A stretch of 64,000 nt of DNA from a virus (lineage: Duplodnaviria > Caudoviricetes), in IMG/VR virus record IMGVR_UViG_2565956925_000004, positions 6,955 through 70,954 of that record; one strand, 5' to 3'. The notes beneath the pieces were generated by a model. That model made no database searches. It saw only the letters and a program-made list of their open reading frames with translations, and had not been told where the DNA came from. Positions within the stretch are counted from its first letter, which is position 1. The number at the start of each line of letters is the position of its first letter. The translations under genes were made by a program, and so were the position numbers. Shown here piece by piece: positions 1 through 64,000 of the stretch.

Positions 1-6
1 GCTCGT

Positions 7-975
7 TTGTTATTTATCGGGCTATGGATACTAGCAGACCGTGAAGGTCGTTTAGAAAATCGACCTAAGAAAATCAAAATGTCTTTATTTCCTGCAGACG
101 ATATAAACGTTGCAGAACAGTTAGAGAACATTTCGAAGTTCGGTTTTATCGAGTTATACAACGCGGATGGTATTGATGTTATCCAAATCGTTAACTTTGT
201 TAAGCATCAAAACCCACACGGCCTAGAGAAAGATAGTGAACTACCAAACCGTAATGGTATCTATACTGTGTACTATCGTAATCCCAAAAACAAAACGATT
301 GTAGGAAAGCCAATTCAGTTAAATAAGAATGATTTGAAGCATTTTTACGATAAAACAGGTCCATTTGCCCCTCAAAATACTGGTTCTGCTGTTGAAAACA
401 GTTATCAAGATAACGAATCGAATCAATCAAACACTAATGGGAACGCACAAGAACAGTTAGATAACGGTTCTAACACTGTTTCTATCTCAGACCAAAACGC
501 CCTGAATCCTGAATCCTTTAATCTGAATCCTGATTCACTGAATCCTGAATCCTTTAATCAGAATCCAGAAGGTAATAACAACTCCGCCGTTTGCGTAGTT
601 GATTCATCGACTCAAGCAAAATTTAGTTTCAAGAGTGCTTTGAAAAAAAATGGTGTACCTGAGAAAGACGCTGCTGAGTTCTTGCAAGTTCGTAAAGCGA
701 AGAAAGCTCAGAATACCGAAAACGCTTTTGACGCACTTTTGAATGAAGCCCTAAAAGCAGGAATCACCCTTCAGGAAGCCGTTGAATATTGTTTGAAAAG
801 ACAAAATCCATGGGGAGCATTCAAAGCTTCTTGGTACCAAAACGAAAATCCCGAAATGACTACTGGTCATGAGCAAAACCATCAATCATTACCACGCAAC
901 GTAAATGAACAATGGGGAGCACCAAAACAATATGAACCAGTAACTCACACAGAAGTGAAGGGTGGATTGATATGA
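7..975 (+). CDS. Phage replication initiator protein (5' end probably outside the window)
   Basis: N-terminal LFIGLW..ADREGRLE.RP..IK..LFP segment typical of phage replisome organizers; LNPES repeat linker; directly upstream of a DnaC-like ATPase. Confidence 0.75.
   Translation: MLFIGLWILADREGRLENRPKKIKMSLFPADDINVAEQLENISKFGFIELYNADGIDVIQIVNFVKHQNPHGLEKDSELPNRNGIYTVYYRNPKNKTIVGKPIQLNKNDLKHFYDKTGPFAPQNTGSAVENSYQDNESNQSNTNGNAQEQLDNGSNTVSISDQNALNPESFNLNPDSLNPESFNQNPEGNNNSAVCVVDSSTQAKFSFKSALKKNGVPEKDAAEFLQVRKAKKAQNTENAFDALLNEALKAGITLQEAVEYCLKRQNPWGAFKASWYQNENPEMTTGHEQNHQSLPRNVNEQWGAPKQYEPVTHTEVKGGLI
502..559 (+). repeat. 22-bp direct repeat CTGAATCCTGAATCCTTTAATC (502-523, 538-559) within a GAATCC-rich tract; candidate origin region
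   Basis: Identical 22-mers read directly; lies inside the initiator gene, where lambdoid origins lie. Confidence 0.6.
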
Positions 976-1736
976 ACGCAATGCCTCAGAAATTGGATTA
1001 TAAAATTACCCAAACAAATCAGATTTGTACGATACACAATCAACACATGATCAATGTTCACGGTCGAATCGTTTGCCAGTCATGTGTTGAGGAAACCATG
1101 CAGCAGTCAAATGAAAAATATGAAAGTGAAAAGAACAAACGTATTTTGACTTTAAAAATGGCTCGAGCTGGTATTCCTAAAAGACATGTAAATAGCGGCT
1201 TTAGTAACTATGCGGTCAGTCACAAAGGACAAGACAAAGCTCGTAAAACTTGTGAAAAATTCACTATGGATTTCAATGCACGAGTTTTTAGAAATTTACT
1301 TCTTGTTGGTCGCACTGGTACGGGTAAAACCCATCTTGGTTCATCAATTCTGAAAAATATCATCATTAAAAACTGGGAAGCTATTTACATCACGTCTGCA
1401 GACCTAGCTGAAGATATCGCTGGTGCTTATCGCCGTAGCGGTGATAGTGAAGATGAAGCGCTAAAACGCTATGTGAAAAAAGATTTATTAATTATTGACG
1501 AATACGGTTTACATGACCGTGCTGAAAAACGTCCTCAACTGCTTGAGAGTGTTCATAAGGTTCTACTCACTCGTTATGACGAGTTGAAGCCAACAGTAGT
1601 GATTTCAAACCTAAGTCTTTCTGAGGTCCGCGAAGATCTTGGGGATCGACTATGGTCAAGATTTCAGCATGATGGCTTAGATATTGTGGAATGTGATTGG
1701 GATGATGCTCGTATAGGTGGAGGTAAAGCACAGTGA
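972..1736 (+). CDS. DnaC/IstB-like AAA+ helicase loader
   Basis: Cys/His Zn-like N-terminus (CTIH..CQSC), Walker A GRTGTGKT, Walker B LLIIDE, PTVVISNL, LGDRLWSR. Confidence 0.9.
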   Translation: MNAMPQKLDYKITQTNQICTIHNQHMINVHGRIVCQSCVEETMQQSNEKYESEKNKRILTLKMARAGIPKRHVNSGFSNYAVSHKGQDKARKTCEKFTMDFNARVFRNLLLVGRTGTGKTHLGSSILKNIIIKNWEAIYITSADLAEDIAGAYRRSGDSEDEALKRYVKKDLLIIDEYGLHDRAEKRPQLLESVHKVLLTRYDELKPTVVISNLSLSEVREDLGDRLWSRFQHDGLDIVECDWDDARIGGGKAQ

Positions 1737-2260
1737 ACGCATTTGTTGATATGAAAAAATCGGAATACGCATTAGTTGCTTACTCAAACGTTGCAGCTAA
1801 ATCAAAAGAGCGTAAAGCTTTAGAAAAAGCAGTTAAAAAATGGTTAAAAAAACCAGGTAATAAAATTAAAAAAATTACCTCTGATGAAGTTGAAATTATT
1901 GCAGTTACTCATGGTACAGCATCAACGTATAAACGAATGGGTTGCCGTTGTGAAATTTGTGTTACTTGGGCCATTTCATCAGGTTTTGTAAAAACGAAGC
2001 CGAAGTCTGAAATAAAACGTGGTCCAGATGAGCGTCAATTGCGTATACAGGCACAAAAACAAGGTTTAGATAGGTTTGCTCAGGTATTTAAAGAAGACTG
2101 GCAGTTACTAGCATTTGAGATCGGGTACGCGATTACAGCTTTTCAACTTGAACGGGTTTATCAAGGTAAGTCTGAAATTAATCAATATTTCACATGGAAG
2201 TATGTGAAGAAAGTTGCTGACCAATTAGTTACTGAAAAGTTAAAAGCTGATAGGGGGTAA
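1733..2260 (+). CDS. Hypothetical protein with HG...GCRCEIC Zn-binding motif
   Basis: ORF overlapping the loader stop codon; HGTASTYKRMGCRCEIC. Confidence 0.6.
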   Translation: MNAFVDMKKSEYALVAYSNVAAKSKERKALEKAVKKWLKKPGNKIKKITSDEVEIIAVTHGTASTYKRMGCRCEICVTWAISSGFVKTKPKSEIKRGPDERQLRIQAQKQGLDRFAQVFKEDWQLLAFEIGYAITAFQLERVYQGKSEINQYFTWKYVKKVADQLVTEKLKADRG

Positions 2261-2349
2261 ATTTATTAATTAAGTTTAAAATAAGCTCTTCTTTTGAAGA
2301 GCTTTATAGAAGGTATACTGCACAAGATAATTTAAATTGGTTTACATAT

Positions 2350-3006
2350 ATGTTAATTCTTGAACAATTTAAGCAAGCAGATCTTTCTGAAAAAATTGCT
2401 GCATTCACGAGTACAGTTATTTTGATTGGTATTTCTTATAAATTAGGATACTACTTTACTAAATCATTAGATAGTTTATGGATAATTCAGTTTTTTAATA
2501 TTTTTGATTTGGCATACGCTTCATTAAGACTGCTAATTTTATATTTTTTAATTCTTGTATTACATGACAAAGTTTTTGTAAAAGGTAGTGGAGAAAGAAA
2601 TATTATTAAATTTGGAATTGGACTAATGATAATATGTCTTTACTATATATACGAAATAATAACTGAAAAAGTTGCTTTTGGTTTTTTCTTTTCAGTATCT
2701 CTTTTTTTTGGAATTTTTTTTGCATTTTCAATGTACAATACTAGAGATTTTGTGAAATATATAAGTATAACGTTCTTGATTGTAGTCATTCCTTTTCTAC
2801 AGGGTATTTCGGATATCCAAAAAAATATACATCGTGCCGATTTACCAAAAGTTTTAATTAAGGAAAGCAAGCCAAATGAGGATTGGAGATTTTTGGATAA
2901 GGCAAATGATAAATTAATACTACTTAACCAGAACAACCCAAAAGAAATTAAAATTGTTGGAATGGATGAAGCCAAAAAATTCACAAATAGTAGAAATATA
3001 AAATGA
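2350..3006 (+). CDS. AT-rich multi-pass membrane protein (moron)
   Basis: About 5 hydrophobic segments plus a soluble C-terminal domain; similar to 29526-30248. Confidence 0.75.
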   Translation: MLILEQFKQADLSEKIAAFTSTVILIGISYKLGYYFTKSLDSLWIIQFFNIFDLAYASLRLLILYFLILVLHDKVFVKGSGERNIIKFGIGLMIICLYYIYEIITEKVAFGFFFSVSLFFGIFFAFSMYNTRDFVKYISITFLIVVIPFLQGISDIQKNIHRADLPKVLIKESKPNEDWRFLDKANDKLILLNQNNPKEIKIVGMDEAKKFTNSRNIK

Positions 3007-3043
3007 GTGTTAAGATCATATATTAATAAAACTGAGCAAATAA

Positions 3044-3259
3044 ATGAAAATATGTATTGGCGGTGATCTCGACGGACAGGTTGTTGAGAAAGATGTTTAT
3101 TCATTTAAAGCTGCTGAAATTGATCCAGAGAAAAAGTCAGAGTATTTCATTCAAAGTTATATTCTTGGAGATAAGCGATTAAGGTTTTGGATTTGTTTTG
3201 ATATAGATTTTCATGAAACCTCACAAATCGTTGAAAAAATGATGAGAACAAAACATTAA
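3044..3259 (+). CDS. Small hypothetical phage protein
   Basis: ORF with N-terminal CIGGDLDG motif common in small phage proteins. Confidence 0.6.
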   Translation: MKICIGGDLDGQVVEKDVYSFKAAEIDPEKKSEYFIQSYILGDKRLRFWICFDIDFHETSQIVEKMMRTKH

Positions 3260-3267
3260 AAAATATA

Positions 3268-3368
3268 TTGATTAGATACGATTTATATTTTATATTATGT
3301 GAACTAGTTATCGCTTTAGTTTTTGTAAGTTTATAGTCCGCAACTTCCCCAAGGTGCGGACTTTTTTT
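3268..3368 (+). ncRNA. Candidate ~65-nt small RNA with sigma70-like promoter and intrinsic terminator
   Basis: TTGATT(3268)-N17-TATATT(3291); no ORF; hairpin GTCCGCA...TGCGGAC plus T-run ending about 3368, with a CTTCCCC loop. Confidence 0.35.
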
Positions 3369-3372
3369 AATA

Positions 3373-4863
3373 TTAAATTATAGTTAATCTAGCTAAATTA
3401 TATTTTTTTAATACCTCATAGTTAGTTAATTCTTTTAATTGCAAAAATCCAGCCCCATTTCTCCATTGGGGAAGATATACCTCTCCCCAACCACCAGCAT
3501 CTTTACTTTCATAGATAGTTTCAATAAAGCTTAAATCTTCAAATTTAAATAATTTAACAAGCTCATCATATTTAGATTTTTTTTCAGCCTTAGAAAAAAT
3601 TGTTAATGGGCGGGGTCTCCAACCTTTATTAAGTGCTAAATGAGGCCACCACATTATATGTGTTTTACTTTCTATAATTGTTATTGCAGCTGATTTAAGA
3701 TAAAGAATTATATCTATATCAACTAAATCATCAAAAGTCACAATTTCGTTATCAATATTTAATTTTAGAAATTCACTAATAGGTTCAATTTTATCTGGGT
3801 AAATTCTTTTAAGATAATTAAGACATTCTGAAGGTGCGAAAATCTCAAAACTTGTAGAACGTTCCCTAGAGTGAACTTTTAAATGCTTTGGAGAGTAGAT
3901 ATAAATTTCTTCAAGTAAATCTTCTATAGCTGAAAGTTCATCATTTTTTAGATAGACTGCTAATGTGGAAGTAAATATTTGATAAATAATTGATTCAAAA
4001 AGTGAAATATTTGCTATGGAGTATGATTCATTAGGTTCAACTTCTAAAAACTTTAAAGATAATTCTAGAAATTTTTTAAAATGTTTAAAATGTTTTTGAT
4101 CAGGGGCGTGGATACATAAAGAATTTAACAGGTGTTTATATTCTCTTATATGTGGTTGAACTAAATTAAAGTTTTTTAGAAGTGCTTTTGAAGCAAGTTC
4201 TTCATCATTTTCAGTAATAATTAATTTATCTAACTCACTTAGAAACTTATAAAGATAAGTATTGATTAAACCGCTAATATTCGATTTGCCTTTTTCGATT
4301 GCATCTAAAGCAAAACGGTATTCAGTATTAGTTCGTAAGGAAGTATCATTGGCATCTTCAGTTATGTAACTAGGTCTTTGACCTGATCTCTTTGGACGCT
4401 CATATTCAAATCTTCCATATATCCAACGGACAAGTTGTTCAAATTGATTTGGAAAGTTATCTGAGTCAGATAGGTCTAAATATATTCTACTTGAGTAAAA
4501 TACAGGTGGTTTTGCCCCAGGTTCAGCGATAACTGCAACAATATCTTTAGTTTCTTTTCTAGAGTAAAGTTCTTGAGATAGAATTGTTGATTCTGTTCCA
4601 ACACCACCTGATCGATTATTTGCTCTTTCTGTATACTTTTGATCAATAACCATAATAATTTTAGTAATACTTGGATCTAAAACCATGCCCTCCATGAACG
4701 CTATTGAATCTTGTCCAGGTCTTAAATCCCATTTATCAAAAATTACATGTATATCTGCATCGTGAAGAGAATGAGCTAATTCATCTACCCATTTTTCATG
4801 CTCTGGTGTGGTCCAGCTATATGAAATAAATACTTTTGGTTTTTGATCATGTATTTCAGTCAT
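3373..4863 (-). CDS. SEFIR/TIR-domain protein, probable anti-phage defence moron
   Basis: KVFISYSW..EH..WV..LA..L...DKWDL.PGQD...FME...GGVGTE N-terminal domain; AT-rich; opposite strand to its neighbours. Confidence 0.85.
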   Translation of the reverse strand: MTEIHDQKPKVFISYSWTTPEHEKWVDELAHSLHDADIHVIFDKWDLRPGQDSIAFMEGMVLDPSITKIIMVIDQKYTERANNRSGGVGTESTILSQELYSRKETKDIVAVIAEPGAKPPVFYSSRIYLDLSDSDNFPNQFEQLVRWIYGRFEYERPKRSGQRPSYITEDANDTSLRTNTEYRFALDAIEKGKSNISGLINTYLYKFLSELDKLIITENDEELASKALLKNFNLVQPHIREYKHLLNSLCIHAPDQKHFKHFKKFLELSLKFLEVEPNESYSIANISLFESIIYQIFTSTLAVYLKNDELSAIEDLLEEIYIYSPKHLKVHSRERSTSFEIFAPSECLNYLKRIYPDKIEPISEFLKLNIDNEIVTFDDLVDIDIILYLKSAAITIIESKTHIMWWPHLALNKGWRPRPLTIFSKAEKKSKYDELVKLFKFEDLSFIETIYESKDAGGWGEVYLPQWRNGAGFLQLKELTNYEVLKKYNLARLTII

Positions 4864-4979
4864 TTTAAGTTATCTTGAAAATTAGAAGTTGTGATTAATT
4901 GTGAATAATTCACTATAAAAGAAAATAAAATTTAATCAATTTATATATAACAACTAAATTTAAAATTCATTTTTATGAT

Positions 4980-5042
4980 TGGAACTGTATCGAACGGCAC
5001 AATAACATTTAATAAATAATCATTTAGATAAAATTTAAATGA
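4980..5042 (+). promoter_or_regulatory. GGAAC-N30 late-promoter-like element, copy 1
   Basis: GGAAC 4981-4985, ATAAT 5016-5020, hairpin TCATTTA/TAAATGA before ATG 5053. Confidence 0.7.
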
Positions 5043-5052
5043 GTTTTTCCGA

Positions 5053-5742
5053 ATGTCATCACGTTCAAAACGCCGTCAGTGGAGTGAATTTTTCTCTAAT
5101 AATAAAAGACAGGAACTCTTTAAGGATTTCAGTGTTTCAACAGGTAATAACAAAGTTAAAAAGCAAAAAACTAGCTCATCTAAACATGTGCTTTTCCCGT
5201 GCCATGTTGAAAAAGAAAATGACGGTGAAAATAGTATATATAGGGGAACCACAGGCGGTGTTATCATTTCTGGTAAGCAATACATCACAATCAAATTGCC
5301 TTATGGATTAAGCGCTAACGAGATTTGGCGGGCTACAATTGATCAGAATGGAAAGCAAAGAAATAGTCTTTCATTAGGTGCTAAAAAGTATAAAGACAAG
5401 GTTCAAAAACAATATGGACCTATGTTTAGAGCACTTAAGTTAAAAGCTATCGATCAACTTTGTGAAATACGGTTAATTGTTCAACCACCACTTAAAACTC
5501 GTTCTTACAGTGCTAAGACATATCCACGATTTGATATTGATAACTATCCCAAACTTATTATTGATAGTGTCAAAGGTGATGGCTTGTTATTCAAAGACGA
5601 CAATATTTTCATAAGTGAACAAATTAAGCTGGCAGAACCATGTGAAGACGGTTGTGTCTGGCTTTCTTGTGTTTTTACAGATGAAACTGATTGGTTATCT
5701 AAAACTGTAGATTTTGATTGGTTAGCTGGGAGAAGCATTTAA
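5053..5742 (+). CDS. rusA: RusA-family Holliday junction resolvase with N-terminal extension
   Basis: LPYGLSANEIWR, DIDNYPKLIIDS..G...DD acidic motifs. Confidence 0.8.
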   Translation: MSSRSKRRQWSEFFSNNKRQELFKDFSVSTGNNKVKKQKTSSSKHVLFPCHVEKENDGENSIYRGTTGGVIISGKQYITIKLPYGLSANEIWRATIDQNGKQRNSLSLGAKKYKDKVQKQYGPMFRALKLKAIDQLCEIRLIVQPPLKTRSYSAKTYPRFDIDNYPKLIIDSVKGDGLLFKDDNIFISEQIKLAEPCEDGCVWLSCVFTDETDWLSKTVDFDWLAGRSI

Positions 5743-6429
5743 ATGGCGAAAAAGAGCGATTTGCAACGTCGAGTACTTATCGGTAGAAAACTTGCAATGG
5801 CGCGTGACATGGCTCAATTACGTCAAGAAGACGTAGCATTAGAAATATTCGGAACACCTCATAAGAATCGAATGAGTGAAATCGAAAATGGTAAGTTAAT
5901 GCCAGATGCAGAATTATTATCTGTGCTATGCCAAAAATATGGTGTGTCTTCTGATTGGGTACTTGGATTTACTGTTGAGCCAGAGCTAGATAAAACTGCT
6001 TCTGTAGCAGGTATTTTGTTTAATAGTCTTGGCGATATGATGAGTGAATATACTCAAGCCATGGCTTTTCAATTAAGCATGGCCGCTGCACAGCACATAA
6101 CGTCATTTCCAAAAGCTTTAACAGTACAGTTACTAACTGCTTCAAAAGAGCTTATTCAGGCTTGTTTATCTCAAGACCAATCTATTCAAGACAGAGTATT
6201 ACCTGAATTACAAGCTTTAATGCTTATTGTTCGTGAATGTGAACAAAATAGAGCTAAACAGATCCGTAACCTAGAAATGGCTATTGATGATGTTTTCCAG
6301 CGTGACGAAAACGATTTAAAGGAAAAGGCATTGATTGACCTTATTCAAAATAAAAAGCGTTTTAGTAAGGCTTCTTTACAGCAACAAGCTATAGCGGAAG
6401 TAAAACAAATAGGTCTATTTACAGAGTAA
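5743..6429 (+). CDS. XRE-family HTH transcriptional regulator
   Basis: IGRKL..AR....LRQEDVA...MSEIENGK..P...L..L...YGVS.DWVLG. Confidence 0.85.
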   Translation: MAKKSDLQRRVLIGRKLAMARDMAQLRQEDVALEIFGTPHKNRMSEIENGKLMPDAELLSVLCQKYGVSSDWVLGFTVEPELDKTASVAGILFNSLGDMMSEYTQAMAFQLSMAAAQHITSFPKALTVQLLTASKELIQACLSQDQSIQDRVLPELQALMLIVRECEQNRAKQIRNLEMAIDDVFQRDENDLKEKALIDLIQNKKRFSKASLQQQAIAEVKQIGLFTE

Positions 6430-6442
6430 TGGATAGACACAA

Positions 6443-7270
6443 ATGGCACGCAAGATTGAATATTCGGAAGAAATTTGGAACCGACTAAAAGAAGTCTATG
6501 AATCTTCACCTAAGATTACATGGCAAGGTTTAGTTGATCATGTTGGTGAAGAGCTCGGTTGTGAGATGCCTTCACCATCAGTAGTACGCCGTAAAGCACT
6601 TGCTGAAAAATGGAAAAAGAAAGCTAAATCTCTAGTCAAAAAGACTGCCCGAGAACTCAATAAAGAGATTAAAAAATTGACCAATAAAAACAATGGTCAA
6701 GATGAGTCACAAGATTCTGAAAATAAAGAAAAAAGTAATAGTCAAAATTCAGTCAAAAAAACGTCAAATATTGCTGAATTTAATAGTCAAAACTCAAAAA
6801 ATAACAGTCAAAGCAACGGCGGTAGTTCTTCGGTCAATGAGAACTATTTAAAGTCCGCATTAGTTGTGAAAAATAACCGTATAAGAGCTCACAAATTAGG
6901 TGAGTTAATTACCGATACAATCGACAGTGTTATTCATATTAGAGATGAAGTACTTAATCTGAATAATCCAACTGAAGATGAATTGGCGCTGGTAAAGTTT
7001 AAAATGGGCTTGATTATTCAAGTGGTTGATTTGAACGTTAAACAAAGTATCAGCATTTCTAACATTGCTCGAACTGAGGCAATGTTCTGGGGATTAGATG
7101 TAGATGATCTTAAAGATCAGTCAGAAGTTCAAGCACGGCGTAGTTCTGTTATTTCGGGTGCTGAAGAAAGAATGGCAATCGCAAAAGCAAATATGAAAAA
7201 GAACAAAGAAGAAGCGTTTATGCGTAAACTCGCCCTCATAGAAGCTGGTGAAATTGAACCAGAAGATTAA
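6443..7270 (+). CDS. Putative terminase small subunit / HTH DNA-binding protein
   Basis: N-terminal W..LKEVYES...SVVRRKALAEKWKK helix-turn-helix resembling TerS N-termini; coiled C-terminus. Confidence 0.45.
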   Translation: MARKIEYSEEIWNRLKEVYESSPKITWQGLVDHVGEELGCEMPSPSVVRRKALAEKWKKKAKSLVKKTARELNKEIKKLTNKNNGQDESQDSENKEKSNSQNSVKKTSNIAEFNSQNSKNNSQSNGGSSSVNENYLKSALVVKNNRIRAHKLGELITDTIDSVIHIRDEVLNLNNPTEDELALVKFKMGLIIQVVDLNVKQSISISNIARTEAMFWGLDVDDLKDQSEVQARRSSVISGAEERMAIAKANMKKNKEEAFMRKLALIEAGEIEPED

Positions 7271-7350
7271 TAAATTAAAAAATATTAGTTTTTTTTCAGA
7301 GTTAATATCAGGTGCTTACTATAATGTAGAAAACACTAAAACTTAAGGAG

Positions 7351-7623
7351 ATGTTCAATATGTCATCTAGCATTACAGCAGCTGATGCGGCAAAAATCGC
7401 GGGTTCAAAAGTATTATCAGTCGAAGCTATTATTGATCAGATGAATGATCAAATTATTAAGGATACTCTAGTTGGTAATAGACTTAGTAGTTTAACTTAT
7501 CAAAAGGTAACAGCTGATATCACTAAGTTAGAAGAAGTCAGAATTTTATTTGAAAAATTAGGATATCAGGTAAAAATTATTACAGATAGTCCAATTGTAA
7601 ATACCATTCAAGTTCAATTCTAA
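7351..7623 (+). CDS. Small hypothetical protein
   Basis: ORF with AAGGAG RBS. Confidence 0.65.
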   Translation: MFNMSSSITAADAAKIAGSKVLSVEAIIDQMNDQIIKDTLVGNRLSSLTYQKVTADITKLEEVRILFEKLGYQVKIITDSPIVNTIQVQF

Positions 7624-7629
7624 ACCTTA

Positions 7630-7694
7630 GGAACTTGCTTACGCTTTAAAATTTAAAAATTGCCAAAATGCCCTATATCAGTATAGGGCATTTT
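7630..7694 (+). promoter_or_regulatory. GGAAC-N30 element, copy 2
   Basis: GGAAC 7630-7634, AAAAT 7665-7669, 13-bp hairpin AAAATGCCCTATA-tcag-TATAGGGCATTTT before ATG 7700. Confidence 0.8.
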
Positions 7695-7699
7695 TTGTT

Positions 7700-9988
7700 A
7701 TGACAGATTCAAATCACAATAATCCAGTTTTATCTTATGATGAGCTTGGCTTTATCATTGGTATGAAACGAGTTGAAAAAAAAGTAAGTACGATTGATTC
7801 AAATATTGAAAAGATTATCGAAATTCTTACTCAAAGCTTTGAAGAGCAAAAAGCACAGTTTGCTAAGCCTCAGCCTAAACTGACTGAATTTCAAAAAATG
7901 CTTAATGCTGTCAATAATAGACCAGTATTAGACTTCGAAGATTTATTAAAAGAAAAAGCAAATCCAATCACACAGCCTTTTGTTGTAGCCGACAAGTTTG
8001 TGAAAGACTTTGCTGATGAATTAGAGCAATCAGTTAGTGACCTTAATTCAGCAAATAAAGAACGAATCAACCAGCCAAAGGTACAAAAGCCAGCTATAGA
8101 AATTAATAGTCATGAAGATTTGGGTAAGATCGTAAGTTCATCAACACCAGAACGTGATGAGAAAGGGCGTTTTGTTTCTAATCAAGAAGATGTTAAAAAC
8201 CAATCCGCTATTAGCAAAGTTGCACAAACTATTACCACGGCGGTAAAAGGTGTAATGCCGAACTCACCACAAGGTGTTGATCCTACAGTTGATGCAATAA
8301 ATGAAGTTAGTCACTTACTTTCACCTGTACGCCGTGCTGCTGGTTTAGCGATGCGACCATTAACAGGTTTTATGCGTAGTAGAAAACGGAATGAACCTTT
8401 ACCGCGAGAACAAGAAAATCATAACCGCAAACAAATAAAACTATTGCAGCGTATAGCTGATAATTTAGCGTCTAAAGGCGGTTTGCTTGGCTCTATAGGG
8501 AAATTACTTACTACAGCCCTATCAGCAGGCAGTGGGCTGTTAGGCGGTGCCTTAGGTAAAGGAAAGAAAGGTGTAGGGAAATTAGGAAAGGGCTTGGGTA
8601 AACTTCTCAAGTTTGGCCGTGGTCTACCCGTAATTGGTGCACTTGCTGCTGGTGCATCATTGTTAGATTGGAATGAACAAAGTACACAAGAAAAGGGCGG
8701 TACAGTTGGTAGTCTTGCTGGTGGGGTGATCGGCGGTACGGTAGGATCCATATTTGGTCCAGCTGGTACCTTGATTGGTGGTATGGCTGGATCTTGGATA
8801 GGTAACCAGCTTGGTACAGCAGTTGCGCCGTATTTTAAAGAGTGGACAGATTCATTAATAGCTGCAGATGTACCAGGTATTATTAATACTGCTTGGAAAG
8901 GATTTGTAAGTTATGCATCTAATGCTTTTGATCAGGCGAAAGGCACTGCTTCAAAAGTTGTAGATGGCGTTAAAGATACTGCTGGTGATACCTTAGATTT
9001 CATTAAAGATAAATTTAACAGATTTAATCCCTTTCATGACGGCGTTCCAACATGGGGAATCGGTCAAGGCGTTTATAAGCCGGGCTTTGGTGCAAATAAA
9101 AATGTACCTGCTTATGGATCAACTATTTCTCCAATTGGTGAAAAAACTAAGGAAAAGCAACTTGCAGTTTACAATGCTATGAAGAAAGCTGGTTTTAATG
9201 ATAATTGGGCTGCTGGTTTAACTGCTTCCGTTGGTCGAGAAAATGATTATCGAGATGAATATTTGTTTGGTAAACATCAAGATAAAGCTGGTGGAATAAA
9301 TATGGGAATGATTTCTTGGCAAGGAGCCCGTAAAGACCGGCTTACGGCATATATGAAGGAAAGGGGATTACTTGATGCAAACGGTAATATGGTACGGAGC
9401 CAAGCAGCTTTAGATGCACAAGGTGCATTTATGAAGCATGAAATCGAAACGAATCCAGAATATGCTTCAGTTAAAGCTTATATGCAAAAAAAACCAAATG
9501 CATCAAAAGAAGATATTGCCCGAGTTCTCGGCACAAAATATGTAAGATGGGCGTATGGGCAAACAAAGCTTCGCAATGGGAAGTCATTTGATTATAGACC
9601 GCATTTAGAAAAGGAATATAAATACAGAGCTAACATTGATAAAACTGTTCAGGAACAGAAAACAAATCTACCTAGAGAAAATACCCCAGCTGTATCAGGA
9701 TTGAAATCAAGTCATATTGTGGCCAATACAAAAGCTAAAGTTGCTAGTGTTTTAAGCACCCAAAAAGCTATCGTTCCCCAAGCTACTACAAAAGCAAAAC
9801 CTTCATTAAATAATCAAAGTAAATTATTAACTAATGTCACGCCGTTTAAGCAACCTTTAAATACTCCTAACCCACAGGAAGTTGTTGTTGTAAATCAGAA
9901 TAATGGTAACATCGGGCAGAATGTTAATGACCGTTTCCTTGCTCATGCACTTACTGGTGGCATTGGAATGTATAAGAATGAGGCTTAA
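7700..9988 (+). CDS. Tape-measure-like tail protein with phage tail lysozyme domain
   Basis: Gly/Ala-rich hydrophobic middle; AGLTASVGREND...GMISWQGARKDRL...QGAFMKHEI resembles the Phage_lysozyme2 family. Confidence 0.7.
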   Translation: MTDSNHNNPVLSYDELGFIIGMKRVEKKVSTIDSNIEKIIEILTQSFEEQKAQFAKPQPKLTEFQKMLNAVNNRPVLDFEDLLKEKANPITQPFVVADKFVKDFADELEQSVSDLNSANKERINQPKVQKPAIEINSHEDLGKIVSSSTPERDEKGRFVSNQEDVKNQSAISKVAQTITTAVKGVMPNSPQGVDPTVDAINEVSHLLSPVRRAAGLAMRPLTGFMRSRKRNEPLPREQENHNRKQIKLLQRIADNLASKGGLLGSIGKLLTTALSAGSGLLGGALGKGKKGVGKLGKGLGKLLKFGRGLPVIGALAAGASLLDWNEQSTQEKGGTVGSLAGGVIGGTVGSIFGPAGTLIGGMAGSWIGNQLGTAVAPYFKEWTDSLIAADVPGIINTAWKGFVSYASNAFDQAKGTASKVVDGVKDTAGDTLDFIKDKFNRFNPFHDGVPTWGIGQGVYKPGFGANKNVPAYGSTISPIGEKTKEKQLAVYNAMKKAGFNDNWAAGLTASVGRENDYRDEYLFGKHQDKAGGINMGMISWQGARKDRLTAYMKERGLLDANGNMVRSQAALDAQGAFMKHEIETNPEYASVKAYMQKKPNASKEDIARVLGTKYVRWAYGQTKLRNGKSFDYRPHLEKEYKYRANIDKTVQEQKTNLPRENTPAVSGLKSSHIVANTKAKVASVLSTQKAIVPQATTKAKPSLNNQSKLLTNVTPFKQPLNTPNPQEVVVVNQNNGNIGQNVNDRFLAHALTGGIGMYKNEA

Positions 9989-9990
9989 TC

Positions 9991-10515
9991 ATGAAAAGAC
10001 TTTTAACTATAATTGCTACTAGTTTGATGGTAACTGCAGTAAATGCTAACCCTTTAACAGAGTTTCCAAAAAATGCACAAAATGCTCAGTATCTTGCATC
10101 ATGCTCAGCATATATAAATCAGTTTTTAATTATTGATCGGAAATTAGGTACAGGTGTGGTGAGTCCAAAAACTACAAATACAGCACTTACTAAAGTATTT
10201 GCATTTGGATATGCCTCAATTGCTTTATCAAATGAGCAAGAATATTCAAGGAATTACACTAAAGCTTTATTGGATATGAAAAGCACAGAAGATAAGTATT
10301 TAAATGCTGGGGCTTCTAAAATTAAAGAATATACAGATTATTTGTCAAAGCATGTAAATGAATGTGTTCCTAAATCTACTAAAACAGTTGAAACTTTGCA
10401 GGTAGAACTTACCTCTTTTATGCAAGCTATGAAACAACCTGAACATCAACCTTTGATGAAAGGAATTCAAGCAACTTTATCTATGACGAATCAAAATCAC
10501 ATTAATGCAAATTAA
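9991..10515 (+). CDS. Secreted hypothetical protein
   Basis: Signal peptide MKRLLTIIATSLMVTAVNA; two Cys. Confidence 0.7.
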   Translation: MKRLLTIIATSLMVTAVNANPLTEFPKNAQNAQYLASCSAYINQFLIIDRKLGTGVVSPKTTNTALTKVFAFGYASIALSNEQEYSRNYTKALLDMKSTEDKYLNAGASKIKEYTDYLSKHVNECVPKSTKTVETLQVELTSFMQAMKQPEHQPLMKGIQATLSMTNQNHINAN

Positions 10516-10530
10516 TAATCCCCTATAAGT

Positions 10531-10562
10531 AAAAGGGATTGAGTCAATCAATCCCTTTTTTT
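10531..10562. terminator. Bidirectional intrinsic terminator
   Basis: AAAAGGGATTGA-gtcaa-TCAATCCCTTTT between convergent genes. Confidence 0.8.
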
Positions 10563-10564
10563 AA

Positions 10565-11419
10565 TTAAGAACGGTACATATCTAAGTATTTTTCTTCTGA
10601 AATATTACATAATAACTTAAAGAAGTTCTTTCTTGAGTCTGGAGTAAGCTCTTGACGAGGCAAAGGTAGAAGTTGATCTACTGCACCTACTGGCCCCCAA
10701 GTTGAAGTAAAAGGAACAGGAATATTGATAAAATATGCTTTATCAGAAATAACAGCAGCGTCTAAAACCTCTTTTACTTCTTTATATCTAGGATACCTTT
10801 GAGCGGTCAAAAATAATCCGTCAAAAATCACATACGCATTAAAATCTTCTAACTCAACTAATAATATTGCACCCATAAGAGGAAGGTTAGTTTCAGGACC
10901 ATCTTCGCGGCTAAAACCAGGTGTAGGTTTGTTATGGGTAGCAAAAAGAAGTACCTGAATACACTCAGGCATTTTTATATATTCTATAAGATTTATGCAG
11001 TTTTCTGTCGTATTGCCATGACTACCCCTTACTGCAAGATATTTGTCTTGTTCATGAAAAGCAGCATTTTGAAGATTAGCGTGCGGCAGATACTCATTTA
11101 AAGATTTATTAATATCTTTAGTTTTTTTAATGATACTTCTTAAATTATCAAAGCCACTTTGATCTATATCTGATTTCTTTAACTCTTTGTTAATCCGAGG
11201 TAAGCGTATTGGAGTTGCAAGAATCAAATCATTTGAATAGTAGTAATCATTCAACTGTTTTTCAATCTCATCTAAATCTATCGGAGCAAAGCTTTTTTCC
11301 AGTCGAGCTACAATGTCCTGATTCATGGACCGGTTTAATTCTTTAGCTGAGTCGGCAATCTTATCTTTCAATTCTTGCGGCATTCGAACTTTGTATTCGA
11401 CACCTAGATGTTTACTCAT
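10565..11419 (-). CDS. Arc-family ribbon-helix-helix repressor with large C-terminal domain
   Basis: YKVRMPQELKDKIADSAKELNRSMNQDIVARLEKSF. Confidence 0.85.
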   Translation of the reverse strand: MSKHLGVEYKVRMPQELKDKIADSAKELNRSMNQDIVARLEKSFAPIDLDEIEKQLNDYYYSNDLILATPIRLPRINKELKKSDIDQSGFDNLRSIIKKTKDINKSLNEYLPHANLQNAAFHEQDKYLAVRGSHGNTTENCINLIEYIKMPECIQVLLFATHNKPTPGFSREDGPETNLPLMGAILLVELEDFNAYVIFDGLFLTAQRYPRYKEVKEVLDAAVISDKAYFINIPVPFTSTWGPVGAVDQLLPLPRQELTPDSRKNFFKLLCNISEEKYLDMYRS

Positions 11420-11460
11420 AAGAAATTCTAAAGCAGTGAAAAGTTAAATAAATAATAATG

Positions 11461-11559
11461 AACCCCAGTGGGGTTGACAAGAGGGGGAGAGAATAATAAA
11501 TTTAAACCACCCCCAGTGGGGGTGACCCCGAGTAATCTTGCCGGATCGAACTCGGGGTC
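11461..11559 (+). promoter_or_regulatory. Antirepressor promoter with two palindromic operators and a leader hairpin
   Basis: AACCCCA-G-TGGGGTT (11461-11475) overlapping TTGACA (11474-11479); TAAATT 11497-11502; CACCCCCA-G-TGGGGGTG (11508-11524); hairpin GACCCCGAGT/ACTCGGGGTC (11524-11559). Confidence 0.75.
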
Positions 11560-11591
11560 TATCAAAAATCACATGAAAAAAGGATATTGAT

Positions 11592-12500
11592 ATGACTAAT
11601 TTATCATACATACCACAAGTTGTGTCATTTCATGGCACTGAACTCTTCATTGTTGAACATGAAGGGCAACCCTATGTTCCAATGCGTTCAGTTGTTCAAG
11701 GAATGGGGCTTGATTGGGCGGCACAATTTACCAAGTTAAAACAAAGGTTTGCAACCTGTGTTGTGGAAATAACAATGCAGATATTGGGAGATGATCAGTG
11801 CCGTGCTCATACATGTTTATTGCTTAGGAAATTACCTGCATGGCTCTATTCAATAATGCCAGGTAAAGTTAAACCTGAGATTCGTGACACAGTAATCATG
11901 TATCAGCAAGAATGCGATGACGTATTGTGGAACTACTGGACAAAAGGACAGGCACTCAACAAGCGCTTTACTATTTCTCCAGAACAACAAAATGCATTAC
12001 ACGAGATAGTTGATCGCCGTGCAGGAAAAGATCGAAGTCTAAGAGTTTCGATGTGGATACGTCATAATAGGCACTTTAATATTTCAAAATATAGTCAATT
12101 ACTCTCAATTCATTTTAATGATGCGAAGCAGTACCTTGAAACGATGCCACTTCAAAATTTTGCTCCCACTGAAACAGATACGTTACAACGGTTAGAGAAG
12201 TTTGTAGATAATCTTGCAGCACGTTATCCCGCATTAGAAACTCCCCTTGCTTATGACATTGCACATCAATTAGGTGAGAAGCTAAAGTATCAATCTCCAA
12301 AAGGTCCGAAAAACTTTTGGATATCGATTCAAGAAAACGGCGTTATTTCTGTTCATCAATATTCACTTCATTACACACCCATTAATGTTGTGCAATTGAG
12401 TGAAAAGTTTAATGGCTTATGGGAGTTTTTACATAAAGATGAGGTGCTTGAGCTTGGTAAAGTATTAAAACGCTTTCCTTATGAACCTGTGAGAGCATAA
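11592..12500 (+). CDS. ant: Phage antirepressor (P22 Ant N-terminal domain plus ORF6C-like domain)
   Basis: VSFHGTELFIVEHEGQPYVPMRSVVQGMGLDW..Q...RKLPAWL.SI.PGKVKPEIRD.VI.YQ.ECDDVLW.YW. Confidence 0.85.
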   Translation: MTNLSYIPQVVSFHGTELFIVEHEGQPYVPMRSVVQGMGLDWAAQFTKLKQRFATCVVEITMQILGDDQCRAHTCLLLRKLPAWLYSIMPGKVKPEIRDTVIMYQQECDDVLWNYWTKGQALNKRFTISPEQQNALHEIVDRRAGKDRSLRVSMWIRHNRHFNISKYSQLLSIHFNDAKQYLETMPLQNFAPTETDTLQRLEKFVDNLAARYPALETPLAYDIAHQLGEKLKYQSPKGPKNFWISIQENGVISVHQYSLHYTPINVVQLSEKFNGLWEFLHKDEVLELGKVLKRFPYEPVRA

Positions 12501-12693
12501 GGGCTTATAAATATTTTAAGATGTTCTTTAATAGAACTCCCCGCTAAAAAGAAAGCTAGTATGAAAAATCTAGCTTTCTATGCTAAATCTTAATTCTGCA
12601 AATGTGTTTATTTTTTAATTAGATTATATGAAAATAAGAAAAAAAGGTATAAAATTCAGGCTATTAATCATGCTTATTAATTAATGGATATTT

Positions 12694-14979
12694 ATGAATA
12701 CTAATGATCAAAAGAAAATAATCAATTGGATTAAGAATGAAAAGTTCTCACATCTAAATTTTTTAGAAGAAGAATGGAATACTTCGGATAATGATTACTA
12801 TCCTGGATATTATTACTTTATACTTGATATGAAAAATGATAATAATGACTTTGTTTTTGATGAAATAGTTAAAAGAAAAGGATCGGAGGCAGAAGCCTAT
12901 TTTTATCTTGGTTATGTCGCAGGAAAAATATTTGATTATAATAAATCAAGACATACCGAATTAGGATTTTATCGAAAGGCTTTATTGATAGATAGCAATC
13001 ATGCAGATGCAAATTGGAGTGTATTTTATTATACAAATAAAATTGATCATTTGCTAAAGTGCTTAAACTATTTTTATAAGAATGATGAAATCCAAAAAAT
13101 TAAAAATGTATTAAATAATATATATGATCTAGATGGTTTAGAAGAACTGAGTAGAGAGGAATTGTTATTTTTAAAAAAAATATTAAATCATAATGAACTT
13201 AGAGGTAATCGAAATATTGATAGGATACTAATTGATTTATGTTTTTGCTTGGGTGATTTAGAAGAAGGATTGGAAATTATTAATAATGTAGATAAGGTAA
13301 ATTATAGAATTATTAAAAAGTATATTGATGAAAATTTAATTACTTTGGAAGACTCTCTTTTAAAAATAAATAGTTTTGAGTTAGGAAAAATAAGAAATTG
13401 TGACAAAAAGAAAATCTATGAAGTTTTTTTAAATGAAGCGAAAGCTGGAGGGCCTAACCCTACCATTGATGTGTTGATCCAAAAAGCATATGAGGCAAGA
13501 AATTTTAATGATGTTATTTCACACTTTGAAAAAGCTAACAAAGAAGATAAATTAATAGCAATAATAGATTCACATTTATATTATCTATTAGCTCAAATAG
13601 AGTTGGATAGAGATTCTAATAAGCAAATATATGAATATGTAATTAATAAGTTTAATGATTTAAATTTTCTAAAAAATGATAAAAATTCTTACTTTCTATT
13701 TTTAATATTGAAATTTAAATTAATATGTAAGGATCTTGAAAAAAAAGTGAAAGAAAATTATTTTTCGAATTTTTCAATTGAAAATTATTCAATTTTTAAA
13801 GAAGCAGAAGAAATATTAAAAAAAGATGAAGTTGTAAATAATATAATTTACACTAAATTAAAAGGAATGTTAAATGGTATTAAAGATAAATACCATAAAG
13901 AGAAATTAGAAGAGAAATTAAAAGAATATGGTGACAGTTTATCCTTAGAGGAATTTGAACTATCTGAATTTAATGAATATTGCTACGTAAGTATTTCATG
14001 TGAAAATTATGAAAATACAATTGAGAATATTAATAAATTTCATAAATTCAATAGGCCTACAATGAGCACTTTAAACTCTTTATCAATTTGTTATATGCAT
14101 ATTAATGATTATAAAAATGCTTTTAAATATTCTAAAGAAGCCTTGGAGTGTATGAGATCTTCGAAAGAATATGATTATATCGTCATTAATAATTATCTGG
14201 ATTTATATAAGAAGGCTAATTGTGAGGATGTTTCAAAAGAAGAATATAATAAACTTGTAGATGAATTTAATCTGGGCTTGGTGAAGAGTTTTAGGTGGAA
14301 TAATTTTCTTTCTACTAGATTTAATGTCCTATATAAATATTCTCCATTTAATGTTAATACAATCGATGCTTTAACAAATCAGTATTTCTTCTTACCTAGT
14401 AAAAGATTGTTAAATGATCCTATTGAATTACCGGAACTAAGTAAAATTCGACCAGATACACATATACTTGAAAATTATAATATATGTTCATTTTCTAATA
14501 ACGAGAATTCGATGTTAATGTGGTCACATTATGCTCAGCAACATCAAGGGATTATGGTTGAGTACTTCTTTGGAGGGGAGTTACCTTTTGGGTATGGAAT
14601 TAGTAAGGTTGACTATGCTGATGATAAAAAAAGATATAAAGATAAAGATGAGTATATATTCAATCAGTTTCTTTTAACTAAAAATAAAGATTGGTCTTAT
14701 GAAAATGAAGTCCGTCTTTTTACCTTTTTGAATAATAAAGTTGAATTTGAAACTTATAAATATCCTAATCCGGACAGGACAAAGATTAATGCATCTATTA
14801 AAAGTATTACATTAGGCTTAAATTTCCCTGAGGATAAAAAGAAATTAATTGGAATAATTGTGAACACTTTAAATGCTAAAAAGTTACCACATGAATCTAA
14901 GATTTCAGTTAAACAAGCTTTTTTGTGTGAAGATAATAGCTATGCTTTAGAGTATAGAGAACTATTACTAGATTATTAG
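12694..14979 (+). CDS. TPR-like repeat protein with C-terminal DUF2971-like domain (candidate defence moron)
   Basis: TPR-like helices (AEAYFYLG..YRKALLID; YKNAFKYSKEALE); LYKY..LNDP..ICSFS..LMWSHYA..H.G..TK..W.YE.EVR; very AT-rich. Confidence 0.75.
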   Translation: MNTNDQKKIINWIKNEKFSHLNFLEEEWNTSDNDYYPGYYYFILDMKNDNNDFVFDEIVKRKGSEAEAYFYLGYVAGKIFDYNKSRHTELGFYRKALLIDSNHADANWSVFYYTNKIDHLLKCLNYFYKNDEIQKIKNVLNNIYDLDGLEELSREELLFLKKILNHNELRGNRNIDRILIDLCFCLGDLEEGLEIINNVDKVNYRIIKKYIDENLITLEDSLLKINSFELGKIRNCDKKKIYEVFLNEAKAGGPNPTIDVLIQKAYEARNFNDVISHFEKANKEDKLIAIIDSHLYYLLAQIELDRDSNKQIYEYVINKFNDLNFLKNDKNSYFLFLILKFKLICKDLEKKVKENYFSNFSIENYSIFKEAEEILKKDEVVNNIIYTKLKGMLNGIKDKYHKEKLEEKLKEYGDSLSLEEFELSEFNEYCYVSISCENYENTIENINKFHKFNRPTMSTLNSLSICYMHINDYKNAFKYSKEALECMRSSKEYDYIVINNYLDLYKKANCEDVSKEEYNKLVDEFNLGLVKSFRWNNFLSTRFNVLYKYSPFNVNTIDALTNQYFFLPSKRLLNDPIELPELSKIRPDTHILENYNICSFSNNENSMLMWSHYAQQHQGIMVEYFFGGELPFGYGISKVDYADDKKRYKDKDEYIFNQFLLTKNKDWSYENEVRLFTFLNNKVEFETYKYPNPDRTKINASIKSITLGLNFPEDKKKLIGIIVNTLNAKKLPHESKISVKQAFLCEDNSYALEYRELLLDY

Positions 14980-15104
14980 GTATTATGATCTTGTTGCTAT
15001 GATATTATTTTACCTATAAATCCATAGTCATACATTTTCTTATTTACAGTTTTTTATTTGGAATTAACCTGAAATTAAAGCCAGCTAAGAAAGCTGGCTT
15101 TTTT

Positions 15105-15521
15105 TTACTTAACAAAAACTTGTATAGCCTTTGATAGATTCTTAATAATTATTTCTCTTTCATAGCGAGAATCAAAAGTTTTAGGATTTTTTACATTGAG
15201 AACTTTCTGCTGAGCTAGTGTCAATGGAATCTTATCGTTTTTGTTATTAACTAGGGAATTATCGATATCGATTAAAGTGTTTAAATCAGCAGTCTTTTGA
15301 ATATTCAGCCACTGGATTTGAACATTCATTTGAGGAAAAGTTGCATTGAAAAAGGGAGTAAATTTTTTAGTAGAAATTGATATTTCTTGGCCCTTGTATT
15401 TACGAACAATTAATTCATTTGTATTGCAGAGCAAGATATCCGCATAAACCAAGTCATTGCCAAATTGTTGAATCTTATTTGGTTCAAGGTGAATCTCTTG
15501 ACCCTCATAAACAAAATACAT
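15105..15521 (-). CDS. Hypothetical protein
   Basis: 138-aa ORF followed by a terminator hairpin at about 15079-15104. Confidence 0.6.
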   Translation of the reverse strand: MYFVYEGQEIHLEPNKIQQFGNDLVYADILLCNTNELIVRKYKGQEISISTKKFTPFFNATFPQMNVQIQWLNIQKTADLNTLIDIDNSLVNNKNDKIPLTLAQQKVLNVKNPKTFDSRYEREIIIKNLSKAIQVFVK

Positions 15522-15650
15522 TTAAAACTTCCATATAAATAAATTAGTGATGTTTCAGCCATTCTTTGTGGCCTATTATTCAGTTGTATCATTTAATTAG
15601 ATGATATGTGTAGTTTATTTTTTAATAAGTGCAACGCTTTGAAACTTGGA

Positions 15651-15716
15651 TGGAACCTTTCTCATTTTGTTAGGTTAGGGAATATCAAAATAGCCTCATT
15701 GATAAGAGGTTATTTT
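15651..15716 (+). promoter_or_regulatory. GGAAC-N30 element, copy 3
   Basis: GGAAC 15652-15656, AAAAT 15687-15691, hairpin AAAATAGCCTC/GAGGTTATTTT holding the SD, ATG 15718. Confidence 0.8.
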
Positions 15717-15717
15717 C

Positions 15718-17034
15718 ATGGGCAGTCTTAATCTTGCAGCTGTAACAGCTACCACTCCATATATTAAAAAAATCCAATCTGCATTAGCAAAAGCAACAGG
15801 CCAAACTATCGTTACACCAGAGTTTCGAAAAATTAAACGCGTTGCTGGTGTCAGTGTTTTACCAGTTACTTTTTTCTTTTCTGGTGGTGCAACACTTACG
15901 CTTTATGTTCGTGCTTTAGCAGATGTGGTCAAGGCAGAACTTAATGAAAAAGTGATTGTGCTATCAGGTGATTTTAGTGATGACTATAAGCCAACTTTTG
16001 ATAATGCTGTTAATGGTGTAGCAAAGCTAATTCGTGAAGCACAATCACAGATTCAAGCTCAAAACAAACGTGAAAAAGTGCGTCTTCCTCCACGCCGTAC
16101 TTCAGTAGATCAAAAGGCTGTAGAGGTTGAAGAACAAGAACAAAAGCTTGATGAAGAATTAGTAAAACAAACGGCGCAACGGGATCAACTTTTGGAAAAA
16201 ATTGAACTAGCCAAACAGCAGCTTGGTAACAGTTCTATGACGGAGGCTGGTCAATCCGAATTGGGAAAGTCGATTAGTGAAATCGTATCAATTTCCACTG
16301 ATTCCAGCGCAAATATTTTCAAAGAAAATAAATTATCAAACCTTTCTGATACTGTAGAATTGACTATAGATAAGTCTATGAAGTGGAAGGACATAGTGTC
16401 GAAATATTTGGGAAGTGATCATCCACTTTCAATTGAAGAACAGGAAGAAATTGTTAAAGAATGGGTAAGTCAAAATGAATTAAGAATTCTAAAAAATGAT
16501 CTTTTAAACTCAGATGAGATTGTTAAAAAGTCAAAAGAATATGGTCTAACTTTACCAGAACAAATTGCAATTCGTTATTGGTCTGGAACAGGTTGTGGGG
16601 GAATTAATGGTGTTTTACATCGAACAATTCCTTATTCAAAAGAACAAGTTTTAATTGAGTTAAAAGGCATTTCTCTATTGCGACAAGCATTAGATAAATT
16701 GCCAAATTACAATGAGGAGGTCGTTTATTCGCGACAAGAATTACCTCAAAATTTACTTGAATCGATGCTGAATTATGAGACTTATATTACTGAAGGTTTT
16801 TTAGCAGCTAATAGACAATTTGACCTATTTTCTCAACGTAAAATTAGACTTATCATTCAATCCAAAACTGGAAAACACATTGAATGGATCAGTGAGAATT
16901 CCGATACAGAAGATGAAGTCTTGTTTAAAAATTCCACTTCGTTTAAAGTATTAAACATAGCAGATTCAACGACAGATGAATCTATTGAAATTGGTCATAT
17001 TTGGTTCTACTTAGAGGAGGATGATAATGAATAA
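15718..17034 (+). CDS. Hdf/DarA-N-like virion protein fused to an ADP-ribosyltransferase domain
   Basis: N-terminus K..RVAGVSVLPVTFFFSGGATLTLYVR..ADVVKAELN plus coiled coil resembles P1 Hdf/DarA-N; C-terminus AIRYW..INGVL..AL.KLP..VYSR..EGFL..GKHIEWIS...EDEVLF...FKV resembles VIP2/C3-type ART. Confidence 0.7.
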   Translation: MGSLNLAAVTATTPYIKKIQSALAKATGQTIVTPEFRKIKRVAGVSVLPVTFFFSGGATLTLYVRALADVVKAELNEKVIVLSGDFSDDYKPTFDNAVNGVAKLIREAQSQIQAQNKREKVRLPPRRTSVDQKAVEVEEQEQKLDEELVKQTAQRDQLLEKIELAKQQLGNSSMTEAGQSELGKSISEIVSISTDSSANIFKENKLSNLSDTVELTIDKSMKWKDIVSKYLGSDHPLSIEEQEEIVKEWVSQNELRILKNDLLNSDEIVKKSKEYGLTLPEQIAIRYWSGTGCGGINGVLHRTIPYSKEQVLIELKGISLLRQALDKLPNYNEEVVYSRQELPQNLLESMLNYETYITEGFLAANRQFDLFSQRKIRLIIQSKTGKHIEWISENSDTEDEVLFKNSTSFKVLNIADSTTDESIEIGHIWFYLEEDDNE

Positions 17035-17245
17035 AGTAATGTTAAATATGCCTCTTGAATTACAGATGAAACGAGCTAAAGAAGCTGGTTTAACATTGCA
17101 AGAATGGCAAAAGGCAATGGAAATTAAATTAGCGAAAATGCGCCGTAGTGCTGTTCAATCAATGAGACCTACAGGTAAATTTGTTTCAGTTTCTCGTGCT
17201 GATGCTGAACGTTTCCAACGAAAAATGGATTCAGCAATTGCATAG
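17027..17245 (+). CDS. Small basic protein translationally coupled to the ART fusion
   Basis: GAGGAGG RBS, overlaps the ART stop; followed by a terminator. Confidence 0.65.
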   Translation: MNKVMLNMPLELQMKRAKEAGLTLQEWQKAMEIKLAKMRRSAVQSMRPTGKFVSVSRADAERFQRKMDSAIA

Positions 17246-17298
17246 ATTGCTTCAAGAATTTTTTAAAAAAAGGCTGCTTAATTGCAGTCTTTTTTATT

Positions 17299-17338
17299 GG
17301 AAGTTGAATTAGTTTGTTCGAATAAATTAGGGAAAAAT
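17299..17338 (+). promoter_or_regulatory. Orphan variant GGAAG-N30-AAAAT with no downstream gene
   Basis: GGAAG 17299-17303, AAAAT 17334-17338, flanked by two near-identical terminators. Confidence 0.5.
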
Positions 17339-17393
17339 AAGTTAGAGATTTTTTAAAATTAATAGACTGCTAGATTGCGGTCTTTTTTGTTTT

Positions 17394-17457
17394 GGAACCT
17401 TATAAATATCGAGAAGGTTCAAACAACTACTCTTATAAAAATCCAAATTAAGGGTAG
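17394..17457 (+). promoter_or_regulatory. GGAAC-N30 element, copy 4
   Basis: GGAAC 17394-17398, (T)ACTCT 17429-17433, hairpin CTACTCTTA/TAAGGGTAG, ATG 17462. Confidence 0.7.
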
Positions 17458-17461
17458 TACC

Positions 17462-17818
17462 ATGCAAATTCAAATCGGTATAGATATTGTCTTAATTCTT
17501 GCATTTTCTGCGTATCTTTATTTCATAACGGGGTGGAATGGCAAAAATAAAGCGGCATCAATAAAACAATTTCGCCAAATTCCAATTAACCTTTTATTTA
17601 AAGAAATAAGATGGATGTACTTCGCTTGCATGGCATGCGTAATGATCACAATTATTTTAGTTGATTGGCGAATCTATTACGTTGCTTGCTACTTTGATGC
17701 ATTAAGCGTTTCGCTTTGGATCTTTCTAATCTATTTTTCTATTTTTTCTACTTATCAAATTGGCACTGCAATTTTACTAAAGCTTTTGACTATTTTTAGC
17801 AATAGAGCAACTTCCTAA
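17462..17818 (+). CDS. Small membrane protein (3 TM)
   Basis: Hydrophobic ORF; ATG 17462 with AAGGG RBS preferred over the TTG start at 17375. Confidence 0.6.
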   Translation: MQIQIGIDIVLILAFSAYLYFITGWNGKNKAASIKQFRQIPINLLFKEIRWMYFACMACVMITIILVDWRIYYVACYFDALSVSLWIFLIYFSIFSTYQIGTAILLKLLTIFSNRATS

Positions 17819-18156
17819 TGATCACAGCTAAGTCAATTTTAGACATGGTTGATTATTGGCTTAATCATCCTGTCAATGGGAAGTATGGGTCTGATTTTGG
17901 TGCACCTCTTTACGATTTGCTTATGGCTCCACTCGATGCAAGGGTTGCAGATAGCTTTCTAATTAAGATGAAAAAGGATCTGCCTTTATTATCTGAGCTT
18001 AATTCTGATCAATTAGCGCTTTACACAGAAACAGAAGGCTTTGAGACTGTCCATATTTATCTAAACATCATGAATGTGCCTATTGATCTTAACCAAGTAG
18101 CAGAACGACTAAGTAAACCAGTAACAGGTGAGACATATGACATTAACGCAAGCTAA
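17818..18156 (+). CDS. Baseplate wedge protein (gp25/W-like)
   Basis: WLNHPVNGKYGSDFGAPL..LL motif; precedes baseplate J-like gene. Confidence 0.6.
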   Translation: MITAKSILDMVDYWLNHPVNGKYGSDFGAPLYDLLMAPLDARVADSFLIKMKKDLPLLSELNSDQLALYTETEGFETVHIYLNIMNVPIDLNQVAERLSKPVTGETYDINAS

Positions 18157-19582
18157 TTTTGAAGCTCAGCTACAAGCAGCGATAGATGATTATGAGATTC
18201 AGGAACGTTACAAAGCTCAAGATCCATTAGTCGTTCACCAGCTGCGTTCTATGGCTAGTTTTTTGACTGCATTTGGTCCAGAAATCGATATTGCTTCAAT
18301 TGAACCCTTCACAAAAACTCGGGACCGCTCAATTATTGCGGATGCTACTAATAAAGGCATCTTGCCAATCGGAACGCCGTGCCAACACTTAGTAGAAATC
18401 ATAAATCGGTCAACAAATGCTGTTAGCTTAAGCCAAGGGCGAATGATTGAAGACCACAGCGGCGGTAGAGTATGGCGGTTACTTCAATCAATTACAGTTA
18501 AAGCTGGTGAAACGGCGGAAGTAATTGCAGAACAAAGTGAATATCGTGAAATAAAGTATGTGGTACCAGTAACTGAAGGGTTTCATAAATATCGAATAGA
18601 TCTTTTAGAGGATCTTTCACTTGCAAATATATCCATTAAGCAGGGCAATAATAACTATGTAATTAAGCCACGCTGGATGAATGTTGAACCTGGTGAATAT
18701 GCTGTAACAGTCACTACTGATAACCTTAGAAGACTGTTTATTGAATTTGGTGATTCTGAAAGAGCAGGTCGTACTCTAAAAGCCAATGATACGGTCACAA
18801 TTGGTGTCCTTGAGACTTACGGTGAGGTTGATGCAAATCGTTTAAAGGATGCTGCTTTACTTGATGTACTTACTAATGATGAACAGCGGGTATCAGTGCG
18901 TTTTAAAGCTGGTGGATTGATTAGAGAGGGGGTAGATCCGTTAGCTGTATCGGAATTGCGTTTATTATCAAGCTATCCATCACTTTACGATGAAGATGCG
19001 GTATTTCTCGGTAACTTTGACTATGTGGTTCGTAAAAAGTTCATGAAGCGGGCTCAATTTATTTCTGTTTGGAATGAAACGCTTCAAGAGCAACACTTTG
19101 CAATCACATACCGTGACATTAATCATTTAAATCTTGTGGTGGTTGCGAAGAATCCAGCAGAACAAGCTATCTTAGAACAAGATATCTGTCGATATATAGG
19201 TTTTTGCGATAACTTGTATGAAGGTAAGGTTAATGTACATGAAGTAGTTGAAAAGCCATTACCAATAGTAATCACTGGCACATTAGCCTCAGTACATAAT
19301 ACCGATATGGTCAAAACCCAGATTATTGAATTACTAGTTGAGCGCTATGGCCGTGAAGCACTTAGCTCAAGCCGTTGGTTAGTGAATGGTTTTAATAGTC
19401 AAGAAATGTCAAAGCTGATTAATGACAATATCGTAGCTTTCCAAGACCGGATGAGCGATTTCTCCATTAAACTTTCAAATGAGATTAATAAGCCTAATGA
19501 ATGGGTTTACATCACTAAGGACAGTATTGTAGTAAATATGGAGCGTACAGCTGATATTTCGGGGGCAACATGGACCCTATAA
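18137..19582 (+). CDS. Baseplate wedge J-like protein (P1 BplA/T4 gp6-like)
   Basis: RSIIADATNKG, IEFGDSERAGR, G.DP..VSELR motifs; context. Confidence 0.65.
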   Translation: MTLTQANFEAQLQAAIDDYEIQERYKAQDPLVVHQLRSMASFLTAFGPEIDIASIEPFTKTRDRSIIADATNKGILPIGTPCQHLVEIINRSTNAVSLSQGRMIEDHSGGRVWRLLQSITVKAGETAEVIAEQSEYREIKYVVPVTEGFHKYRIDLLEDLSLANISIKQGNNNYVIKPRWMNVEPGEYAVTVTTDNLRRLFIEFGDSERAGRTLKANDTVTIGVLETYGEVDANRLKDAALLDVLTNDEQRVSVRFKAGGLIREGVDPLAVSELRLLSSYPSLYDEDAVFLGNFDYVVRKKFMKRAQFISVWNETLQEQHFAITYRDINHLNLVVVAKNPAEQAILEQDICRYIGFCDNLYEGKVNVHEVVEKPLPIVITGTLASVHNTDMVKTQIIELLVERYGREALSSSRWLVNGFNSQEMSKLINDNIVAFQDRMSDFSIKLSNEINKPNEWVYITKDSIVVNMERTADISGATWTL

Positions 19583-20184
19583 ACTTTACACGTCCTATTG
19601 ATGAACACTATGTTAATGCTGGCTTACAAACGGCGCTTTCCAAGGCTTTTAAGCAAGTATTTGCCCAGAACTTTGAGCAGTCTATACAAGACCTACTAGA
19701 TTACGGCTGTCCGCATATCGGTAGTAAAACAGTTATAGAACGGTTCTCTAAACAAAATGGACTCGTGGTTTTAAGGCGTAATAACACCTCTGATACGTTA
19801 ATGCGAATTATCTATGCTAATTGGAGCAGCATGGGTAATAAAAGGGGATTAGCGTTTTTAGAGTTCGTTTTGCGTATGCTTTGGGGAAAAGATCATTATC
19901 AGATTGTTCGGCTTTGGCATAGCTTGGAAAAGCTAACAGATTATCCAGCTTATTTATCTGATATTGAGAAGCCAAATTATTTCTTAACTAGTCGGATTAG
20001 AATTGTTTTAGATAAAACAGTTGATGCAAATGAAGTGGTAGAGCTGTCACCTATATTACGGCGTTTAGTACCAGCCAATATTGTTGTTAAAGTTCACTCA
20101 ATGGCATTTGATAGAGATTTAGGCGCGACAAGCTTTGCGGCGGCAATAGCAGCTAAGCCATATGCAGTTTATAACTTCCTTTAA
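19570..20184 (+). CDS. Baseplate protein (tail I-like)
   Basis: RGLAFLEFVLRMLW; LRRLVPANI; follows J-like gene. Confidence 0.55.
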   Translation: MDPINFTRPIDEHYVNAGLQTALSKAFKQVFAQNFEQSIQDLLDYGCPHIGSKTVIERFSKQNGLVVLRRNNTSDTLMRIIYANWSSMGNKRGLAFLEFVLRMLWGKDHYQIVRLWHSLEKLTDYPAYLSDIEKPNYFLTSRIRIVLDKTVDANEVVELSPILRRLVPANIVVKVHSMAFDRDLGATSFAAAIAAKPYAVYNFL

Positions 20185-20191
20185 TTGGATT

Positions 20192-20255
20192 GGAACTGTT
20201 TAGTTCGAGCTCAAAGACAAAATGATTTCATAGTCCTGTTCATTAGTTCAGGACT
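20192..20255 (+). promoter_or_regulatory. GGAAC element, copy 5 (spacer about 33)
   Basis: GGAAC 20192-20196, CATAGT 20229-20234, hairpin AGTCCTG/CAGGACT, ATG 20263. Confidence 0.65.
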
Positions 20256-20262
20256 TTTTTAT

Positions 20263-20721
20263 ATGCAACAAGCTCAAGAAAATGTTTTAGTAGGAATCGC
20301 AGAACCTATCAATGGTCAAGGAGAAAACTTATTAATTGATCATTTCTTAGGATATGCAAACCAAAAATTAGAACCACAAGAAATTGATAAAGTTGTAAAT
20401 GGGGAAGCGGTAGAGGGCATTACAGCTTATGCTCAAGGCCATTACTATAAGATTTCAGCAAATCCTGAAACTCAAAATGCAAAAGATTTTGAAATCAGTC
20501 TTCATTTTCAGGATGGCCCAATTCCAGAACATGGTGTGAATGGGGTGACCAGTGAAGCATTGTTAAAAGTACTTATTCACCGTACTAAAACCTTGGATGA
20601 AAAGTTCCCAAGTGAGTTCAACAAACAAGCAATCATTTATATGGAAAGTGCGTTAGAAGAGTTCAATAAGCGTACAGCTGAGCGCCGTGCTCGTGGTGTC
20701 GAAGGCACTCTTCTTAAGTAA
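20263..20721 (+). CDS. tad1: Tad1-like anti-defence sponge protein
   Basis: HYYKI...FQDGP...GVNGVTSEALL.VLI.R...F.S..N..AI..ME.AL...NKR..ER.ARGVEGT matches the Tad1 pattern. Confidence 0.7.
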   Translation: MQQAQENVLVGIAEPINGQGENLLIDHFLGYANQKLEPQEIDKVVNGEAVEGITAYAQGHYYKISANPETQNAKDFEISLHFQDGPIPEHGVNGVTSEALLKVLIHRTKTLDEKFPSEFNKQAIIYMESALEEFNKRTAERRARGVEGTLLK

Positions 20722-20732
20722 TTGGGTGAAGT

Positions 20733-20960
20733 ATGCGATTAAAAATCTTTTGTCGAAAGCGTGGTTGTTCCCAATTAATTGACTTATCTCAAATGGATTG
20801 TTTGCAAGTCTCCCAAAGTGATCATAGAGGCGGTATGGTTAGTGAGAGCTTTTATGATGTTTTTATCTCTCTAAAAAGTGGATACATCTTTGATGCAACT
20901 ATTGAAGATAAACAACATGACAAACTATTGGAATTGATTGAGTGTGATCAAAAGATTTGA
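20733..20960 (+). CDS. Small hypothetical protein
   Basis: 75-aa ORF in operon. Confidence 0.6.
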   Translation: MRLKIFCRKRGCSQLIDLSQMDCLQVSQSDHRGGMVSESFYDVFISLKSGYIFDATIEDKQHDKLLELIECDQKI

Positions 20961-20963
20961 TCT

Positions 20964-21028
20964 GGAACTGATTAAATTTCGACTATAGAACAATTGAAAC
21001 AATAGCCTCAATCACAGCATTGGGGCTT
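20964..21028 (+). promoter_or_regulatory. GGAAC-N30 element, copy 6
   Basis: GGAAC 20964-20968, ACAAT 20999-21003, hairpin AGCCTCAAT/ATTGGGGCT, ATG 21033. Confidence 0.8.
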
Positions 21029-21032
21029 TTTT

Positions 21033-21938
21033 ATGGCTAGCAAAAATAGAAAGACTAAAGTTCTCTCTTACAATCTACACGATCGGTGCCGTAAATATAC
21101 TGGTGTTGATCGAAGTAATGTCGATGTTGATGTAATGATCAACTTGATTAACAGTAATCATGTACAAGAAATGGTTGCAACTAACTCTTTACAAGGGTTT
21201 TACGGTCATCAAATTCGACAACGTTACGGTATGGTACCGCCTGAAACTGTTCCTATTAAAGGTAAATTGGTATATCTAGCCCCAGCGCTTAAAACAATTC
21301 AATTACGTGCTTCACAAGATGGGACTGTAGAGCATCAAGAAGAATTTTTTGACAATGAACCAGGTGAACTTGCATTAAGACAATATGCCGCACAAGCAGG
21401 TGGGTTCAGCACAGCAGTTAACTATAAGAGATTAGGTGGTCGTCTTATTCCTACTGGCTTTTTTGGTTTTGACTATGTGTCACAACCTAACTATGCAAGT
21501 AATGTAGGTGACGGTCAGTTATTTGATGGTTTATTTGTTCCTGAAGAACCAGAGGGTGTAATTTCTTGCTTTGATAGTGCAACAGATTTTTCTCAGTTAT
21601 CACAACCCGAAATTATCATTGCTCAATTACTTGAAGATCAAATCTTACAGACATACGACAATATCAATAGCCAGCTTCATCTTTTAAACGAGTTAGGAAA
21701 TGCTCAAGGGTTAGTAGGTGAACTATCTGAAGTAGTTGATAAGCAAAAACGAATACAACAACTTAGAGAAGAACGCAAAAAAGAACTCTATACGGGTATG
21801 GTAAATCCTGTGATGAGCTTTGATTCAGTTCAACAACAAGCTGAACAAATATTGCAATCCATGGATCAGCCAACCCTAAAAGAGAAATCTAAAAAACCAA
21901 AAAAATCTTTTGGCAATATTTTTAGCGTATGGGGGTAA
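21033..21938 (+). CDS. Prohead protease (P1 Pro-like)
   Basis: GFYGH..R, VEHQEEF..NEPG, AGGFS, F.GFDYV..PNY pattern shared with P1 Pro. Confidence 0.7.
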   Translation: MASKNRKTKVLSYNLHDRCRKYTGVDRSNVDVDVMINLINSNHVQEMVATNSLQGFYGHQIRQRYGMVPPETVPIKGKLVYLAPALKTIQLRASQDGTVEHQEEFFDNEPGELALRQYAAQAGGFSTAVNYKRLGGRLIPTGFFGFDYVSQPNYASNVGDGQLFDGLFVPEEPEGVISCFDSATDFSQLSQPEIIIAQLLEDQILQTYDNINSQLHLLNELGNAQGLVGELSEVVDKQKRIQQLREERKKELYTGMVNPVMSFDSVQQQAEQILQSMDQPTLKEKSKKPKKSFGNIFSVWG

Positions 21939-21940
21939 TA

Positions 21941-22744
21941 ATGAAGTACCCCAACGATTCGCTTAAATGCATCCAAAACGCTTGGTATAAGCAGCTTGTG
22001 AATTTTCGTGCTTCCTATATGCCAGAGACACAATTAACGGCTGACTGGAAATTGAGAGCTATTGGCGATGCTATAAAAGCATGTCCGTCACGGATGATGG
22101 ACGATTCAGAAGCAATGCTATCTGAATACAGAAAAAGCCAAAAGCATGATGAAGTGTCGAAAGTACTTTTACCCGTAATGCTCACTGCAACAGCGCTAAC
22201 GGATCAACCCCCTGATGTTAATCAATTACTTCCAGTACCAGATTTTGTTGAAACGGTAATTGATGAGAAGCGGGTAAAAGTACGTCTGGTGCCAACAACT
22301 GTACGTGCTCAAATCGCATTCTTTGCCACCAATCCCAACGATCTACGTTCAGTCATTGGGCAATTTTGCGCGTACATGTCTAGCAATGATAACCGTCGTT
22401 TTAATGTGCCATTTCAGCAATGGAATGATCATGTAGTTAATTCAACATTCACTGTTTTTGAAAATGAACTTTTTCCATCACCAGTCCCAAGCGAAGCAAT
22501 CAATCTTTCTATCTCAACTGTAGATATTCAGCTCGTGGGTTATACACCTAACGTCATCGGTTTCGGTGGTCCATTCGACCAAAACACAGGTAATGGTTAT
22601 GAACCTGACGGCTCAGCAACGGAACAGCCCGCAATCAACGACAAAGTTGTAGTGCAAGCTGATCAGTACACATCACTCGATCACCAGCGTGTGAAGGGTG
22701 ATAGAGAAACAGGTGAAATTACAGTTGAGCGTATAGATGACTGA
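21941..22744 (+). CDS. Putative tail/neck structural protein
   Basis: Coupled ORF in structural operon. Confidence 0.5.
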   Translation: MKYPNDSLKCIQNAWYKQLVNFRASYMPETQLTADWKLRAIGDAIKACPSRMMDDSEAMLSEYRKSQKHDEVSKVLLPVMLTATALTDQPPDVNQLLPVPDFVETVIDEKRVKVRLVPTTVRAQIAFFATNPNDLRSVIGQFCAYMSSNDNRRFNVPFQQWNDHVVNSTFTVFENELFPSPVPSEAINLSISTVDIQLVGYTPNVIGFGGPFDQNTGNGYEPDGSATEQPAINDKVVVQADQYTSLDHQRVKGDRETGEITVERIDD

Positions 22745-22937
22745 CTTAATCGATAAGGCACAAGAAAGTGCTGATTATTTATTGCAGCAAGAAATTGCAA
22801 ATCGATGCCGTTTTGACGGCGAATCTGAAAAAGAATGTGTTGAATGTGGTGAAGAAATACCAGAGCGCCGCCGTGCTTTAGGTGGCGTGAAATTCTGCAT
22901 TGAATGCCAAACCAAGTTAGAACGCAAACGGCGCTAA
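22737..22937 (+). CDS. TraR/DksA C4 zinc-finger protein
   Basis: DLIDKAQE...CVECGEEIPERRRALGGVKFCIECQ. Confidence 0.9.
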   Translation: MTDLIDKAQESADYLLQQEIANRCRFDGESEKECVECGEEIPERRRALGGVKFCIECQTKLERKRR

Positions 22938-22948
22938 GGATACTAGTA

Positions 22949-23461
22949 ATGTCTGGAATTATTCGTATAGACAGCCGTGTTGCTGGGTTTTCAGATCAAC
23001 CAATTCGTCTCATTGGAGCCGCATTTGCAGATACTGGTGAGCTTGTTATTCAAAAAACAGTCGTTTATTCAAATTTACCTGTACCAAGTGATTTAAGAGA
23101 TCAAACGGTTGTTGTTACTGACTCACCTGAACAAGTACAGAATTGGCAATTAAGTTTCAATGCTAAAGAGCATTTAGAAGAAGTGATTTCAATTTACCAA
23201 GCTCGTTACAGAGCAAAGTTAATTGAAATTGAGCCGAAGCTAAACCAGTACAACCCTAAGAACGTACTTGAAATCCGTAAGGTCGATAAAAACGGCCTTC
23301 AGCAGGAATTTGATAGCAGTAGCTTAAACAACGGCCACATTGCAATCCTGTTAGCAGTTTGGGCTAGTACAAAAATTGCTAAAGGCTTTTCGATTACTGA
23401 AGGGAATCAGTTTGAAGAAGATGCTGTAGATCCAACAATGCTTCCTTTTTCAATCTTTTAG
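22949..23461 (+). CDS. Hypothetical phage protein
   Basis: AAGGA RBS; ORF upstream of the terminase. Confidence 0.65.
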   Translation: MSGIIRIDSRVAGFSDQPIRLIGAAFADTGELVIQKTVVYSNLPVPSDLRDQTVVVTDSPEQVQNWQLSFNAKEHLEEVISIYQARYRAKLIEIEPKLNQYNPKNVLEIRKVDKNGLQQEFDSSSLNNGHIAILLAVWASTKIAKGFSITEGNQFEEDAVDPTMLPFSIF

Positions 23462-23480
23462 TTAATGGTGTTTTTACGGT

Positions 23481-25493
23481 ATGGCTTTGGCACCATTAAA
23501 AGAAATTCCCGAATGGTGGGAACTTTGTGAGCGTTATCGATACGACATCTATGCTTTCGCCGTAGAAGCATTAGGTGTCGAACCCACATGGCAACAAGAA
23601 TTACTTTTTGAATCTATTGCATTTGATGGTAGTCGTACATCCGTAGCTTCAGGTCACGGTTGTTTTGGTAAAGGGACATTAATCAAATTATCCAATGGGG
23701 ACTTTATCCCAGTTGAGCGGATTAATTTAAATCACAAGATCCTTGCTGCTGATGGTAAAACAGAACTAGAGGTAATTAAAACAGTAACCGGTTATCAAGA
23801 AATGTACCGGTTTGAATATGAGAATGGTAAAGCTCATACCTTCAATAAATCCCACATACTTTGCTTAATTTCTTTATACGATGGTAACGGCTGGTCGAAG
23901 GGCGACAAGATTGAATTACTTGTTTCTCAATACCTGAACTTAAAGCCAGAAAATAGAGAACAGTTTGCATCTTATAGGCTTATAGATGGTGAACATAAGC
24001 CTTTAAAAATCACATCTGTTGCCGAGCTTGGTGAAGGCAAATATTACGGTTTTGTACTCGATCCAGATCCATTTTTCTTAGGTGAAGATGACTTAGTACT
24101 ACATAACACTGGTAAAACGGCCAGTGCCGGTATTGTTGCCTTATGGCATCTCTTGTTTTTTGATGAATCAATCATGATGTTTACTGCTCCGCAGATTGGG
24201 CAGTTAAAGAAACAAGTCTGGAAAGAAATCAGTATCAATCTAGCACGATTGAAGCAAGGCCCTTTGGCTTGGCTTGCTGATTATGTTGGGTACCAGTCTG
24301 AACTCGTTTACATCAAAGGCTACAAAGAAAAATGGTATGTCTTTGCTAAGACAGCACCAAAACATCAACCCACGAACTTAGCTGGTAACCACGGCGACAA
24401 CTATATGGTCTGGGTCGATGAGGCCAGCGGTGTAGATGATGCTGTACTTGATGTAGCGTTTGGTGCATTAACTCACGAAGACAACCGTGCTGTAATGACG
24501 TCGCAACCTACCCGTAATGCGGGTATGTTCTATGAGACTCATCACAAGTTAAGTCATCGAGCTGGGGGTGTTTGGATTGCACTCACATTTAACGGGGAAG
24601 AGTCACCACTTGTTAGTAAGCAATCTTTAGAAGAACAACGGCAAAAGTATGGAAGCCGAGAAGATGCTCAGTATAAGATCCGTGTTCTAGGTGAATTCCC
24701 AGACTTATCTGATGAGTTCTTAATTACTAAACGTCAAACAGAAGAAATGTATGTTGGCGCGAGTATTTTTGAGGATCATCAATTTGGTTATGTCATTACG
24801 GTAGACGTTGGTGGTGGTGTTGGCCGAGACGATTCTGTAATTGTTGTTTCTAAAGTTTGGGGTGAATCCCAATGGGGAGAACGTGCACGCCGTGTAGAGG
24901 TTGTAGATATACCTTTGTGCAAAAACAGAGATGATATCTTAGAACTATTCGCAAAGATTAATGAGCTACTTTTACAGTATCCAAATGCTAACTTGGTAGT
25001 AGATGACAACGGGGCAGGTAAAGGTTTAGGTCAGTATCTTAAAAAGCAAGGTATTTTCTACGTTCCTGTTTATTGGGGCTCACAATGTTTTAGTAATGAC
25101 AATAGAAAAGAGTTTACGAATAAACGGTCGTTAGCTTATGTGGGCTTAGCACGAGCAATCGCTAGTGGTCGTTTTAAAATGAAAACGAAGAAACACAACG
25201 TGAAAATTAAAGACCAATTAATTCACGTTCCATACCGTTTTGATGACTTTGCACGTTACAAAATCTTGAGTAAAGATGAAATGAAACGAATGGGAATTAA
25301 GTCGCCAGACTTGGGTGATGCTTTTGCCTTCTTATTCCTTGAGAACGTTCATTACACAGAAGCTTATGAAACAGTCAATGTTACAGATGATACCCCTGAA
25401 GGCCGAGAACAGGCAGAACGTAAGTCAAGATTCAGTGCTTTAAGAGATGCAGCTGAAAAAGATAATGATCAATCTAGTGGAACTGACCAGTAA
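23481..25493 (+). CDS. terL: Terminase large subunit (P1 PacB-like) containing an intein
   Basis: SGHG|...|TGKT P-loop, VWVDEASG Walker B, VDVGGG..DDS nuclease, SPDLGDA C-terminal motif. Confidence 0.9.
   Translation: MALAPLKEIPEWWELCERYRYDIYAFAVEALGVEPTWQQELLFESIAFDGSRTSVASGHGCFGKGTLIKLSNGDFIPVERINLNHKILAADGKTELEVIKTVTGYQEMYRFEYENGKAHTFNKSHILCLISLYDGNGWSKGDKIELLVSQYLNLKPENREQFASYRLIDGEHKPLKITSVAELGEGKYYGFVLDPDPFFLGEDDLVLHNTGKTASAGIVALWHLLFFDESIMMFTAPQIGQLKKQVWKEISINLARLKQGPLAWLADYVGYQSELVYIKGYKEKWYVFAKTAPKHQPTNLAGNHGDNYMVWVDEASGVDDAVLDVAFGALTHEDNRAVMTSQPTRNAGMFYETHHKLSHRAGGVWIALTFNGEESPLVSKQSLEEQRQKYGSREDAQYKIRVLGEFPDLSDEFLITKRQTEEMYVGASIFEDHQFGYVITVDVGGGVGRDDSVIVVSKVWGESQWGERARRVEVVDIPLCKNRDDILELFAKINELLLQYPNANLVVDDNGAGKGLGQYLKKQGIFYVPVYWGSQCFSNDNRKEFTNKRSLAYVGLARAIASGRFKMKTKKHNVKIKDQLIHVPYRFDDFARYKILSKDEMKRMGIKSPDLGDAFAFLFLENVHYTEAYETVNVTDDTPEGREQAERKSRFSALRDAAEKDNDQSSGTDQ
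23661..24107 (+). mobile_element. Mini-intein (149 aa, no homing endonuclease) in the terminase P-loop
   Basis: Starts CFGKGT, ends YYGF.LD....FFL..D.LVLHN followed by Thr; removing it restores SGHGTGKT. Confidence 0.92.
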
Positions 25494-25544
25494 TACTGCA
25501 TGAAGCCATAACTACTATAGATCAATAAATCTTATGGGTGGGTT
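25479..25544 (+). promoter_or_regulatory. GGAAC-N30 element, copy 7 (inside terminase 3' end)
   Basis: GGAAC 25479-25483, (T)ACTAT 25514-25518, ATG 25545. Confidence 0.7.
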
Positions 25545-27083
25545 ATGGCTATTAACTTCTTTTTAACTGACGCAGGTCGGAATGCATTAAATAAAGTGGG
25601 TGATGTCGCTAGTTTTGGTGGGGAGCTGACACATCTTGCTGTAGGTACTAGTAAATTTGATGCATCAGTTGAAGCAAAGAACTTAACTTCACTTAAAAAT
25701 GAATTAGCCAGATTTTCTCTTAACGGTGGTGGTGTAGATACTGAAACAGGCACTTTGCGTTTTGTGATGAGTATTGAGCCAACTTTAACAATGGAAGTGT
25801 TTGAGATGGGTATATACCTATCAGATGGCACTTTGCTTGCTGTAGCTTCAACTACAGAAGCTCAATCAATCATGTCTTTACATGCAAACGTAGTAGCCAT
25901 TGTTACATTCGGATTTGTTTTAACTGACGTTAATTTAAAAAACGTAACTATCAAGATTGATCCAAACACACCAATTGCTGTGATGTTGATGAATCAGCAT
26001 AGTGCAGATGAAGACCCACACCCACAATACGCTGCATTAATCCGTAAACTTATGACTGAACACAATCAGCATGAGGATCCTCACCCCCAATATGCATTTG
26101 AGAAGGACGTAAAAGCCAAAGACGATGATTTACAACATCAGATTGATGATCTAGATCTTGGTTCCAAAAACTTATTACAGCAGCTAATCGATTTTAAGAA
26201 AAACTTAGATGCTCAATATCCAAAATTGATTGGAGCAGGTGTAAATATTGGTAGCACTGCAACAATTGAATTAGGTGGCAAAGTTACTGATTTACGTGAT
26301 TCAAAGTATGCAATCTATTTAACTCCAGAAAGTTCACATGAAGCTTGGGAGCTTACACGTGCGGAAAAAGGGTTCTCATATAAAGTTTGGGAGCGCTCAG
26401 GGCAAAACCGTATTGGATATGCAGGCACAGTGAATTGGTCAGTTATTCAGGTTGCTGCAGAAACACTAAACGATGGAAACGGCGATTACACAGTACCAGG
26501 TGTTTATATCATTCCAATTCAACCTAAAGAACAAAAAGAATTCATTTTAGTGGGTGCTGGCGGTGCTGGCGGTGGCAGTGTATGGGAGTTAGGAGCAATG
26601 GCTCATGGGACCAATGGTACAGATACACGCTTACGTTTAAATGAGCTCGATTTGGCGGTTGTTGGTGGGGGTAAAGGCGGTACAAGTGGTCAGTGGTCGA
26701 ATGGTAGTGCTTTCTCAAATGGTGCTGGCGGTTTAGCTGGAACAATTACTATCACATCTAGTATTACAGAGCTTTCAAGAAAATTAGGTATTGCTGGTAC
26801 AGCTGCAAACCAATTGAATCACATGGGCGGTGCATCTGTAAGTCCAGTATCAAACTGGGGTGCAGGTGGGGATGGTGCTAATGGTGTAGGAGATGACGGC
26901 TGGGCACTTGGTGGTGGTGGTGCAAGTGGTGGTTTACTCATTTGCCGATATTCTAATTCAACCGAAAAAACTCAGTACATGACTTTAGTTGTCGGCGAAG
27001 CTGGTCACACTACTGAAAGTAACGGCAACAGCGGTAAAGCGGGTATTGGTGGCTTTGCGCGTGTAAGTACTGTTAAAGCTTAA
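25545..27083 (+). CDS. Tail fibre/collar protein with Gly-rich C-terminal domain
   Basis: LTDAGR..L, E.GIYL.DGTLLAV collar domain; two H..DPHPQY repeats; GAGGAGG Gly-rich domain. Confidence 0.8.
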   Translation: MAINFFLTDAGRNALNKVGDVASFGGELTHLAVGTSKFDASVEAKNLTSLKNELARFSLNGGGVDTETGTLRFVMSIEPTLTMEVFEMGIYLSDGTLLAVASTTEAQSIMSLHANVVAIVTFGFVLTDVNLKNVTIKIDPNTPIAVMLMNQHSADEDPHPQYAALIRKLMTEHNQHEDPHPQYAFEKDVKAKDDDLQHQIDDLDLGSKNLLQQLIDFKKNLDAQYPKLIGAGVNIGSTATIELGGKVTDLRDSKYAIYLTPESSHEAWELTRAEKGFSYKVWERSGQNRIGYAGTVNWSVIQVAAETLNDGNGDYTVPGVYIIPIQPKEQKEFILVGAGGAGGGSVWELGAMAHGTNGTDTRLRLNELDLAVVGGGKGGTSGQWSNGSAFSNGAGGLAGTITITSSITELSRKLGIAGTAANQLNHMGGASVSPVSNWGAGGDGANGVGDDGWALGGGGASGGLLICRYSNSTEKTQYMTLVVGEAGHTTESNGNSGKAGIGGFARVSTVKA

Positions 27084-27097
27084 ATAGGTGAAACAGT

Positions 27098-27376
27098 ATG
27101 AGAAATGATTATCGAAATGCTATTAGAGACTTAATTCACCGAAATCTTCAACAGAATAATATTCAGAATCTAATCGTTTGGGAGATTAAGGAGGATGAAT
27201 CGCAAGATCCATCACTCTTAAGCTACAAGCTTTATGGTTCAAGGAATCATATTGATGCGGTTTTAGTGGCCTGTGGTGCCAACGGCATTTGGGAAAAGCT
27301 ACCACTACAAAAGGTAGCATTTCCAAGGCTCGTTGATCTTTTAAGACTTCAAAAAGAATACTTGCAGGATAATTAA
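27098..27376 (+). CDS. Baseplate wedge gp53/tail X-like protein
   Basis: DPSLLSYKLYGS...VLVACG LysM-like pattern. Confidence 0.5.
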   Translation: MRNDYRNAIRDLIHRNLQQNNIQNLIVWEIKEDESQDPSLLSYKLYGSRNHIDAVLVACGANGIWEKLPLQKVAFPRLVDLLRLQKEYLQDN

Positions 27377-27377
27377 T

Positions 27378-28508
27378 ATGTCAGCATTCAAGCCAGATGA
27401 TTTACGCCGTGCCCAGCTGCAATTAAACCAATCTTTGCAAAATGGTGGAGTTCGTAGAGATCAACAGAGTCGCCAGCGTGCAGATAGAGAACAGCGGGCA
27501 TTTGCCGAAAAGGAAATTGAATATGATGATTGGGGACGAAAGATCCCTAAGCCTATGTTCTTGCGGCCACAAGATATTGCAGAAGGCGAAAAATATGATG
27601 TAGAGAGAGTACTTTTTACAACATTAGGTCAGCGAAATGGAGAAGTACCACGGCGTATTACCCGTGATGATATCTTGGCATTTCAGGAAAACATTCAACT
27701 ATTAAAAGATCAGTATAGTAAGGGTATTACCCCTCAAAACATCATTAATTTAAGCCGACAAGATGATATTGACCGGGCAAATGAACAAATCTATTTGGCG
27801 GTACCAGTCAGCAGAAAAGCTGGGTTAGTACACTTACTTACTAATGCCGGTCCAAATAGTAAAGTTTTAAATCATCATGTTGAGATTGAGTTTTCAAACT
27901 TTAAATCAGTTGTTTTTGATATCGATAAACAAGCTTTAACTACTGTTAAAAACCGCTTGGCTAAAGGCAAAATCAAATTTCAGTGTGATTGCGAGCGTCA
28001 TACGTTCTGGTATCGCTATATGGCAACTATAGGCGGCTACAACTTAGGACGGGATGAGGGTGGTTTCCCGAAAGTTCGTAACCCTCACTTGTCTGGTGTG
28101 GCTTGTAAGCATGTTTTGCGTGTTGTTAAGTGGATTGGTTCACCATCAGGCATTGCATATCTTAAAAAGGAAGTAGAAAAAGACCGTCAAAAACAAGTTG
28201 GTGCTCGATATAAGCAAACTGATAAGCAGATACAGAATTCGATTAACGAACAAGTAAAAGATGTGATGAGTGGTTCAGTAAAACCAATCAAAGCAAATAT
28301 TCAAAAAGCTGAAAAGGAAATGATGCGTAGAGCAGATAAAGTTGCGAAAAAGCTCTTAGAACGCGAATTGAAAACTCTCAAACGTTTTGAATCAGAAACT
28401 GTTAGAGCCAGTCAAATTGAAAGAATTCAGGCACTACATAAATCAGGCGCTATTGACCAAGAGATGCTTAATGTTTTTATGAAGGGTTTAAGTCGAAATG
28501 CTAAATAG
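27378..28508 (+). CDS. SWIM-type zinc-finger protein
   Basis: CDCERH.FW.Y.AT...CKH. Confidence 0.65.
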   Translation: MSAFKPDDLRRAQLQLNQSLQNGGVRRDQQSRQRADREQRAFAEKEIEYDDWGRKIPKPMFLRPQDIAEGEKYDVERVLFTTLGQRNGEVPRRITRDDILAFQENIQLLKDQYSKGITPQNIINLSRQDDIDRANEQIYLAVPVSRKAGLVHLLTNAGPNSKVLNHHVEIEFSNFKSVVFDIDKQALTTVKNRLAKGKIKFQCDCERHTFWYRYMATIGGYNLGRDEGGFPKVRNPHLSGVACKHVLRVVKWIGSPSGIAYLKKEVEKDRQKQVGARYKQTDKQIQNSINEQVKDVMSGSVKPIKANIQKAEKEMMRRADKVAKKLLERELKTLKRFESETVRASQIERIQALHKSGAIDQEMLNVFMKGLSRNAK

Positions 28509-29046
28509 ATCAGTAAATCAAGTTGCCAATGGACGCCGTTTAGCTGCGAGACGTGTTGTTATGAATGCATTAGCAAGTATTCCAGCACAAGTTTGGCGTA
28601 AAGAAGTGATTTTCAATAATCCAGCTGAAGATTCAAAACCATTAGATCCACTTTCTTTTGAAGCAAACACTTTATCGATTCAAGACGAACCTAACTACAA
28701 ATATGAATACAAGGGCGCTGCTTATGTTCATTTCGATAAATTTAACGGTGGTTATATTCAAAAGAACTTCTCTATGAATAACCCATCTGATTTGGTGCTA
28801 ACTGCTCAAGTAGAGCCATTTAATGATGAGTTGGAAGATGTATTGGAAAGAATAATCAAAATTCCCGACATGATTCTTAAAGAAGGGGATCTTTTAGGTT
28901 TAATGATTTATGAAAATCTAATGTTGTGGTTTGAGATTGTGAATATTACTGGTTTTAGTCTCATGGCAGATTTTGGCAGTAAGTATGTTTTAAACCGTAG
29001 AGATGATTTGTTTATTTCACCTATAGGTGATGGAGAAACTAAATGA
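28498..29046 (+). CDS. Putative head/tail completion protein
   Basis: Coupled ORF in structural operon. Confidence 0.5.
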   Translation: MLNRSVNQVANGRRLAARRVVMNALASIPAQVWRKEVIFNNPAEDSKPLDPLSFEANTLSIQDEPNYKYEYKGAAYVHFDKFNGGYIQKNFSMNNPSDLVLTAQVEPFNDELEDVLERIIKIPDMILKEGDLLGLMIYENLMLWFEIVNITGFSLMADFGSKYVLNRRDDLFISPIGDGETK

Positions 29047-29345
29047 GCTATTTAATTTTCAATGAAAAAGGTAAAAAGACAGGCGACATTGAAATAGCTG
29101 AACAATGTACTTCAGCAATTTTCAATTACCAGGTGATCGGGAACGGGGCCGAAGTAGAATTTTTCGGAAGTAATGTTCCTTATGCTGATCCGCAAAATGA
29201 TTCACACTGGGTGACTATTCTTTCTTTAACAGCTGCTTCACCAGATACTGAACCTTTTCGACAACATTGCTGGGATAAGCTCCGTTATAAAGTGAAAGCA
29301 GGAAATAGTGTGGAAATTTATGTTTCTAGTGGGGTAAGCGGATAG
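29043..29345 (+). CDS. Small beta-rich virion-associated protein
   Basis: Coupled ORF. Confidence 0.6.
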   Translation: MSYLIFNEKGKKTGDIEIAEQCTSAIFNYQVIGNGAEVEFFGSNVPYADPQNDSHWVTILSLTAASPDTEPFRQHCWDKLRYKVKAGNSVEIYVSSGVSG

Positions 29346-29346
29346 A

Positions 29347-29478
29347 AGTGCAGCTAAGTCTTATGTATACACAGAGCGTGAGCAAAACATCTTGTTAAGT
29401 CAGGCAGATGATATCGAAAAGATATTGGGGTTAGAGCAAGCGCTCAAGGGGGATGAAATAAAAGGTGAAGAAACATAG
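29347..29478 (+). pseudogene. 3' remnant of a foreign phage gene (...LEQALKGDEIKGEET*)
   Basis: 43-codon open stretch without a start, right after the 29345 stop; LEQALKG end motif. Confidence 0.5.
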
Positions 29479-29525
29479 AATTTAATTTAAATTATTGGGG
29501 AATTTATTAATTGTTTCGCTAAAAA

Positions 29526-30248
29526 ATGAATTTTATTATCGAATATTTAAAAAGAGCCTCTTTTATTGAGATACTAACAATATTGTTTTTTTTAAGTGTT
29601 GGTGTCTCTTTAACTTTTAAAATTGGGTTTTATAATGCTTTGGGGGTTGGTTGGTATATACAAAATTTAACGCCTCAAATTCTTTTTATCTCATCTTTTA
29701 AAATTATTTTAATTTTTTTAGGTGGGATCTTTGTCGGATGCATCTTTGGATTAAAATTTTCTGAAAGAACTGTATCTGTTATTTTTTTATGCTTTATAGC
29801 TTTGTATACAAGCTTTAATGGATTTATTCAGAACTTATTAAGTATTAATTTAGAGATCTCTAATTATTTTGATGTGGTTTTGTTTATATTTTATTTTTTA
29901 ACATCCATGTTTTTAGTTTCGTTAGGTTATAAAAAAAGAAAATATAATGACCCTTTGTTCGTTGGTCCATTAATTAGAATCAAACGAGAAGAAGTAATAT
30001 TTGATAATGTATTTAAAATTGTAATTATCTTATTAATATTTTGTTTGCCGTATGTTAGTGGATATGATGCTGGAAAATTAGTCAAAAATAACAAGGTAAA
30101 TAGTGTGGTAGTCATAAAGAATGACTCAAGAAAATGGCATTTAATTGATATGAGTGGAGATAAGGTATTGTTGAAAGAGATTAATCCTAAAGAAGATGTT
30201 TTTAAAGTTCTGGAATATAAAGATATAGACACCATAACAACAAGATAA
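29526..30248 (+). CDS. AT-rich multi-pass membrane protein (moron)
   Basis: About 5 TM segments plus C-terminal WHLID..GDKVLL domain; homologous pattern to 2350-3006. Confidence 0.75.
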   Translation: MNFIIEYLKRASFIEILTILFFLSVGVSLTFKIGFYNALGVGWYIQNLTPQILFISSFKIILIFLGGIFVGCIFGLKFSERTVSVIFLCFIALYTSFNGFIQNLLSINLEISNYFDVVLFIFYFLTSMFLVSLGYKKRKYNDPLFVGPLIRIKREEVIFDNVFKIVIILLIFCLPYVSGYDAGKLVKNNKVNSVVVIKNDSRKWHLIDMSGDKVLLKEINPKEDVFKVLEYKDIDTITTR

Positions 30249-30314
30249 TCACACAGCAAACCTAAAGACCGCTAAGCCAAAACTAGCCCTATTCACAACG
30301 AATAGGGCTTTTTT

Positions 30315-30671
30315 ATGCCTGGTAATCGACAAATTAAAACACCTGGTGCAGCACCAGAGCCAACAACAGTTGATGAAACTAAAGCAACTGAACAGCAAGC
30401 GGATGCCTCACAACCAGACGCTAATCAATCGACAGAAGATCAGGCACAGACTGGTGATGCTGGGTCTGAGACAGAATCAACGGTTGATCAAACGGCACTG
30501 GTTGAACAACTTCGTCAGCAGTTAGCAGCAGCCGAAGCAAACAATCAAGCGCTGAAAGGCCAATTGCGCCGTGAAGGGGCTAAAACACCTGACGCAGCTA
30601 ATGTGCCAACAGAAACGGTACAAGCTGGCACACCTTACTTAAGCCCTAAAGGCTGGACACGGAATGAATAA
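30315..30671 (+). CDS. Low-complexity phage protein from the inserted block
   Basis: Higher-GC codons than flanks; hairpin AGCCCTATTC/GAATAGGGCT upstream. Confidence 0.65.
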   Translation: MPGNRQIKTPGAAPEPTTVDETKATEQQADASQPDANQSTEDQAQTGDAGSETESTVDQTALVEQLRQQLAAAEANNQALKGQLRREGAKTPDAANVPTETVQAGTPYLSPKGWTRNE

Positions 30672-30673
30672 CT

Positions 30674-30856
30674 ATGTGCGGTAGCAAACCCTTTCGACAA
30701 GATCCAGAAGCAGATGCGGCAGCAGCAGCTCAAAAAGCTGTTACTGAAACCAATGCTAAAAAAGCACAGCGTCGCACTCTAAACCAGACCAGCGCTTTAG
30801 GTTCAGCACTTGAGCCTGATACCGCTGCAACTAAAACAAAGTTAGGCGGTGGCTAA
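30674..30856 (+). CDS. Small MCG-start virion protein typical upstream of podovirus head-tail connectors
   Basis: MCG... start and ...KTKLGG end; coupled to the connector fragment. Confidence 0.6.
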   Translation: MCGSKPFRQDPEADAAAAAQKAVTETNAKKAQRRTLNQTSALGSALEPDTAATKTKLGGG

Positions 30857-31032
30857 TGGATAAAGGCGCTCAAAAGTTTTGTCGTCGCTTAGGTCAATTA
30901 CGACTTGAGCGCTCTATTCATGAATCACATTGGTCTGATTGCTACAAGTTGGGCGCGCCTGAACGTCAGCAAAACCTTAGTTCTACAACAGATAACAAAG
31001 GACAGCGTGAGAATGAGCGCGCAGACCTTTAG
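30856..31032 (+). pseudogene. Truncated head-tail connector (podovirus-type portal) N-terminus, 58 aa
   Basis: MDKGAQKFCRRLGQLRLERSIHESHWSDCYKLGAPERQQ...ERADL*; L..ER..E.HW.DC....PER pattern. Confidence 0.6.
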
Positions 31033-31108
31033 CTATATAAATAAAGGGCTGCGATGGTCCTTTAGCTACATTTTCTTTGTCCTCATTCTTGGGGACTTTT
31101 TTATATTT

Positions 31109-31186
31109 GGAACCGACCAGAATAAGTAAAAATGGCTCATGTCAGACTTTCTTCAACTTACATCGCAAGCCAAAGGCTGGTTTAAA
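31109..31186 (+). promoter_or_regulatory. GGAAC-N30 element, copy 8
   Basis: GGAAC 31109-31113, (C)AGACT 31144-31148, ATG 31187. Confidence 0.7.
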
Positions 31187-32965
31187 ATGACTGTGTTATC
31201 AGACGAAATTCGTAAAAAGTATGAGGCTCAACAAACTGCTACAGCTCAGTGCCAAAATTACTATTTCAAAAGTAATGATGAGTTTGAAAATGGATTTGAT
31301 AGTGCCCAAACCGCAGTTGAAGAATACCCAGAAGTATTAAAAGCTATTTTTGATTCTATCGGAACAGAATATGCCCCTGAAATTGATAAAGCGGTAATGT
31401 TTGGTGTTGCACAATATCAAACTCGTCACGGCGGTGATCTACCACATCCATCTGTTATTGCAGCTGCATTAACTGCTGGTTTGAGTGGTGCTAAACAGGC
31501 ATCAGCTTTACCTACAGAAACACTTAGCTACTACGATGGTTTAAATGAGTCAGGTTTTGATGATGTAAATCACCAACACCATGAATCAGTAAGTATCGTA
31601 CCAGCGATAACTGTAGCAACCATTGCAAACGTTATTGCCTATGCAATGCCTATCGTTGCGATGATTCCAAACTCGAATGGTTCTAATGAAGTTCCTCTTG
31701 TATCAATTCGCTTTGTTACCAATCGCGATTTTGGTGCAATGAAAAAATCAGAATATTTAGATGGTGCAAATGCATCAAAACCATATGTAGAAGGGCGCTT
31801 TCGCTTCGCATTGTCAAATGGTGGTGCTGGTACAACGTATTCAGTAACCGCACGCACATCTTATGCTGATTACAAAGCTAAAACCCCTGATGAAAATGCA
31901 AAATTATTACCATTTCTTGCTGGTAATGTTTCAATCAAAATTAATGGTAAAGAAGTTGCACATACCCGTAATCGAACAAAATCTAAATTAACAGGCAAGA
32001 TATCTGCTATTGCAGAAAAAGATGTTGTAGTAAACGGCGTTGAATATCGTGTAATTGGTAGCGAAATTGACATTTCAGCTAGCAAAATTAGCGTGACCTT
32101 AAATGAAGCATTACCAGTTGGTGCGAAAGTTGAAGTTCATCTTGTGGCTGATTTTGATGCGCGAGATGGCAACAGTAATTATTTATTGACGCCAGTAGGT
32201 GTTGATTTTGAACCTGAATATGAAAATTTAGTGTCATCACCAATCATGGCTCAGGTTACTTTATCTACTTTGCTTCAATCCCAAGTTAATAACGAACTTA
32301 AGCTTGGTTTCCTAGGTCAGGCTTTAGCAATTGTTCAAGGAAAAATCTTCTTGGAACAAAATGTCCGTTTATTAGGTGAAGCAAAAGATTTAGCGGAATA
32401 CTCGGGACGTGAAGTTACTTTTGATGCATCTCGTGGTGTCACAGGTAAATTAGCTGCTGCATTTAATACGACAGCTGATTTGTTCGGCGAAGTAATGAAA
32501 TTTATTTCTGCTGCCAAAATGGATATTAATCAACGTACTGGTGGTTCAACAGTTGCTTATGATCTTTATGTAGGTGATAGCGCTGCAGTCTTCTTTAATC
32601 AATTGTCGAGCGATAAAATGCCGACAAAAACTGGTTATACAGCTGGATATGGACAAATTGTTCGTATCGGCACTCTTGCTGATGGGACGAATGTTTATCA
32701 TGCACCTTCTGCACAAGAGCTTGTAGCAGAAGCAGATACTGCTTTTGATATGCTTTTAATGGGTCGTGGAAATGAGCCAATTCGCTCACCGTTCGTAGGC
32801 TTTATTCAAACTCCACTATCAGTAATTGAAACACGCCCAGATGCGCGTGAATCAGTAATGACATTAATTGGCTCTCAAGCTGCAGAAACGAACCCATTCG
32901 AACGTTATGCTGATCAGGGTTATGTCATCCACTGTATCAATATGCCATCTCTTAAAAAATCGTAA
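31187..32965 (+). CDS. Major capsid protein (P1 gp23-like)
   Basis: Large ORF with probable propeptide, followed by a strong terminator; IVRIGTL, LL.GRG.EP.R.PFVGFI pattern. Confidence 0.7.
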   Translation: MTVLSDEIRKKYEAQQTATAQCQNYYFKSNDEFENGFDSAQTAVEEYPEVLKAIFDSIGTEYAPEIDKAVMFGVAQYQTRHGGDLPHPSVIAAALTAGLSGAKQASALPTETLSYYDGLNESGFDDVNHQHHESVSIVPAITVATIANVIAYAMPIVAMIPNSNGSNEVPLVSIRFVTNRDFGAMKKSEYLDGANASKPYVEGRFRFALSNGGAGTTYSVTARTSYADYKAKTPDENAKLLPFLAGNVSIKINGKEVAHTRNRTKSKLTGKISAIAEKDVVVNGVEYRVIGSEIDISASKISVTLNEALPVGAKVEVHLVADFDARDGNSNYLLTPVGVDFEPEYENLVSSPIMAQVTLSTLLQSQVNNELKLGFLGQALAIVQGKIFLEQNVRLLGEAKDLAEYSGREVTFDASRGVTGKLAAAFNTTADLFGEVMKFISAAKMDINQRTGGSTVAYDLYVGDSAAVFFNQLSSDKMPTKTGYTAGYGQIVRIGTLADGTNVYHAPSAQELVAEADTAFDMLLMGRGNEPIRSPFVGFIQTPLSVIETRPDARESVMTLIGSQAAETNPFERYADQGYVIHCINMPSLKKS

Positions 32966-32977
32966 GTAATACAGAGT

Positions 32978-33001
32978 AAGGCGCATTTCGATGCGCCTTT
33001 T
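32978..33001 (+). terminator. Intrinsic terminator
   Basis: AAGGCGCAT-ttcg-ATGCGCCTTTT. Confidence 0.8.
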
Positions 33002-33027
33002 CCCTTATTTATTGAAAGGATAATCTC

Positions 33028-33651
33028 ATGGCTGCAGCAACTCAAAACACTGACGAAACTTTAGTTTCAACTGACGAACAAGCGACTACAAAACCAAAAA
33101 ACACACGTAATAAAACCAATAAAACTACAGAAACACAGAATACCCAATCTGATGAGAACAATACTTCAGATCAAGATGATTTGTTAAATAGTAAAAGTCC
33201 TGAAAACGGCACATCTCAAGATGAAGGTGATAAACCTACTGATTTGAAAAATGCTGATTCAAATAATGAAGTATCCAATACTAAAGATAATGGAAACTCA
33301 ACTAAATCATCAAATGAGTCTGTCTCACCTTTAAAAGATCTTGATTCTAAAAATTTCTGGAATGTTGATGAGTTAGGGTATGTAGCAAATAAAACTAAAG
33401 AAACTGATATTCCCAAAGCCCAACATCAAATTGTAGAAAATCTAGCTGGTTCAAGCATTAGTATTGTAGATCCGCTAGTTATTAAAGTAACTAATAACGG
33501 ATTTTCAACAGTTTTAGAACCGTTATCACGTGTTGCTATTGAAGCAGGTCAGACAGCAAGTATTACGTGTCATAACCAAACATTTAAACATCAAGTACTG
33601 GAAAACTTACGCCAGTTGAAGGGTCTTGGTAAAAATCTAATTGTTGAGTAA
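33028..33651 (+). CDS. Low-complexity protein with C-terminal domain paralogous to 33656-33943
   Basis: NN...EP.S.V..AGQ...L.Q..GL shared pattern. Confidence 0.65.
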   Translation: MAAATQNTDETLVSTDEQATTKPKNTRNKTNKTTETQNTQSDENNTSDQDDLLNSKSPENGTSQDEGDKPTDLKNADSNNEVSNTKDNGNSTKSSNESVSPLKDLDSKNFWNVDELGYVANKTKETDIPKAQHQIVENLAGSSISIVDPLVIKVTNNGFSTVLEPLSRVAIEAGQTASITCHNQTFKHQVLENLRQLKGLGKNLIVE

Positions 33652-33655
33652 TAAA

Positions 33656-33943
33656 ATGACCAGTTTAATTATTGATGGTACTAATACTATTATGGATGCT
33701 GTAGGTGACCAGCCAACTGAACGTGTTATTACACTGCAGAACAATAGTGTAAATGACATTACAGAACCCTTTTCCCAAGTTAGAGTTCAAGCTGGTCAAA
33801 AGGTGACATTTACATTGATCGGCGATGAAGCTTATAAGCAATTGCAAGATAACTTAGACCAAATCAACGGATTGAAAGGGAATGTAATTCAGATTGTACC
33901 GTCTGAGCCGCAAGAACCCTCTGAACCAGATGGAACGGTATAA
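33656..33943 (+). CDS. Small virion-associated protein
   Basis: Paralogous to the preceding C-terminal domain. Confidence 0.65.
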   Translation: MTSLIIDGTNTIMDAVGDQPTERVITLQNNSVNDITEPFSQVRVQAGQKVTFTLIGDEAYKQLQDNLDQINGLKGNVIQIVPSEPQEPSEPDGTV

Positions 33944-33989
33944 GAATTTGATTATTTTGAAAACCACTTCCGAGTGGTTTTTTTACATT

Positions 33990-34062
33990 GGAACTAGCCA
34001 GAAAATTTAATAAGCCCACAGCTCAAAATACTTAAAACAAATAGCCTTGGGCGTGTAATGTA
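33990..34062 (+). promoter_or_regulatory. GGAAC-N30 element, copy 9
   Basis: Terminator 33961-33984, then GGAAC 33990-33994, AAAAT 34025-34029. Confidence 0.75.
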
Positions 34063-35358
34063 ATGAATATACTTGCTCTATCAAGTACAGGTGAGCTATC
34101 CCTTGTTGCAGGGGCTGGCCCATCACTCAAACTGGAATTTGATACTCACAGTTATCTTGCAAATGCAGAAATCAATGTGGCCTTTTTTGCGAAAGTAACA
34201 AGCCCACGCGGACCTGCAGATATTTCTATGCGTTTGGAAATACGTGATGCGGTAACAGGTGATCAAATTGTTACTGTACAAGGATTAGTAGATGGTGACA
34301 TTGAAAATTCTGCTTCAATTGTTGCAGTAGCTGATGCTAAAGAATACTTCGAGAAATTTGATTTATCACTGGGCATTGATGCGCTACAAGCAATTCTCAA
34401 ATCAACTGCATATAACGAATCTAATAGTTTAGGTCGAGCTTCAAAAACATTGGCCTTAGAAGATGAAGCATTACCTTCATTTAATCCAGATGAACTATAT
34501 AAAATTCTGACAAGTCAGTTAACTACACCAGCATATCTGACTTTGCCTAATCCACATGATTTACCAATTTATGTTGCGGCACAACGTGCAGCTACAAAAT
34601 TACGTATTCCTTTAGATGCCGAAATCAACCCAACCTTTACTGCTGAACAAGCAGCCCAATTTGCTACAAGCGTAGATGCTCAATCACAGTTTGTTCAATT
34701 CATTTGGAGTCCGAACCTTTGCCGCCCTTCAGATGCTGTCACCCTTAGAGGGCGTAAGGTACCAGCATACTATTTGGGCCATTATATCGGCGATAAATTA
34801 TTACGTAATGCGAAATTGAATAAACAAGGTTTTGCGCCGTTAAAAAATGCTGTGGCGTGGAAAGATTATCCATTTACAGCAAAAAACTTAAGCCAGATGC
34901 CAGGTAATGATCTTGAAGATGAGCAAGTTCAGGAAATGTTGGCTAAGGCTAAAGTAAATGTTGTTCGCCCAGTTAAGTTCGAAACTACATTATTTGTTTT
35001 AAGTGATGTGTTAACCCAATACCAAAGTAAAAATAGTGCTTTGCGCTTAGTTCCTGCAGCCGAAATCGCGGCACGGGTTACAAATAAATGTATCGAAATT
35101 CTTAGAACTTATATGTTCCAAGCAACTCCTGACTACATCAAAAAAGCTGGTGACGATATCCAAGAATTTTTAGAAGGAGCTTCTAGCGAAACAACTGGTT
35201 GGTTACAACCTGCTGATGAGCTGGGGGGAAAACCTTTTGAGTTCAGTTTAGTACCTGACAATGACTTTCCTTATGAGCGAGTACGCCTCTATTTAGCCCA
35301 TGGTGTTGTTGGTACAACACGTGCCGCAATTTTTGATGAAGACGTTTTAGTTAAATAA
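34063..35358 (+). CDS. Contractile tail sheath protein (apparently lacking the usual N-terminal segment)
   Basis: LAKAKVNVV, LSDVLT...SALR, GWL.P....GKPF...V C-terminal sheath pattern. Confidence 0.65.
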   Translation: MNILALSSTGELSLVAGAGPSLKLEFDTHSYLANAEINVAFFAKVTSPRGPADISMRLEIRDAVTGDQIVTVQGLVDGDIENSASIVAVADAKEYFEKFDLSLGIDALQAILKSTAYNESNSLGRASKTLALEDEALPSFNPDELYKILTSQLTTPAYLTLPNPHDLPIYVAAQRAATKLRIPLDAEINPTFTAEQAAQFATSVDAQSQFVQFIWSPNLCRPSDAVTLRGRKVPAYYLGHYIGDKLLRNAKLNKQGFAPLKNAVAWKDYPFTAKNLSQMPGNDLEDEQVQEMLAKAKVNVVRPVKFETTLFVLSDVLTQYQSKNSALRLVPAAEIAARVTNKCIEILRTYMFQATPDYIKKAGDDIQEFLEGASSETTGWLQPADELGGKPFEFSLVPDNDFPYERVRLYLAHGVVGTTRAAIFDEDVLVK

Positions 35359-35376
35359 TTTTAAGGATCTTTCAAG

Positions 35377-36144
35377 ATGAATCCATTTGGCCCAACCACT
35401 AAAAAACCATTAACGTTACGTGCTTTTGATTCAGCAGCGGAGAATATTTCTACCGTTGTAAGTAAGGTTTCAAGTACTGATCGAGAACAGCAATCTGTGA
35501 TTGAACAAGTACGGCAAATTGCTCTAAATATTCTATCCGATACGGTAGATACAATCAGCGAAGGTAATCTTGAAGAAGGAGAGCTGGGCATTGATTATTT
35601 AGATGCTTTAATTTTCGATGCTTTAGATGGTGCAGATGATGATGAAGGCACCTATGAAAACGCTCTCATGGCGTCACTTTCAGATGCTTTCTTAACATTT
35701 GGTGTTGATGCTACAGATATTGAAGAAATCTTTAGCGAAGATACAGAAGTTGCTGACGCTGCATTAGAAGCAGCAGCAAATACTGTTCTCGCTAATACGC
35801 CTGATGAAGGTCCAGAACTCGAAGAACTGGTACGAGAATTTATTTTCGGTGAGGCAGATGAAACAGAAGAAGGTTTCGACTCAATGGCTAAAAAAATTAA
35901 AGCTCGAAATGGAGCGTTTAGCCAGCGTAAAGTGAATGGTCGAAAAGTTCATTACCGTGGAGTTCTTGCGATTCGACAAGGGGTTAAAACAGTTGTGAAT
36001 AAACGATTACCAGGTCAAAAGGTGCGTTTAACATCAGCTCAAAAAGCTGGTATGAAAAAAGCTCGTCTTCATGCTTTCACGGCGAATGCAATTCGCAAGC
36101 GTTTGCGTTCATTCAATAAAGGTAAACGTTTAGGTATTTACTAA
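35377..36144 (+). CDS. Prohead core-like protein (acidic N-terminus, basic C-terminus; P1 gp21-like)
   Basis: RLTSAQKAGMKKAR..A....A.RKR.RS..K.KRLG basic tail. Confidence 0.55.
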   Translation: MNPFGPTTKKPLTLRAFDSAAENISTVVSKVSSTDREQQSVIEQVRQIALNILSDTVDTISEGNLEEGELGIDYLDALIFDALDGADDDEGTYENALMASLSDAFLTFGVDATDIEEIFSEDTEVADAALEAAANTVLANTPDEGPELEELVREFIFGEADETEEGFDSMAKKIKARNGAFSQRKVNGRKVHYRGVLAIRQGVKTVVNKRLPGQKVRLTSAQKAGMKKARLHAFTANAIRKRLRSFNKGKRLGIY

Positions 36145-36206
36145 TTGCTATTAGGTAAAGTCATTTTATGGCTTTACCTATCATCCATTCAATTAAGGAA
36201 ATAAGC

Positions 36207-36485
36207 ATGAATACAACTCAAATCTTAGGTGAAGCGCCAGGTATTCAATATCAGAAAAAAACTGATAAAACCGAAACAAAAACCAATCAATCATTAACTG
36301 ACACGATTATCATTGGCCGCTTTATGCGTGGGCGTTTTGATGCACCTATGACGATCCATAAAGGAAATATTCGCGGTGAACTCGGTTATGAACCAAATAA
36401 CCCTGATTATCGTTGTGTCCAAGATACCCTTGAACGTGGTGTACCTTCAGTACAAGTTCTGCGGGTACCGCAGAATATTGGATAA
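36207..36485 (+). CDS. Stand-alone tail-sheath N-terminal-like domain
   Basis: LGEAPGIQY..D...IIGRF.RG..D.P..I...N....LG...Y..V...L..G...VQVLRV. Confidence 0.55.
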   Translation: MNTTQILGEAPGIQYQKKTDKTETKTNQSLTDTIIIGRFMRGRFDAPMTIHKGNIRGELGYEPNNPDYRCVQDTLERGVPSVQVLRVPQNIG

Positions 36486-36527
36486 AAAGAAATAAACAAA
36501 GCTACCCATTAAGGTGGCTTTTTTAAT

Positions 36528-36598
36528 GGAACCAAACAACTTTGAAAGGGTTTTAACCTTTTACTCTTGATGCATATAAAAGCTATAGAGCATCAAGA
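36528..36598 (+). promoter_or_regulatory. GGAAC-N30 element, copy 10
   Basis: GGAAC 36528-36532, (T)ACTCT 36563-36567, hairpin TCTTGATGC/GCATCAAGA, ATG 36601. Confidence 0.8.
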
Positions 36599-36600
36599 TC

Positions 36601-37248
36601 ATGCAACAATCTAACCCGATTTTACTTAACCAGCTTAAACAAGATTATATTGCCTTACAGCAACTTGGGTCCCCCTTATTAGCGTGTCAAGGAATGTTTG
36701 TACCTCGTGGCATGGAAGACCTTCGCTTTTTATTTAAAAGTTGCCCACGGCCGATTGTGAGTAATGAAGATCCAGCAGAAGTTCAATATGCGGGTGGTTT
36801 TACTGGAATTGTTGCTGGTCCACCGAAAACCCATTACACAGGCAACCTTCAAATCCTAGTAACTGAAGCTGGGCATGATCAACTATTAGCTGAATATGTC
36901 GTAGCTAGTGGTGGAATCATCCATGGTGATTACTACGATGGCCGATTAGGAAGTTTTACCCGCTCATATGCACTTGAAAACTGTGCTATTCGTTTTGAAT
37001 CAGCTGAATACGATTCTGATAGCCGATCACAAGTAATGACAGTTTCTTGCCCAATTGATTACAACTACTTTGGTAGTTTCGCAAACATTGGTACCAACGG
37101 TAGTATTCAGCCGGGTAAAAAAGAAATTGATGGTACAGCTGAGCTTGTTAATCGAGTTCAGCAAGTGATCAATACTGCTCAACAAGCAACTAATCTTGCA
37201 AATGCTGTGCAAGGCGTTGGTCGTCAACTGGGCAATCTATTTGGGTAA
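36601..37248 (+). CDS. Putative tail tube protein
   Basis: Beta-rich; size and position ahead of the baseplate hub/spike genes. Confidence 0.55.
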   Translation: MQQSNPILLNQLKQDYIALQQLGSPLLACQGMFVPRGMEDLRFLFKSCPRPIVSNEDPAEVQYAGGFTGIVAGPPKTHYTGNLQILVTEAGHDQLLAEYVVASGGIIHGDYYDGRLGSFTRSYALENCAIRFESAEYDSDSRSQVMTVSCPIDYNYFGSFANIGTNGSIQPGKKEIDGTAELVNRVQQVINTAQQATNLANAVQGVGRQLGNLFG

Positions 37249-37691
37249 TGGCTATGAAGTTATTACCTGAATCAGAAGGGTATGCTGTAGTTGCTGGTTC
37301 TATCCAGCAACTTTCAGAAGAACTCTATAAAGAATATCAATTATCTGGTTACTCAATTTTGCTTGAGGATATCGTTAAGGCATTTATTGAAGAGACAAAA
37401 TCTTATGCGGGTTGGGCGACATTAGATTGTCAAACTAAGGCAATTACCAGTATTGAACTGAATGAATCCATAGAACTTAATGGGGATGAGTATGTAATCA
37501 TTTTGCCTTTAGTAAAAGCGCATTGTGATCTTTTGCAAGCTCGATTAGTTGAAGCAACCCGTGGGCTAGGAGTCGAAAGTTACGGGCTTTCAGTCTCAGA
37601 AGCTCAGCAAAACTATAATGAGAAGAAAGAAGCTTTACCAAAACTTGCATTTTTAATGGTCCCGATGAGTTTTAACATGGGGAACCGTTAA
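37248..37691 (+). CDS. Putative head-tail adaptor / structural protein
   Basis: Coupled ORF. Confidence 0.5.
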   Translation: MAMKLLPESEGYAVVAGSIQQLSEELYKEYQLSGYSILLEDIVKAFIEETKSYAGWATLDCQTKAITSIELNESIELNGDEYVIILPLVKAHCDLLQARLVEATRGLGVESYGLSVSEAQQNYNEKKEALPKLAFLMVPMSFNMGNR

Positions 37692-38584
37692 TGCAAATCA
37701 CCATAGTATCTGCTGGAAAAGTTATTCCAGTTTCTGAGCTTATTAGTGCAACTTTAAGAACTGATCTCATACCTATTCCAGCCTCTATTGAGTTTACAGT
37801 TCAATCAACTACTGAATTAGATTCCCTTTTAAAAGAAGGGGAGCAACTTACAGTAAATGACATATCTCATCCTTTCGAACTTATCAAAGTCACCCCTCTA
37901 AAAACTCAGACTATTAAACATGATCGACGTGTAGGTGGTATCTCTTGTATTGGCATTTTGGCTGGCTGTAAAAGACTTATCGAAAATTTAAAGCAAGCTG
38001 TTATTAGTAATGAAACCTCCTTTAATTCAGTAATAAGAGCTTGTGGAGCAACTATCAGTCTAGGTGGTGATTTACCTTTGCCAAAATTCGTATGCCTAAA
38101 GGGAAGCTTGCCTACACAACGTTTGGCTCATTATCTGCAACAAGAAGCGGCAGTCATTTGTTTTCAAAACAATAAGGTGTCAGCTCAAAAAATTGATTCA
38201 TTTTTCAAAAAGGAACCAGTCACAAAACTAGATCCTAGCAGTGTCGTTTGGATATCCAGTAAACCTTTGGAACTGATGCAAAAATCATCTTTCGTGACCG
38301 TGGAGAATAACGGTTCAACGGTTGTTGGTGATGACTCAATAACCCCAGGCCACACTGTTACGCAAAGAGCTGGTTTAGATGCCCGACAAGTTAAAAACTT
38401 GGAAAAAGTTTTGATCTTGCGGGGAACCATAATCAGGCCGCTAAATTTGAATTGGAATGCGGGCGATATATTCGAAATTGATAGTAAGAAGTATGTCGTT
38501 TTAACAGCTGCACATCATATAGATACAGGCGCAATCGGGGGATCAATGGGGACTTCATCAAAGTTCTGGATTGCTAATTTGTAG
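37691..38584 (+). CDS. Baseplate hub (gp27/gpD-like)
   Basis: LRTDL.P.P..EFTV start; AGD..EI....YVVLTAAH end; precedes the spike gene. Confidence 0.6.
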   Translation: MQITIVSAGKVIPVSELISATLRTDLIPIPASIEFTVQSTTELDSLLKEGEQLTVNDISHPFELIKVTPLKTQTIKHDRRVGGISCIGILAGCKRLIENLKQAVISNETSFNSVIRACGATISLGGDLPLPKFVCLKGSLPTQRLAHYLQQEAAVICFQNNKVSAQKIDSFFKKEPVTKLDPSSVVWISSKPLELMQKSSFVTVENNGSTVVGDDSITPGHTVTQRAGLDARQVKNLEKVLILRGTIIRPLNLNWNAGDIFEIDSKKYVVLTAAHHIDTGAIGGSMGTSSKFWIANL

Positions 38585-38593
38585 GTCAAATAT

Positions 38594-41500
38594 ATGAATG
38601 GTTATAAACGTGCAAAGATTTTAAGTTACAACGCAAAAGGTCGTACTGCACAAGTACACATTCATGGTTTAACTGATGGCGCAAGTGAAGGCATTACGGC
38701 AACTTTTGCCTATCCAGTCGGTGATAGTGATTTAGATACAGAAATACAAATTGTGGATGGGGAAGACGTCTATGTCTTCTTTGAAAACGGCAATGAAGAA
38801 CGTCCAGTAATCCATAGTTATGTCAGTCACGGAGACGGCGCGATTGTAGGTGTGCGCCGTATTCGACAAGACAATATTGAATTTATTTCTAAAGAAAATT
38901 TAAAAGTAGATTCTGGCACAACTGTATCTATTAAAACGCCGTTGATGAATGTGCAAGCTAATACACAACAAACTGGTAATAGCACATTAACGGGAAATAG
39001 CACTGTAGTAGGTAATACTTCAGTTGCAGGTAATAGTTCTGTTGCAGGCAGTATGGCCGTTGGTACAACGCTTACTGTAGCAGGTGTGCCTATTGATCCT
39101 AAAGCTATTGAGGGTGCATTTAAAGACGCTCTTGATAAGTTAGAGAGTTTAAAAGAAGACTTAAAAGAACAAGGCGAAATAATTGATGAAAACAAAGATC
39201 AGATAAGCCAAGAAATTGATGAAAAAATAAAAGAAGTAGAAGAGTTAATTGATAATATTAAAGATTCTGATGCCTATAAATTGCTTGAAGAAGGTATTAA
39301 TCACATTGATGAAGAGGTGCAAAAAATACATGACCAAGTAAAAGAAGTAGGTCAGATTGCACAAAATAAAGTTGATGAAATTCGGGCTTATATTGATCAA
39401 GAAATTGTCGATACCAAACTGATTGTTGAACAGCATGCAAATGATGCAAATATTCGTTTGGATGAAGCCAATCAACGTATTGATCAATCAATTCAGGCAA
39501 ACGAAGCGTTGGTAGCTGATGCTCAACAACGGGCTATCCGCGCTGAGAAAGAACTCGATGACAAAATTGGTTTCATCAAGAGAGAAACGGATTCTATTAT
39601 TGCTGATGTTAGAAGTGATTCTGATGAAATTCGCTTGGTCGCAGAAAATGCGAAAAAAATTGCAGATCAAGAAGTTCTAGACCGTAAAAAACAAGCAGCT
39701 GACACTCTAATTGTTATTGATCAAACTAAGGCCGCTTTAAAACAAGATATTGATCAAAACTTAGTTAAAGCTGGTCAAATGATTGATGATGCTAAATTAG
39801 CATTGGGTGAAGAAACAAATACTCTCATTAATCAAAAAATTGAACCAATAGTAAGCCAAACTGAAGCTGCAGTTAAGAAAGTAGATCAAGTAGCTGCACA
39901 ATATGTTGAACTTGATAAGAAAGTTGATTCTGGCTTTCTGGCTGAAGCTGAAGCACGTGCAAATGATAAAGAGGCTTTAACTCAAAGTTTTGAGCTTAAG
40001 TTTGCTGAAATGCAAAACGAATTGGGTAAATCAAACGCCTTAATTTCAGAAGAATCTAAAACTCGTGCAGCTCAAGACAAAGCAATTACTGAACAAATTA
40101 GTATTGCTCAATCTCAAATTGGAGATAACAAAGCTGCCATTAATAGTGTTGAACGAACTGTAGTTGACCTTACCAAATCTGTTGCTGAAAAAACTGATCA
40201 AATACAAGCCAGTTTAGACACCACAAATGCAAGTTTATTAAGTGCGAATGAGTTAGCGCGGATGCAATCACTTGGTAAACCTTTACGTGATGATCCGACG
40301 TTTCTATCGGGGAATGGGGGATTAAGTGCCTATGCGGTACCAGCAGGCTCAACACTAACTCGACAAGCCAAATCAACGGATAACCCCGTAAATAGTACCC
40401 ATGAGATGCTTTTAAGATCTACAGCATCTTTAGGTGGTGGCTGGTATCCAACTGTTCCTACACTTGTAGCTGCGCCTAATAAAACGTTTTTAATAAAACA
40501 AATTATTAAAATGCCAAAAGGGACATATTTATTACCTGTTGGCAATGCTACAGGTACGGGTGGTTATTTACGGGTACTTGGAAATAAAGAAGGTACAGGC
40601 AAGTTTGAGGTTTACTACTCTGTTGTTCAGTGTGGCTATGATGCACCAGCAGCTATCCATGGGCATTTCCGTGTTATTGCTGGCACTAATCCACCTTTGC
40701 CAAGCACTACAAGCCCAGTTGATGTAATCCTTGCTGATTATGAGGTCTGGGATATTACAGCACTAAATGACACCATTCCTAAAACATGGCGTGATCAAAT
40801 TACTGGTAATGCCTCATATATCGAAAAGGTTGAATCATCTGTAAAACTTGTTGATGAGAAACTTGTTTCAGAAGCAAAAAAACTTGAAGAACTAAAGACT
40901 GACTATAATTCAAATAAAACAAAAACAACGTCTGATTTAGCGACAATTACTCAGTCAGTTTCTGATGGAGATAAAGCCTTATCATTACGTATCGACCAAA
41001 CGAAAGCAGCTCTGGAAGAAGCAGATCGTCAGTCTAATTCAAATATTCTAGAAGTTACTGAGTCACTAGCTGAATTTGAACAGTCTACCACGACGAAATT
41101 TACAAAACTTGATACAAGTATCTCGAAGGAAAATTTGAAGGTACAAGGCCAGATTGTAGATGTCCAAAAAAGTGTATCTACTTTAGAAAGTAATACAAAC
41201 ACTAAAATATCTGGCCTTTCTTCTTCACTTAAAACTACTGATGATATTGCTAAACTGGCTTTCGATAATGCAGCCGAAGCGCAGCAAACTGGTACAACAG
41301 CGGTAAAAGCTACTGAAGCACTTTCTCAGAATTTATTAAGTCTCAAGTCTCAAACTCAAGTAACTACTGGTGTGAGGGCAGTAGTAACAGCAAAAGGAAT
41401 TGATGACTGGTCAACTTGGCGAACTACAGGTGAAGCTAAAGTACTTCAAGATTCTGATGCATTTGGCGGTTATATTCTTGAGCTTGGTAATAATGCTGGC

Positions 41501-44500
41501 AATGATGAAGCTTGGGTTCATTGGAAAGAATTAGTAAAAATTAATCCAGATACGCTTTATCGGGTGCGTGCACGTTTCCGTCGTGTTGCTGGTGAAAATG
41601 GAAGTATTTATTTAGGTGTTGCATGTAAAACAGCAGATCAAACTAAGTATGTAACAACTACAAATAATCTTGCTGCAGACATGGGCTCATCAAATTACTT
41701 GTTGTCTGCAATTAAACCAAATTTAGGTGAATGGCAAGAAGTAGTACTTTACCTGAAAGGAAAATCTACAGGTGCAGCTACGGGACTTGGAACAATTGAT
41801 AATCCGCGTACTTTCCCAGCACAAGCTGAATTTTATGCCCCAATGTTTATTGGTAACTATGCAGCTCAATCAGGTATAAGTCAGCTTAACTACATTATCG
41901 TTGAAGATAACAACTCTTTAGCTTCAGCAAATGATGCAACAGCAACTGCAAATGATTTATTCAAAACTGCTACTAATAGAACTGAGGCTGAAGCAGAACG
42001 GACCAGTAAGCTTGAATCAAGAATGCAAAATGCTGAAACAGGTATTCAGAGCAACGCTCAAGCATTATTGAAAACAGCTACAAAGAGTGATCTTGAGAGC
42101 GCCATGGGACGTGTGGCTACTGATATCACAGCTGCAGTAGATAATATTAAAATAGGTGGGGTTAATGCGGTAGCTAATTCAGAAGCGCCAAGAAGCTCAA
42201 CAGCATCAACTAGTCGTGAATACTTAATGTATGAACGAAGTAAAGAGCTCAAAGCTTTTTATGACGAAAATTTAGATAAGCCGGTTACTATTTCTTTTGA
42301 CGTGAGTGTGCCCGTTGCTGGAACAGTACAAGTTTACTCTTCAAATGGATCTGCTCATTACTTTACAACTTCAGTTACTGTAACAAAAGCAAATGAGTTT
42401 CAAAGATTTGCAGTTACAGTATCTCCCAAAGTACACACTGGAAGTACTACCGAATCAACAATTGAGTTTTATGGAACATATGGTTCTGGTCGAATTCCAA
42501 CGATTCAAAAATTACAGATCGAAGCAGGCAATAAGGCTACTGCATGGAGCCCAAGCCCACGTGATACTCAAAGCTCTTTAAATGCTAATGCGGAAGCAAT
42601 TAAAGTCACTCAAGCTGAAGTGAAGAAGAATGGCGATACTTTATCTTCTCAAAGTATAGATATTTCTAAGCTTAGAAATGATCTAACTTTGACTAACACT
42701 GAAGTAGGGAAAAAAGCCTCAAGTGAAGCACTTGAAACAACAAATTCAAAAGTAACTGAACAAGCTGGACAGATTCAGGCTGTAACTGAACAGGCAAATA
42801 CCTTGTCTGCGAACTTAAGTAAATCAGCACCAGCGGGTACAAATCTTTTAATTAATTCGAATGTAAATGGTACCTATGATGGAGTTTCGTATCCTCATGT
42901 ACTTTATAAAATGGGGGAAGATTGGGAGGTTGGTGCAAAATATACATTGTTATGGTGTGCAGAACATAAGCGTAATAATGCTGATACAAACTCTACATTA
43001 GGTGCATATGTAGGTGGTGGACAGCAGGTTGTTCAATCACTTACAAATAGTAATGGGAAAGTAGTAAGTAAAATTACTTTTACTAAAAACAGTAGTGGTT
43101 TAGGTAAGTACGTCAATTTCTACATGCTCAATAGGCCAAATGCAGCACAAGGTTCTATTGGTACAGTTTACTGGGCTGTATTAGTCAAAGGGGAGTTAAT
43201 AACTACTGAGAGTTGGATTGCTAGTCCTTATGACTTCAATGCGGCATTTGACCAAGTTTCTGCGAATCTAAATGAGTTTAAACAAATCTATGTAACTGAG
43301 AGTGGTGCCCTTGCTCAAAGAACATCAAAACTTGAAGCCGGGATGAGTGATGTTGAGAAAAACATTTATAACACTACTCAGGCCCTAAATAACTACGCTA
43401 CGAATGCAAAATTAGATGAAGTGACAGCCTCTCAAACTAAGGCATTTAATACTTCACTCACTAAATTGGATGAATCAATTAAAGCCGAAAATGATAGTGA
43501 TTCGTTAATACCTGATTATAATTTAGCAAACCCTGATAAGTGGATTAGCCATTATGGCTATGACATGAAGCAGTACTTCAAAACAACGACAACAGGCAAA
43601 GTTACAAATACTGTTTTCCGTAAAGATACAACGGTTCCAGTGAACTGTTTTAACTACAGTTTAAGTGCAGTTCCTAATGATCGCACTTATCGTATTTCAT
43701 TCTGGGTTCGTTGTTCTTCTGACTCTAATGGTTCGTTAAGCGTACCAGTAATGTTTGGATACGCTGATGGTTTATGGACTACTGCGCGATATACTACTCT
43801 AAGTGTCCCTGCAGCTATGGTGCCTGCAAAGGATGGTAACTGGTATTTCGTATCTGTTATTTGTAATTTAACGTCAAATACGACTATTCAACAGATGCGT
43901 TTTGGTATCGCTCTCGGTCACACAGGCTCGGCAGGGTGGTGGGAAGTTCAAGGCTTTAAAGTTTCACCAGTTCTAAATGAATCAGATGTAGACAGCACAA
44001 TTGTTAAGTCTTCTATTCTTATTGATTATTCAAGTAAGTCTGATACTACTAAAGCAATTTCCGCTGCTACTGAGTCACTTGAAGCCAAATTCCGTCATAA
44101 ATTTGGTGATCTATGGACTAACAGTTCAGCAACTCTTGATAGTACTCGTTACACGAAAACTGAAACGAACCAAGCGATTGCAGAGGAAAGTAAAATCATC
44201 AAAGCCGCTATTTCTACTAGCGGGGGCGATAATATTATTAAAAATGGTGATTTTTCTAAGCCTCTTGAAATTTCAAATTGGCGTCAAAATGCAGCAGTAG
44301 CAGGTAGCTTATTAGAAGTTTATAAGGACTCAAATGGGATTACTTGGGGGCATTTTAAATCCACCAATACAGCTACATATTTTAAAGGCTTTATTGAGAC
44401 GATTACTTTAGCTGAAGGTCTAGAAGGGAACCAGAAATACACGTTGTCATTCAAGGCAAAATCTTTGACAGCTGCTCAATCACAAATACTCCTAATCATT

Positions 44501-47500
44501 CATCGTCGTGATGCTGCAGGTAGTAATAATCAAATTGGAACCTCTTGGAATAATATTTCGACAGATAAAGAAGTTTTATGTACTTATACATTTGATACAA
44601 ATCTTGTTGATTTACAATATATTAATGTAATTTTATATGCTCAAATTGGATTTGCACCTGATTTTTTAATTCGTGAAGTTCAAATTGAAAAAGGTGAGCT
44701 AGCAACGGGCTTTAGAAAAAATCCTCGTGAACTTGAAAAAGGGTTAGAGGCTAATGCGACTGCCATTGAAGGTACCAAGGCAGATGTTAAAAAGAATGGT
44801 GAACAAATTGCATCCATTTCAGAAAATTATGTAACTTTAAAATCTGCGGTCGATAACAATAAATTAGCTGCTGACGGAAAGTTTCAAGAAATTAACTCAA
44901 CAATTAGCGACAACCAGCAAAATACAACACAGTCAATTTCGAACTTAGAGTCAAGTTATAAACAACTTAATCAAGATCTTGGTCAAGTTTTCAATTATCG
45001 TGTCTACTCATGTGGTTGGAATGGCTTTTTCACAGGGATAAAAAACCTTAAAGGTGAAATCAAATCCGTAGCTTCAGCTCGCGGATTCTCAGTTCATGTT
45101 TTAGCTGCTGATGGGTCAATTGCTTCTTCAACTCGATACGATACATATGCTGCTATCGCGAATGCAACGGCGATGAGCAATGCTATCGCCGCGATTCCGA
45201 ATGACACATTTGTTATTGTGACCAACTACGACAGTATCGGAGTAAATATTGCTACTGTTAAAAATGCCTTAATCTCTCTTGGGGCAAATCCATTTACAAT
45301 TGATCAAATTACTGGCCGTGATGCATACATATTAGTAGGTCAAAAAGGAATTGGCTCGGGGAGAGGGATCGAATTACATTCAACACCAGATACGGGCCCA
45401 AATGGAGCCAAACAAATCATGCTTGCCGTTCAGGTCGTAAGTGGTATTCCGATTGGTTTGGCAAATAACAGTGGTAACCTACAAAAGGTGTTAGAAAACC
45501 ACGCTCAAATACTTCAAGAAAAAATTACTCGATCTGATGCTAAAGAAGTCTTTGCTGAAGAAATTAAAGTCTTCAAAGCACAATTAGATACCTTACGTTA
45601 TTCAGAAGAAAACTGGATTTTACTCGGTGATGATACTAAAAATTTAAGTATCACCACTGGCACCAATAGAACAGTTGCTGTTTGGGAACTTCAATACAAA
45701 CATAAAGAAATTCCCATAGATAAAGGTGACCCAGTTGTTGCAAGAATCAAATATACCGCTGCAGCTGGTTTGGTTGGAGCAACTTGTAGCATTCAATTCC
45801 ATGGAGCAACTTATAGCATTGGATTGCCTTCATTTATAGTTGCTGCTAGTGGTGAAATTGAATTGACTGGTATTTTCCCATCTGATGTAAAAGCAACTGC
45901 ATTTGAAGCAATTCCATTAGGGCTGCGCTTTGATAATGCACCGTCAGGTGGAACTTTTACGATAACTAATATGTTTATCAGCCGTGGTAATTCTGCACCG
46001 AATTTTAAAGGCGGTTTTAGATCCTCTCTTAAGCAAAATGCACAGTTTGTAGAAGATACCTTTATCAAAGCAGATGCAAACAAAGGTGTTATTGCCCAGC
46101 AAATTCAACAATATGATGCTGGTGTACCTGGTGGCTTATCTACAGTAGTGAAAACAACAAAAGCTACAGCTGATCAAACCTCACAAGATCTTGCAACTCT
46201 TAAAAATACTGAAATTTCGCAGTTACAAACAAGTACTAACAATCTTGGCTCGGCATTAGAAAACACAACAATGCTGGCGATGATGATTACTAACGGCAAG
46301 TTGGTGCAAGGAGATGTGAACTTTAAGAAGGGTAATAATGCAGTAGGTGTATATAACAATGCTGGCAATGGGAATGTTGCTGTTACACGTGTTGCAAAAA
46401 GTGCGGATAACCCGACTACATCAACACATGAGCTGGAAATCAAAACCATTGGAACTGCCAATCCTACATGGGGTGGTTTTTATCAGGCCGTGAATGGCCG
46501 AGCAAATGCGGTCTTCGTTATTAAATACCTCATTAAATTGCCCATTGGATATAAGCTAGTGAATGCTGGTAACGCTATGGGTACTGGTGCCATTGATAGA
46601 TTTATTGGAAGTACTGAGGGTACAGGAAAATTCGAAACTTATATTCGGATGATTAAATGCGGTGCCACAGGTTCAATTACTTACTCAGGACATGTTTATG
46701 TAGCTGGCGGATCTACACCAACTGCAACTGCACCTTTAGTTTGGTCCTTAGCTCAAATTGAGCAATATGACGTTACTGATTACGCTTCAGCTGACCCGAC
46801 ATTACAAGATTTTGTTTCTACAGCTACAGACTCTATTTCAACATTAACCAATTTCAAAGAAACATGGGCCGCCAAACTTTCGGAGATGTCTTCAAAGTTA
46901 GACAGTAAAAACGGCGCTTATATTTTGAATGCGGATATGACAAATACTAATGTTGAGCGAGCTATTGCTGCATCATCACAGAAAATTACCTCAGAATATA
47001 CTAATGCTATGAGCGTTCAGCCATTGGGTTCAGGTGGAGGCAAAATTTTCGTGAAGCCCTTAACTTGGCGTCAACCAATCACGACCTCGGGTACGCTTGT
47101 AATTAAGACACCAATTACAATTGGTGCCTTCATGACTAAGGTTAAAATCTCAGGTTATAACTACAACAACAAAGAAGACAATATTTTTGATTTGGACTTG
47201 GCGTTCTATGCATATACGTCAACAGTGCCATTTTATCCAAATATGACTTCGCGTTCTTTTGGTATCACCTTAGATGAAAGCAATACTACGACTAAAGGTT
47301 TGGCTTTAGCTTTAGATAGCAATAATAAGGTGTGCATTTTAATTACCAAAAAAGATGCTTGGTCTTACCCAGCTATTACGGTTGAGTCAGCAACAATTAC
47401 TCATACAAACCCGCCTGATAACTTTAAAGAAGGTTGGTCAGCGGCTATTGAAACGGATTTATCGGTTTATAAATCAGTAACGCCGTTTACTGTCACTTCA

Positions 47501-49099
47501 ATGATGGAAACGACTGCAGGTTCTCAAGCCAAAGTTGATATTCCAATGGCTCAGTTAAGTGATATTGCAGCTGATAATAAACTTACACCCGTTGAGAAAA
47601 AACAGGCGAAGTTGGTGTGGGATACTCTTTATCAAACTGATACTAGCTTACGAGCTGAGGCTGTCACTTATGGTATATCTTCAGCTGCTTATGCAACGGC
47701 TTTTAGTACTTTAAATACATATTTGGCTTCTTTGTTTGCCAATATGAATACAACTAGCACGATTGATCGAAATCAGTTTATTACTAACTTTGCGAATGTT
47801 CACAATGCACGTCAAGCATTGGTAAGAGCAATATCTGAAAAGGCAAAAGAGATAGCCGATTCTGCAAAAGACTTAGCATCAACTACAAAAGCAACATTAG
47901 AGCGTGATTACATGACGTCTACCAAGACGAATGAAGCAATTGCATCTTCAACTGAAAGAATGTCTGCACTGTATTCTGCTAATGGTCAAAAGATTATGGC
48001 TTCAGTACTAGATACCTGGCAAAAAGATTGGTTAGTAAAAACTCCAAGTGGAAATAAACCTGAGCTTAATTTAGTGGCCGATGCAACTTGCCGTGGGGGA
48101 TATGCACTAAGAATAGGTAATAACGTTGGAAATGATGAAGCTTGGTTAAATTGGTTTGCTTCTTTGCCAATCGATGACAACAAATACTACCGAGTGAAGT
48201 ATCGATTCCGCCGTGTTAGTGGTACGGGTGTTGTATACCTAGGTGCAACTTGTCAGAACGCCACTAAAACTAAGTATGTGGCCCAAGATAACACCGAAAT
48301 CAATGATATTGGAGCTAGTCATTATCTTGTTGCTGGTACCGCACCAGCGCTGGGAACTTGGATAACTGGAACTGCATATTTCAAGGGTAGATCTGCTGGT
48401 GCAAGTGCAGGTGCCGGCACTCTACTAAGTCCAAAAACATTTGCGAATAAAGCTGCTTTCTTTACTCCAATGATCATCGGTAACTATTCAGGAAAAGCTG
48501 GTGAGGTGGATCTAGACTTTATTGATATTGAAGATGCAGACAATATTGCAGATTTTGAAAACTTCAAAACTACCTACACAACTGATGTTGGTGCATATGC
48601 TGGTGCATTACAAACCTTAGTTTCTGTATACGGCCAAAACGCTATCAAACTTAAATCTCAAGCTGACTTGATTGATGGTGTGAAGGGTAAATACGTAATG
48701 GGTATGGATAATAACGGTGTGTTTTCTGGCATGTCTATGGTCAGTGAGCAAACGAATGGAACCGTTATCAGTTCAATAGGTTTTCAAGCGGATAAAATTT
48801 TCTTCACAACTGGTACATCTTCTACTAAGTACATGCCGTTCATAATCCAAGACAATCAAGTCATTATGAATAGTGATGTATTTATTAAGAATTTGACTGC
48901 TTCTAACTTCAAAGTGAAATCTTTAACAGCCGATCTGTTTAACGTTGACAAATTAAGCGCGATTGCTGGTGAGTTGGGAACTTTAACTACCTATAAGGAT
49001 CCTACTAAGCCTAATGGCGCGAGAATGGTCTTGAGCGGAAGTTTAATTACGGTTTACGATGATAATAATGTTGTCAGGGTTAAATTAGGGCTGTGGTAG
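38594..49099 (+). CDS. Giant 3501-aa baseplate spike (gpV/gp5-like) fused to a multi-module fibre with gpJ-like C-terminus
   Basis: OB-fold VHIHGLTDG...V.VFFENGNEERPVI and beta-helix repeats at N-terminus; coiled coils alternating with CBM-like modules; C-terminal GKY...D.NG..SG....FQADKI..PF.I...V...I..L.A..LSAI...LG..G.R......VYD.NNV.RVKLG. Confidence 0.8.
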   Translation: MNGYKRAKILSYNAKGRTAQVHIHGLTDGASEGITATFAYPVGDSDLDTEIQIVDGEDVYVFFENGNEERPVIHSYVSHGDGAIVGVRRIRQDNIEFISKENLKVDSGTTVSIKTPLMNVQANTQQTGNSTLTGNSTVVGNTSVAGNSSVAGSMAVGTTLTVAGVPIDPKAIEGAFKDALDKLESLKEDLKEQGEIIDENKDQISQEIDEKIKEVEELIDNIKDSDAYKLLEEGINHIDEEVQKIHDQVKEVGQIAQNKVDEIRAYIDQEIVDTKLIVEQHANDANIRLDEANQRIDQSIQANEALVADAQQRAIRAEKELDDKIGFIKRETDSIIADVRSDSDEIRLVAENAKKIADQEVLDRKKQAADTLIVIDQTKAALKQDIDQNLVKAGQMIDDAKLALGEETNTLINQKIEPIVSQTEAAVKKVDQVAAQYVELDKKVDSGFLAEAEARANDKEALTQSFELKFAEMQNELGKSNALISEESKTRAAQDKAITEQISIAQSQIGDNKAAINSVERTVVDLTKSVAEKTDQIQASLDTTNASLLSANELARMQSLGKPLRDDPTFLSGNGGLSAYAVPAGSTLTRQAKSTDNPVNSTHEMLLRSTASLGGGWYPTVPTLVAAPNKTFLIKQIIKMPKGTYLLPVGNATGTGGYLRVLGNKEGTGKFEVYYSVVQCGYDAPAAIHGHFRVIAGTNPPLPSTTSPVDVILADYEVWDITALNDTIPKTWRDQITGNASYIEKVESSVKLVDEKLVSEAKKLEELKTDYNSNKTKTTSDLATITQSVSDGDKALSLRIDQTKAALEEADRQSNSNILEVTESLAEFEQSTTTKFTKLDTSISKENLKVQGQIVDVQKSVSTLESNTNTKISGLSSSLKTTDDIAKLAFDNAAEAQQTGTTAVKATEALSQNLLSLKSQTQVTTGVRAVVTAKGIDDWSTWRTTGEAKVLQDSDAFGGYILELGNNAGNDEAWVHWKELVKINPDTLYRVRARFRRVAGENGSIYLGVACKTADQTKYVTTTNNLAADMGSSNYLLSAIKPNLGEWQEVVLYLKGKSTGAATGLGTIDNPRTFPAQAEFYAPMFIGNYAAQSGISQLNYIIVEDNNSLASANDATATANDLFKTATNRTEAEAERTSKLESRMQNAETGIQSNAQALLKTATKSDLESAMGRVATDITAAVDNIKIGGVNAVANSEAPRSSTASTSREYLMYERSKELKAFYDENLDKPVTISFDVSVPVAGTVQVYSSNGSAHYFTTSVTVTKANEFQRFAVTVSPKVHTGSTTESTIEFYGTYGSGRIPTIQKLQIEAGNKATAWSPSPRDTQSSLNANAEAIKVTQAEVKKNGDTLSSQSIDISKLRNDLTLTNTEVGKKASSEALETTNSKVTEQAGQIQAVTEQANTLSANLSKSAPAGTNLLINSNVNGTYDGVSYPHVLYKMGEDWEVGAKYTLLWCAEHKRNNADTNSTLGAYVGGGQQVVQSLTNSNGKVVSKITFTKNSSGLGKYVNFYMLNRPNAAQGSIGTVYWAVLVKGELITTESWIASPYDFNAAFDQVSANLNEFKQIYVTESGALAQRTSKLEAGMSDVEKNIYNTTQALNNYATNAKLDEVTASQTKAFNTSLTKLDESIKAENDSDSLIPDYNLANPDKWISHYGYDMKQYFKTTTTGKVTNTVFRKDTTVPVNCFNYSLSAVPNDRTYRISFWVRCSSDSNGSLSVPVMFGYADGLWTTARYTTLSVPAAMVPAKDGNWYFVSVICNLTSNTTIQQMRFGIALGHTGSAGWWEVQGFKVSPVLNESDVDSTIVKSSILIDYSSKSDTTKAISAATESLEAKFRHKFGDLWTNSSATLDSTRYTKTETNQAIAEESKIIKAAISTSGGDNIIKNGDFSKPLEISNWRQNAAVAGSLLEVYKDSNGITWGHFKSTNTATYFKGFIETITLAEGLEGNQKYTLSFKAKSLTAAQSQILLIIHRRDAAGSNNQIGTSWNNISTDKEVLCTYTFDTNLVDLQYINVILYAQIGFAPDFLIREVQIEKGELATGFRKNPRELEKGLEANATAIEGTKADVKKNGEQIASISENYVTLKSAVDNNKLAADGKFQEINSTISDNQQNTTQSISNLESSYKQLNQDLGQVFNYRVYSCGWNGFFTGIKNLKGEIKSVASARGFSVHVLAADGSIASSTRYDTYAAIANATAMSNAIAAIPNDTFVIVTNYDSIGVNIATVKNALISLGANPFTIDQITGRDAYILVGQKGIGSGRGIELHSTPDTGPNGAKQIMLAVQVVSGIPIGLANNSGNLQKVLENHAQILQEKITRSDAKEVFAEEIKVFKAQLDTLRYSEENWILLGDDTKNLSITTGTNRTVAVWELQYKHKEIPIDKGDPVVARIKYTAAAGLVGATCSIQFHGATYSIGLPSFIVAASGEIELTGIFPSDVKATAFEAIPLGLRFDNAPSGGTFTITNMFISRGNSAPNFKGGFRSSLKQNAQFVEDTFIKADANKGVIAQQIQQYDAGVPGGLSTVVKTTKATADQTSQDLATLKNTEISQLQTSTNNLGSALENTTMLAMMITNGKLVQGDVNFKKGNNAVGVYNNAGNGNVAVTRVAKSADNPTTSTHELEIKTIGTANPTWGGFYQAVNGRANAVFVIKYLIKLPIGYKLVNAGNAMGTGAIDRFIGSTEGTGKFETYIRMIKCGATGSITYSGHVYVAGGSTPTATAPLVWSLAQIEQYDVTDYASADPTLQDFVSTATDSISTLTNFKETWAAKLSEMSSKLDSKNGAYILNADMTNTNVERAIAASSQKITSEYTNAMSVQPLGSGGGKIFVKPLTWRQPITTSGTLVIKTPITIGAFMTKVKISGYNYNNKEDNIFDLDLAFYAYTSTVPFYPNMTSRSFGITLDESNTTTKGLALALDSNNKVCILITKKDAWSYPAITVESATITHTNPPDNFKEGWSAAIETDLSVYKSVTPFTVTSMMETTAGSQAKVDIPMAQLSDIAADNKLTPVEKKQAKLVWDTLYQTDTSLRAEAVTYGISSAAYATAFSTLNTYLASLFANMNTTSTIDRNQFITNFANVHNARQALVRAISEKAKEIADSAKDLASTTKATLERDYMTSTKTNEAIASSTERMSALYSANGQKIMASVLDTWQKDWLVKTPSGNKPELNLVADATCRGGYALRIGNNVGNDEAWLNWFASLPIDDNKYYRVKYRFRRVSGTGVVYLGATCQNATKTKYVAQDNTEINDIGASHYLVAGTAPALGTWITGTAYFKGRSAGASAGAGTLLSPKTFANKAAFFTPMIIGNYSGKAGEVDLDFIDIEDADNIADFENFKTTYTTDVGAYAGALQTLVSVYGQNAIKLKSQADLIDGVKGKYVMGMDNNGVFSGMSMVSEQTNGTVISSIGFQADKIFFTTGTSSTKYMPFIIQDNQVIMNSDVFIKNLTASNFKVKSLTADLFNVDKLSAIAGELGTLTTYKDPTKPNGARMVLSGSLITVYDDNNVVRVKLGLW

Positions 49100-49143
49100 T
49101 GAAGATGGGCTAGTTATCTAGCCCTTTATTTTTGGAGGACAAT

Positions 49144-49464
49144 ATGCCACAAGGCTTACAATGTTTTGATGAAACTGGGAAGATTGTTGTTGATATTACA
49201 GATCGTCAAATGCACTTAATACATACTTTTGAAGTCTCTATAGGTTCTAATGAGTATTATAAGGATTATGTTTATGACGGTATTACATCTGAAACTCATA
49301 TAGCAATTGTTAGAGAAGACTGCTTAGGTAATATGACTCAGCAATACCCTACACTTGCTTACCATGGTGGGCCTTTTGCGTCTATTTATACACCTAATGT
49401 AGTAAGAGTGAGTGCATTGACTGGTTTAGCCCTTCTTACTGTTGATATTTATAGGTATGGATAA
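49144..49464 (+). CDS. Tail tip accessory protein
   Basis: GLQCFDETGK..VD.T motif typical of small genes after gpJ-like fibres. Confidence 0.6.
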   Translation: MPQGLQCFDETGKIVVDITDRQMHLIHTFEVSIGSNEYYKDYVYDGITSETHIAIVREDCLGNMTQQYPTLAYHGGPFASIYTPNVVRVSALTGLALLTVDIYRYG

Positions 49465-50126
49465 TGTCTGGCTTTGAAGTAAGTAATGATAAAGGTGAAA
49501 TTATTGTTAGCGACACTTACAGACATTTAGGTGTAAATTCTGTACAAGTGTTAGATGGTGGTACACCTAGTTCAATAGGTGCATCTTCTGGTTGGGCACC
49601 TAGTTTTATTCAAACCCCTAGTTTGGTATATCCTTCTTTTCGTAATGATTTACCAAAAGAGACTCTTTATATTTTAAACCTATCAGAAGGTACGGAGTTT
49701 TGTGGGAAATATTGGCATAGTGTGCATAACAATAATATTTCATTTTTAAGTTATGACTACACAAAAATCTCTGGTTATTTAGATGTATATGATGAGCAAG
49801 GTAATTTAATCTGGTCTGCTATATCTGCTAAAAATGTTCCAAGGATTGTGCAAACATATCAATTAACAGCAGATAACTTATTAAACGGTATTACGCTGAG
49901 CATTGGTTCTAATGTAGGTATATTACTAAATACTATACCTTCATGGTTTAGACCGGGACCTATGAATAACTTAAATAGAGGGGGCGTGTTTGGTAGGTAC
50001 TCTAATGGTCAGTTACAATTACAGTTTGCTGCTGCTGCTAAATTAAATGATATCTCCCCAAGGATTATTGAAAATTTAGGGCCAAATGGCACTCTTCCTG
50101 TTCATATTACCTCTTTTGCATCATAA
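49464..50126 (+). CDS. Tail tip accessory protein
   Basis: GFEVSNDKG.I.V.D.Y and LDVYDEQG.LIWS repeats. Confidence 0.6.
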   Translation: MSGFEVSNDKGEIIVSDTYRHLGVNSVQVLDGGTPSSIGASSGWAPSFIQTPSLVYPSFRNDLPKETLYILNLSEGTEFCGKYWHSVHNNNISFLSYDYTKISGYLDVYDEQGNLIWSAISAKNVPRIVQTYQLTADNLLNGITLSIGSNVGILLNTIPSWFRPGPMNNLNRGGVFGRYSNGQLQLQFAAAAKLNDISPRIIENLGPNGTLPVHITSFAS

Positions 50127-50182
50127 GGTTACTAGATAAAAAGAAAGCCCCTTAATTGGGGCTTTCTTCATTTAATTGCATT

Positions 50183-50377
50183 TTATACAGTTTGATCAGG
50201 ACTTTGTGGTTCTTCTACCAGCGTATAATTAACAGCTACAGCACCAGTATCAAGATCCCAACCTAAATTCAAAGTTTTGAAAGCAGGGCGATTGTTATAT
50301 TTCTGATTATTAACAATATCCTTAGTTTTTTGAGCAAGTTCGATATCTAAATCGGTAAATACTTTTACTTCAGCCAT
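50183..50377 (-). CDS. Small protein with its own GGAAC element
   Basis: GAGGAAAAG RBS; reverse-strand GGAAC element upstream; shared terminator at about 50145-50166. Confidence 0.65.
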   Translation of the reverse strand: MAEVKVFTDLDIELAQKTKDIVNNQKYNNRPAFKTLNLGWDLDTGAVAVNYTLVEEPQSPDQTV

Positions 50378-50417
50378 GAGCTTTTCCTCTAAAACAGATT
50401 AAAAAATATGTGCAGAT

Positions 50418-50530
50418 AGAATTGCATGCTGTGGATTTATTGAATCTGTACGGTTCCAATTAACTTTGGAACCAATCTAATAGTTAAAAAATGGTAGCCA
50501 TCAAAATACTTAATTATTTAAGTATTTTGG
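50418..50530. promoter_or_regulatory. Divergent pair of GGAAC-N30 elements (copies 11 and 12)
   Basis: GGTTCCAA-ttaact-TTGGAACC (GTTCC 50453-50457; GGAAC 50468-50472); + strand AAAAT 50503-50507 with hairpin CAAAATACTTAA/TTAAGTATTTTG. Confidence 0.8.
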
Positions 50531-50537
50531 CTTAGTT

Positions 50538-52073
50538 ATGTCTTCTCGGTTCTTATCGTTGTTACTCGGTGAAAATGTTAATTCATATGATCAGCAATTT
50601 GATACCTCTAATCAGGATGCTACGGCGCAGCTTTATGAATCCATGGCACCGTTTTCACTTGGGACCAATCAAACTAAAGCCAATAAGAAGCGTACTCGAA
50701 AGGAAATTTTCACCAAATGGGAGAGAATGTTACGCTTTGCCCCAATCGCTGAGGGTATGGGGATTCATGTTTCTGCAGCTTTAGGCGGAGATTCTTATAG
50801 CGGCCAACAAGTGTTTATTACACCAGCACAACGTTTGAAAAAGGCAAATGGCCCAGCAGCTGAAAAAATAAAAAAACAGCTAGATGAACGCCGTGATGTC
50901 ATGGAAAAGCTGATCAATAAGTATTTAAGTAAGCTTGCCCGAGATGCGATTTCATTTGGCGATTCTTATGCCCGAATTTATGGGAAAAAAGAGAGTGGAG
51001 TAATTGACCTCCTTTGTAATGAGTATACTTATCCGCCATTAATACAGCCATTCGAACAGGGCAGTAAAACTGTCGCATTTTTTTGCTTAGATCCCCGAAA
51101 TTGGCAGAAAACTATTACCAAACTAAATACTATTCAAATGGTACGTTTCAAAATGCCCCGTATGAGCAATATTGCTCAATATGAACTTGTTGAAACTGGC
51201 CTTGTAACTAAAATGTTAGAAGGAGATGACCCAGATGAATTACCGATTTTACCAGCGCATTTAGGTGGTTCATTTCTATACGAAATTGAAGAAGTTTATG
51301 ATGATGTGATTCTTGCATTGGCATCTATGAACAGCCAGCAGATTGCAGATACAGTAAATCAGATGTTCTTGACGGTAAATATGTCTGGAATGCCGCCAGC
51401 ACAACGCCAAGCCTATGTTCGGGGTTTAGAAGGTTTACTTAAAAATCATGAGACATATGTTCGTGATGCTTTATCAGATGGCGAAGCCGTTTGGAATACT
51501 GCTTTTCACATGCTGCCAGTATTTGATGAGAAGCAAGTTCTAAATCCTGTTGGTGATATCAAACTTCAAAGAAGCTCACCTATTAATATTGAACAATTCA
51601 TGATTAATGTCCGTTTGTTAATGGGCGGGATAGGTCTAGACCCAAGTATGGTAGGGTGGGCTGACATGTTAACTGGTGGTATTGGTGAAGGCGGAGCGTT
51701 CCATACTTCAGCGCAAATAATGCGTAGGTCACAAGACATTCGTACAGCAGTAACTGAAGGGATTAATCAGATTCTTCATTTGGATTGGGGATTTGCATTT
51801 AATGAACAATTTGAGCCTAAAGATTATCCTTGGCAAGTTGAATATTATACAAACCAAACTGCAGCAGCTACTGAAGAAATCAGTAATGCCCAATCTAGAA
51901 TGAATACAACACTACTTAAAACCCAAGTGATTGCCGCTTTAAAGGAGACAAACTTAGATGTAGAAACTATGGCCTATATTCTAGAGCGCGATGCAGGTAT
52001 GAAATATGATGAAGCTCAATTATTAGCTGAAAGTATTTTTAAGAGCCGTAAATTTTCTGAGGATGAAGAATAA
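50538..52073 (+). CDS. Portal protein (P1 Prt-like)
   Basis: 511 aa; LARDAISFGDSYARIYG..GV, GGSFL..IE, GIGLDPSMVGWADML.GG.GEGG.F.TS. Confidence 0.7.
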   Translation: MSSRFLSLLLGENVNSYDQQFDTSNQDATAQLYESMAPFSLGTNQTKANKKRTRKEIFTKWERMLRFAPIAEGMGIHVSAALGGDSYSGQQVFITPAQRLKKANGPAAEKIKKQLDERRDVMEKLINKYLSKLARDAISFGDSYARIYGKKESGVIDLLCNEYTYPPLIQPFEQGSKTVAFFCLDPRNWQKTITKLNTIQMVRFKMPRMSNIAQYELVETGLVTKMLEGDDPDELPILPAHLGGSFLYEIEEVYDDVILALASMNSQQIADTVNQMFLTVNMSGMPPAQRQAYVRGLEGLLKNHETYVRDALSDGEAVWNTAFHMLPVFDEKQVLNPVGDIKLQRSSPINIEQFMINVRLLMGGIGLDPSMVGWADMLTGGIGEGGAFHTSAQIMRRSQDIRTAVTEGINQILHLDWGFAFNEQFEPKDYPWQVEYYTNQTAAATEEISNAQSRMNTTLLKTQVIAALKETNLDVETMAYILERDAGMKYDEAQLLAESIFKSRKFSEDEE

Positions 52074-52726
52074 TGGCTTTTTTTGAATATGAAACACAGA
52101 ATAAAACGTCTAATAACAGTTTTGGTAATGTTATAAGTCCATTCAAGGAACGTTTCGCAAGAAATCCTGTCTTATGGTCTGGATTGACAGTTGATAAAGC
52201 TGTTTCTCATTATCAAGAGCTCTATGCATTAGGAACTCTCTCGGCCGCCCATTTTGGAATAGAAATTAGACCTTATCGGGCAAATAGTAAGATTGCCCAA
52301 GCGAATATTCCAATTTTTGATCCTTCCAATAAAATCGCATGGTTAGCCAATAATGTTGATGTATCTCTTCTGGATGCACAAACAGATTCAGTACATGTTG
52401 GACACCATCAACTCAACTATATAACCGGTAATGCCTCGAATGAATTAAGTATCTCATTTATTGAGACTAAAGCTGCAGCTATTGCAAATAGTGCAATAGC
52501 CATAAAGCAGATAATGTTTAATAAAGATGGTACACAACCGCCACCTATAGAATATTTAATGCGTTTGAAAATATATGCTTTTGATAAAGCTGTAAGATCT
52601 CAACATCATTTTGAAATTGAGCATTTAGTATCTCTACAAGCTGGTAATTTGCCTCTAGATGCCGCAAATAAAGCCCATTCAATAGTCACTTTAAATTTCA
52701 CTAAAATGTTCCCGAACTTAAAATAA
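52073..52726 (+). CDS. Tail tube-like/baseplate protein
   Basis: ELSISFIET..DGT..PP.EY...VTLNFTK pattern. Confidence 0.5.
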   Translation: MAFFEYETQNKTSNNSFGNVISPFKERFARNPVLWSGLTVDKAVSHYQELYALGTLSAAHFGIEIRPYRANSKIAQANIPIFDPSNKIAWLANNVDVSLLDAQTDSVHVGHHQLNYITGNASNELSISFIETKAAAIANSAIAIKQIMFNKDGTQPPPIEYLMRLKIYAFDKAVRSQHHFEIEHLVSLQAGNLPLDAANKAHSIVTLNFTKMFPNLK

Positions 52727-52731
52727 GCTAT

Positions 52732-52794
52732 GGAACTCATTGGCTTTTTACATTCAATAGATTGAGAAAATATCCTCAAATTAAAATGAGGATA
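52732..52794 (+). promoter_or_regulatory. GGAAC-N30 element, copy 13
   Basis: GGAAC 52732-52736, AAAAT 52767-52771, hairpin TATCCTCA/TGAGGATA holding the SD, GTG 52800. Confidence 0.8.
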
Positions 52795-52799
52795 ACTCC

Positions 52800-54314
52800 G
52801 TGAGTGTTAAATCAATTTTTACTCAAACACATGCACCACATCAAAGCCGATTAGTACCTGGTTTTGATTCAATGGTGAATAGTGGCGCTTGTTCAATTGG
52901 ATTTATTAAAGGTGATTACCGTCAAATTAATGCCTTAGTCACTGAAGACTACACGGAAAATGACCTCTGGCGAGTGATTAACTTAAAAGGGCAGAAGAGC
53001 GGAATCGAAGCTTATGATTCAGTTGCCATACTTGGTGCAATTGATGATCAGCATGCTGGTGAACTAGCAATCTTACAGTTTGGACGCATGTTTGACGCTT
53101 GTGTTACAGATGTAATTGAAACAAATCAATTTGGTCTTAAACGCCACCTATCTTCCAAACAATTTAATTTGTCTGGGTCTAAACCAATTCAAAGATGGCA
53201 ATTAGAGAAATTACAGAACGTGATTGCTGCAGAAACACCTCAATGGGATGGTATCAGTTTAGTTTCTCATGATGGTGATACAGCAAAACTTCTTTTAGAT
53301 ATGCAGCGAAATGATGACCATAGTCAGCTGCTAAGTAAATTTGATGGGTTGCCTACGCTATTATCTAGTCTGGAAGTAGAAGAAGCTCATTATGATTCTA
53401 TTATTGTCGATTACCAGCATTTAGAGCAGCTGTCTGCTATTTTGCATCACGCTATGGATCAGTTTTCTAAAACTGGTGTTAAAGTCATTAACGTTACTGA
53501 AAGTAAGCCCTTCAAGCATAAAAAAGTACTTCAAATTGCGCTTACTTATGATTTTGATGACGGTCAAAACTTCACAATCCTTTTTCATAAGCCAGATCGA
53601 TTTTCAAAGAAAATTAGTTCTGCAGATTCATTAATTTCATGGAAGATCTTAATGAACAATCGCGATATTACAGCTGCAATTCAGCCTAATCAGGGAGAAG
53701 GAATTTCAATTCCTGTTCTCGCTGGTCGAATCATGAAGTTAATTAACCAAAATAGTAATCGTTTTAAACGCTTACAAGCTAAAAAAGCCGAAAAAGCTAA
53801 AGCTTTGGCTGAAGCGGAAAATCGGGTTTTGGAAAAGCAGAGTTTATTGGCATCTTTAAAGCAAGAAATAGAAAGTTTGCAATCTGAATTAGATAATTTA
53901 GCTATTTCCAAAAGTAAACCGACACCAGAAGTGACACCTGAACCGGCACCGGAGGTGACACCTGAACCAGCACCAGAGGTGACGCCTGAACCGGCACCAG
54001 AGCCGACACCAGAAGTGACACCTGAGCCAACACCAGAAGTGACACCTGAACCGGCACCAGAGGTGACACCTGAACCAGCACCAGAGGTGACGCCTGAACC
54101 AGCACCAGAGGTGACACCTGAAGAACTACAAAATCTATCAGCTTCGGATACTTCAAATCCTTTGTATAAGTCAATCATTGAAGGACAAGTAGGCGTAAGT
54201 TTGGAAGTACTAGAACAAGTTCGAGATGAGGCTGAGAAGAATTTAGAAGACCCTTTATTAATTCCAGCTGTAACTGAGTTGCTTAACCAAATTAAAGTTA
54301 AGGAGAGCGTTTAA
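52800..54314 (+). CDS. darA: DarA-like defence-against-restriction virion protein
   Basis: F.DGQ..TI.FH.P....KI...D.L..W..L.N.RDIT..I.P..G..I....LA.RI.KL...NS..F DarA-N pattern; coiled coil; Pro-rich linker. Confidence 0.7.
   Translation: MSVKSIFTQTHAPHQSRLVPGFDSMVNSGACSIGFIKGDYRQINALVTEDYTENDLWRVINLKGQKSGIEAYDSVAILGAIDDQHAGELAILQFGRMFDACVTDVIETNQFGLKRHLSSKQFNLSGSKPIQRWQLEKLQNVIAAETPQWDGISLVSHDGDTAKLLLDMQRNDDHSQLLSKFDGLPTLLSSLEVEEAHYDSIIVDYQHLEQLSAILHHAMDQFSKTGVKVINVTESKPFKHKKVLQIALTYDFDDGQNFTILFHKPDRFSKKISSADSLISWKILMNNRDITAAIQPNQGEGISIPVLAGRIMKLINQNSNRFKRLQAKKAEKAKALAEAENRVLEKQSLLASLKQEIESLQSELDNLAISKSKPTPEVTPEPAPEVTPEPAPEVTPEPAPEPTPEVTPEPTPEVTPEPAPEVTPEPAPEVTPEPAPEVTPEELQNLSASDTSNPLYKSIIEGQVGVSLEVLEQVRDEAEKNLEDPLLIPAVTELLNQIKVKESV
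53919..54122 (+). repeat. 17 x 12-bp tandem repeat encoding (P/V)(T/A)PE
   Basis: PTPE/VTPE/PAPE units read directly. Confidence 0.95.
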
Positions 54315-55822
54315 TGTTACTTAAATTTATTACGCCTTCTGTAATAGCTACGGACCCTTTGATTGTAATTGATCAAATGATTAGTTTCTTTAAACCAACG
54401 AAGTCCTTAACAGGGCTTTTACGGGGCAGAACTAATAATGTTAAGACAGCCAAAGGGGAAAAGATTTCTACTGTCTTCGCCTTAGTCGATATTGATCAAG
54501 TCATTGCGTCTCATACGGCGACAGGTGCAGAAAACCCAAACTATCCTCAAGAATTACAACCGCGAGATCGTAGCCGTGAATCATCACAAGCATGGGTACA
54601 TAAAACCGCTAATGATTTAGATCCCGAAAGCCTTGGCCGCTCAGGGCGGGCAGATACAGGAGCACCGATAACTGGAGACGATTTAGTTGTGGAGTCAGGA
54701 AACGGTCGAACCATGGCAATCAAGCTTGCATATGAGCAGGGCACCGCAGATGAGTATAAACAATGGTTAATTGATGAAGCCGATTACTTTGGTTTTAGTT
54801 CTGAGCAAGTACAGGCCATTTCTAAACCAATATTGATACGTATTCGTACCACTGAGATTGATAGAGCACAATTTGCTATTGATGCAAACCAAGATGATAA
54901 GTTGTCATTTACAGCTACAGAACGAGCTAAAGCTGATGCTAAACGATTAGATGATAATTTACTGGCTCTTTTTAACCCGAGTGAAGACGGTGATTTATTA
55001 GCAGTAAGTAATCAAAAGTTTATTCAAGGTTTTTTGACTAAATTAGGTGATACGGAAGCAGCCCAGTACACCACGAAAGATAAAAAACCAACACAAGCAC
55101 TGATAAACAGAATCAAGGCCGCAATTTTTAGTAAAGCGTACAATGATGATCGTTTGCTAGAAATGATGGCTGATCATACAAAACCAGATCTTCAAAACAT
55201 GCTTAATGCGTTGGGTGTTGCTGCGCCTAAATTTATTGAAGCACAAGCTATAAGTCGTGGAAATGTTCAAGATATATCGGATCAAATCGTTGAAGGTATG
55301 GAGCAAGCCATTGATCAACGTGTTGCTAATGCAATTATTGATGCAGCAAATACCATTTTATCTGCAAAGCAAAATGATCAAGATATTGTTGAGTTTGTAA
55401 AGCAGCAAGGGCTTTTTGAGGATCTAGGGGAAGGTGTTGCTGAGCTCGCCGTGTTTCTCGCCAAGAATAGCCGCAGTTCAAAAAAAATGAGTATGTTATT
55501 TAAAGCTTTAGCTGAATTTGCAGAGAAACAGGCTATAGTTAGCAGTAATGTAGGTTTGTTTGGTGAGCCTGAACCAGTAAGTGTCAAAGATGCTATCCAA
55601 TATGCACAACAAGTGCTTGGTGATGATTTCATTAGTGTGCAAATGTACGATTCTTTGATTGAGTCTAGTAGCTCATGTAGATCTAAAATAATTCGATTAA
55701 CCAGAGAAGGGGCCGAACGTTTCCACAATGCTTTGAAAATTAAAATTACTCAAGTTGATGACATTGAAAAAACAGAAGTGAACAAAATTAATGACATTCT
55801 TTTCGAAGGGTTAGATATTTAG
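54314..55822 (+). CDS. ddrB: DdrB-like ParB-superfamily protein
   Basis: NP.YPQELQPRDRSR...L.SGRAD.GAPI..D.VVESGNGRTMA; downstream of darA as in P1. Confidence 0.75.
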   Translation: MLLKFITPSVIATDPLIVIDQMISFFKPTKSLTGLLRGRTNNVKTAKGEKISTVFALVDIDQVIASHTATGAENPNYPQELQPRDRSRESSQAWVHKTANDLDPESLGRSGRADTGAPITGDDLVVESGNGRTMAIKLAYEQGTADEYKQWLIDEADYFGFSSEQVQAISKPILIRIRTTEIDRAQFAIDANQDDKLSFTATERAKADAKRLDDNLLALFNPSEDGDLLAVSNQKFIQGFLTKLGDTEAAQYTTKDKKPTQALINRIKAAIFSKAYNDDRLLEMMADHTKPDLQNMLNALGVAAPKFIEAQAISRGNVQDISDQIVEGMEQAIDQRVANAIIDAANTILSAKQNDQDIVEFVKQQGLFEDLGEGVAELAVFLAKNSRSSKKMSMLFKALAEFAEKQAIVSSNVGLFGEPEPVSVKDAIQYAQQVLGDDFISVQMYDSLIESSSSCRSKIIRLTREGAERFHNALKIKITQVDDIEKTEVNKINDILFEGLDI

Positions 55823-55826
55823 TTCT

Positions 55827-55890
55827 GGAACCTACTCAAAATTAAGTACTTACGATCATTCAACATAGGAATATAAAGTTCCTATGTTGA
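55827..55890 (+). promoter_or_regulatory. GGAAC-N30 element, copy 14
   Basis: GGAAC 55827-55831, (C)AACAT 55862-55866, 12-bp hairpin TCAACATAGGAA/TTCCTATGTTGA, ATG 55898. Confidence 0.75.
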
Positions 55891-55897
55891 GGGATAT

Positions 55898-58800
55898 ATG
55901 TCCATCTTAAAGCTCAAACCAATCACTAAAGACACTGTATTGGTTGCGATTTATTACATGATTGATTTCATGCATTTTCAGAGCAATATTGCTCGGTTTT
56001 TCCTTCTTATCATCCATAAGCAAATAGAACTTAACTTGTCTGTAGCGAAGCAAGCATTATCCTTTGCACGTCAAGAAAGTGACTTTCCAAAATTGGATGA
56101 AGTAGTTGAAGTCTTATATGCGGAAGCTATCAAAAACATTGATGAATCAGTTATTGAACACCTAAATAACGGTTCGAGAAATGTTATTGAGCAGTTGGAG
56201 ATTATTGTCTCCCTTTTTGCATGTGAAAAAGAGCTGAAGCCATACACAACTAAAAAGAATAAAACGCTACAGGTTATTGGTCTAAAAGGCATCAAATTAA
56301 CAAAAGCTAAAGAATATGACCCTTATGCCTTTTATTCTCAGGGTGAAATTTTAGTACGTTCAAAACATCTTAAAGCCATTCCAGACTCACTTCTTTCCGA
56401 AGATCAGCAACTAGTAAAAGGGTTATTCTCCTATGTATCAAATACCAATTCAGATGTGGAATCAGTTGGCGAATTTCGTTTCAGATCCAGAGGACCAATT
56501 GTTTCTGCAAATGGATCAGGAAAAAATGAACTCGAGACTGCAGAAGCAATCAGAAATGATGGAGAAACTGGGGATCTCAGAAACAGTAGTACTGGCTTAT
56601 CAAAAAGTGATGATGCAAGTTTACTTGGCGGCCGAAATCCAAGAAATGAATCTTCAGATGGAGATAGTAGAACCAGTACTAACCGGATTAACAGCAGCGG
56701 AAGCGGTGAACTATCTGGTAAGAGATCATCTCTTAAACGAGCAAGAGATCGATCAATTGTACAAACTGCTAAATCAGTTAGAGCTGCCATAGATGAAAAG
56801 CTGGAAGCTCAATTAAAAGCAGATAATGTTGAAACTGTTTGGAGTGATGCTTCAAATATTGATGAAGCTTTGCCATATCTACAACCTGCACAGCGTGGGG
56901 ATGTTTTTAAAACGGAAAAGCACTTAATCGAGGAAAATAAGAAGGGTATTCTTTTTACAAATGGCACAGGTACAGGCAAAACCTTTACTGGGCTGGGTGT
57001 TGCAAAGCGTTTTATTAATGCTGGTCTTAAGAATATTTTGATTGTTACCCTAAACGATAAAATCGCTAATGACTTTGTAAAAAGTTCAAGTCCTTTGCAT
57101 ATAAAGGCTTATAAATTAAAAAGCATTAAAGATAACGGCGGTGATGAGCACTCAGTAGTGGTCACAACATTTGCTAATTTTGGTCAAAACACAAGTTTGG
57201 TTCATAAACATTGGGATCTTATTTTAATTGATGAAGCCCATACTCTTTCACAATCATCTGATGGTAAATCAACTGCAGCCTTAAACAAGCTACGAGCATT
57301 AACAGGTCATTTGCGAGGTTTTAATGAATGGTTTGATAATAAATTTGAAGATCAGATGCCTACTGAAGAACTCGATGAAAATGGCAAAGAAACTGAACAA
57401 TACCTAACTGCTTATAACAAAATGCAGGTCCTTAGAAATGAACAAAGAAAAATCTGGAATCTGAACTGGAAACACCAGAAAAGTAAGTGCAAAGTTGTTT
57501 TCTTATCTGCTACGCCATTTAGTTATCACTTTTCACTTGATTGGGCGGAGGGCTATTTATTTGATTATATGTCACCTTCTGTATCTATTGATGACCAAGG
57601 TAATTTAGCAGAAGGTTTTGGTAAGGCTCGAGAGCACTTTTATATGGGAAATCTTGGATATCGAAAACGATATGGAAAGTTGACCCGTCCAGAGGCCAAG
57701 GTGGATACGGGTGTACTTGAAAGACAGTTTGCCGAAAATCTTAAAAACACTGGTGCCATGTCTGGACGCGATTTAGAAGTTAATTTTGACTATGATCGTA
57801 AATTTATTCTAATAGGCTCTCGTGTTGGTGAACTTATTGATGAAGGTTTAACTTATCTTCGCAATGGTTATAAAGAAATCGAAGGACATAAAACACGAAC
57901 TTTTGAAGAATGGGCTGCTCAGACCGGAAAACCAACAACAGGCTGGGGACGTCATGCATCGATGCAAGAATATGATCGTTTATTCACTGGAAATCGTTTT
58001 AAAAACATATACGAAATTATTGCAAAGCGATTTGATTATTTAGCAAGACGCCGTTTGTTAGAAGCTATTAAAGCTGAAGCTTGTGTTGATATGGTGAAAA
58101 AGCACTTAGCATTAGGCCGTAAAGTAGTTATTTTCCATGATTATAATGAAGGTGGTGGTTTTGCACCTTTCTTAATTAGTCAGTTTGATATCGAAAAATA
58201 TGAGAGCCATTTAAGAGATGATATTGAGCTTGAATATAATTCATTCAAGGAAAATCGCCCAGATCTAGTGAATCTCAATCTTGACTACGATTCACCAGTT
58301 GAGACTTTAAAGAAAGCATTTCCAAATGCTCTATTATTTAATGGCCGCATTTCAAAGCAACAACGTGAATCTAATGTAGGGTTATTTAATACAGATGGTA
58401 GCGGGCACGATATTCTTATTCTGCAGTCAGATGCTGGTTCAACTGGAATTAGCTTGCATGATACGACTGGTAAACATCAGCGAGTTCTAATTAATATTGG
58501 GCAGCCAACAAAGCCTGCCAAGTTAAGACAGACAGAAGGGCGTATCTATCGAACAGGACAGGAATCGAATGCTATTCAGAGATACTTAACCACTGGTACT
58601 GCATGGGAACGTGCAGCATTTGCAGACACGATTGCTGGACGTGCAGAAACGGTAGATAACTTTGCAAAAGGTGCTGACGCTGTAGTAAGTATCAAAGAAG
58701 CGCTAATTCAGGCTTATGAAGATGCAAAATATGAAGAGCCTAGTCATAATGATGGTATTGGTGGTAAAGCATATGATGAAGAAAATGCCCGTATTGCTAA

Positions 58801-59728
58801 GCTAACGCCATTTGATCAAGCACTAACGTTCTACTATGCAAAAGGCAAACGTTCTGAAAGTCGTGATAACCGTGAAGGTAAGGAATGGTATGCAACGCCT
58901 GAACCACTTGGATTCAAAATGATTGAATGGGCAGGGGTGCACACAGGTGATTCCGTGCTTGAGCCAAGCGCTGGTGATGGCGCTATTGGTCGATTTGTTC
59001 CGCAGGATGTAGAACTGACAATGATTGAACCGACTGAATCTTTAGCTAGTCGTGCTCAAATGGCTAACACTGGTGCAAAAGTAATTGTTGATACATTCGA
59101 GTCTTTAGAAACTTTAAATAAGTACCATGCGATTGTGATGAATCCGCCATTTGGTCATGCTGGTTCCTTGGCAATTCAACATATCAAGAAAGCTTTTGGT
59201 CATCTTTATGATGGTGGGCGTATTGTTGCATTGGTACCACGTGGTTCGATGGATTCAAAAGTTGACGAATTTATTGAAAGCACACCTGGTGCAATTATGA
59301 CAGCTGAAATTTGGTTGCCTCAATCAACCTTTAAAAATGCTGGTACCGCCGTTTCAACTCGCATCATCATTATTGAAAAACATGCAGGCGCTAATGATGT
59401 TCCAATAACACGAGAATTAGACTTTACGCACCTTACAAGTGTTGAAGACCTCTTTTCAGAAATCCGTGACATCGCAATGCCTCCTAGAAAACTACGCATT
59501 GATGAGCAGCTTGCTAAGTATGAACTTTATGTCAGAACTGAACGTAGTAAGTATGTTTTCAATGGTGACGGCGTTGATAAACCTCAGATTAAGAATATCA
59601 TGTTGAAATTCTGGGGCTCAGAAGTTAATGAGTTTGATGAAATTGTTATGCCATATAACAAGTCTGCTGAAATCATTAAGAAGATTGATGAATTTGAGCA
59701 AGAAAACAATATTAAGCTAGCTGCATAA
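55898..59728 (+). CDS. DarB-like SF2 (strawberry-notch type) helicase plus adenine methyltransferase fusion
   Basis: GTGTGKT, DEAH, SAT, GSTGISLHD, QTEGRIYR; MTase motif I LEPSAGDG and motif IV NPPF. Confidence 0.85.
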   Translation: MSILKLKPITKDTVLVAIYYMIDFMHFQSNIARFFLLIIHKQIELNLSVAKQALSFARQESDFPKLDEVVEVLYAEAIKNIDESVIEHLNNGSRNVIEQLEIIVSLFACEKELKPYTTKKNKTLQVIGLKGIKLTKAKEYDPYAFYSQGEILVRSKHLKAIPDSLLSEDQQLVKGLFSYVSNTNSDVESVGEFRFRSRGPIVSANGSGKNELETAEAIRNDGETGDLRNSSTGLSKSDDASLLGGRNPRNESSDGDSRTSTNRINSSGSGELSGKRSSLKRARDRSIVQTAKSVRAAIDEKLEAQLKADNVETVWSDASNIDEALPYLQPAQRGDVFKTEKHLIEENKKGILFTNGTGTGKTFTGLGVAKRFINAGLKNILIVTLNDKIANDFVKSSSPLHIKAYKLKSIKDNGGDEHSVVVTTFANFGQNTSLVHKHWDLILIDEAHTLSQSSDGKSTAALNKLRALTGHLRGFNEWFDNKFEDQMPTEELDENGKETEQYLTAYNKMQVLRNEQRKIWNLNWKHQKSKCKVVFLSATPFSYHFSLDWAEGYLFDYMSPSVSIDDQGNLAEGFGKAREHFYMGNLGYRKRYGKLTRPEAKVDTGVLERQFAENLKNTGAMSGRDLEVNFDYDRKFILIGSRVGELIDEGLTYLRNGYKEIEGHKTRTFEEWAAQTGKPTTGWGRHASMQEYDRLFTGNRFKNIYEIIAKRFDYLARRRLLEAIKAEACVDMVKKHLALGRKVVIFHDYNEGGGFAPFLISQFDIEKYESHLRDDIELEYNSFKENRPDLVNLNLDYDSPVETLKKAFPNALLFNGRISKQQRESNVGLFNTDGSGHDILILQSDAGSTGISLHDTTGKHQRVLINIGQPTKPAKLRQTEGRIYRTGQESNAIQRYLTTGTAWERAAFADTIAGRAETVDNFAKGADAVVSIKEALIQAYEDAKYEEPSHNDGIGGKAYDEENARIAKLTPFDQALTFYYAKGKRSESRDNREGKEWYATPEPLGFKMIEWAGVHTGDSVLEPSAGDGAIGRFVPQDVELTMIEPTESLASRAQMANTGAKVIVDTFESLETLNKYHAIVMNPPFGHAGSLAIQHIKKAFGHLYDGGRIVALVPRGSMDSKVDEFIESTPGAIMTAEIWLPQSTFKNAGTAVSTRIIIIEKHAGANDVPITRELDFTHLTSVEDLFSEIRDIAMPPRKLRIDEQLAKYELYVRTERSKYVFNGDGVDKPQIKNIMLKFWGSEVNEFDEIVMPYNKSAEIIKKIDEFEQENNIKLAA
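56433..56792 (+). CDS. Candidate overprinted 119-aa helical protein (+1 frame inside the DarB-like linker)
   Basis: ATG start with AAAGGG upstream; amphipathic-helical composition; exactly spans the disordered S/G/R-rich linker of the main frame. Confidence 0.5.
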   Translation: MYQIPIQMWNQLANFVSDPEDQLFLQMDQEKMNSRLQKQSEMMEKLGISETVVLAYQKVMMQVYLAAEIQEMNLQMEIVEPVLTGLTAAEAVNYLVRDHLLNEQEIDQLYKLLNQLELP

Positions 59729-59822
59729 GTTTAGATTGAAAAATACGCTCTTGATGAGCGTATTTTTATGAGCTTATTGATTCGAAAATATAAAATTTAT
59801 AAATATTATAACTTTGACGAAT

Positions 59823-60887
59823 TCATAATTTAGGAAATAAGGAACTTACACGTGCACCTACTATACTTCGTGAAAGTAAAAATTTACCTTTTATTATTTC
59901 AATAATATTCCCGTCTTTATCCAAACTGAAATGAGCAATTTTGGGATGGTTAAATAAAAAATCAGGAATTGGATATTTAGCACGAGGATTATGAAAAATA
60001 TACAAACCATCAAAGACCGATTCTGAATACTCTGATTTAGGAATGCCATTATGAATATCTGGGATTAACGTGTCCTCATTTACTTCATCCCTAGTGTAAA
60101 GCGCATTAAAATAGGTATATTTATTTGCTTCAGTTACTTCAGCTAATGCTTGCACTTTCCCCCAATTAGCATACGGGTTATAAAATACACCACTAATATG
60201 TTCATACTCTGAAGTTGTAAAAAAACCGAGGGGAATTTCTGCTCCATTATCTTTCTCAATAAAATCCATTCTTTCTCTTGGAATGTAGTTGAGTTCATCC
60301 GAAATCGCCCTTTCTTCATTAAGATAAATTCCATATAGGACTGCAATTAAACCGCGATGACCTATAAAGTGGGAATGAGGACGATCAAAAGAATTAAGAC
60401 CTATAATAAAAGGTTTACCAACTACATGTGGATATTTGCAATAAGATTTTGTATATTTTTGAGATTTAGTGACAATAGAATTGGCAATTCTAATAATTGA
60501 TTTCCTATTGAACTCTTTAAAGTCTATATTGAAATTTAAATAGTCTTCTGAAAAACCATATGCTGGTGACCCATCTTGTTCAGGATTTGCAATAGTCGCT
60601 TCAATACAAAAAGATGAATTATTTTTGTTGCACACAAAGTCTGGCGCATTATGTTTATAGTCTATATCAATATTTTCTGATTTAAGGATTTTATTTAGAT
60701 ATAATTCCATCAAAGAAGATTCAAAAGTAGTTTGGAATTCTTTTACAAATTTATTATCTCTATCAACAAAACCATCTGCCCAATCTAAAATTACATTCCT
60801 TTCAGCATACATTGCTTCATTTGATAAAAATTTAAAAATATAATGCTGTTTTTCAGTTTCAACAATTGGTGTGAATAAATCTAACAT
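59823..60887 (-). CDS. PD-(D/E)XK-like nuclease-fold protein (candidate defence moron)
   Basis: FVDRDNKFVKEFQTTF...ELYL...APDFVC.....IEATIAN; AT-rich; opposite strand. Confidence 0.6.
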   Translation of the reverse strand: MLDLFTPIVETEKQHYIFKFLSNEAMYAERNVILDWADGFVDRDNKFVKEFQTTFESSLMELYLNKILKSENIDIDYKHNAPDFVCNKNNSSFCIEATIANPEQDGSPAYGFSEDYLNFNIDFKEFNRKSIIRIANSIVTKSQKYTKSYCKYPHVVGKPFIIGLNSFDRPHSHFIGHRGLIAVLYGIYLNEERAISDELNYIPRERMDFIEKDNGAEIPLGFFTTSEYEHISGVFYNPYANWGKVQALAEVTEANKYTYFNALYTRDEVNEDTLIPDIHNGIPKSEYSESVFDGLYIFHNPRAKYPIPDFLFNHPKIAHFSLDKDGNIIEIIKGKFLLSRSIVGARVSSLFPKL

Positions 60888-61013
60888 TTTTAAATTCTCA
60901 AATAAAAGCTTAAATAAATAATTTCAATTCCATCATACTAAAAAATTGCTCACAATCAACTTGATACAAAAATAACTAATTATTTTTTTAATATTTTTAG
61001 TCGATGTAATGTT

Positions 61014-61075
61014 GGAACAAAGCTAATAAACGGTCTTATTTTTTAATTGATAATAACTTTATTTTTATGAGTTAG
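61014..61075 (+). promoter_or_regulatory. GGAAC element, copy 15 (spacer 31)
   Basis: GGAAC 61014-61018, (G)ATAAT 61050-61054, ATG 61085. Confidence 0.7.
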
Positions 61076-61084
61076 TACTTAAAT

Positions 61085-61897
61085 ATGTCCAAAGCTTTAG
61101 CTTATGCACCAGCTGTGAATACAGCAAAAACTAAGTTGCCAAGTACTGAGTCAGATCCTTTCTACGGTTCTATTTCAAAGCACAAATACGCTGAGTTTTC
61201 TCTATGTGATAAAGATGGAAACGCAATTGCATCACCAGTAATTAGAGCATTGCTTACTGAAGGCGACAAAAGTATTGAGAGCCAATGGCAAACACCTTTT
61301 GAAAACAGTAATCCAGAATTAAAAATGCCTATGCTCATGGCTAATCTTCAAACTGGACAAATGCTACAAGCTGCTGCAACGCTAGGAGAGAACTCACCAT
61401 TCATTTCAGCATTAAGTGATATGGCTTCTGGTCCTTTAGCAACTGCTGAAAGCGCACTTAAAAGCGTTGAGGGACGCACAAATTTAACCAAAGTGAATAC
61501 AACTCAAGTATTCCTATCTACCTCTTCAGTACGTCTCAATTTATCAATCTTTTTCTTGGCTTTTAGTGATGCGAAATCAGAAGTTGAAGACAGAATTATG
61601 CAATTGGAGGCATGGAGCCTGCCAGTATCATTATCCTCTGATTCTACGCTGCAAAATGTCGTTAATGATTCAAATACAACCTTAGAAGGTTTGTTTTCAG
61701 GGGTTATCCCACCTTTTGTATCTCTTACTACACATGGCAAAACTTATAAACCTTTTATTATTGAAAGTGTTTCAGCACCAATAGTTGCACCAATTGATGA
61801 AAAAGGTAACCGGTTAAGTTTAGCCGTCAATATTAGTTTAATGAGTCGAACTGCATGGGACTCAAAAGACATTTACTCATTATATGGAGGCAACTAA
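61085..61897 (+). CDS. Putative baseplate/tail-tube initiator protein
   Basis: W.TPFE, F.A..DA..EVE.....L..W..P, IESVS.P..AP.D..G pattern. Confidence 0.5.
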   Translation: MSKALAYAPAVNTAKTKLPSTESDPFYGSISKHKYAEFSLCDKDGNAIASPVIRALLTEGDKSIESQWQTPFENSNPELKMPMLMANLQTGQMLQAAATLGENSPFISALSDMASGPLATAESALKSVEGRTNLTKVNTTQVFLSTSSVRLNLSIFFLAFSDAKSEVEDRIMQLEAWSLPVSLSSDSTLQNVVNDSNTTLEGLFSGVIPPFVSLTTHGKTYKPFIIESVSAPIVAPIDEKGNRLSLAVNISLMSRTAWDSKDIYSLYGGN

Positions 61898-62592
61898 TGA
61901 TTACATTTGATCCTGTGCCAGTTGGTGAAAATACCTTTCTAATGCAAGAGCTGAGTTTTGAACAGTGTCTTAAAATTTCAATCATTGCACCAAATTTTAA
62001 TGAAAAAAGACTTACAGCTTTTCTTAAGTCAGCTTTAGACAGTGGGGACCCTTTACTTTTAACAATTCAGGAACGTTATCTGCTTCTGCTTAAGTATCTT
62101 GAAAAACAAAGTAATACCATGTTGGAAGTGAATACAGACTGGTCTAAAGTTTTCCTTCAATCAGAAAATAATTGGAAAACTGAAATTACTCAAAATGGAG
62201 TTACGGTTAGACAGCTCATTGGAATGGAAGCGGAGTTCTTAGAGGCAAATTGCAAGAATGTCGCTGAATGGATTGCCTGCATGATGTCATTTCAGTTGAG
62301 TTATTCTAATCATGAGCACTTAGCTTTATTACCCGATAGAACAAAACCTCAATTATTTGAAGAACAATTTAAGCAGCGGCTAGATTTTATTAAGAAAATG
62401 CCAGCTAGTGATTTTGATTTGTGTTATCAGGATTTTAATAATTTAAACAATGAGTTGTTTACTCATTTAAGGTTAAGTGTTGATAACCACGGGATATTAG
62501 TAGAAAGAGGTGCAGATGACGCGCCTGCACGATTTCGCATCGCTTCCGTTTTTACAGGAATCATCAAAGAGTTGGACCGATCTTTTGCTTGA
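61897..62592 (+). CDS. Putative baseplate hub assembly chaperone
   Basis: GGAGG RBS; LT.QER..L.L.Y; VRQL.G..AE.LE. Confidence 0.5.
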   Translation: MITFDPVPVGENTFLMQELSFEQCLKISIIAPNFNEKRLTAFLKSALDSGDPLLLTIQERYLLLLKYLEKQSNTMLEVNTDWSKVFLQSENNWKTEITQNGVTVRQLIGMEAEFLEANCKNVAEWIACMMSFQLSYSNHEHLALLPDRTKPQLFEEQFKQRLDFIKKMPASDFDLCYQDFNNLNNELFTHLRLSVDNHGILVERGADDAPARFRIASVFTGIIKELDRSFA

Positions 62593-62803
62593 GACAGCAA
62601 GTAGTATTTCTGAAAACTGCCCAATGCCTTTATCAGATGCGTTGAAAATGCCTTTGAGTTTTGAAAGTACTTATTTCAATTCATCAGCATGGGAAACCCG
62701 TAAGAAGAATCTAGAAAATGACATCGAACGTCACAACGCTTTTATAAAGTTGGGTCAGGAAGTCATTAAAGGTCTTAATGCTTTAGCTAGTAGAAGTCGA
62801 TAA
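62510..62803 (+). CDS. Small chaperone-like ORF overlapping the previous gene in +1 frame (start uncertain)
   Basis: Open frame ends before the terminator at about 62820-62845; DALKMPLS.E..YF motif. Confidence 0.5.
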   Translation: MQMTRLHDFASLPFLQESSKSWTDLLLETASSISENCPMPLSDALKMPLSFESTYFNSSAWETRKKNLENDIERHNAFIKLGQEVIKGLNALASRSR

Positions 62804-62858
62804 AAAATTAATAATTAAAAAGCCTGAATTATTCAGGCTTTTTTTGTGCTTTGTATTT

Positions 62859-62927
62859 GGAACCATACTCCATTTTGAACAATAACACTTGCAAAAATAG
62901 CTACAAATGAAATCTGGGGAATAGGCC
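62859..62927 (+). promoter_or_regulatory. GGAAC-N30 element, copy 16 (lysis operon)
   Basis: GGAAC 62859-62863, AAAAT 62894-62898, ATG 62928. Confidence 0.75.
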
Positions 62928-63233
62928 ATGTCTGAGCATCAGACACTTGAAATCACACTCACTAGCTTTGCCAATAAAACAACTTTTTTGAGTGGCATTG
63001 CTAGTGCAATTGGTTCTTTAGCATCTTTCAATTGGTTGAGCTATACAGGTGCAATTGTTGCTATTGCAGGCCTATTCATCAGCTTTGTTTTTCAGTGGAG
63101 ACGTGATCGTCGGGAACGTAAGGAAAGTGCACTTCGTGAAAAAGTGAGCAAATTACGTGAACAAGAAAGCGAACTGCGTATCAAGGCTCTTTTAAATGAG
63201 CAAATGAATCAACAAAAGAGGAAAGATGAATGA
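62928..63233 (+). CDS. Holin-like membrane protein
   Basis: Hydrophobic segments followed by a highly charged C-terminus; precedes the endolysin. Confidence 0.7.
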   Translation: MSEHQTLEITLTSFANKTTFLSGIASAIGSLASFNWLSYTGAIVAIAGLFISFVFQWRRDRRERKESALREKVSKLREQESELRIKALLNEQMNQQKRKDE

Positions 63234-64000
63234 AGTTCATTGAAAATAGTGCTTGGAAGTACCTTTCAGTCAAGTTGCCCGCAGTAGGTGCATTCATCAT
63301 GCTTATTCTGCTACCAGCATTACAATGGGGGGTAGATTATCAAGTTATCCCTGAAAAATATCATGCGTTTGTGACTGGTACTTTAATGCTGGGCCTGTCA
63401 TGGATCGGAAAGAAAATTTCTCAGCCGCGTATTAACGGGCCTCAATTATCGGGCCAGTTAGTAGGAATCAACACTTTAATGAATATTCCTACACCGACAA
63501 AGCTTGATGAATTAGCTTGGATAGCTGAAGCAAAAAAACATATTGGTCTTCAAGAAATACCAGGTAAACAGCACAATCCAACTATTCTGAAATGGTTAAA
63601 AGAGCTTAAAGCTTGGTGGGCGGATGATGAAACAGCGTGGTGCGGTACTTTCGTTGCTCATTGCTTGAAATCAGCTGGTATTGCTTATCCTAAGCATTGG
63701 TACCGTGCATTGGATTACGTGAATTACGGTGCAAAACTAACAAAACCTGCTTATGGTTGTGTTGCTATTAAAACCCGTAAAGGTGGAGGCCATGTTTGTT
63801 TTGTCGTAGGACGTGATAAGACCACTGGGAAACTTGTTTGTCTTGGTGGTAACCAATCAAATAAAGTGTGTTACGCGCTATATAATGATTCAGATTTCCA
63901 AGAGTTCCGTTGGTATGGACATACTCCTCAACCAGCAAGTAAGCGTTACACCTTACCGCTATTAAGCGGAGTGACAGCAATTAGAGTTACTGAAGCATAA
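63230..64000 (+). CDS. Endolysin (TIGR02594 / NlpC-P60-CHAP-like) with N-terminal 2-TM holin-like domain
   Basis: W..EA...IG..EI.G..HNP.I, DETAWCG.FV, GGGHV.FVVG, LGGNQ; N-terminal AWK.LSV...TM...TM...QP segment. Confidence 0.85.
   Translation: MKFIENSAWKYLSVKLPAVGAFIMLILLPALQWGVDYQVIPEKYHAFVTGTLMLGLSWIGKKISQPRINGPQLSGQLVGINTLMNIPTPTKLDELAWIAEAKKHIGLQEIPGKQHNPTILKWLKELKAWWADDETAWCGTFVAHCLKSAGIAYPKHWYRALDYVNYGAKLTKPAYGCVAIKTRKGGGHVCFVVGRDKTTGKLVCLGGNQSNKVCYALYNDSDFQEFRWYGHTPQPASKRYTLPLLSGVTAIRVTEA

What the first reader, a model, noticed from the sequence alone, without database searches (positions are those of the whole stretch)
7665..55890. Systematic RBS-sequestering hairpins spanning the predicted late TSS: a second, translational lock
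Seen: most GGAAC elements carry an inverted repeat whose 5' arm starts at the -10 box and whose 3' arm contains or abuts the SD. Examples: 7665-7694 (AGGG), 15687-15716 (GAGG), about 17427-17457 (AAGGG), 20232-20255 (AGGA), 21004-21028 (GGGG), 36565-36598, 50502-50529, 52771-52794 (GAGGA), 55860-55890. The arm sequences differ between copies, so structure rather than sequence is conserved. Known: T4 genes such as e and soc are silenced on early read-through mRNA by a hairpin and freed when the late promoter starts inside it. Inference: the same logic is applied to nearly every late operon here, so read-through RNA in the lysogen or early phase stays untranslated while late transcripts lack the 5' arm.
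Basis: partly seen in the sequence, partly recalled or inferred. Interest (0 to 1): 0.85.

Follow-up and report, generated by a model that had tools for sequence, protein, structure and literature searches.

The report
Late promoters nested in RBS-hiding hairpins
In this temperate Acinetobacter phage most late-gene promoters sit inside an RNA hairpin that hides the next gene's ribosome site, and often looks like a terminator, so the gene is probably expressed only from its own promoter, a trick known from single genes of phage T4 and used here across a regulon.

Summary
The window is a P1-like temperate Acinetobacter myophage, closest named relative vB_AbaM_ABMM1. I count 15 candidate late promoters of the form T-GGAAC, 29 nt (30 or 32 twice), then a -10-like nAnnnT. 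Nine carry a strong hairpin (-10 to -18 kcal/mol, z -2.9 to -5.9).

The geometry is constant:
- The 5' arm covers the -10 box up to the predicted start.
- The loop sits at about +1.
- The 3' arm ends 1-7 nt before the start codon and holds a Shine-Dalgarno in 7 of 9.
- Four of 9 are followed by a U-run, so they look like intrinsic terminators.

Strong upstream hairpins occur at 9 of 14 promoter genes against 4 of 35 other + strand genes. The same layout recurs with different stems in about 80 related prophages, and at 5 of 18 promoters of a prophage only about 50% identical in protein.

Leaders cut at the predicted start are unstructured. The T4-like reading is therefore plausible, but the start site is inferred from conservation only, because no RNA data covered it. 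The hairpins are at 9 of 15 promoters, not nearly all. They are as much terminators as translational locks.

Earlier notes of this scan describe single-gene versions on other prophages. This is a new, regulon-wide variant of a known design.

The parts
7630..7702 (+). Composite 1. GGAAC 7630-7634; -10 CAAAAT 7664-7669; predicted +1 about 7676. Hairpin 7665-7677/7682-7694 (13 bp, loop TCAG), then TTGTT and ATG 7700 (tail lysozyme gene). SD AGGG in the 3' arm; T6 tail, terminator-like.
   Evidence: dG -16.3, z -4.5. 13 of 13 unique relatives have dG <= -14.6. 97% of cells paired.
15652..15720 (+). Composite 2. GGAAC 15652-15656; -10 CAAAAT 15686-15691; +1 about 15698. Hairpin 15687-15697/15706-15716, then C and ATG 15718. 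SD GAGG in the 3' arm; tail TTATTTTC.
   Evidence: dG -12.1, z -4.9. 94% of cells paired in 18 distinct relatives with unrelated spacers.
17394..17464 (+). Composite 3. GGAAC 17394-17398; -10 TACTCT 17428-17433; +1 about 17440. Hairpin 17426-17435/17449-17458, then ACC and ATG 17462. SD AAGGG in the 3' arm; no U-run. An ordinary terminator lies at 17364-17383, just upstream of GGAAC.
   Evidence: dG -10.6, z -4.2. Relatives carry a second, different stem with a T6 tail.
20192..20265 (+). Composite 4. GGAAC 20192-20196; -10-like CATAGT 20229-20234 (32-nt spacer); +1 about 20241. Hairpin 20232-20241/20246-20255 (core AGTCCTG/CAGGACT), then TTTTTAT and ATG 20263. SD AGGA in the 3' arm; terminator-like.
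   Evidence: dG -10.6, z -4.5. 4 of 4 unique relatives keep it.
20964..21035 (+). Composite 5. GGAAC 20964-20968; -10 AACAAT 20998-21003; +1 about 21010. Hairpin 21004-21012/21019-21027, then TTTTT and ATG 21033. SD GGGG in the 3' arm; terminator-like.
   Evidence: dG -11.2, z -2.9. Orthologous sites in G001 (31168) and L301 have the same layout.
36528..36603 (+). Composite 6. GGAAC 36528-36532; -10 TACTCT 36562-36567; +1 about 36574. Hairpin 36565-36578/36584-36598, then TC and ATG 36601 (tail tube). No clear SD, no U-run. An ordinary terminator lies at 36500-36524, upstream of GGAAC.
   Evidence: dG -13.4, z -3.4. Only 4 of 21 unique relatives reach dG <= -10.
50468..50540 (+). Composite 7. 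GGAAC 50468-50472; -10 CAAAAT 50502-50507; +1 about 50514. Hairpin 50501-50513/50518-50530, then CTTAGTT and ATG 50538. No clear SD.
   Evidence: dG -11.8, z -5.9. 10 of 13 unique relatives have dG <= -10. G001 has an unrelated stem plus T7 at the orthologous site.
52732..52802 (+). Composite 8. GGAAC 52732-52736; -10 GAAAAT 52766-52771; +1 about 52778. Hairpin core 52771-52778/52787-52794, then TAACTCC and GTG 52800 (DarA_N protein). SD GAGGA in the 3' arm; no U-run.
   Evidence: dG -10.3, z -3.7 to -4.7. 12 of 15 unique relatives have dG <= -10, including T-A to A-T and U-G variants.
55827..55900 (+). Composite 9. GGAAC 55827-55831; -10 CAACAT 55861-55866; +1 about 55873. Hairpin 55859-55872/55878-55891, then GGATAT and ATG 55898. 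SD GAGGG straddles the end of the 3' arm; no U-run.
   Evidence: dG -17.7, z -5.7. 4 of 4 unique relatives have dG <= -20.
4981..5055 (+). GGAAC-N29-AATAAT promoter-like site before the RusA / HTH / 275-aa operon. Only an AT-only stem, not significant.
   Evidence: dG -6.1, z -1.8
25479..25547 (+). GGAAC-N29-TACTAT at the end of the terminase gene, before ATG 25545. Weak stem only.
   Evidence: dG -6.2, z -1.5
31079..31189 (+). Ordinary terminator 31079-31096 plus T-run, then GGAAC 31109-31113, N29, CAGACT. The probable true start is ATG 31187, as annotated in ABMM1. No significant hairpin.
   Evidence: z +0.6
33962..34065 (+). Ordinary terminator 33962-33984, then GGAAC 33990-33994, N29, CAAAAT, ATG 34063 (sheath). 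Only a weak long-range pairing around the -10.
   Evidence: z -0.1
61014..61087 (+). GGAAC-N30-GATAAT before the PmgG-like gene. No hairpin in the window, but 3 of 4 unique relatives have strong, mutually different hairpins there.
62817..62930 (+). Ordinary terminator 62817-62843, then GGAAC 62859-62863, N29, AAAAAT, ATG 62928 (holin in ABMM1). No hairpin.
   Evidence: z +1.1

Best explanation
Each late transcription unit of this P1-like temperate Acinetobacter phage starts at a promoter with two parts. One is a conserved upstream site, T-GGAAC, at about -47 to -42, presumably bound by a phage late activator. The other is a sigma70-type -10 box (nAnnnT, mostly CAAAAT). There is no -35 element.

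At nine of about fifteen such promoters, the DNA from the -10 box to the start codon encodes a hairpin:
- The 5' arm is the -10/discriminator region, often carrying a CCTC-like anti-SD.
- The loop lies at about +1.
- The 3' arm is the 20-27-nt leader with the Shine-Dalgarno.
- The 3' arm is often followed by a U-run.

RNA arriving from upstream contains both arms. Such RNA comes from lysogen-expressed morons, from the early/middle operon, or from the preceding late operon. It folds, terminates where a U-run is present, and otherwise has its ribosome site occluded. RNA started at the promoter itself begins at the top of the 5' arm, cannot fold, does not terminate, and has a free ribosome site. 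The hairpins are therefore combined terminator and RBS-lock insulators that tie expression of each late block to its own promoter.

Shown: the motif, the hairpins, their fixed register, their recurrence with different stems, and the in-silico loss of structure in the short leader.

Inferred: the transcription start, the activator, termination, and translational silencing.
For: Promoter.
- The composite motif is enriched 3-fold and is strand-specific. It is 22 forward against 1 reverse in the distant prophage G001, with controls of 2 and 3.
- In 49 non-redundant promoter variants only four features carry information: TGGAAC, A36, T40 (= -11 and -7), and A47 (= +1, 70% A). There is none where an ECF-type -10 would lie.
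- The -10 box keeps its N29 spacing at sites without any hairpin. It is therefore not a by-product of the stem.

Hairpins.
- 9 of 14 promoter genes against 4 of 35 other genes have dG <= -10 upstream of the start codon (p = 4e-4). z is -2.9 to -5.9.

Register.
- 34 of the 49 non-redundant promoters have dG <= -8.
- In these the 5' arm runs from median position 33 to 48, the 3' arm from 53 to 67.5, and the ATG is at 70.
- The 5' arm ends at or before +3 in 29 of 34.

Short leaders.
- dG is -0.4 to -5.2 with z about 0. SD-region accessibility rises at all nine sites.

Conservation of the architecture rather than the sequence.
- Orthologous sites carry different stems: 7630 L272 with a C-G to U-A change and wobble changes; 17394 in two versions; 52732 with T-A to A-T; 61014 with three unrelated hairpins.
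- G001, about 50% identical in protein, has unrelated stems of the same layout at 5 of 18 promoters by the criterion dG <= -8 and z <= -2. A sixth is 55485, at -14.3.

Sense-strand RNA.
- The + strand fold is more stable than its reverse complement in 75 against 23 unique variants, with G-U pairs 105 against 47. In the window it is more stable at 7 of 9 sites.

Terminator role.
- 4 of 9 window hairpins and 21 of 34 non-redundant ones have at least 5 T in the 8 nt after the stem core.
- Three promoters without a hairpin (31109, 33990, 62859) instead have an ordinary terminator just upstream of GGAAC. This fits a shared insulating role.

Precedent.
- T4 e and I-TevI (passages of PMC3014915).
Against: - No transcript 5' end is known. 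Raw RNA reads of two runs did not cover the phage, and the RNA-library contigs were long and uninformative. The start is inferred from a conserved A/T pattern alone.
- Six of 15 promoters lack a strong hairpin. One is the holin promoter.
- The 36528 hairpin reaches dG <= -10 in only 4 of 21 unique relatives.
- In G001 only 5 of 18 promoters pass the criterion. In L150 and L300-L302 few or none do.
- Classical covariation within orthologous alignments is weak. There is one pair with changes on both sides in each of A1 and A2, and shuffles reach the observed covariation score in 9/500 and 58/500.
- Site 52732 folds better on the minus strand.
- Sites 15652 and 50468 follow reverse-strand genes, so little upstream sense RNA is expected there.
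- Four non-promoter genes also have strong upstream structures. One (30285-30309 before ATG 30315) is a terminator whose 3' arm holds an AGGG, with no GGAAC promoter. SD-in-terminator overlap can therefore arise without the promoter logic.
Confidence: 0.6

Rival explanations
1. The hairpins are simply the intrinsic terminators or 3'-end stabilisers of the preceding transcription units. They were squeezed against the next promoter and start codon by genome compaction. Overlap with the SD and with the -10 box is incidental, and no translational control is involved.
For: - T-rich tails occur at 4 of 9 window hairpins and 21 of 34 non-redundant ones.
- Hairpins 20232-20255 and 21004-21027 are the only terminator-like elements between consecutive late operons.
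- A terminator abutting a start codon also occurs without a GGAAC promoter, at 30285-30309.
Against: - Five of nine window hairpins have no U-run yet are as stable and as well placed: 17394, 36528, 50468, 52732, 55827.
- Sites 17394 and 36528 already have a separate terminator upstream of GGAAC.
- The register relative to the -10 box is fixed: the 5' arm ends at or before +3 in 29 of 34. A terminator would not need this, and the promoter would lie upstream of its own terminator unless initiation is inside the stem.
Confidence: 0.2
2. Late transcripts start upstream of the hairpin and contain it. The hairpin then acts within the late mRNA itself. It could be a 5' stabiliser, a translational throttle, or an attenuator opened by a phage factor (antiterminator or RNA-binding activator).
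For: - No TSS data exist.
- A promoter followed by a hairpin and U-run resembles attenuator and antitermination layouts.
- The short leader of 55827 keeps a small residual stem of -5.2.
Against: - No conserved promoter element lies upstream of the stem other than TGGAAC, about 30 nt away. Information content at positions 6-34 is about 0-0.5 bit.
- The only -10-like signal (A36, T40) is inside or abutting the 5' arm, and it is kept at hairpin-free promoters.
- Stems differ in sequence, so a common RNA-binding factor is unlikely.
Confidence: 0.12
3. The inverted repeats act at the DNA level. They could be operators for a dimeric repressor, or cruciforms that modulate promoter opening, rather than RNA structures.
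For: - They overlap the -10 to +20 region, where repressors commonly bind.
- A loop inversion between relatives (L106 against L119 at site 17394) shows the palindrome behaves as DNA secondary structure at least occasionally.
Against: - Arm sequences differ from site to site, so no common operator exists.
- G-T pairs, tolerated only in the sense-strand RNA, outnumber the complementary kind 105 to 47. The sense fold is more stable in 75 against 23 variants.
- Loops vary freely in length, from 4 to 13 nt.
Confidence: 0.05

Closest known systems
Phage T4 genes e (lysozyme) and I-TevI (also soc and 49, recalled): a late promoter nested in an RBS-sequestering hairpin
   Same: - A helix occludes the SD or AUG on long transcripts from upstream promoters.
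- The promoter box lies in the DNA encoding the 5' strand of the helix.
- Transcripts started there lack that strand and are translated (passages of review PMC3014915).
   Different: - T4 uses the gp55 late promoter TATAAATA with no upstream site, in a virulent phage, at a handful of individual genes.
- Here the promoter is TGGAAC-N29-nAnnnT in a temperate P1-like phage.
- The device is at 9 of about 15 promoters of one regulon.
- About half of the hairpins also look like intrinsic terminators.
- Nothing here is shown experimentally.
IS10/Tn10 protection from external promoters
   Same: Read-through transcripts from outside contain an upstream segment that pairs with the translation start region. 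Transcripts from the element's own promoter lack that segment.
   Different: This is a single transposase gene of an insertion sequence. There is no terminator component, no regulon, and no activator-dependent promoter.
Rho-independent (intrinsic) terminators
   Same: A G+C-containing stem is followed by a U-run at 7630, 15652, 20192 and 20964. Three of them (7665-7694, 21004-21027 and, on the opposite strand, 52794-52771) were picked up by the consensus scan.
   Different: - The promoter of the next unit lies upstream of and inside the stem.
- The 3' arm carries the next gene's SD.
- Five of the nine have no U-run.
Phage P1 Lpa-dependent late promoters (recalled: a -10 box plus a conserved element near -22; the P1 genome paper was not held)
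   Same: Both are temperate myophages sharing DarA- and PmgG-like genes. Both have many dispersed activator-dependent late promoters with a -10 box and no -35.
   Different: The upstream element here is TGGAAC at about -44, not near -22. I know of no promoter-spanning hairpins reported for P1, but I could not read the paper.

Membership tests
T4-type promoter-in-hairpin translational gate | [quoted passage not shown] | tested here: met
   An SD-like tetramer lies in the 3' arm at 7 of 9 window hairpins. In 27 of the 30 strong non-redundant hairpins that have a recognisable SD, at least 3 of its 4 nt are in the 3' arm.
T4-type promoter-in-hairpin translational gate | The gene's own promoter starts transcription inside the helix, so its transcripts lack the 5' strand. 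| tested here: inconclusive
   This is predicted only. The -10 (A36, T40) and a preferred A at position 47 place +1 at the end of the 5' arm, which ends at or before +3 in 29 of 34. No 5'-end data are available.
T4-type promoter-in-hairpin translational gate | Longer transcripts from upstream promoters exist and are poorly translated. | not testable with these tools
   This needs RNA-seq or Ribo-seq, or reporters. The RNA runs found did not cover the phage with raw reads.
T4-type promoter-in-hairpin translational gate | T4 late promoter TATAAATA recognised by gp55. | tested here: not met
   The consensus is TGGAAC-N29-CAAAAT(A), which is a different promoter class. The element works like the T4 device but is not homologous to it.
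Intrinsic terminator | A stable stem-loop immediately followed by a U-rich tract. | tested here: inconclusive
   Met at 4 of 9 window hairpins and 21 of 34 non-redundant ones. Not met at 52732, 55827, 17394, 36528, and only weakly at 50468.
ECF-sigma promoter (GGAAC -35 element) | A conserved -10 element 16-17 nt downstream of GGAAC. | tested here: not met
   Information content at positions 20-30 after GGAAC is about 0-0.24 bit. The only downstream signal is at positions 36-40.
Any curated RNA family (Rfam 15) | A match at the gathering threshold. | tested here: not met
   0 matches in the whole window.

The most novel reading that the evidence does not exclude
In this family of Acinetobacter prophages the whole late regulon is wired for promoter-licensed expression. 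The same roughly 35 nt encode the -10 box, an anti-SD, the transcription start, the leader, the SD and often a terminator.

Every structural-gene block is then both transcribed onward and translated only from RNA that its own activator-dependent promoter starts. This would make read-through from the many lysogen-expressed morons harmless. It would also set virion protein ratios promoter by promoter rather than by operon polarity.
Probability: 0.45. Interest if true: 0.65.

Novelty: new variant of a known kind. Interest (0 to 1): 0.55.

Why it matters
- If the start sites are where the motif predicts, this is a compact natural insulator that couples terminator, promoter and ribosome-site lock in about 70 nt. 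It is reused across a regulon with interchangeable stems.
- It would explain how a mosaic prophage full of lysogen-expressed morons keeps its virion and lysis genes silent.
- It would explain how late gene dosage can be set promoter by promoter.
- It gives a ready set of natural variants for testing the T4 gene e principle outside T4.
- It offers design rules for synthetic insulated expression cassettes.
- It defines the late promoter of a widespread group of A. baumannii prophages. None of my three library searches listed a paper that describes it, and the ABMM1 paper holds neither 'promoter' nor 'terminator'.

Tried and rejected
ECF-sigma reading of GGAAC. Rejected because there is no conserved -10 at a 16-17-nt spacing.

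N4-like virion RNA polymerase reading of the 3501-aa ORF and hairpin promoters. Rejected because the ORF is a tail spike/fibre protein (PHROG and Pfam).

Experimental start sites.
- The look-up of sequencing runs found only small-share RNA-library contigs and unindexed raw-read runs.
- Read laying of X3, X4, X16 and X12 gave long contigs in X3 and X4 and no reads in the two raw runs.
- These results are no evidence either way.

Classical covariation. Alignments A1 and A2 are too close in sequence, with one double change each. I therefore relied on the recurrence of the same layout with unrelated stems.

Late activator.
- The adjacent genes 5743-6429 (HTH) and 6443-7270 are conserved next to each other in G001.
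- PDB sequence searches gave nothing useful.
- No homologue was seen in the short loci of L300-L304.
- The activator is left as a candidate only.

Rfam and tRNA scans: nothing found.

Literature.
- The P1 genome paper could not be read, so statements on P1 late promoters are recalled.
- The search for the IS10 fold-back paper found nothing held, so that is recalled too.
- Supplements were closed and were not requested. Supplementary TSS tables of A. baumannii transcriptome papers could bear on the start sites.

Superseded or failed scripts.
- One search was superseded.
- crashed part-way.
- The U-tract count was flawed because outer pairs were counted. It was replaced. The SD counts are used.

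Full report
WHAT THE WINDOW IS.
- The window is 36.7% G+C. Almost all genes are on the + strand.
- Over 5.4 kb it matches Acinetobacter phage vB_AbaM_ABMM1 (OQ471969) at 87% identity. That is a 75.7-kb temperate myophage with an integrase, repressors, antirepressors and toxin-antitoxin genes.
- Pfam and PHROG hits show a morphogenesis and lysis region: DarA_N, a PmgG-like head protein, a tail lysozyme, a terminase with an intein-like Hint, and a 3501-aa tail spike/fibre.
- Reverse-strand and forward-strand morons are interspersed. They include a TIR protein and P22-AR-type antirepressors.
- The window is bases 6955-70954 of a 70,954-base virus record.

THE PROMOTER MOTIF.
- GGAAC alone is not enriched (85 against 75 +/- 8).
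- GGAAC followed at 30 nt by A-NNN-T occurs 23 times against 7.7 +/- 2.7 expected. None of 100 shuffles reaches 23, and 20 of the 23 are on the + strand.
- Twelve of these lie directly before + strand genes. Sites 20192 and 61014 fit with 32- and 30-nt spacers. Site 25479 lies in the last codons of the terminase gene, before the next gene.
- From 305 related loci I extracted the regions upstream of the orthologous genes. I kept 49 promoter variants whose 29-nt spacers differ at more than 10 positions.
- Their information profile has only four features:
  - T-GGAAC
  - A at position 36 (89%)
  - T at position 40 (82%)
  - A at position 47 (70%)
- A36 and T40 are the hallmark -11 and -7 positions of a sigma70-type -10 hexamer. 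A47 is where +1 is expected.
- Nothing is conserved where an ECF-type -10 would lie. GGAAC is therefore not a -35 element. It sits at about -46 to -42 and most likely binds a phage activator.
- The same motif is 22 forward against 1 reverse in the 85-kb prophage G001, with controls of 2 and 3. G001 proteins are about 50% identical to those of the window.

THE HAIRPINS.
- Folding each region from GGAAC to just past the start codon gives a dominant hairpin at 7630, 15652, 17394, 20192, 20964, 36528, 50468, 52732 and 55827.
- From 3 nt before the -10 box to the start codon, dG is -10.3 to -17.7 and z is -2.9 to -5.9. Strand folding confirmed this for three of them.
- No significant structure is found at 4981, 31109, 33990, 61014 or 62859 (z -1.8 to +1.1), nor at 25479 (z -1.5).
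- As a control, the 42 nt before the start codon reach dG <= -10 at 9 of 14 promoter genes but at 4 of 35 other + strand genes (Fisher p = 4e-4).
- The four exceptions are 22904, 30315, 37691 and 49132. Two of them (30315, 49132) are ordinary terminators of the preceding gene.

REGISTER.
- In the window, the -10 hexamer starts between 6 nt before and 2 nt after the first base of the 5' arm.
- The start predicted 7 nt after the hexamer falls on the last bases of the 5' arm or on the first loop base. The 3' arm ends 1-7 nt before the start codon.
- Of the 49 non-redundant promoters, 34 have dG <= -8. In these the 5' arm runs from median position 33 to 48, the 3' arm from 53 to 67.5, and the ATG is at 70.
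- The 5' arm ends at or before position 49 (+3) in 29 of 34.
- Leaders cut at the predicted start are unstructured (dG -0.4 to -5.2, z about 0). Mean unpaired probability of the -16..-4 region rises at all nine sites, for example 0.11 to 0.54 at 7630 and 0.10 to 0.47 at 55827.

WHAT THE 3' ARM CARRIES.
- A recognisable SD lies in the 3' arm at 7 of 9 window sites.
- Of the 34 strong non-redundant hairpins, 30 have a recognisable SD. In 27 of these at least 3 of its 4 nt lie in the arm.
- Its partner in the 5' arm is a CCTC/CCCT-type anti-SD just downstream of the -10 box. This accounts for the weak conservation at positions 43-46.
- A T-rich tail (at least 5 T in the 8 nt after the last G/C of the stem core) follows 4 of 9 window hairpins and 21 of 34 non-redundant ones. 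The consensus scan listed 7665-7694 and 21004-21027 as terminator-like.
- Sites 52732, 55827, 17394 and 36528 have no such tail.

CONSERVATION.
- Unique 53-nt leaders reaching dG <= -10 at orthologous sites:

| Site | Leaders at dG <= -10 |
|---|---|
| 7630 | 13 of 13 |
| 15652 | 19 of 21 |
| 17394 | 11 of 13 |
| 20192 | 4 of 4 |
| 20964 | 5 of 5 |
| 50468 | 10 of 13 |
| 52732 | 12 of 15 |
| 55827 | 4 of 4 |
| 61014 | 3 of 4 |
| 36528 | 4 of 21 |

- The window copy of 61014 has no hairpin, although 3 of 4 relatives do.
- The sequence upstream of the hairpin is often completely replaced between relatives (mosaicism), while GGAAC, the 29-nt spacing, the -10 box and a hairpin are retained.
- Stems change in pairing-preserving ways:
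  - At 7630, L272 has C-G to U-A plus two wobble changes.
  - At 52732, T-A becomes A-T (L008).
  - At 17394 there are two different stems.
  - At 61014 there are three unrelated hairpins.
- Formal pair counts give 94% and 97% of cells paired, against 33-67% when the partner is slid by 1-3 columns.
- Only one pair in each alignment has changes on both sides. Shuffles reach the covariation score in 9/500 and 58/500. Within-site covariation is therefore weak support.
- Stronger support comes from G001. At 5 of its 18 TGGAAC promoters with an ORF, an unrelated stem passes dG <= -8 and z <= -2. It runs from the -10 box to the start codon, mostly with a T-run. A sixth (55485) scored -14.3 when folded with the right start codon. 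In L150 and L300-L302 the promoter persists but hairpins are weak or absent.
- Sense-strand specificity:
  - The + strand fold beats its reverse complement in 75 against 23 unique variants.
  - In the window it does so at 7 of 9 sites.
  - G-U pairs are 105 against 47.
  - Site 52732 goes the other way.

INTERPRETATION.
- The simplest model that fits the fixed register is that the late promoter starts transcription at the top of the 5' arm.
- RNA from upstream folds, terminates at the U-run hairpins, and has its SD occluded at all of them. RNA from the promoter does neither.
- This is the logic shown for T4 gene e and I-TevI (passages of PMC3014915) and, from recall, for IS10.
  1. About half of the hairpins are terminator-like, so the lock is transcriptional as well as translational.
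  2. Three hairpin-free promoters (31109, 33990, 62859) have a conventional terminator immediately upstream of GGAAC, and two sites have both. This points to insulation from upstream transcription as the common purpose.
  3. No terminator lies between the 50468, 52732 and 55827 units. Read-through late RNA would therefore also be locked, which makes each block depend on its own promoter even late in infection. This last point is inference.

LIMITS.
- No 5' ends could be obtained. The two raw RNA runs tried held no reads on the phage, and contigs from RNA libraries were long and uninformative.
- The hairpin is absent at 6 of 15 promoters, including that of the holin.
- It is poorly conserved at 36528.
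- It occurs at two sites preceded by reverse-strand genes.

PRIOR WORK.
- None of the three library searches that bear on this listed a paper describing the motif or these hairpins in Acinetobacter phages.
- The ABMM1 paper holds neither 'promoter' nor 'terminator' and uses 'transcription' only in gene annotation (passages).
- Earlier notes of this scan report single-gene or three-copy versions of a promoter-in-hairpin gate on other prophages. The principle is therefore recurrent, and this case stands out for being regulon-wide.

Noticed in passing
window 5743-7270; G001 21013-22544: An HTH (XRE-type) 228-aa gene and an adjacent 275-aa gene of unknown family lie just upstream of the first late gene. 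They are conserved side by side (38% and 43% identity) in the distant prophage G001, which shares the TGGAAC regulon. They are candidate late activators. PDB sequence searches gave nothing useful.
   Followed up: partly
L106 against L119, orthologues of window 17426-17458: Between close relatives, the loop and inner stem of the hairpin are exactly reverse-complemented (...AATACAGTTCTTATT... against ...AATAAGAACTGTATT...). This is the signature of a hairpin-mediated inversion at the DNA level.
   Followed up: no
window 30285-30317: A terminator-like hairpin (10-11 bp plus T6) abuts ATG 30315, with an AGGG in its 3' arm, but no GGAAC promoter lies upstream. It follows an AT-rich membrane-protein moron that is absent from ABMM1. 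The gene 30315-30671 may be silenced or differently controlled.
   Followed up: partly
window 31139 against 31187: The longest ORF of the head vertex/portal-region gene starts at 31139, but the -10 box of the GGAAC promoter (CAGACT, 31143-31148) lies inside it. ABMM1 annotates the start 16 codons downstream. The true start is probably ATG 31187.
   Followed up: partly
window 38269-38308: A GGAAC-N29-GAGAAT site lies inside gene 37691-38584, 325 nt before the 3501-aa tail fibre gene, and is conserved in ABMM1 (16284). It may be an internal promoter.
   Followed up: no
window 23481-25493: The terminase large subunit carries a Hom_end-associated Hint match at residues 61-124, which suggests an intein or its remnant.
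   Followed up: no
window 3373-4863 (-): A 496-aa protein with an N-terminal TIR/SEFIR domain is encoded on the reverse strand between the replication genes and the RusA operon. It is probably a prophage-borne defence gene.
   Followed up: no
window 11461-11528: Two G+C-rich hairpins (CCCCAGTGGGG and CCACCCCCAGTGGGGGTG) and a 10-of-12 sigma70-like promoter (11474-11502) sit between a reverse-strand gene and the antirepressor-like gene 11592-12500. This may be a divergent regulatory region of lysogen-expressed morons.
   Followed up: no

What the first reader, a model, noticed from the sequence alone, without database searches (positions are those of the whole stretch)
15718..17245. Hdf-like capsid-cargo protein carrying an ADP-ribosyltransferase, plus a coupled small partner
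Seen: Hdf/DarA-N-like domain, coiled coil, then an ART domain with R (VYSR) and ExE (EDE) but AAN where STS is usual. It is under a GGAAC promoter, and a 72-aa basic ORF overlaps its stop. Known: P1 Hdf/Dar proteins are packaged in the head, and T4 Alt is an injected ART. Inference: the Dar packaging route is used to inject an ART effector, with the small ORF as inhibitor or chaperone.
Basis: partly seen in the sequence, partly recalled or inferred. Interest (0 to 1): 0.7.

Follow-up and report, generated by a model that had tools for sequence, protein, structure and literature searches.

The report
Phage capsid scaffold carrying swappable ART effector
A temperate Acinetobacter phage has fused an ADP-ribosyltransferase-fold enzyme, together with a small partner gene, onto a protein related to the P1 capsid-lining protein Hdf, and related phages carry other enzymes at the same spot, suggesting a second, previously undescribed carrier for injected phage effectors.

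Summary
ORF 15718-17034 (438 aa) has an Hdf-like N-terminus (phrog_1620, E 2e-28) and a C-terminal ART fold (AF2 pLDDT 94; Tre1 Z 20.0, XopAI Z 18.8). A 72-aa basic ORF (17027-17245) overlaps its stop.

The active site is atypical. The canonical arom-R column holds Ser338, with Arg339 one residue later. STS reads AAN. ExE and the aliph-R are kept. This resembles XopAI, which does not bind NAD+, so catalytic activity is uncertain.

The ART plus small ORF form a swapped cassette (16270-17461). In relatives the same scaffold carries a PBECR1 nuclease (45 of 54 IMG/VR loci), a PRTase-like domain, LPD3 or unknown domains. The small ORF is present in 5 of 5 ART-type loci and 0 of 49 others. It survives when the ART is deleted or frameshifted. 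A homologue follows a MuF-ART in another Acinetobacter genome, and orphan copies sit on 103 conjugative plasmids.

The phage also encodes DarA_N, DdrB-ParB and DarB-like proteins beside the portal gene.

Best reading: an Hdf-based analogue of MuF polymorphic toxins, meaning a head-packaged, ejected ART-fold effector with a cognate immunity or partner protein. Packaging, enzymatic activity and partner binding are all inferred. I rate it a new variant of a known kind.

The parts
15651..15657 (+). TGGAACC box, 61 nt upstream of the ATG. Candidate late-promoter or regulatory element shared with structural genes.
   Evidence: 13 copies against 4.7 expected. 7 of 10 + strand copies lie 31-74 nt upstream of ORF starts, including tail tube, portal, DarB-like and holin genes. 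Conserved in L001 and L020. No sigma-70-like site lies upstream.
15704..15709 (+). Shine-Dalgarno-like AAGAGG, 8 nt before the ATG
   Evidence: Read from the sequence
15718..17034 (+). 438-aa fusion protein: Hdf-like scaffold, linker, ART fold
15718..16269 (+). Conserved Hdf-like scaffold (aa 1-184): basic N-domain plus helical region
   Evidence: phrog_1620 E 2e-28. DNA homology to ABMM1 and plasmid orthologues ends at 16269. pI 9.05.
16270..17461 (+). Swapped cassette: linker, ART domain, small ORF, own terminator and spacer
   Evidence: No blastn homology to PBECR1-type loci between 16270 and 17461. Alternative cassettes are shown.
16432..17031 (+). ART-fold domain (aa 239-438), acidic with pI 4.7
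   Evidence: AF2 pLDDT 94.1. VIA Z 20.0 to 6drh_F, 18.8 to XopAI, 18.6 to HopU1. pI.
16729..16734 (+). S338-R339. Ser sits in the canonical arom-R column, with Arg at +1.
   Evidence: Column counts over 151 proteins: R 137, S 11. HMMER alignment to 6dre_B.
16804..16812 (+). A363-A364-N365 in place of the S-T-S motif
   Evidence: First column: S 143, A 5. Third column: S 89, T 49, N 8. L004 has SAN at the same place.
16846..16848 (+). R377 of I-R (aliph-R motif), retained
   Evidence: Invariant in A2. Motif definition from PMC6829252.
16909..16917 (+). E398-D399-E400, the ARTT [QE]-x-E motif, retained
   Evidence: E 142 of 151 and E 149 of 151
17014..17020 (+). GAGGAGG Shine-Dalgarno for the small ORF, inside the end of the ART gene
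17027..17245 (+). 72-aa basic partner ORF (pI 10.7). Its start overlaps the ART stop codon by 8 nt.
17266..17295 (+). Terminator-like hairpin plus T-run closing the ART/small-ORF unit. It resembles the next hairpin.
   Evidence: RNAfold -15.4 kcal/mol. RNA-library contigs end at 17236-17252 (weak).
17364..17399 (+). Second terminator-like hairpin (17364-17383), followed by a TGGAACC box (17393-17399) ahead of the membrane-protein gene
   Evidence: The same element directly follows the PRTase-type gene in L020.
52800..54314 (+). DarA_N-domain protein (504 aa). Candidate DarA-like partner of the scaffold.
   Evidence: PF18788 E 1.1e-21. phrog_1620 E 1.1e-5.
54314..59728 (+). DdrB-ParB protein (54314-55822) and DarB-like helicase/methyltransferase protein (55898-59728)
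   Evidence: PF18763 E 4.6e-36, ResIII and Helicase_C. phrog_10089 'DarB-like' E 6e-9.

Best explanation
The 438-aa protein is a modular capsid-internal effector of a temperate ABMM1-like Acinetobacter myophage.

Scaffold. Its first ~184 residues are an Hdf-type scaffold: a basic DarA-N-like domain followed by a helical region. By homology with P1 Hdf, the scaffold would dock on the inner capsid face, probably together with the phage's own DarA_N protein, and would leave the head with the DNA at infection.

Cargo. The C-terminus is an exchangeable cargo cassette. Here it is an R-S-E-class ART fold of the MuF-associated Alt/VIP2-type family. In related phages the cargo is a PBECR1 nuclease, a PRTase-like domain, LPD3 or unknown domains.

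Partner. The ART cassette brings a translationally coupled 72-aa basic protein. It most likely binds and neutralises the acidic ART domain in the producing cell, or in lysogens that are superinfected. This would parallel the small non-enzymatic immunity proteins of MuF toxins such as Bxa-Bsi.

Expression. Transcription is probably late, from a TGGAACC-box element shared with structural genes.

What is shown and what is inferred. Shown: both homologies, the ART fold, the cassette exchange, the linkage of the small ORF to the ART, and purifying selection. Inferred: packaging and ejection, NAD+-dependent activity (uncertain, because the Arg and Ser hallmark positions are altered), binding by the small protein, and the promoter.
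For: Scaffold and Dar context
- phrog_1620 E 2e-28 and phrog_6398 E 6e-105.
- In P1, Hdf's C-terminal helix binds the inner capsid and DarA. There are 55 pairs per head, and they are gone from heads that have emptied (PMC12810830, sections 8-9 read).
- The phage's own Dar-type genes lie beside the portal gene: DarA_N E 1e-21, ddrB-ParB E 5e-36, and a DarB-like helicase.

ART fold and its relatives
- AF2 pLDDT 94.1.
- VIA Z 20.0, rmsd 2.1 A over 175 residues, to 6drh_F. XopAI 18.8, HopU1 18.6. Foldseek results.
- 181 relatives at E<=1e-3.
- Of 41 relatives scanned, 40 have PF03496 or PF01129 and 23 have an N-terminal Phage_Mu_F domain.
- BFVD hits are MuF-, portal- and Alt-type phage ARTs.

Cassette exchange
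- DNA homology to ABMM1 and plasmid loci breaks at 16269 and resumes at 17462.
- The ABMM1 orthologue's C-terminus is PBECR1, E 7e-12.
- Other scaffold homologues carry LPD3, a protein named phosphoribosyltransferase, or unknown domains.
- The 54 IMG/VR loci divide into 45 PBECR1-type, 3 of 462-463 aa, 5 ART-type and 1 truncated.

Small ORF linked to the ART
- Present in 5 of 5 ART-type loci and 0 of 49 others.
- Intact where the ART is deleted (L022, L073, L074) or frameshifted (L007/L067).
- A homologous 75-aa ORF overlaps the stop of a MuF-ART in G148: BLASTP E 7e-5.
- The family was found in 3 of 247 genus genomes, each time next to an ART or an ART remnant.
- Charges are complementary: pI 4.7 for the ART against 10.7 for the small protein.
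- dN/dS is 0.13-0.22 for the ART and 0.15-0.41 for the small ORF.

Precedent
- MuF toxin genes are mostly followed by small ORFs (PMC5576092, passages).
- Bxa-Bsi has been tested experimentally (PMC11699363, abstract and passages).
Against: - There is no virion or injection data for this protein or for any orthologue. The ABMM1 paper reports LC-MS/MS of six proteins, but the passages I saw do not name them.
- The Pfam DarA_N and ART models do not reach their cut-offs on this protein.
- The canonical arom-R is Ser and the STS reads AAN. XopAI has the same kind of change (FTG, AAS) and cannot bind NAD+.
- The first STS position toggles between S and A among close relatives, so it is not constrained.
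- The small ORF has no family, fold or defence-system match.
- A 62%-identical homologue stands alone on 103 conjugative plasmids, with no ART on the one plasmid searched. The small protein may therefore have a function of its own.
- The persistence of the ART-deleted form comes from a single ancestral deletion, not from repeated events.
Confidence: 0.55

Rival explanations
1. The ART fold is a pseudoenzyme or has a changed chemistry. Like XopAI, it has lost canonical NAD+ binding and serves as an arginine- or peptide-binding module, or as an NADase or nucleic-acid-modifying variant. The Arg-rich small protein would then be its ligand or pseudosubstrate rather than an antidote to a transferase.
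For: - S338 sits in the invariant Arg column (R in 137 of 151 proteins) and A363 sits in the Ser column (S in 143 of 151).
- XopAI is the top Foldseek hit and the second VIA hit, and the best NCBIfam hit at E 1.5e-6.
- XopAI has FTG, AAS and VLE with ExE kept. It binds an Arg peptide rather than NAD+ (PMC6829252, passages).
- The small ORF has 7 Arg and 8 Lys in 72 aa.
Against: - Unlike XopAI, the aliph-R (I376-R377) is kept, and an Arg is invariant at +1 in all 10 'SR' subclade members.
- The ExE is intact.
- Purifying selection is strong.
- The partner family also accompanies a MuF-ART with canonical RR, SAT and ExE motifs.
Confidence: 0.25
2. The pair is a cytoplasmic toxin-antitoxin or abortive-infection-type module of the prophage and is not a virion component. 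The Hdf-like part would have a role other than capsid targeting.
For: - The gene sits next to a variable moron region with defence candidates: PDC-S31 at 12694-14979, and bSEFIR and PD-T7-5 elsewhere.
- The arrangement is that of a toxin followed by a small overlapping ORF.
- Orphan partner copies occur on plasmids.
- RNA-library contigs from cultures cover the ART-deleted variant (weak).
Against: - Neither protein has a PADLOC match.
- The gene heads a block with baseplate genes and shares the TGGAACC box with portal, tail-tube and holin genes.
- The scaffold is homologous to a protein seen inside P1 capsids.
- The ART family is mostly fused to head proteins.
Confidence: 0.12
3. The small ORF is not functionally tied to the ART. 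It could be a small basic DNA-binding or regulatory protein that happens to lie in the cassette.
For: - Stand-alone homologues occur on 103 conjugative plasmids beside a ParB_N gene.
- It is retained without the ART.
- It is basic.
- The AF2 model shows a helix-turn-helix-like segment at residues 10-41, and weak Foldseek rows include HU, Arc and NikA (none significant).
Against: - It is present in 5 of 5 ART-type loci and 0 of 49 others.
- A homologue is coupled to a MuF-ART that has a different carrier domain.
- All 3 occurrences among 247 genus genomes lie next to an ART or an ART remnant.
- Its start overlaps the ART stop codon.
Confidence: 0.2

Closest known systems
MuF polymorphic toxins of temperate phages, in particular MuF-ART Bxa with immunity proteins Bsi and BAH (PMC5576092; PMC11699363; MuF-ART fusions in PMC9503650)
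   Same: - A conserved head-associated N-terminal module carries interchangeable C-terminal toxin or enzyme domains.
- The ART domain is of the same family: 23 of 41 relatives scanned carry Phage_Mu_F.
- A small ORF lies immediately downstream.
- The elements are temperate phages.
   Different: - The carrier here is Hdf/DarA-N-like, with no MuF domain.
- No ADP-ribosylhydrolase immunity gene is present.
- The ART has non-canonical arom-R and STS positions.
P1 Hdf and DarA (Dar antirestriction system; PMC12810830)
   Same: - The N-terminal ~170 residues match the Hdf-like profile.
- DarA_N, DdrB-ParB and DarB-like genes occur in the same phage.
   Different: - P1 Hdf is 203 aa and has no enzymatic domain.
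- The last ~26 profile positions of Hdf are replaced here by a linker plus the ART.
- The gene is not adjacent to the DarA-like gene.
- The host is Acinetobacter.
DarA-N-containing phage polyvalent proteins (PMC5512222, section 28 read)
   Same: A DarA-N-type domain is combined with effector domains (PBECR, PRTase, LPD, ART classes) that are predicted to be delivered with the DNA.
   Different: - Here there is a single cargo on a short Hdf-type scaffold, exchanged as a cassette at one locus together with a partner ORF. Polyvalent proteins are giant multi-domain proteins.
- An Hdf-ART fusion is not mentioned in the passages I read. The figures were not available.
T4 Alt
   Same: A phage ART of the R-S-E class that is packaged in the head and injected (PMC9503650, introduction). 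Alt-like proteins appear among the BFVD fold matches.
   Different: The packaging route differs (recalled: a capsid-targeting sequence and scaffold core in T4), and Alt has no partner ORF. Sequence similarity is at fold level only.
Tre1-Tri1 (6DRE/6DRH, 'ADP-ribosyltransferase toxin/immunity pair'; the name Tre1 comes from PMC6829252)
   Same: Best structural match: Z 20.0, rmsd 2.1 A over 175 residues. Best PDB sequence match: E 3e-5.
   Different: Tre1 is delivered by T6SS and has canonical YRG and STS motifs (alignment). Its immunity protein is large and, as I recall, ARH-type, unlike a 72-aa protein.
XopAI (6K93/6K94/6KLY; PMC6829252)
   Same: Same fold (Z 18.8). The canonical Arg is lost and the STS motif begins AA, while ExE is kept.
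   Different: XopAI also lost the aliph-R (VLE), whereas I-R is retained here and an Arg sits at +1. XopAI is a plant-pathogen T3SS effector.

Membership tests
R-S-E class mono-ADP-ribosyltransferases (PF03496/PF01129) | ART fold (split beta-sandwich with N-terminal helical lobe) | tested here: met
   AF2 pLDDT 94.1. VIA Z 20.0, 18.8 and 18.6 to 6drh_F, XopAI and HopU1. Foldseek gives 145 PDB matches at E<=1e-3.
R-S-E class mono-ADP-ribosyltransferases (PF03496/PF01129) | arom-R: Arg on beta-1 in the [YFL]-R-x column | tested here: not met
   S338 occupies the column (R in 137 of 151 proteins, S in 11). R339 follows at +1 and is kept in 10 'SR' subclade members. The alignment to 6dre_B agrees.
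R-S-E class mono-ADP-ribosyltransferases (PF03496/PF01129) | S-[TS]-[STQ] motif on beta-3 | tested here: not met
   The motif reads A363-A364-N365. The first column is S in 143 of 151 proteins.
R-S-E class mono-ADP-ribosyltransferases (PF03496/PF01129) | [QE]-x-E in the ARTT loop | tested here: met
   E398-D-E400, with E in 142 and 149 of 151 proteins
R-S-E class mono-ADP-ribosyltransferases (PF03496/PF01129) | aliph-R ([LVI]-R after the PN loop) | tested here: met
   I376-R377, invariant in A2. Motif definition.
R-S-E class mono-ADP-ribosyltransferases (PF03496/PF01129) | Pfam gathering score | tested here: not met
   PF01129 scores 13.5 bits against a 22.3-bit cut-off, and PF03496 is not reported. 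Close relatives P0004, P0006 and P0009 pass PF03496.
R-S-E class mono-ADP-ribosyltransferases (PF03496/PF01129) | NAD+-dependent ADP-ribosyl transfer | not testable with these tools
   This needs an enzyme assay.
Hdf / DarA-N family (P1 Dar system) | Sequence match to Hdf/DarA-N profiles | tested here: met
   phrog_1620 E 2e-28, profile positions 7-174 of 200. Pfam PF18788 is not reached for this protein and is sub-threshold in scaffold homologues.
Hdf / DarA-N family (P1 Dar system) | C-terminal helix domain that binds the capsid and DarA | tested here: inconclusive
   Only profile positions up to 174 of 200 are matched. No structure of the N-terminal part was predicted.
Hdf / DarA-N family (P1 Dar system) | DarA-type partner and other Dar genes in the same phage | tested here: met
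   DarA_N E 1.1e-21, ddrB-ParB E 4.6e-36, DarB-like helicase
Hdf / DarA-N family (P1 Dar system) | Present inside virions and ejected with the DNA | not testable with these tools
   This needs virion proteomics or cryo-EM.
MuF polymorphic toxins | N-terminal Phage_Mu_F domain | tested here: not met
   No PF04233 hit
MuF polymorphic toxins | Conserved N-terminus with variable C-terminal toxin domains | tested here: met
   ART, PBECR1, LPD3, PRTase-like and unknown domains occur on one scaffold.
MuF polymorphic toxins | Small ORF immediately downstream (candidate immunity) | tested here: met
   A 72-aa ORF overlaps the stop codon. It is present in 5 of 5 ART-type loci. An immunity function was not tested.

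The most novel reading that the evidence does not exclude
Acinetobacter temperate myophages run a second polymorphic-effector system parallel to MuF toxins. In it, the capsid-lining Hdf scaffold delivers exchangeable enzymes at tens to hundreds of copies per virion, if its stoichiometry resembles that of P1 Hdf. The ART cargo belongs to a rewired subclade (S-R, [SA]-A-N, ExE) with a changed substrate or chemistry. Its Arg-rich 72-aa partner would act as an active-site pseudosubstrate inhibitor. The orphan partner copies on 103 conjugative plasmids would be acquired immunity, protecting plasmid hosts from the phage-injected effector.
Probability: 0.15. Interest if true: 0.8.

Novelty: new variant of a known kind. 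Interest (0 to 1): 0.55.

Why it matters
Head-packaged, injected phage enzymes are known from T4 Alt and are inferred for MuF fusions and polyvalent proteins. The Hdf protein of P1 has so far been seen only as a structural and antirestriction component.

If the Hdf scaffold is a general carrier for swappable cargo (ART, nuclease, PRTase-like and others), three things follow.
- It gives a second, genetically simple system for studying how phages load and deliver effectors.
- It predicts a function for the abundant PBECR1-type orthologue in A. baumannii prophages.
- It offers a natural series of cargo variants at one locus.

The S-R / AAN ART subclade, with its conserved small partner, is also a test case for how far the R-S-E active site can drift while the protein stays under purifying selection.

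Tried and rejected
Complex prediction
Binding therefore remains untested.

Searches with the small ORF that found nothing
- No hit in Pfam even at E<=10, nor in PHROGs, NCBIfam or PADLOC.
- The ESM Atlas gave no usable hit.
- The AF2 model is only moderate, pLDDT 70.6. Its Foldseek search gave nothing below E 0.8.
- My impression of a ribbon-helix-helix-like N-terminus is therefore unsupported. Arc and NikA rows appear only at E 4-4.6.

Searches for loci of the stand-alone 'SR' subclade ARTs (P0004-P0009)
- The genome-contig scan with A2 found none.
- Viral and metagenome scans found only close relatives plus four distant ART loci (L008-L010, L016).
- The small ORFs after three distant ART genes (L008-L010) look unrelated to this one by eye.

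Other negatives
- BLASTP found no similarity between the scaffold and the phage's own DarA_N protein.
- No sigma-70-like promoter lies upstream. I considered a sigma-54 reading of TGGAAC and dropped it, because no GC element lies at the right spacing in the sequences.
- The phage collection has no match to P0182.
- The search of earlier findings gave nothing.

RNA-library contigs
- X16-X18 derive from a ~90%-identical strain that carries the ART deletion. They show presence in RNA libraries, not expression level or strand.
- X15 covers only 16400-16625.
- Parts without cover are not evidence of anything.
Full report
**Setting**

The window is 64 kb of a 70,954-bp IMG/VR provirus record. Its gene content is that of a temperate Acinetobacter myophage of the vB_AbaM_ABMM1 type. 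It encodes replication genes, an antirepressor, baseplate, sheath and tube genes, a 3,501-aa tail protein, a portal, a PmgG-like head morphogenesis protein and a holin.

Directly after the portal region lie three Dar-type genes:
- a DarA_N-domain protein at 52800-54314 (PF18788 E 1.1e-21; also hit by phrog_1620 at E 1.1e-5);
- a ddrB-ParB protein at 54314-55822 (E 4.6e-36);
- a 1,276-aa helicase/methyltransferase-like protein with a weak 'DarB-like' PHROG hit.

The phage therefore has a P1-type Dar gene set.

**The observation**

ORF 15718-17034 encodes 438 aa.

*N-terminus.* Residues 1-226 match phrog_6398 (E 6e-105), and residues 4-171 match phrog_1620 'Hdf-like antirestriction' (E 2e-28, profile positions 7-174 of 200).

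*C-terminus.* It gives only a sub-threshold Pfam ART hit (E 0.044). The following results show it is clearly an ART:
- phmmer against PDB sequences finds 6dre_B/6drh_B at E 3e-5 and XopAI at E 0.1;
- NCBIfam XopAI scores E 1.5e-6;
- an exhaustive HMMER search finds 181 relatives at E<=1e-3;
- of 41 relatives that I scanned, chosen from the 150 listed (the longer proteins and the top stand-alone ones), 40 carry PF03496 and/or PF01129, and 23 have an N-terminal Phage_Mu_F domain.

An AlphaFold2 model of aa 231-438, built with a 40-sequence alignment, has mean pLDDT 94.1. Foldseek returns only R-S-E-class ARTs at the top: XopAI 1.5e-11, 6dre_B 4e-10, Certhrax, HopU1, Vis and C3. VIA-align gives Z 20.0 (rmsd 2.1 A over 175 residues) to 6drh_F, 18.8 to XopAI, 18.6 to HopU1, 17.6 to ExoS and 16.4 to ART2.2. 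In the viral structure library the best matches are 'head morphogenesis', portal-fused and Alt-like phage ARTs.

*Small ORF.* It runs from ATG 17027 to 17245 (72 aa, the length of the database homologues). The SD GAGGAGG lies 6 nt upstream, and the ATG overlaps the ART stop codon by 8 nt. The protein is basic, with pI 10.7, while the ART domain is acidic, with pI 4.7.

**The active site is not canonical**

I aligned 151 proteins, namely the query plus the 150 listed hits, to a family HMM.

| Position | This protein | Family column (of 151) |
|---|---|---|
| arom-R | S338 | R 137, S 11 |
| arom-R +1 | R339 | G 56, R 40 |
| STS, first | A363 | S 143, A 5 |
| STS, third | N365 | S 89, T 49, N 8 |
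| ARTT, first | E398 | E 142 |
| ARTT, third | E400 | E 149 |

- The HMMER alignment to 6dre_B shows the same one-residue offset of the Arg.
- Ten proteins form an 'S-R / [SA]-[AT]-N' subclade: this protein, its near-identical twin, the stand-alone proteins P0004-6, P0008, P0009 and P0045, and the two MuF fusions P0007 and P0092.
- Among close relatives the first STS position toggles: L004 has SAN, while the window, L005 and L006 have AAN.
- The aliph-R (I376-R377) is invariant in the subclade.

XopAI is the protein's best Foldseek match. It has FTG, AAS and VLE with an intact ExE, and its crystal structure shows a cleft that cannot bind NAD+ and instead holds an arginine peptide (PMC6829252, passages). 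The present domain lies between the canonical enzymes and XopAI. It is under purifying selection, with dN/dS 0.13-0.22 over four relatives at dS 0.44-0.73. Some function is therefore maintained, but whether that function is ADP-ribosyl transfer is open.

**The C-terminus is an exchangeable cassette**

blastn homology to the ABMM1 locus (L001) and to an A. baumannii plasmid-typed record (L002) stops at window 16269 (aa 184). It resumes at 17462, the ATG of the next gene. The 313-aa orthologue there is not a truncated form. Its C-terminus is a PBECR1 nuclease domain (PF18809, 46-49 bits against a 27.6-bit cut-off).

A search with residues 1-184 found 24 proteins of 240-767 aa. They carry:
- the ART (438-446 aa, and a diverged 424-aa ART variant, P0161);
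- PBECR1 (one cluster with 874 member sequences);
- LPD3 (PF18798, E 1e-8);
- a protein that NCBI names phosphoribosyltransferase;
- several C-termini without a family.

Among 54 IMG/VR loci with this scaffold:
- 45 have the ABMM1-type C-terminus (recognised by its sequence; only ABMM1, P0169 and P0170 were scanned by Pfam);
- 3 are 462-463 aa, with a weak Pribosyltran hit at E 0.042;
- 5 are ART-type;
- 1 is cut at 97 aa.

This is the domain logic of polymorphic toxins. DarA-N domains have been noted in phage polyvalent proteins together with PBECR, PRTase and LPD domains (PMC5512222, section 28 and passages).

**The small ORF belongs to the ART**

- tblastn finds it in exactly the 5 ART-type loci of the 54, and in none of the other 49. 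Two further metagenome loci, L013 and L014, also have both genes.
- It stays intact where the ART is broken. One case is a 1-bp loss in a G5 run, seen in L007/L067 and in P0165, which are one variant rather than independent cases. The other is an internal deletion, 16302 to 16905, in L022, L073 and L074. All three share one junction, so this is one ancestral event.
- In another genome of the genus (G148), a MuF-ART has canonical RR, SAT and ExE motifs and an ART domain 34% identical to this one. It is followed by an overlapping 75-aa ORF whose N-terminal 37 residues match the small ORF (BLASTP E 7e-5 for that single comparison; hhalign probability 62%).
- A profile search adds P0182-P0185. P0185 combines the N-terminus of the G148 type with the C-terminal ERFQRKMDSA of this type.
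- Across 247 genomes of the genus the family occurs in 3, each time next to an ART or an ART remnant.
- Against an obligate pairing, P0182 (62% identical) lies on 103 conjugative Acinetobacter plasmids beside a ParB_N gene. No ART family match was found on the one plasmid searched.
- Orphan immunity genes are usual in polymorphic toxin systems (PMC11699363, discussion passage). An independent function cannot be excluded.

**Expression signals**

No sigma-70-like site precedes the gene.

A TGGAACC box lies 61 nt upstream of the ATG. The motif occurs 13 times in the window against 4.7 expected, and 0 of 100 shuffles reach 13. Seven of the ten + strand copies lie 31-74 nt upstream of ORF starts: this gene, the next gene, the 31139 ORF, tail tube, portal, the DarB-like gene and holin. 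The box is conserved upstream of the orthologues. This fits co-regulation with structural genes, but promoter function is inferred.

The ART/small-ORF unit ends in its own hairpin plus T-run at 17266-17295. This resembles the hairpin at 17364-17383, which directly follows the gene in the PRTase-type locus.

Contigs from three RNA-seq libraries of one organism carry the ART-deleted variant. They bridge from the scaffold through the small ORF and end at 17236-17252. This is a weak hint of a transcript ending there, and it is not proof of transcription.

**Mechanism proposed**

By homology with P1, the scaffold would be built into the inner face of the capsid. In P1, Hdf's helical domain binds the inner capsid and DarA, its N-domain faces the DNA, and the proteins are gone from emptied heads. 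Here the partner would probably be the phage's own DarA_N protein. The C-terminal cargo would hang into the DNA-filled lumen and would be released into the cell with the genome.

The ART-fold cargo would then act on a host protein. The ExE motif suggests arginine as acceptor, from established knowledge of the family. The 72-aa protein would keep the cargo inactive in the producer or in a lysogen that is superinfected.

My odds for the individual claims:

| Claim | Odds |
|---|---|
| The two homologies and the cassette structure | above 0.9 |
| Packaging and ejection | about 0.65 |
| The small ORF is a specific partner | about 0.6 |
| True ADP-ribosyltransferase activity | about 0.5 |

**Comparison with known systems and novelty**

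The system works like a MuF polymorphic toxin, such as Bxa-Bsi, but it fails the defining MuF domain test. It is related to Hdf but carries an enzyme, which P1 Hdf lacks. Its ART fold is closest to Tre1 and XopAI.

My searches for Hdf together with ADP-ribosyltransferase found only two papers, and neither describes such a fusion in the passages I read. The two broad surveys of phage NAD+/ART systems and of MuF toxins do not contain 'Hdf' or 'DarA'. I could not see figures or the external supplementary files of PMC5512222, which may list DarA-N architectures.

I rate this a new variant of a known kind, with moderate interest.

Noticed in passing
window 3373-4863 (-): 496-aa TIR/SEFIR-domain protein. 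It matches the PADLOC bSEFIR defence model (E 1.6e-81; Pfam TIR_2 E 9e-17). This is a prophage-borne anti-phage defence candidate.
   Followed up: partly
window 12694-14979 (+): 761-aa TPR/DUF2971 protein immediately upstream of the finding. Its C-terminus matches the PADLOC candidate system PDC-S31 (E 2.8e-28). It lies in a low-GC (0.27-0.30) variable slot that holds other genes in relatives L005 and L007.
   Followed up: partly
window 59823-60887 (-): 354-aa protein matching PADLOC PD-T7-5 (E 6e-119). It lies between the DarB-like gene and the PmgG-like head gene.
   Followed up: no
window 52800-59728 (+): A P1-type Dar module next to the portal gene: a DarA_N protein with VTPE repeats at aa ~406-433, a ddrB-ParB protein, and a 1,276-aa helicase/MTase-like protein. 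The PHROG profiles it matches are 2-4 kb long, so the DarB-like function may be split over several ORFs.
   Followed up: partly
window 15651, 17393, 31108, 36527, 50467, 55826, 62858 (+): A TGGAACC box, often directly after a T-run, lies 31-74 nt upstream of seven ORF starts, mostly structural or lysis genes. It is a candidate late-promoter or activator site of this phage group.
   Followed up: partly
L079 (NZ_CP019218.1) 4001-4228 and 102 other plasmid records: A 75-aa homologue (62% identity) of the small partner ORF stands alone on 103 conjugative Acinetobacter plasmids (MOBF/MPF_F), next to a ParB_N gene and a Y-family polymerase gene. No ART was found on the plasmid searched.
   Followed up: partly
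P0171-P0175, L020 (linker after the scaffold): Other cargo types share the motif W-D-E-x-x-H-P-R-D-x-x-G-K-F just after the scaffold helix. The ART and PBECR1 types lack it. It may be a processing or docking site.
   Followed up: no
P0007 (805 aa): A MuF-ART of the 'S-R' subclade whose MuF part appears to be interrupted by an intein-like insertion (PF14890, E 5e-5, below the cut-off).
   Followed up: no
window 17266-17295 and 17364-17383: Two similar terminator-like hairpins lie ~100 nt apart. The first closes the ART cassette, and the second is the one found directly after the gene in PRTase-type loci. The cassette may have been exchanged by recombination at this element.
   Followed up: partly
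window 38594-49099 (+): A 3,501-aa ORF matching tail, baseplate-spike and host-range PHROGs. This is an unusually large tail protein for a ~71-kb phage.
   Followed up: no
window 2350-3006 and 29526-30248 (+): Two ORFs match the same PHROG of unknown function (phrog_18775), at E 2e-11 and 5.6e-102. They are possible paralogues in different modules.
   Followed up: no

Follow-up and report, generated by a model that had tools for sequence, protein, structure and literature searches.

In the Rz/Rz1 system of phage lambda, a small gene with its own start lies wholly inside a larger gene, on the same strand and in the +1 frame, and the two products cooperate in lysis. The locus described here, found in a 64,000-nucleotide stretch of a Caudoviricetes virus genome (the window), resembles Rz/Rz1 in its same-strand +1 embedding and its separate start, with a partnership between the two products that in the present case we infer. 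The proteins and the process (lysis) are unrelated, and both frames are functional in Rz/Rz1, whereas here it is the embedded gene that bears the constraint, and the overlapping part of the host frame appears to be a spacer that is disordered and free of constraint.

A second likeness is to the Dar system of phage P1, in which a small protein, Ulx, is genetically tied to a large helicase and N6-methylase protein and in which DarA_N and ddrB-ParB genes adjoin. The Dar-type neighbourhood of our locus was confirmed: DarA_N and ddrB-ParB genes immediately precede the host gene, and portal and PmgG-like head genes lie close by. Ulx, however, is encoded by a separate 146-aa gene downstream of darB, and homology to it was rejected (hhalign with the nested family profile, probability 0.14%, E 0.4); the analogy is therefore one of gene neighbourhood only. 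The domain order is also reversed, with the methylase at residues 145–290 and the helicase at 833–1517 in P1 DarB, and the helicase at 342–887 and the methylase at 1025–1112 in the window protein. In BLASTP the two proteins align over the methylase core (24% identity, E 6e-7), and a weak second alignment lies in the C-terminal lobe of the helicase (27% over 92 residues, E 0.006). With a different domain order and no full-length similarity, the host gene was rejected as an ortholog of P1 DarB, and the phage records in which the nested family occurs do not include P1.

The polyvalent proteins of phages and conjugative elements carry numerous conflict-related domains on a single chain (Iyer et al. 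2017, PMC5512222), and the host gene and its giant relatives (~3160–3910 aa) likewise combine DarA_N, ddrB-ParB, helicase and methylase domains. In the text of PMC5512222, the words 'overlapping' and 'frameshift' are absent, one 'reading frame' and two 'nested' passages concern other matters, and a pre-helicase spacer with a second gene is not described. As two reviews describe, viral overlapping regions have both frames coding and one partner highly disordered (PMC8227390; bioRxiv 10.1101/229690). In the usual picture of overprinting, the added gene is young, disordered and confined to certain taxa, and the gene beneath it is old and ordered; the present case is inverted, the small embedded gene being ordered, conserved and widespread, and the long host frame disordered and apparently unconstrained.

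An open reading frame nested in a polyvalent helicase gene

A preliminary description of this DNA, made from its letters and open reading frames, had proposed an overprinted gene hidden in the linker of a DarB-like protein. The ORF is present as described, with an ATG, 119 codons and an identical translation, and the ORF list places it at a +1 offset relative to the 1276-aa ORF of the host gene. The features of the locus are collected in Table 1.

Table 1 Features of the nested gene, its host gene and the upstream neighbours (window coordinates).
Feature	Position	Strand	Remarks
Neighbour with DarA_N domain	52800..54314	+	Pfam PF18788, E 1.1e-21
Neighbour with ddrB-like ParB domain	54314..55822	+	Pfam PF18763, E 4.6e-36; phrog_5143
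Host gene, DarB-like polyvalent protein, 1276 aa	55898..59728	+	N-terminal region, spacer, helicase, N6-methylase-like domain
Host N-terminal region, residues 1–178	55898..56431	+	Main-frame dN/dS 0.12, third-position variation dominant
Nested-frame TAA stop	56415..56417	+	Upstream of AAGGG
Shine-Dalgarno-like AAGGG	56418..56422	+	10 nt 5' of nested ATG
Antisense 119-codon ORF (P0003), chance by-product	56431..56790	-	No Pfam match
Main-frame spacer, host residues 179–299	56432..56794	+	Overlaps nested gene; disordered
Nested gene, unnamed ~120-aa family (P0002)	56433..56792	+	ATG ORF, +1 frame, 119 aa, predicted all-helical
First helicase lobe, ResIII	56921..57259	+	Pfam 342–454; Walker A TNGTGTGK; begins 43 codons past nested stop
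Helicase C-terminal lobe	58322..58558	+	Pfam Helicase_C 809–887
Methyltransferase-like core	58970..59233	+	Pfam MTS 1025–1112, weak, below curated cut-off

The host gene is predicted to encode a superfamily-2 helicase and an N6-adenine methylase-type domain on a single polypeptide: ResIII and Helicase_C pass the Pfam cut-offs, PHROG methyltransferase families match with E values down to 3.8e-24, and the matches comprise phrog_10691 (positions 1351–2630 of 3925) together with DNA methyltransferase and helicase PHROGs. Its N-terminal region has no Pfam match and is 32–40% identical to divergent Acinetobacter relatives, and no phage record matched the host gene in a megablast search. The spacer between these parts is hydrophilic, with a hydrophobic fraction of 11%, and is rich in S, G, R, N and D, in agreement with the disordered main frame noted at the outset.

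The stop-free run in the +1 frame spans 124 codons (56418..56790), and the next longest +1 run in the host gene spans 63. With the main-frame codons given, the probability of finding no +1 stop was 2e-5 under codon shuffling, 4e-4 under synonymous permutation within the region and 0.0096 under synonymous resampling with the codon usage of the gene, the least strict null (50,000 replicates each). Every main-frame codon of the form xTA is followed by a codon beginning with C or T (6/6). The preliminary description had called 119 stop-free codons unlikely; as a caveat, an equally long ORF on the opposite strand of this stretch is expected by chance (P 0.30–0.49). For one ORF chosen post hoc from 64 kb, +1 openness alone is suggestive and not decisive.

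The antisense ORF was itself considered as a third gene and rejected, being chance-open and carrying stops in most divergent relatives: its frame holds at least one stop in 21 of 26 other loci (2–5 stops in 19 of those) and none in the remaining 5.

Substitutions follow the nested frame across the overlap

Among close relatives (40 sequences, 22 haplotypes), variable sites within 56433..56789 fall on main-frame codon positions 1, 2 and 3 in the numbers 31, 13 and 5, and outside this interval in the numbers 32, 22 and 130. The codon phase thus switches exactly at the borders of the nested ORF (chi2 60, P 9e-14, 22 haplotypes). Nei-Gojobori dN/dS inside the nested ORF is 0.070 for the +1 frame vs 3.38 for the main frame, and main-frame values in the flanks are 0.12 and 0.07. 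No stop breaks the +1 frame in 38 of 39 close relatives or in any divergent one, and the refuting condition named in the preliminary description, a +1 frame broken by stops in close homologues, did not refute the gene; one close relative (L040) is without the usual nested stop.

The main frame is open as well. Neither the nested nor the main frame contains a stop in 27/27 loci, and the third forward frame contains 1–22. Given the nested protein and normal codon usage, 6–8.5 main-frame stops would be expected and none is seen; simulated sequences lacked main-frame stops in 0/4000 replicates for six of seven lineages and in 1/4000 for the seventh. The spacer is free of indels across divergent lineages despite an identity of 35–40%, and the nested protein is 57–63% identical there. 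To judge from these alignments, the main-frame spacer is actively kept open across the overlap and would otherwise be unconstrained, needing only the absence of stops and a kept length.

Putative start signals of the nested gene

The nested gene appears to have start signals of its own, an ATG and a Shine-Dalgarno-like site. The ATG is found in all 53 distinct upstream sequences, and among the best 80 of 360 helicase relatives it lies no more than 2 codons from family position 1 at 80/80 loci. Shine-Dalgarno-like matches of at least 4 nt occur in 51/53 distinct upstream sequences, vs 24.6% of control positions, and matches of at least 5 nt in 35/53, vs 5.1%. At several loci, a nested-frame stop lies immediately 5' of the nested ATG.

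Contigs from two transcriptomic runs of one study contain relatives of the region; contigs reveal neither transcription nor frame. Two raw-read runs contained 0 reads and are no test of expression.

The nested family accompanies the helicase

Homologues of the nested protein range overall from 29 to 94% identity; 21 proteins match at E<=1e-3, mostly full-length (119–139 aa) and 29–61% identical. Two samples of loci were drawn through the helicase alone, as the best-scoring 80 of 414 and the best-scoring 80 of 360 relatives, and in these the family is encoded in the +1 frame, and in no other, at 74/74 and 80/80 testable loci (154/154 in total). One sample of 80 loci contains 73 distinct nested proteins, with the main frame open in 80/80. 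Locus counts are not independent events, because the loci are phylogenetically related. Three metagenome loci that looked like exceptions (L151–L153) are copies in which the helicase breaks off after the Walker A motif; two others (L161, L163) are cut by contig ends, and L159, a partial match, was left out.

In cultured phages that have the helicase, the nested family lies just upstream of the helicase domain in 6/6 (Parlo, vB_KpnP_ZX1, Skulduggery, 45A6, 1.232.O and D274). The ResIII domain starts ~30–45 residues past the nested ORF in all six giant relatives sampled, a fixed distance, while the domains 5' of the spacer vary (InPase, ddrB-ParB or none). Loci with the nested family span a GC content of 0.41–0.69, and the hosts in the sample are Acinetobacter, Serratia, Klebsiella, Pseudomonas, Vibrio and Ruegeria. 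All the related phages that were examined have the nested ORF in this one position, which argues for a real, overlooked gene. That annotation would miss it, as first suggested, is largely borne out, since the six cultured-phage records list the giant CDS only; one Acinetobacter baumannii NCBI record nevertheless lists a 'hypothetical protein'. The gene was not found described in the literature searched.

A class-wide genome search with the family profile found 1/401 genomes, the centre genome itself. Plasmid records gave 3 weak matches to the family domain, one under a giant 'LPD38 domain-containing protein' and two in Acinetobacter records. No loci were found for the family proteins P0013 and P0025, and no in-frame fused form was found among proteins of 245–2000 aa or 293–933 aa, which is weak evidence.

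Predicted order and disorder in the products of the two frames

AlphaFold predicts a seven-helix fold for the nested protein (pLDDT 90.1, pTM 0.82). The peptide that the main frame gives over this interval, modelled with an alignment of equal depth, is predicted to be mostly disordered (pLDDT 52.2, pTM 0.20). The ordered, helical character read from the nested sequence is upheld by the prediction, although its look, rich in Q, E, L and M, is partly forced by A/T-rich third positions in the main frame. The invariant columns of the family are M, G, V, Y and L, with no catalytic-type invariant residue seen. Searches of Pfam, PHROGs, NCBIfam, PADLOC and PDB sequences returned no domain-covering match at the curated cut-off or E<=0.001, and comparison of the nested fold with PDB folds, BFVD folds and the ESM Atlas returned no usable match.

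Frame-specific purifying selection, two open frames, a conserved ATG and ribosome-binding site, a family of nested homologues and a confident fold together leave us with very little doubt that the overprinted gene is real.

Discussion

The sequence evidence shows this DNA to be dual-coding, and we consider it fairly probable that the small protein is an accessory partner of the helicase-methylase module. Ribosomes in frame 0 on the host gene would traverse residues 179–299 as a disordered spacer of ~120 residues. The second gene begins in the +1 frame at an ATG of its own (56433), behind a Shine-Dalgarno-like site, and specifies a globular protein of 119 aa, predicted to have seven helices, on which purifying selection is strong. 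The small protein would be a bound accessory subunit (a cofactor, an assembly or packaging helper, or a regulator) of the module, which starts ~40 codons past the nested stop. The module, by analogy with the Dar proteins of phage P1, is probably a capsid-packaged, injected counter-defence enzyme. Embedding the small gene in the coding sequence of the module may keep the pair together during the recombinational shuffling of polyvalent domains, and may let one mRNA give both products. A partnership between helicase and nested product is plausible because their linkage is invariable, and it is this linkage that makes the module the most likely partner. The inhibitor or chaperone role put forward in the preliminary description would be one putative form of such a partnership.

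The linkage could alternatively be historical rather than a sign of joint function. The nested gene would then be real and its product independent, with a counter-defence, regulatory or host-directed role, and its position would be a frozen accident of fusion; we regard this as somewhat unlikely, though deserving of weight. In its favour, the family domain also occurs away from any helicase, at the N-terminal end of two longer proteins, one of 533 aa that includes a coiled coil (L143) and one of 362 aa (P0025, from a cluster called 'hypothetical protein', 4 contigs), and the invariant family columns are not of a catalytic type. An unrelated gene, however, should have been lost or moved somewhere across this range of GC content and hosts, yet the helicase linkage is complete in both samples of best-scoring relatives and in the six cultured phages, and the distance to the helicase is fixed while the upstream domains vary freely.

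A very improbable alternative is that the helical domain is made within a larger chain by programmed frameshifting and is not a separate protein, either by a +1 shift in and a -1 shift out, with the domain replacing the spacer, or by a single +1 shift, giving a truncated N-terminal product that ends in the domain. In its favour, the nested frame shares the strand of the host gene at an offset of +1, and four database proteins (P0006, P0009, P0010 and P0011) pass from the main to the +1 frame at an A5 run (56602..56606). Each of these chimeric proteins is known from no more than two contigs, which for three of the four are 0.2–2.9 Mb long, and they are most simply assembly errors, because the loss of one base in a homopolymer explains them. 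Frameshifting also fits poorly with an ATG aligned to family position 1 and a conserved Shine-Dalgarno-like site, and un-nested family proteins begin the domain at the same Met. Where the nested-frame stop abuts the ATG there is no room for an upstream shift, and a main frame kept open across the entire overlap would be needless with two shifts.

That there is no second gene, and that the open, conserved +1 frame reflects composition, an RNA or DNA element or chance, has almost nothing left to recommend it: the least strict null gives a P of only ~0.01, codons with T at position 2 are scarce in the hydrophilic spacer, which leaves few potential +1 stops, and chance also opens an antisense ORF of equal length, but the codon-phase periodicity and the dN/dS of 0.07 are a protein-coding signature, unlike RNA structure, homologous proteins are recognised at identities as low as 29% over a GC range of 0.41–0.69, the fold is confident, and conservation is absent from the antisense frame.

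Many phages encode giant polyvalent DarB-like proteins, which are regarded as counter-defence weapons delivered by injection and whose accessory factors are hardly known. The nested family adds a conserved, unannotated gene to every examined member of one large clade, and with it a concrete protein for testing. Existing virion mass spectrometry could not have detected the nested product, because gene callers and proteomics databases omit the gene. As a natural example of dual coding the locus is unusually clean, and it is of inverted form, with all the constraint borne by the embedded gene; it should be useful for studying the origin of overlapping genes and the birth of disordered linkers.

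Of the two frames, that of the spacer is probably the younger, the flanking genes having been fused by a reading that ran through an older small gene; no other step of the model is as weak. The un-nested occurrence of the domain in L143 and P0025 speaks for this order. An extension that we put forward tentatively, and hold to be unlikely as a whole, is that the spacer is a fusion scar, that the surviving older small gene is an obligatory partner of an injected counter-defence module, and that the domain of L143, fused there in bacteria to a nuclease domain of a candidate defence system, is a captured bait through which a host defence recognises the phage helicase module. The C-terminal domain of L143 matches the candidate defence family PDC-S68 (E 5.6e-40). 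Synonymous codons fit the nested frame better in 18 of 25 lineages, and in the AT-rich Acinetobacter lineages, the window included, the codon fit favours the main frame.

Selection on the +1 frame of the helicase-methylase gene

The 119-codon, ATG-started ORF that the preliminary description had placed inside the helicase-methylase gene is present, and its translation agrees with the sequence reported there. Across the same interval the main frame is hydrophilic, with S, G, R, N and D abundant. The +1 stop-free run spans 124 codons, the second longest within the host gene being 63. Given the main-frame codons, the probability of encountering no +1 stop was 2e-5 with codon shuffling, 4e-4 with synonymous permutation inside the region and 0.0096 with synonymous resampling (50,000 replicates each). 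The open frame is thus improbable, as had been claimed, but for an ORF picked post hoc from the 64 kb read the stop-free run alone is suggestive only. The antisense ORF was considered as a further gene and rejected, being open by chance (P 0.30-0.49) and broken in most divergent relatives.

Overlapping ORFs in the window, with neighbouring genes and the start signal
Feature	Coordinates	Strand	Remarks
Host ORF, 1276 aa	55898..59728	+	Main frame
Nested ORF, 119 codons, ATG start	56433..56792	+	Offset by one base from the main frame
Antisense ORF, 119 codons, ATG start	56431..56790	-	Exactly under the nested gene
SD-like site AAGGG	56418..56422	+	5' of the nested ATG
Portal gene	within 50538..55822		Upstream of the host gene; P1-like set
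DarA_N protein gene	52800..54314		Upstream of the host gene
ddrB-ParB protein gene	54314..55822		Upstream of the host gene
PmgG-like head morphogenesis gene	61085..61897		Downstream of the host gene

Scanning viral contigs with the large protein yielded 41 loci at 92-97% identity, 39 of which contain the region. Conservation of the +1 ORF, one of the checks proposed in the preliminary description, is high, with start and stop unchanged in 38 of these 39 close relatives. Sorted by main-frame codon position 1/2/3, the sites that vary among 40 sequences (22 haplotypes) number 31/13/5 within the nested ORF and 32/22/130 beyond it (chi2 60, P 9e-14), and in 60-nt bins the coding phase flips precisely at nucleotides 540 and 900 of the gene. 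The per-frame dN/dS, also proposed there, supports an overprinted gene: by the Nei-Gojobori method it is 0.070 for the +1 frame of the nested ORF versus 3.38 for the main frame. Main-frame values in the flanks are 0.12 and 0.07, and the out-of-phase frames of the flanks give 1.2-3.4, the appearance of a non-selected frame. Phase counts and dN/dS therefore place the +1 protein under selection and exempt the main-frame amino acids over this interval.

Two irregularities were seen among the close relatives. L040 lacks the usual nested stop codon, the family match (L040/L086) covering residues 1-108 only, and in L037 the main frame breaks near codon 433.

Both frames are kept open in divergent relatives

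In a divergent Acinetobacter set (A. modestus, A. venetianus, MAGs and viral contigs), the 119-codon ATG ORF is kept in all 13 loci, at a nested-protein identity of 57-63% in 12 and 94% in one. A frame of 1245-1283 codons encloses it in 12 of the 13, the exception being L047, where the large frame has just 425 codons, its break lying ~110 codons past the nested stop. The main-frame spacer shows 35-40% identity with zero gaps, the following 400 residues having 41 gaps. With the nested protein fixed and ordinary codon usage assumed, 6.2-8.5 main-frame stops would be expected; stop-free replicates numbered 0/4000 in six of seven lineages and 1/4000 in the seventh. Both frames are free of stops in 27/27 diverse loci, the third forward frame carrying 1-22. 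From this openness against expectation, together with the gap-free spacer, sequence comparison indicates that the main frame is read through, in a form of dual coding whose visible constraints are openness and length only.

The predicted structures of the two products differ accordingly in order. AlphaFold2, using a 20-sequence alignment, models the nested protein as seven helices (mean pLDDT 90.1, pTM 0.82), in keeping with the ordered, helical look first ascribed to it. The control main-frame peptide, with an equally deep 20-locus alignment, reaches a pLDDT of 52.2 and a pTM of 0.20, and its composition likewise agrees with the disordered S/G/R/N-rich stretch originally described; 76 of its 121 residues fall below a pLDDT of 50, and its sole helix consists of the last 20 residues, running into the helicase. 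In this set of 20 loci, 6 alignment columns are invariant in the nested frame and none in the main frame, and the hydrophobic fractions of the two are 33.5% and 11%, respectively. Foldseek with the nested-protein model returned nothing at E<=0.001 in PDB or BFVD, and PDB sequences and the ESM Atlas gave no usable match to the protein.

A conserved family nested next to the helicase

With the 119-aa product as query, exhaustive HMMER searching brought up 21 proteins at E<=1e-3; the majority are full-length, 119-139 aa long and 29-61% identical, and have a motif pattern in common. No named family in Pfam, PHROG, NCBIfam or PADLOC covers the product, and one NCBI record annotates the nested ORF as 'hypothetical protein'. 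When 50,697 phage records were searched by tblastn with a distant family member, the matches fell in 7 records belonging to 5 phages (Pseudomonas Skulduggery, Klebsiella vB_KpnP_ZX1, Serratia Parlo, Vibrio D274 and Vibrio 1.232.O). The giant CDSs covering these matches carry the annotations 'DarB-like antirestriction', 'PLxRFG protein', 'N-6 adenine-specific DNA methylase' or 'hypothetical'. By record coordinates, match start minus CDS start equals 1 modulo 3 in 5/5 phages; their nested ORFs start with ATG and run for 126-131 codons, and the overlapping main frame is uninterrupted, with G/R/S/D/E/A abundant. Viral contigs found via the nested family carry the ORF at +1 inside a giant ORF in 26/26 cases, over a GC range of 0.41-0.69, as do 30 of 33 metagenome loci found in the same way (L159, a partial match, left out).

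Searching from the helicase side gave the same arrangement. The helicase part alone hit 8 phage records from 6 phages, namely those five plus Ruegeria phage 45A6, which likewise has the ORF at +1 (hhalign probability 99.4%, E 1e-21). Among loci collected by helicase only, a family-profile match lies upstream, exclusively in the +1 frame, in 74/74 testable loci of the first sample (one of the 75 retrieved, L196, starts within the helicase and is left out) and in 80/80 after re-ranking to a divergent member. The re-ranked loci encode 73 distinct nested proteins, with the main frame open in all 80. These samples are the best 80 of 414 and the best 80 of 360 relatives, and they overlap each other. 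With selection on the +1 frame, both frames open and the family consistently nested, the proposal of a hidden overprinted gene is borne out: the nested gene is almost certainly real and conserved far beyond the window.

Three related metagenome contigs (L151, L152, L153) retain both the nested ORF and the spacer, but their helicase ends right after the Walker A motif and unrelated sequence follows (e.g. L152 2554..4308); they are probably decayed or rearranged copies. On Comamonas thiooxydans plasmid NZ_CP083940.1 (57.7-kb record; H47), a giant 'LPD38 domain-containing protein' covers the family domain at 31729..32103, so plasmid-like elements may share the nested arrangement.

The nested gene has its own start signals

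In the re-ranked helicase sample, all 80 loci have an ATG no more than two codons from family position 1 (exact in 60, within two codons in 18, resolved by eye in 2). Of 53 distinct upstream sequences, 51 contain an SD-like match of 4 nt or longer placed 4-20 nt 5' of the ATG, versus 24.6% of random positions from the same loci; raising the minimum to 5 nt gives 35/53 versus 5.1%. In several loci a nested-frame stop directly abuts the ATG, which speaks for a separate initiation event and against a frameshift out of the host frame.

Four database proteins (P0006, P0009, P0010, P0011) begin in the main frame and continue in +1 from the A5 run at 56602..56606, as if one A had been lost, all at the same spot. 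Each comes from one or two contigs, three of the four being on contigs of 0.2-2.9 Mb, and these chimeras are most simply explained as assembly errors.

Un-nested occurrences and order of origin

The family domain occurs un-nested twice. At L143 (1749..3350) it forms the N-terminus of a 533-aa protein with a coiled coil, a sub-threshold DnaJ (J-domain) match (23.1 bits, the cut-off being 27.8) and, at its C-terminus, a domain that matches candidate defence family PDC-S68 (E 5.6e-40). P0025 (362 aa; 4 contigs, the longest 47 kb) also carries the domain N-terminally, its C-terminal 240 residues being unmatched. These cases show the domain to be an independent module and tentatively favour the spacer as the younger reading of the DNA. 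Codon-usage fit agrees with a younger spacer in 18/25 lineages but not in AT-rich ones. Adjoining the 533-aa gene in L143 is a 202-aa ORF (4010..4618), recombinase-like by eye.

A possible partner of the helicase-methylase module

In six giant proteins scanned with Pfam, ResIII (the first helicase lobe) begins ~30-45 residues past the nested ORF in every case, and the upstream domains are InPase in three, ddrB-ParB in one and none in two. Since upstream domains are shuffled while the nested gene and the helicase start never part in the loci examined, the nested protein may well serve the helicase-methylase module, and we consider such a partnership the best reading and reasonably likely from this linkage. 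On the sequence evidence, one DNA stretch encodes both the spacer of a large protein and a small folded protein that starts independently; a partner encoded inside the module could not be lost when recombination remodels these proteins. The nested protein may act as cofactor, as inhibitor or as an aid to packaging. Right past the nested stop, at ~56850..56890, nearly all lineages share the main-frame motif N-I-x-x-x-L-P-x-L-x-P-x-Q, with which the helicase module proper begins.

P1 Ulx provides a functional parallel: in PMC12810830 this small protein is listed among internal, ejected Dar proteins and grouped with DarB. Ulx is, however, a separate gene and not homologous to the nested family. 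A gene nested in these helicase-methylase/polyvalent proteins is undescribed in the full-text literature searched, most subscription journals lying outside its coverage; by term search, the text of the polyvalent-protein paper PMC5512222 lacks 'overlapping' and 'frameshift', and where it uses 'nested' or 'reading frame' it deals with other matters.

The window belongs to a 70,954-bp virus record, the relatives come from Acinetobacter, and P1-like genes flank the host gene on both sides (50538..55822 and 61085..61897). In a PHROG of giant proteins that spans 3925 positions, the host protein corresponds to positions 1351-2630, so the same module lies within a single polyvalent protein in other phages; Dar-type domains are separate genes in the window and fused into one giant protein there. 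The label 'DarB-like' given to the host protein holds in a broad sense but not for domain order or full length. In P1 DarB the methylase precedes the helicase, and the alignment of the two proteins is confined to their methylase cores (24% identity, E 6e-7) plus a weak match in the helicase C-terminal lobe (E 0.006). Elsewhere in the window, after the tail sheath and tail genes, a 3501-aa ORF (38594..49099, +) with ILEI, CBM_4_9 and Phage_Tail_Tip domains probably encodes a giant tail fibre or tip protein.
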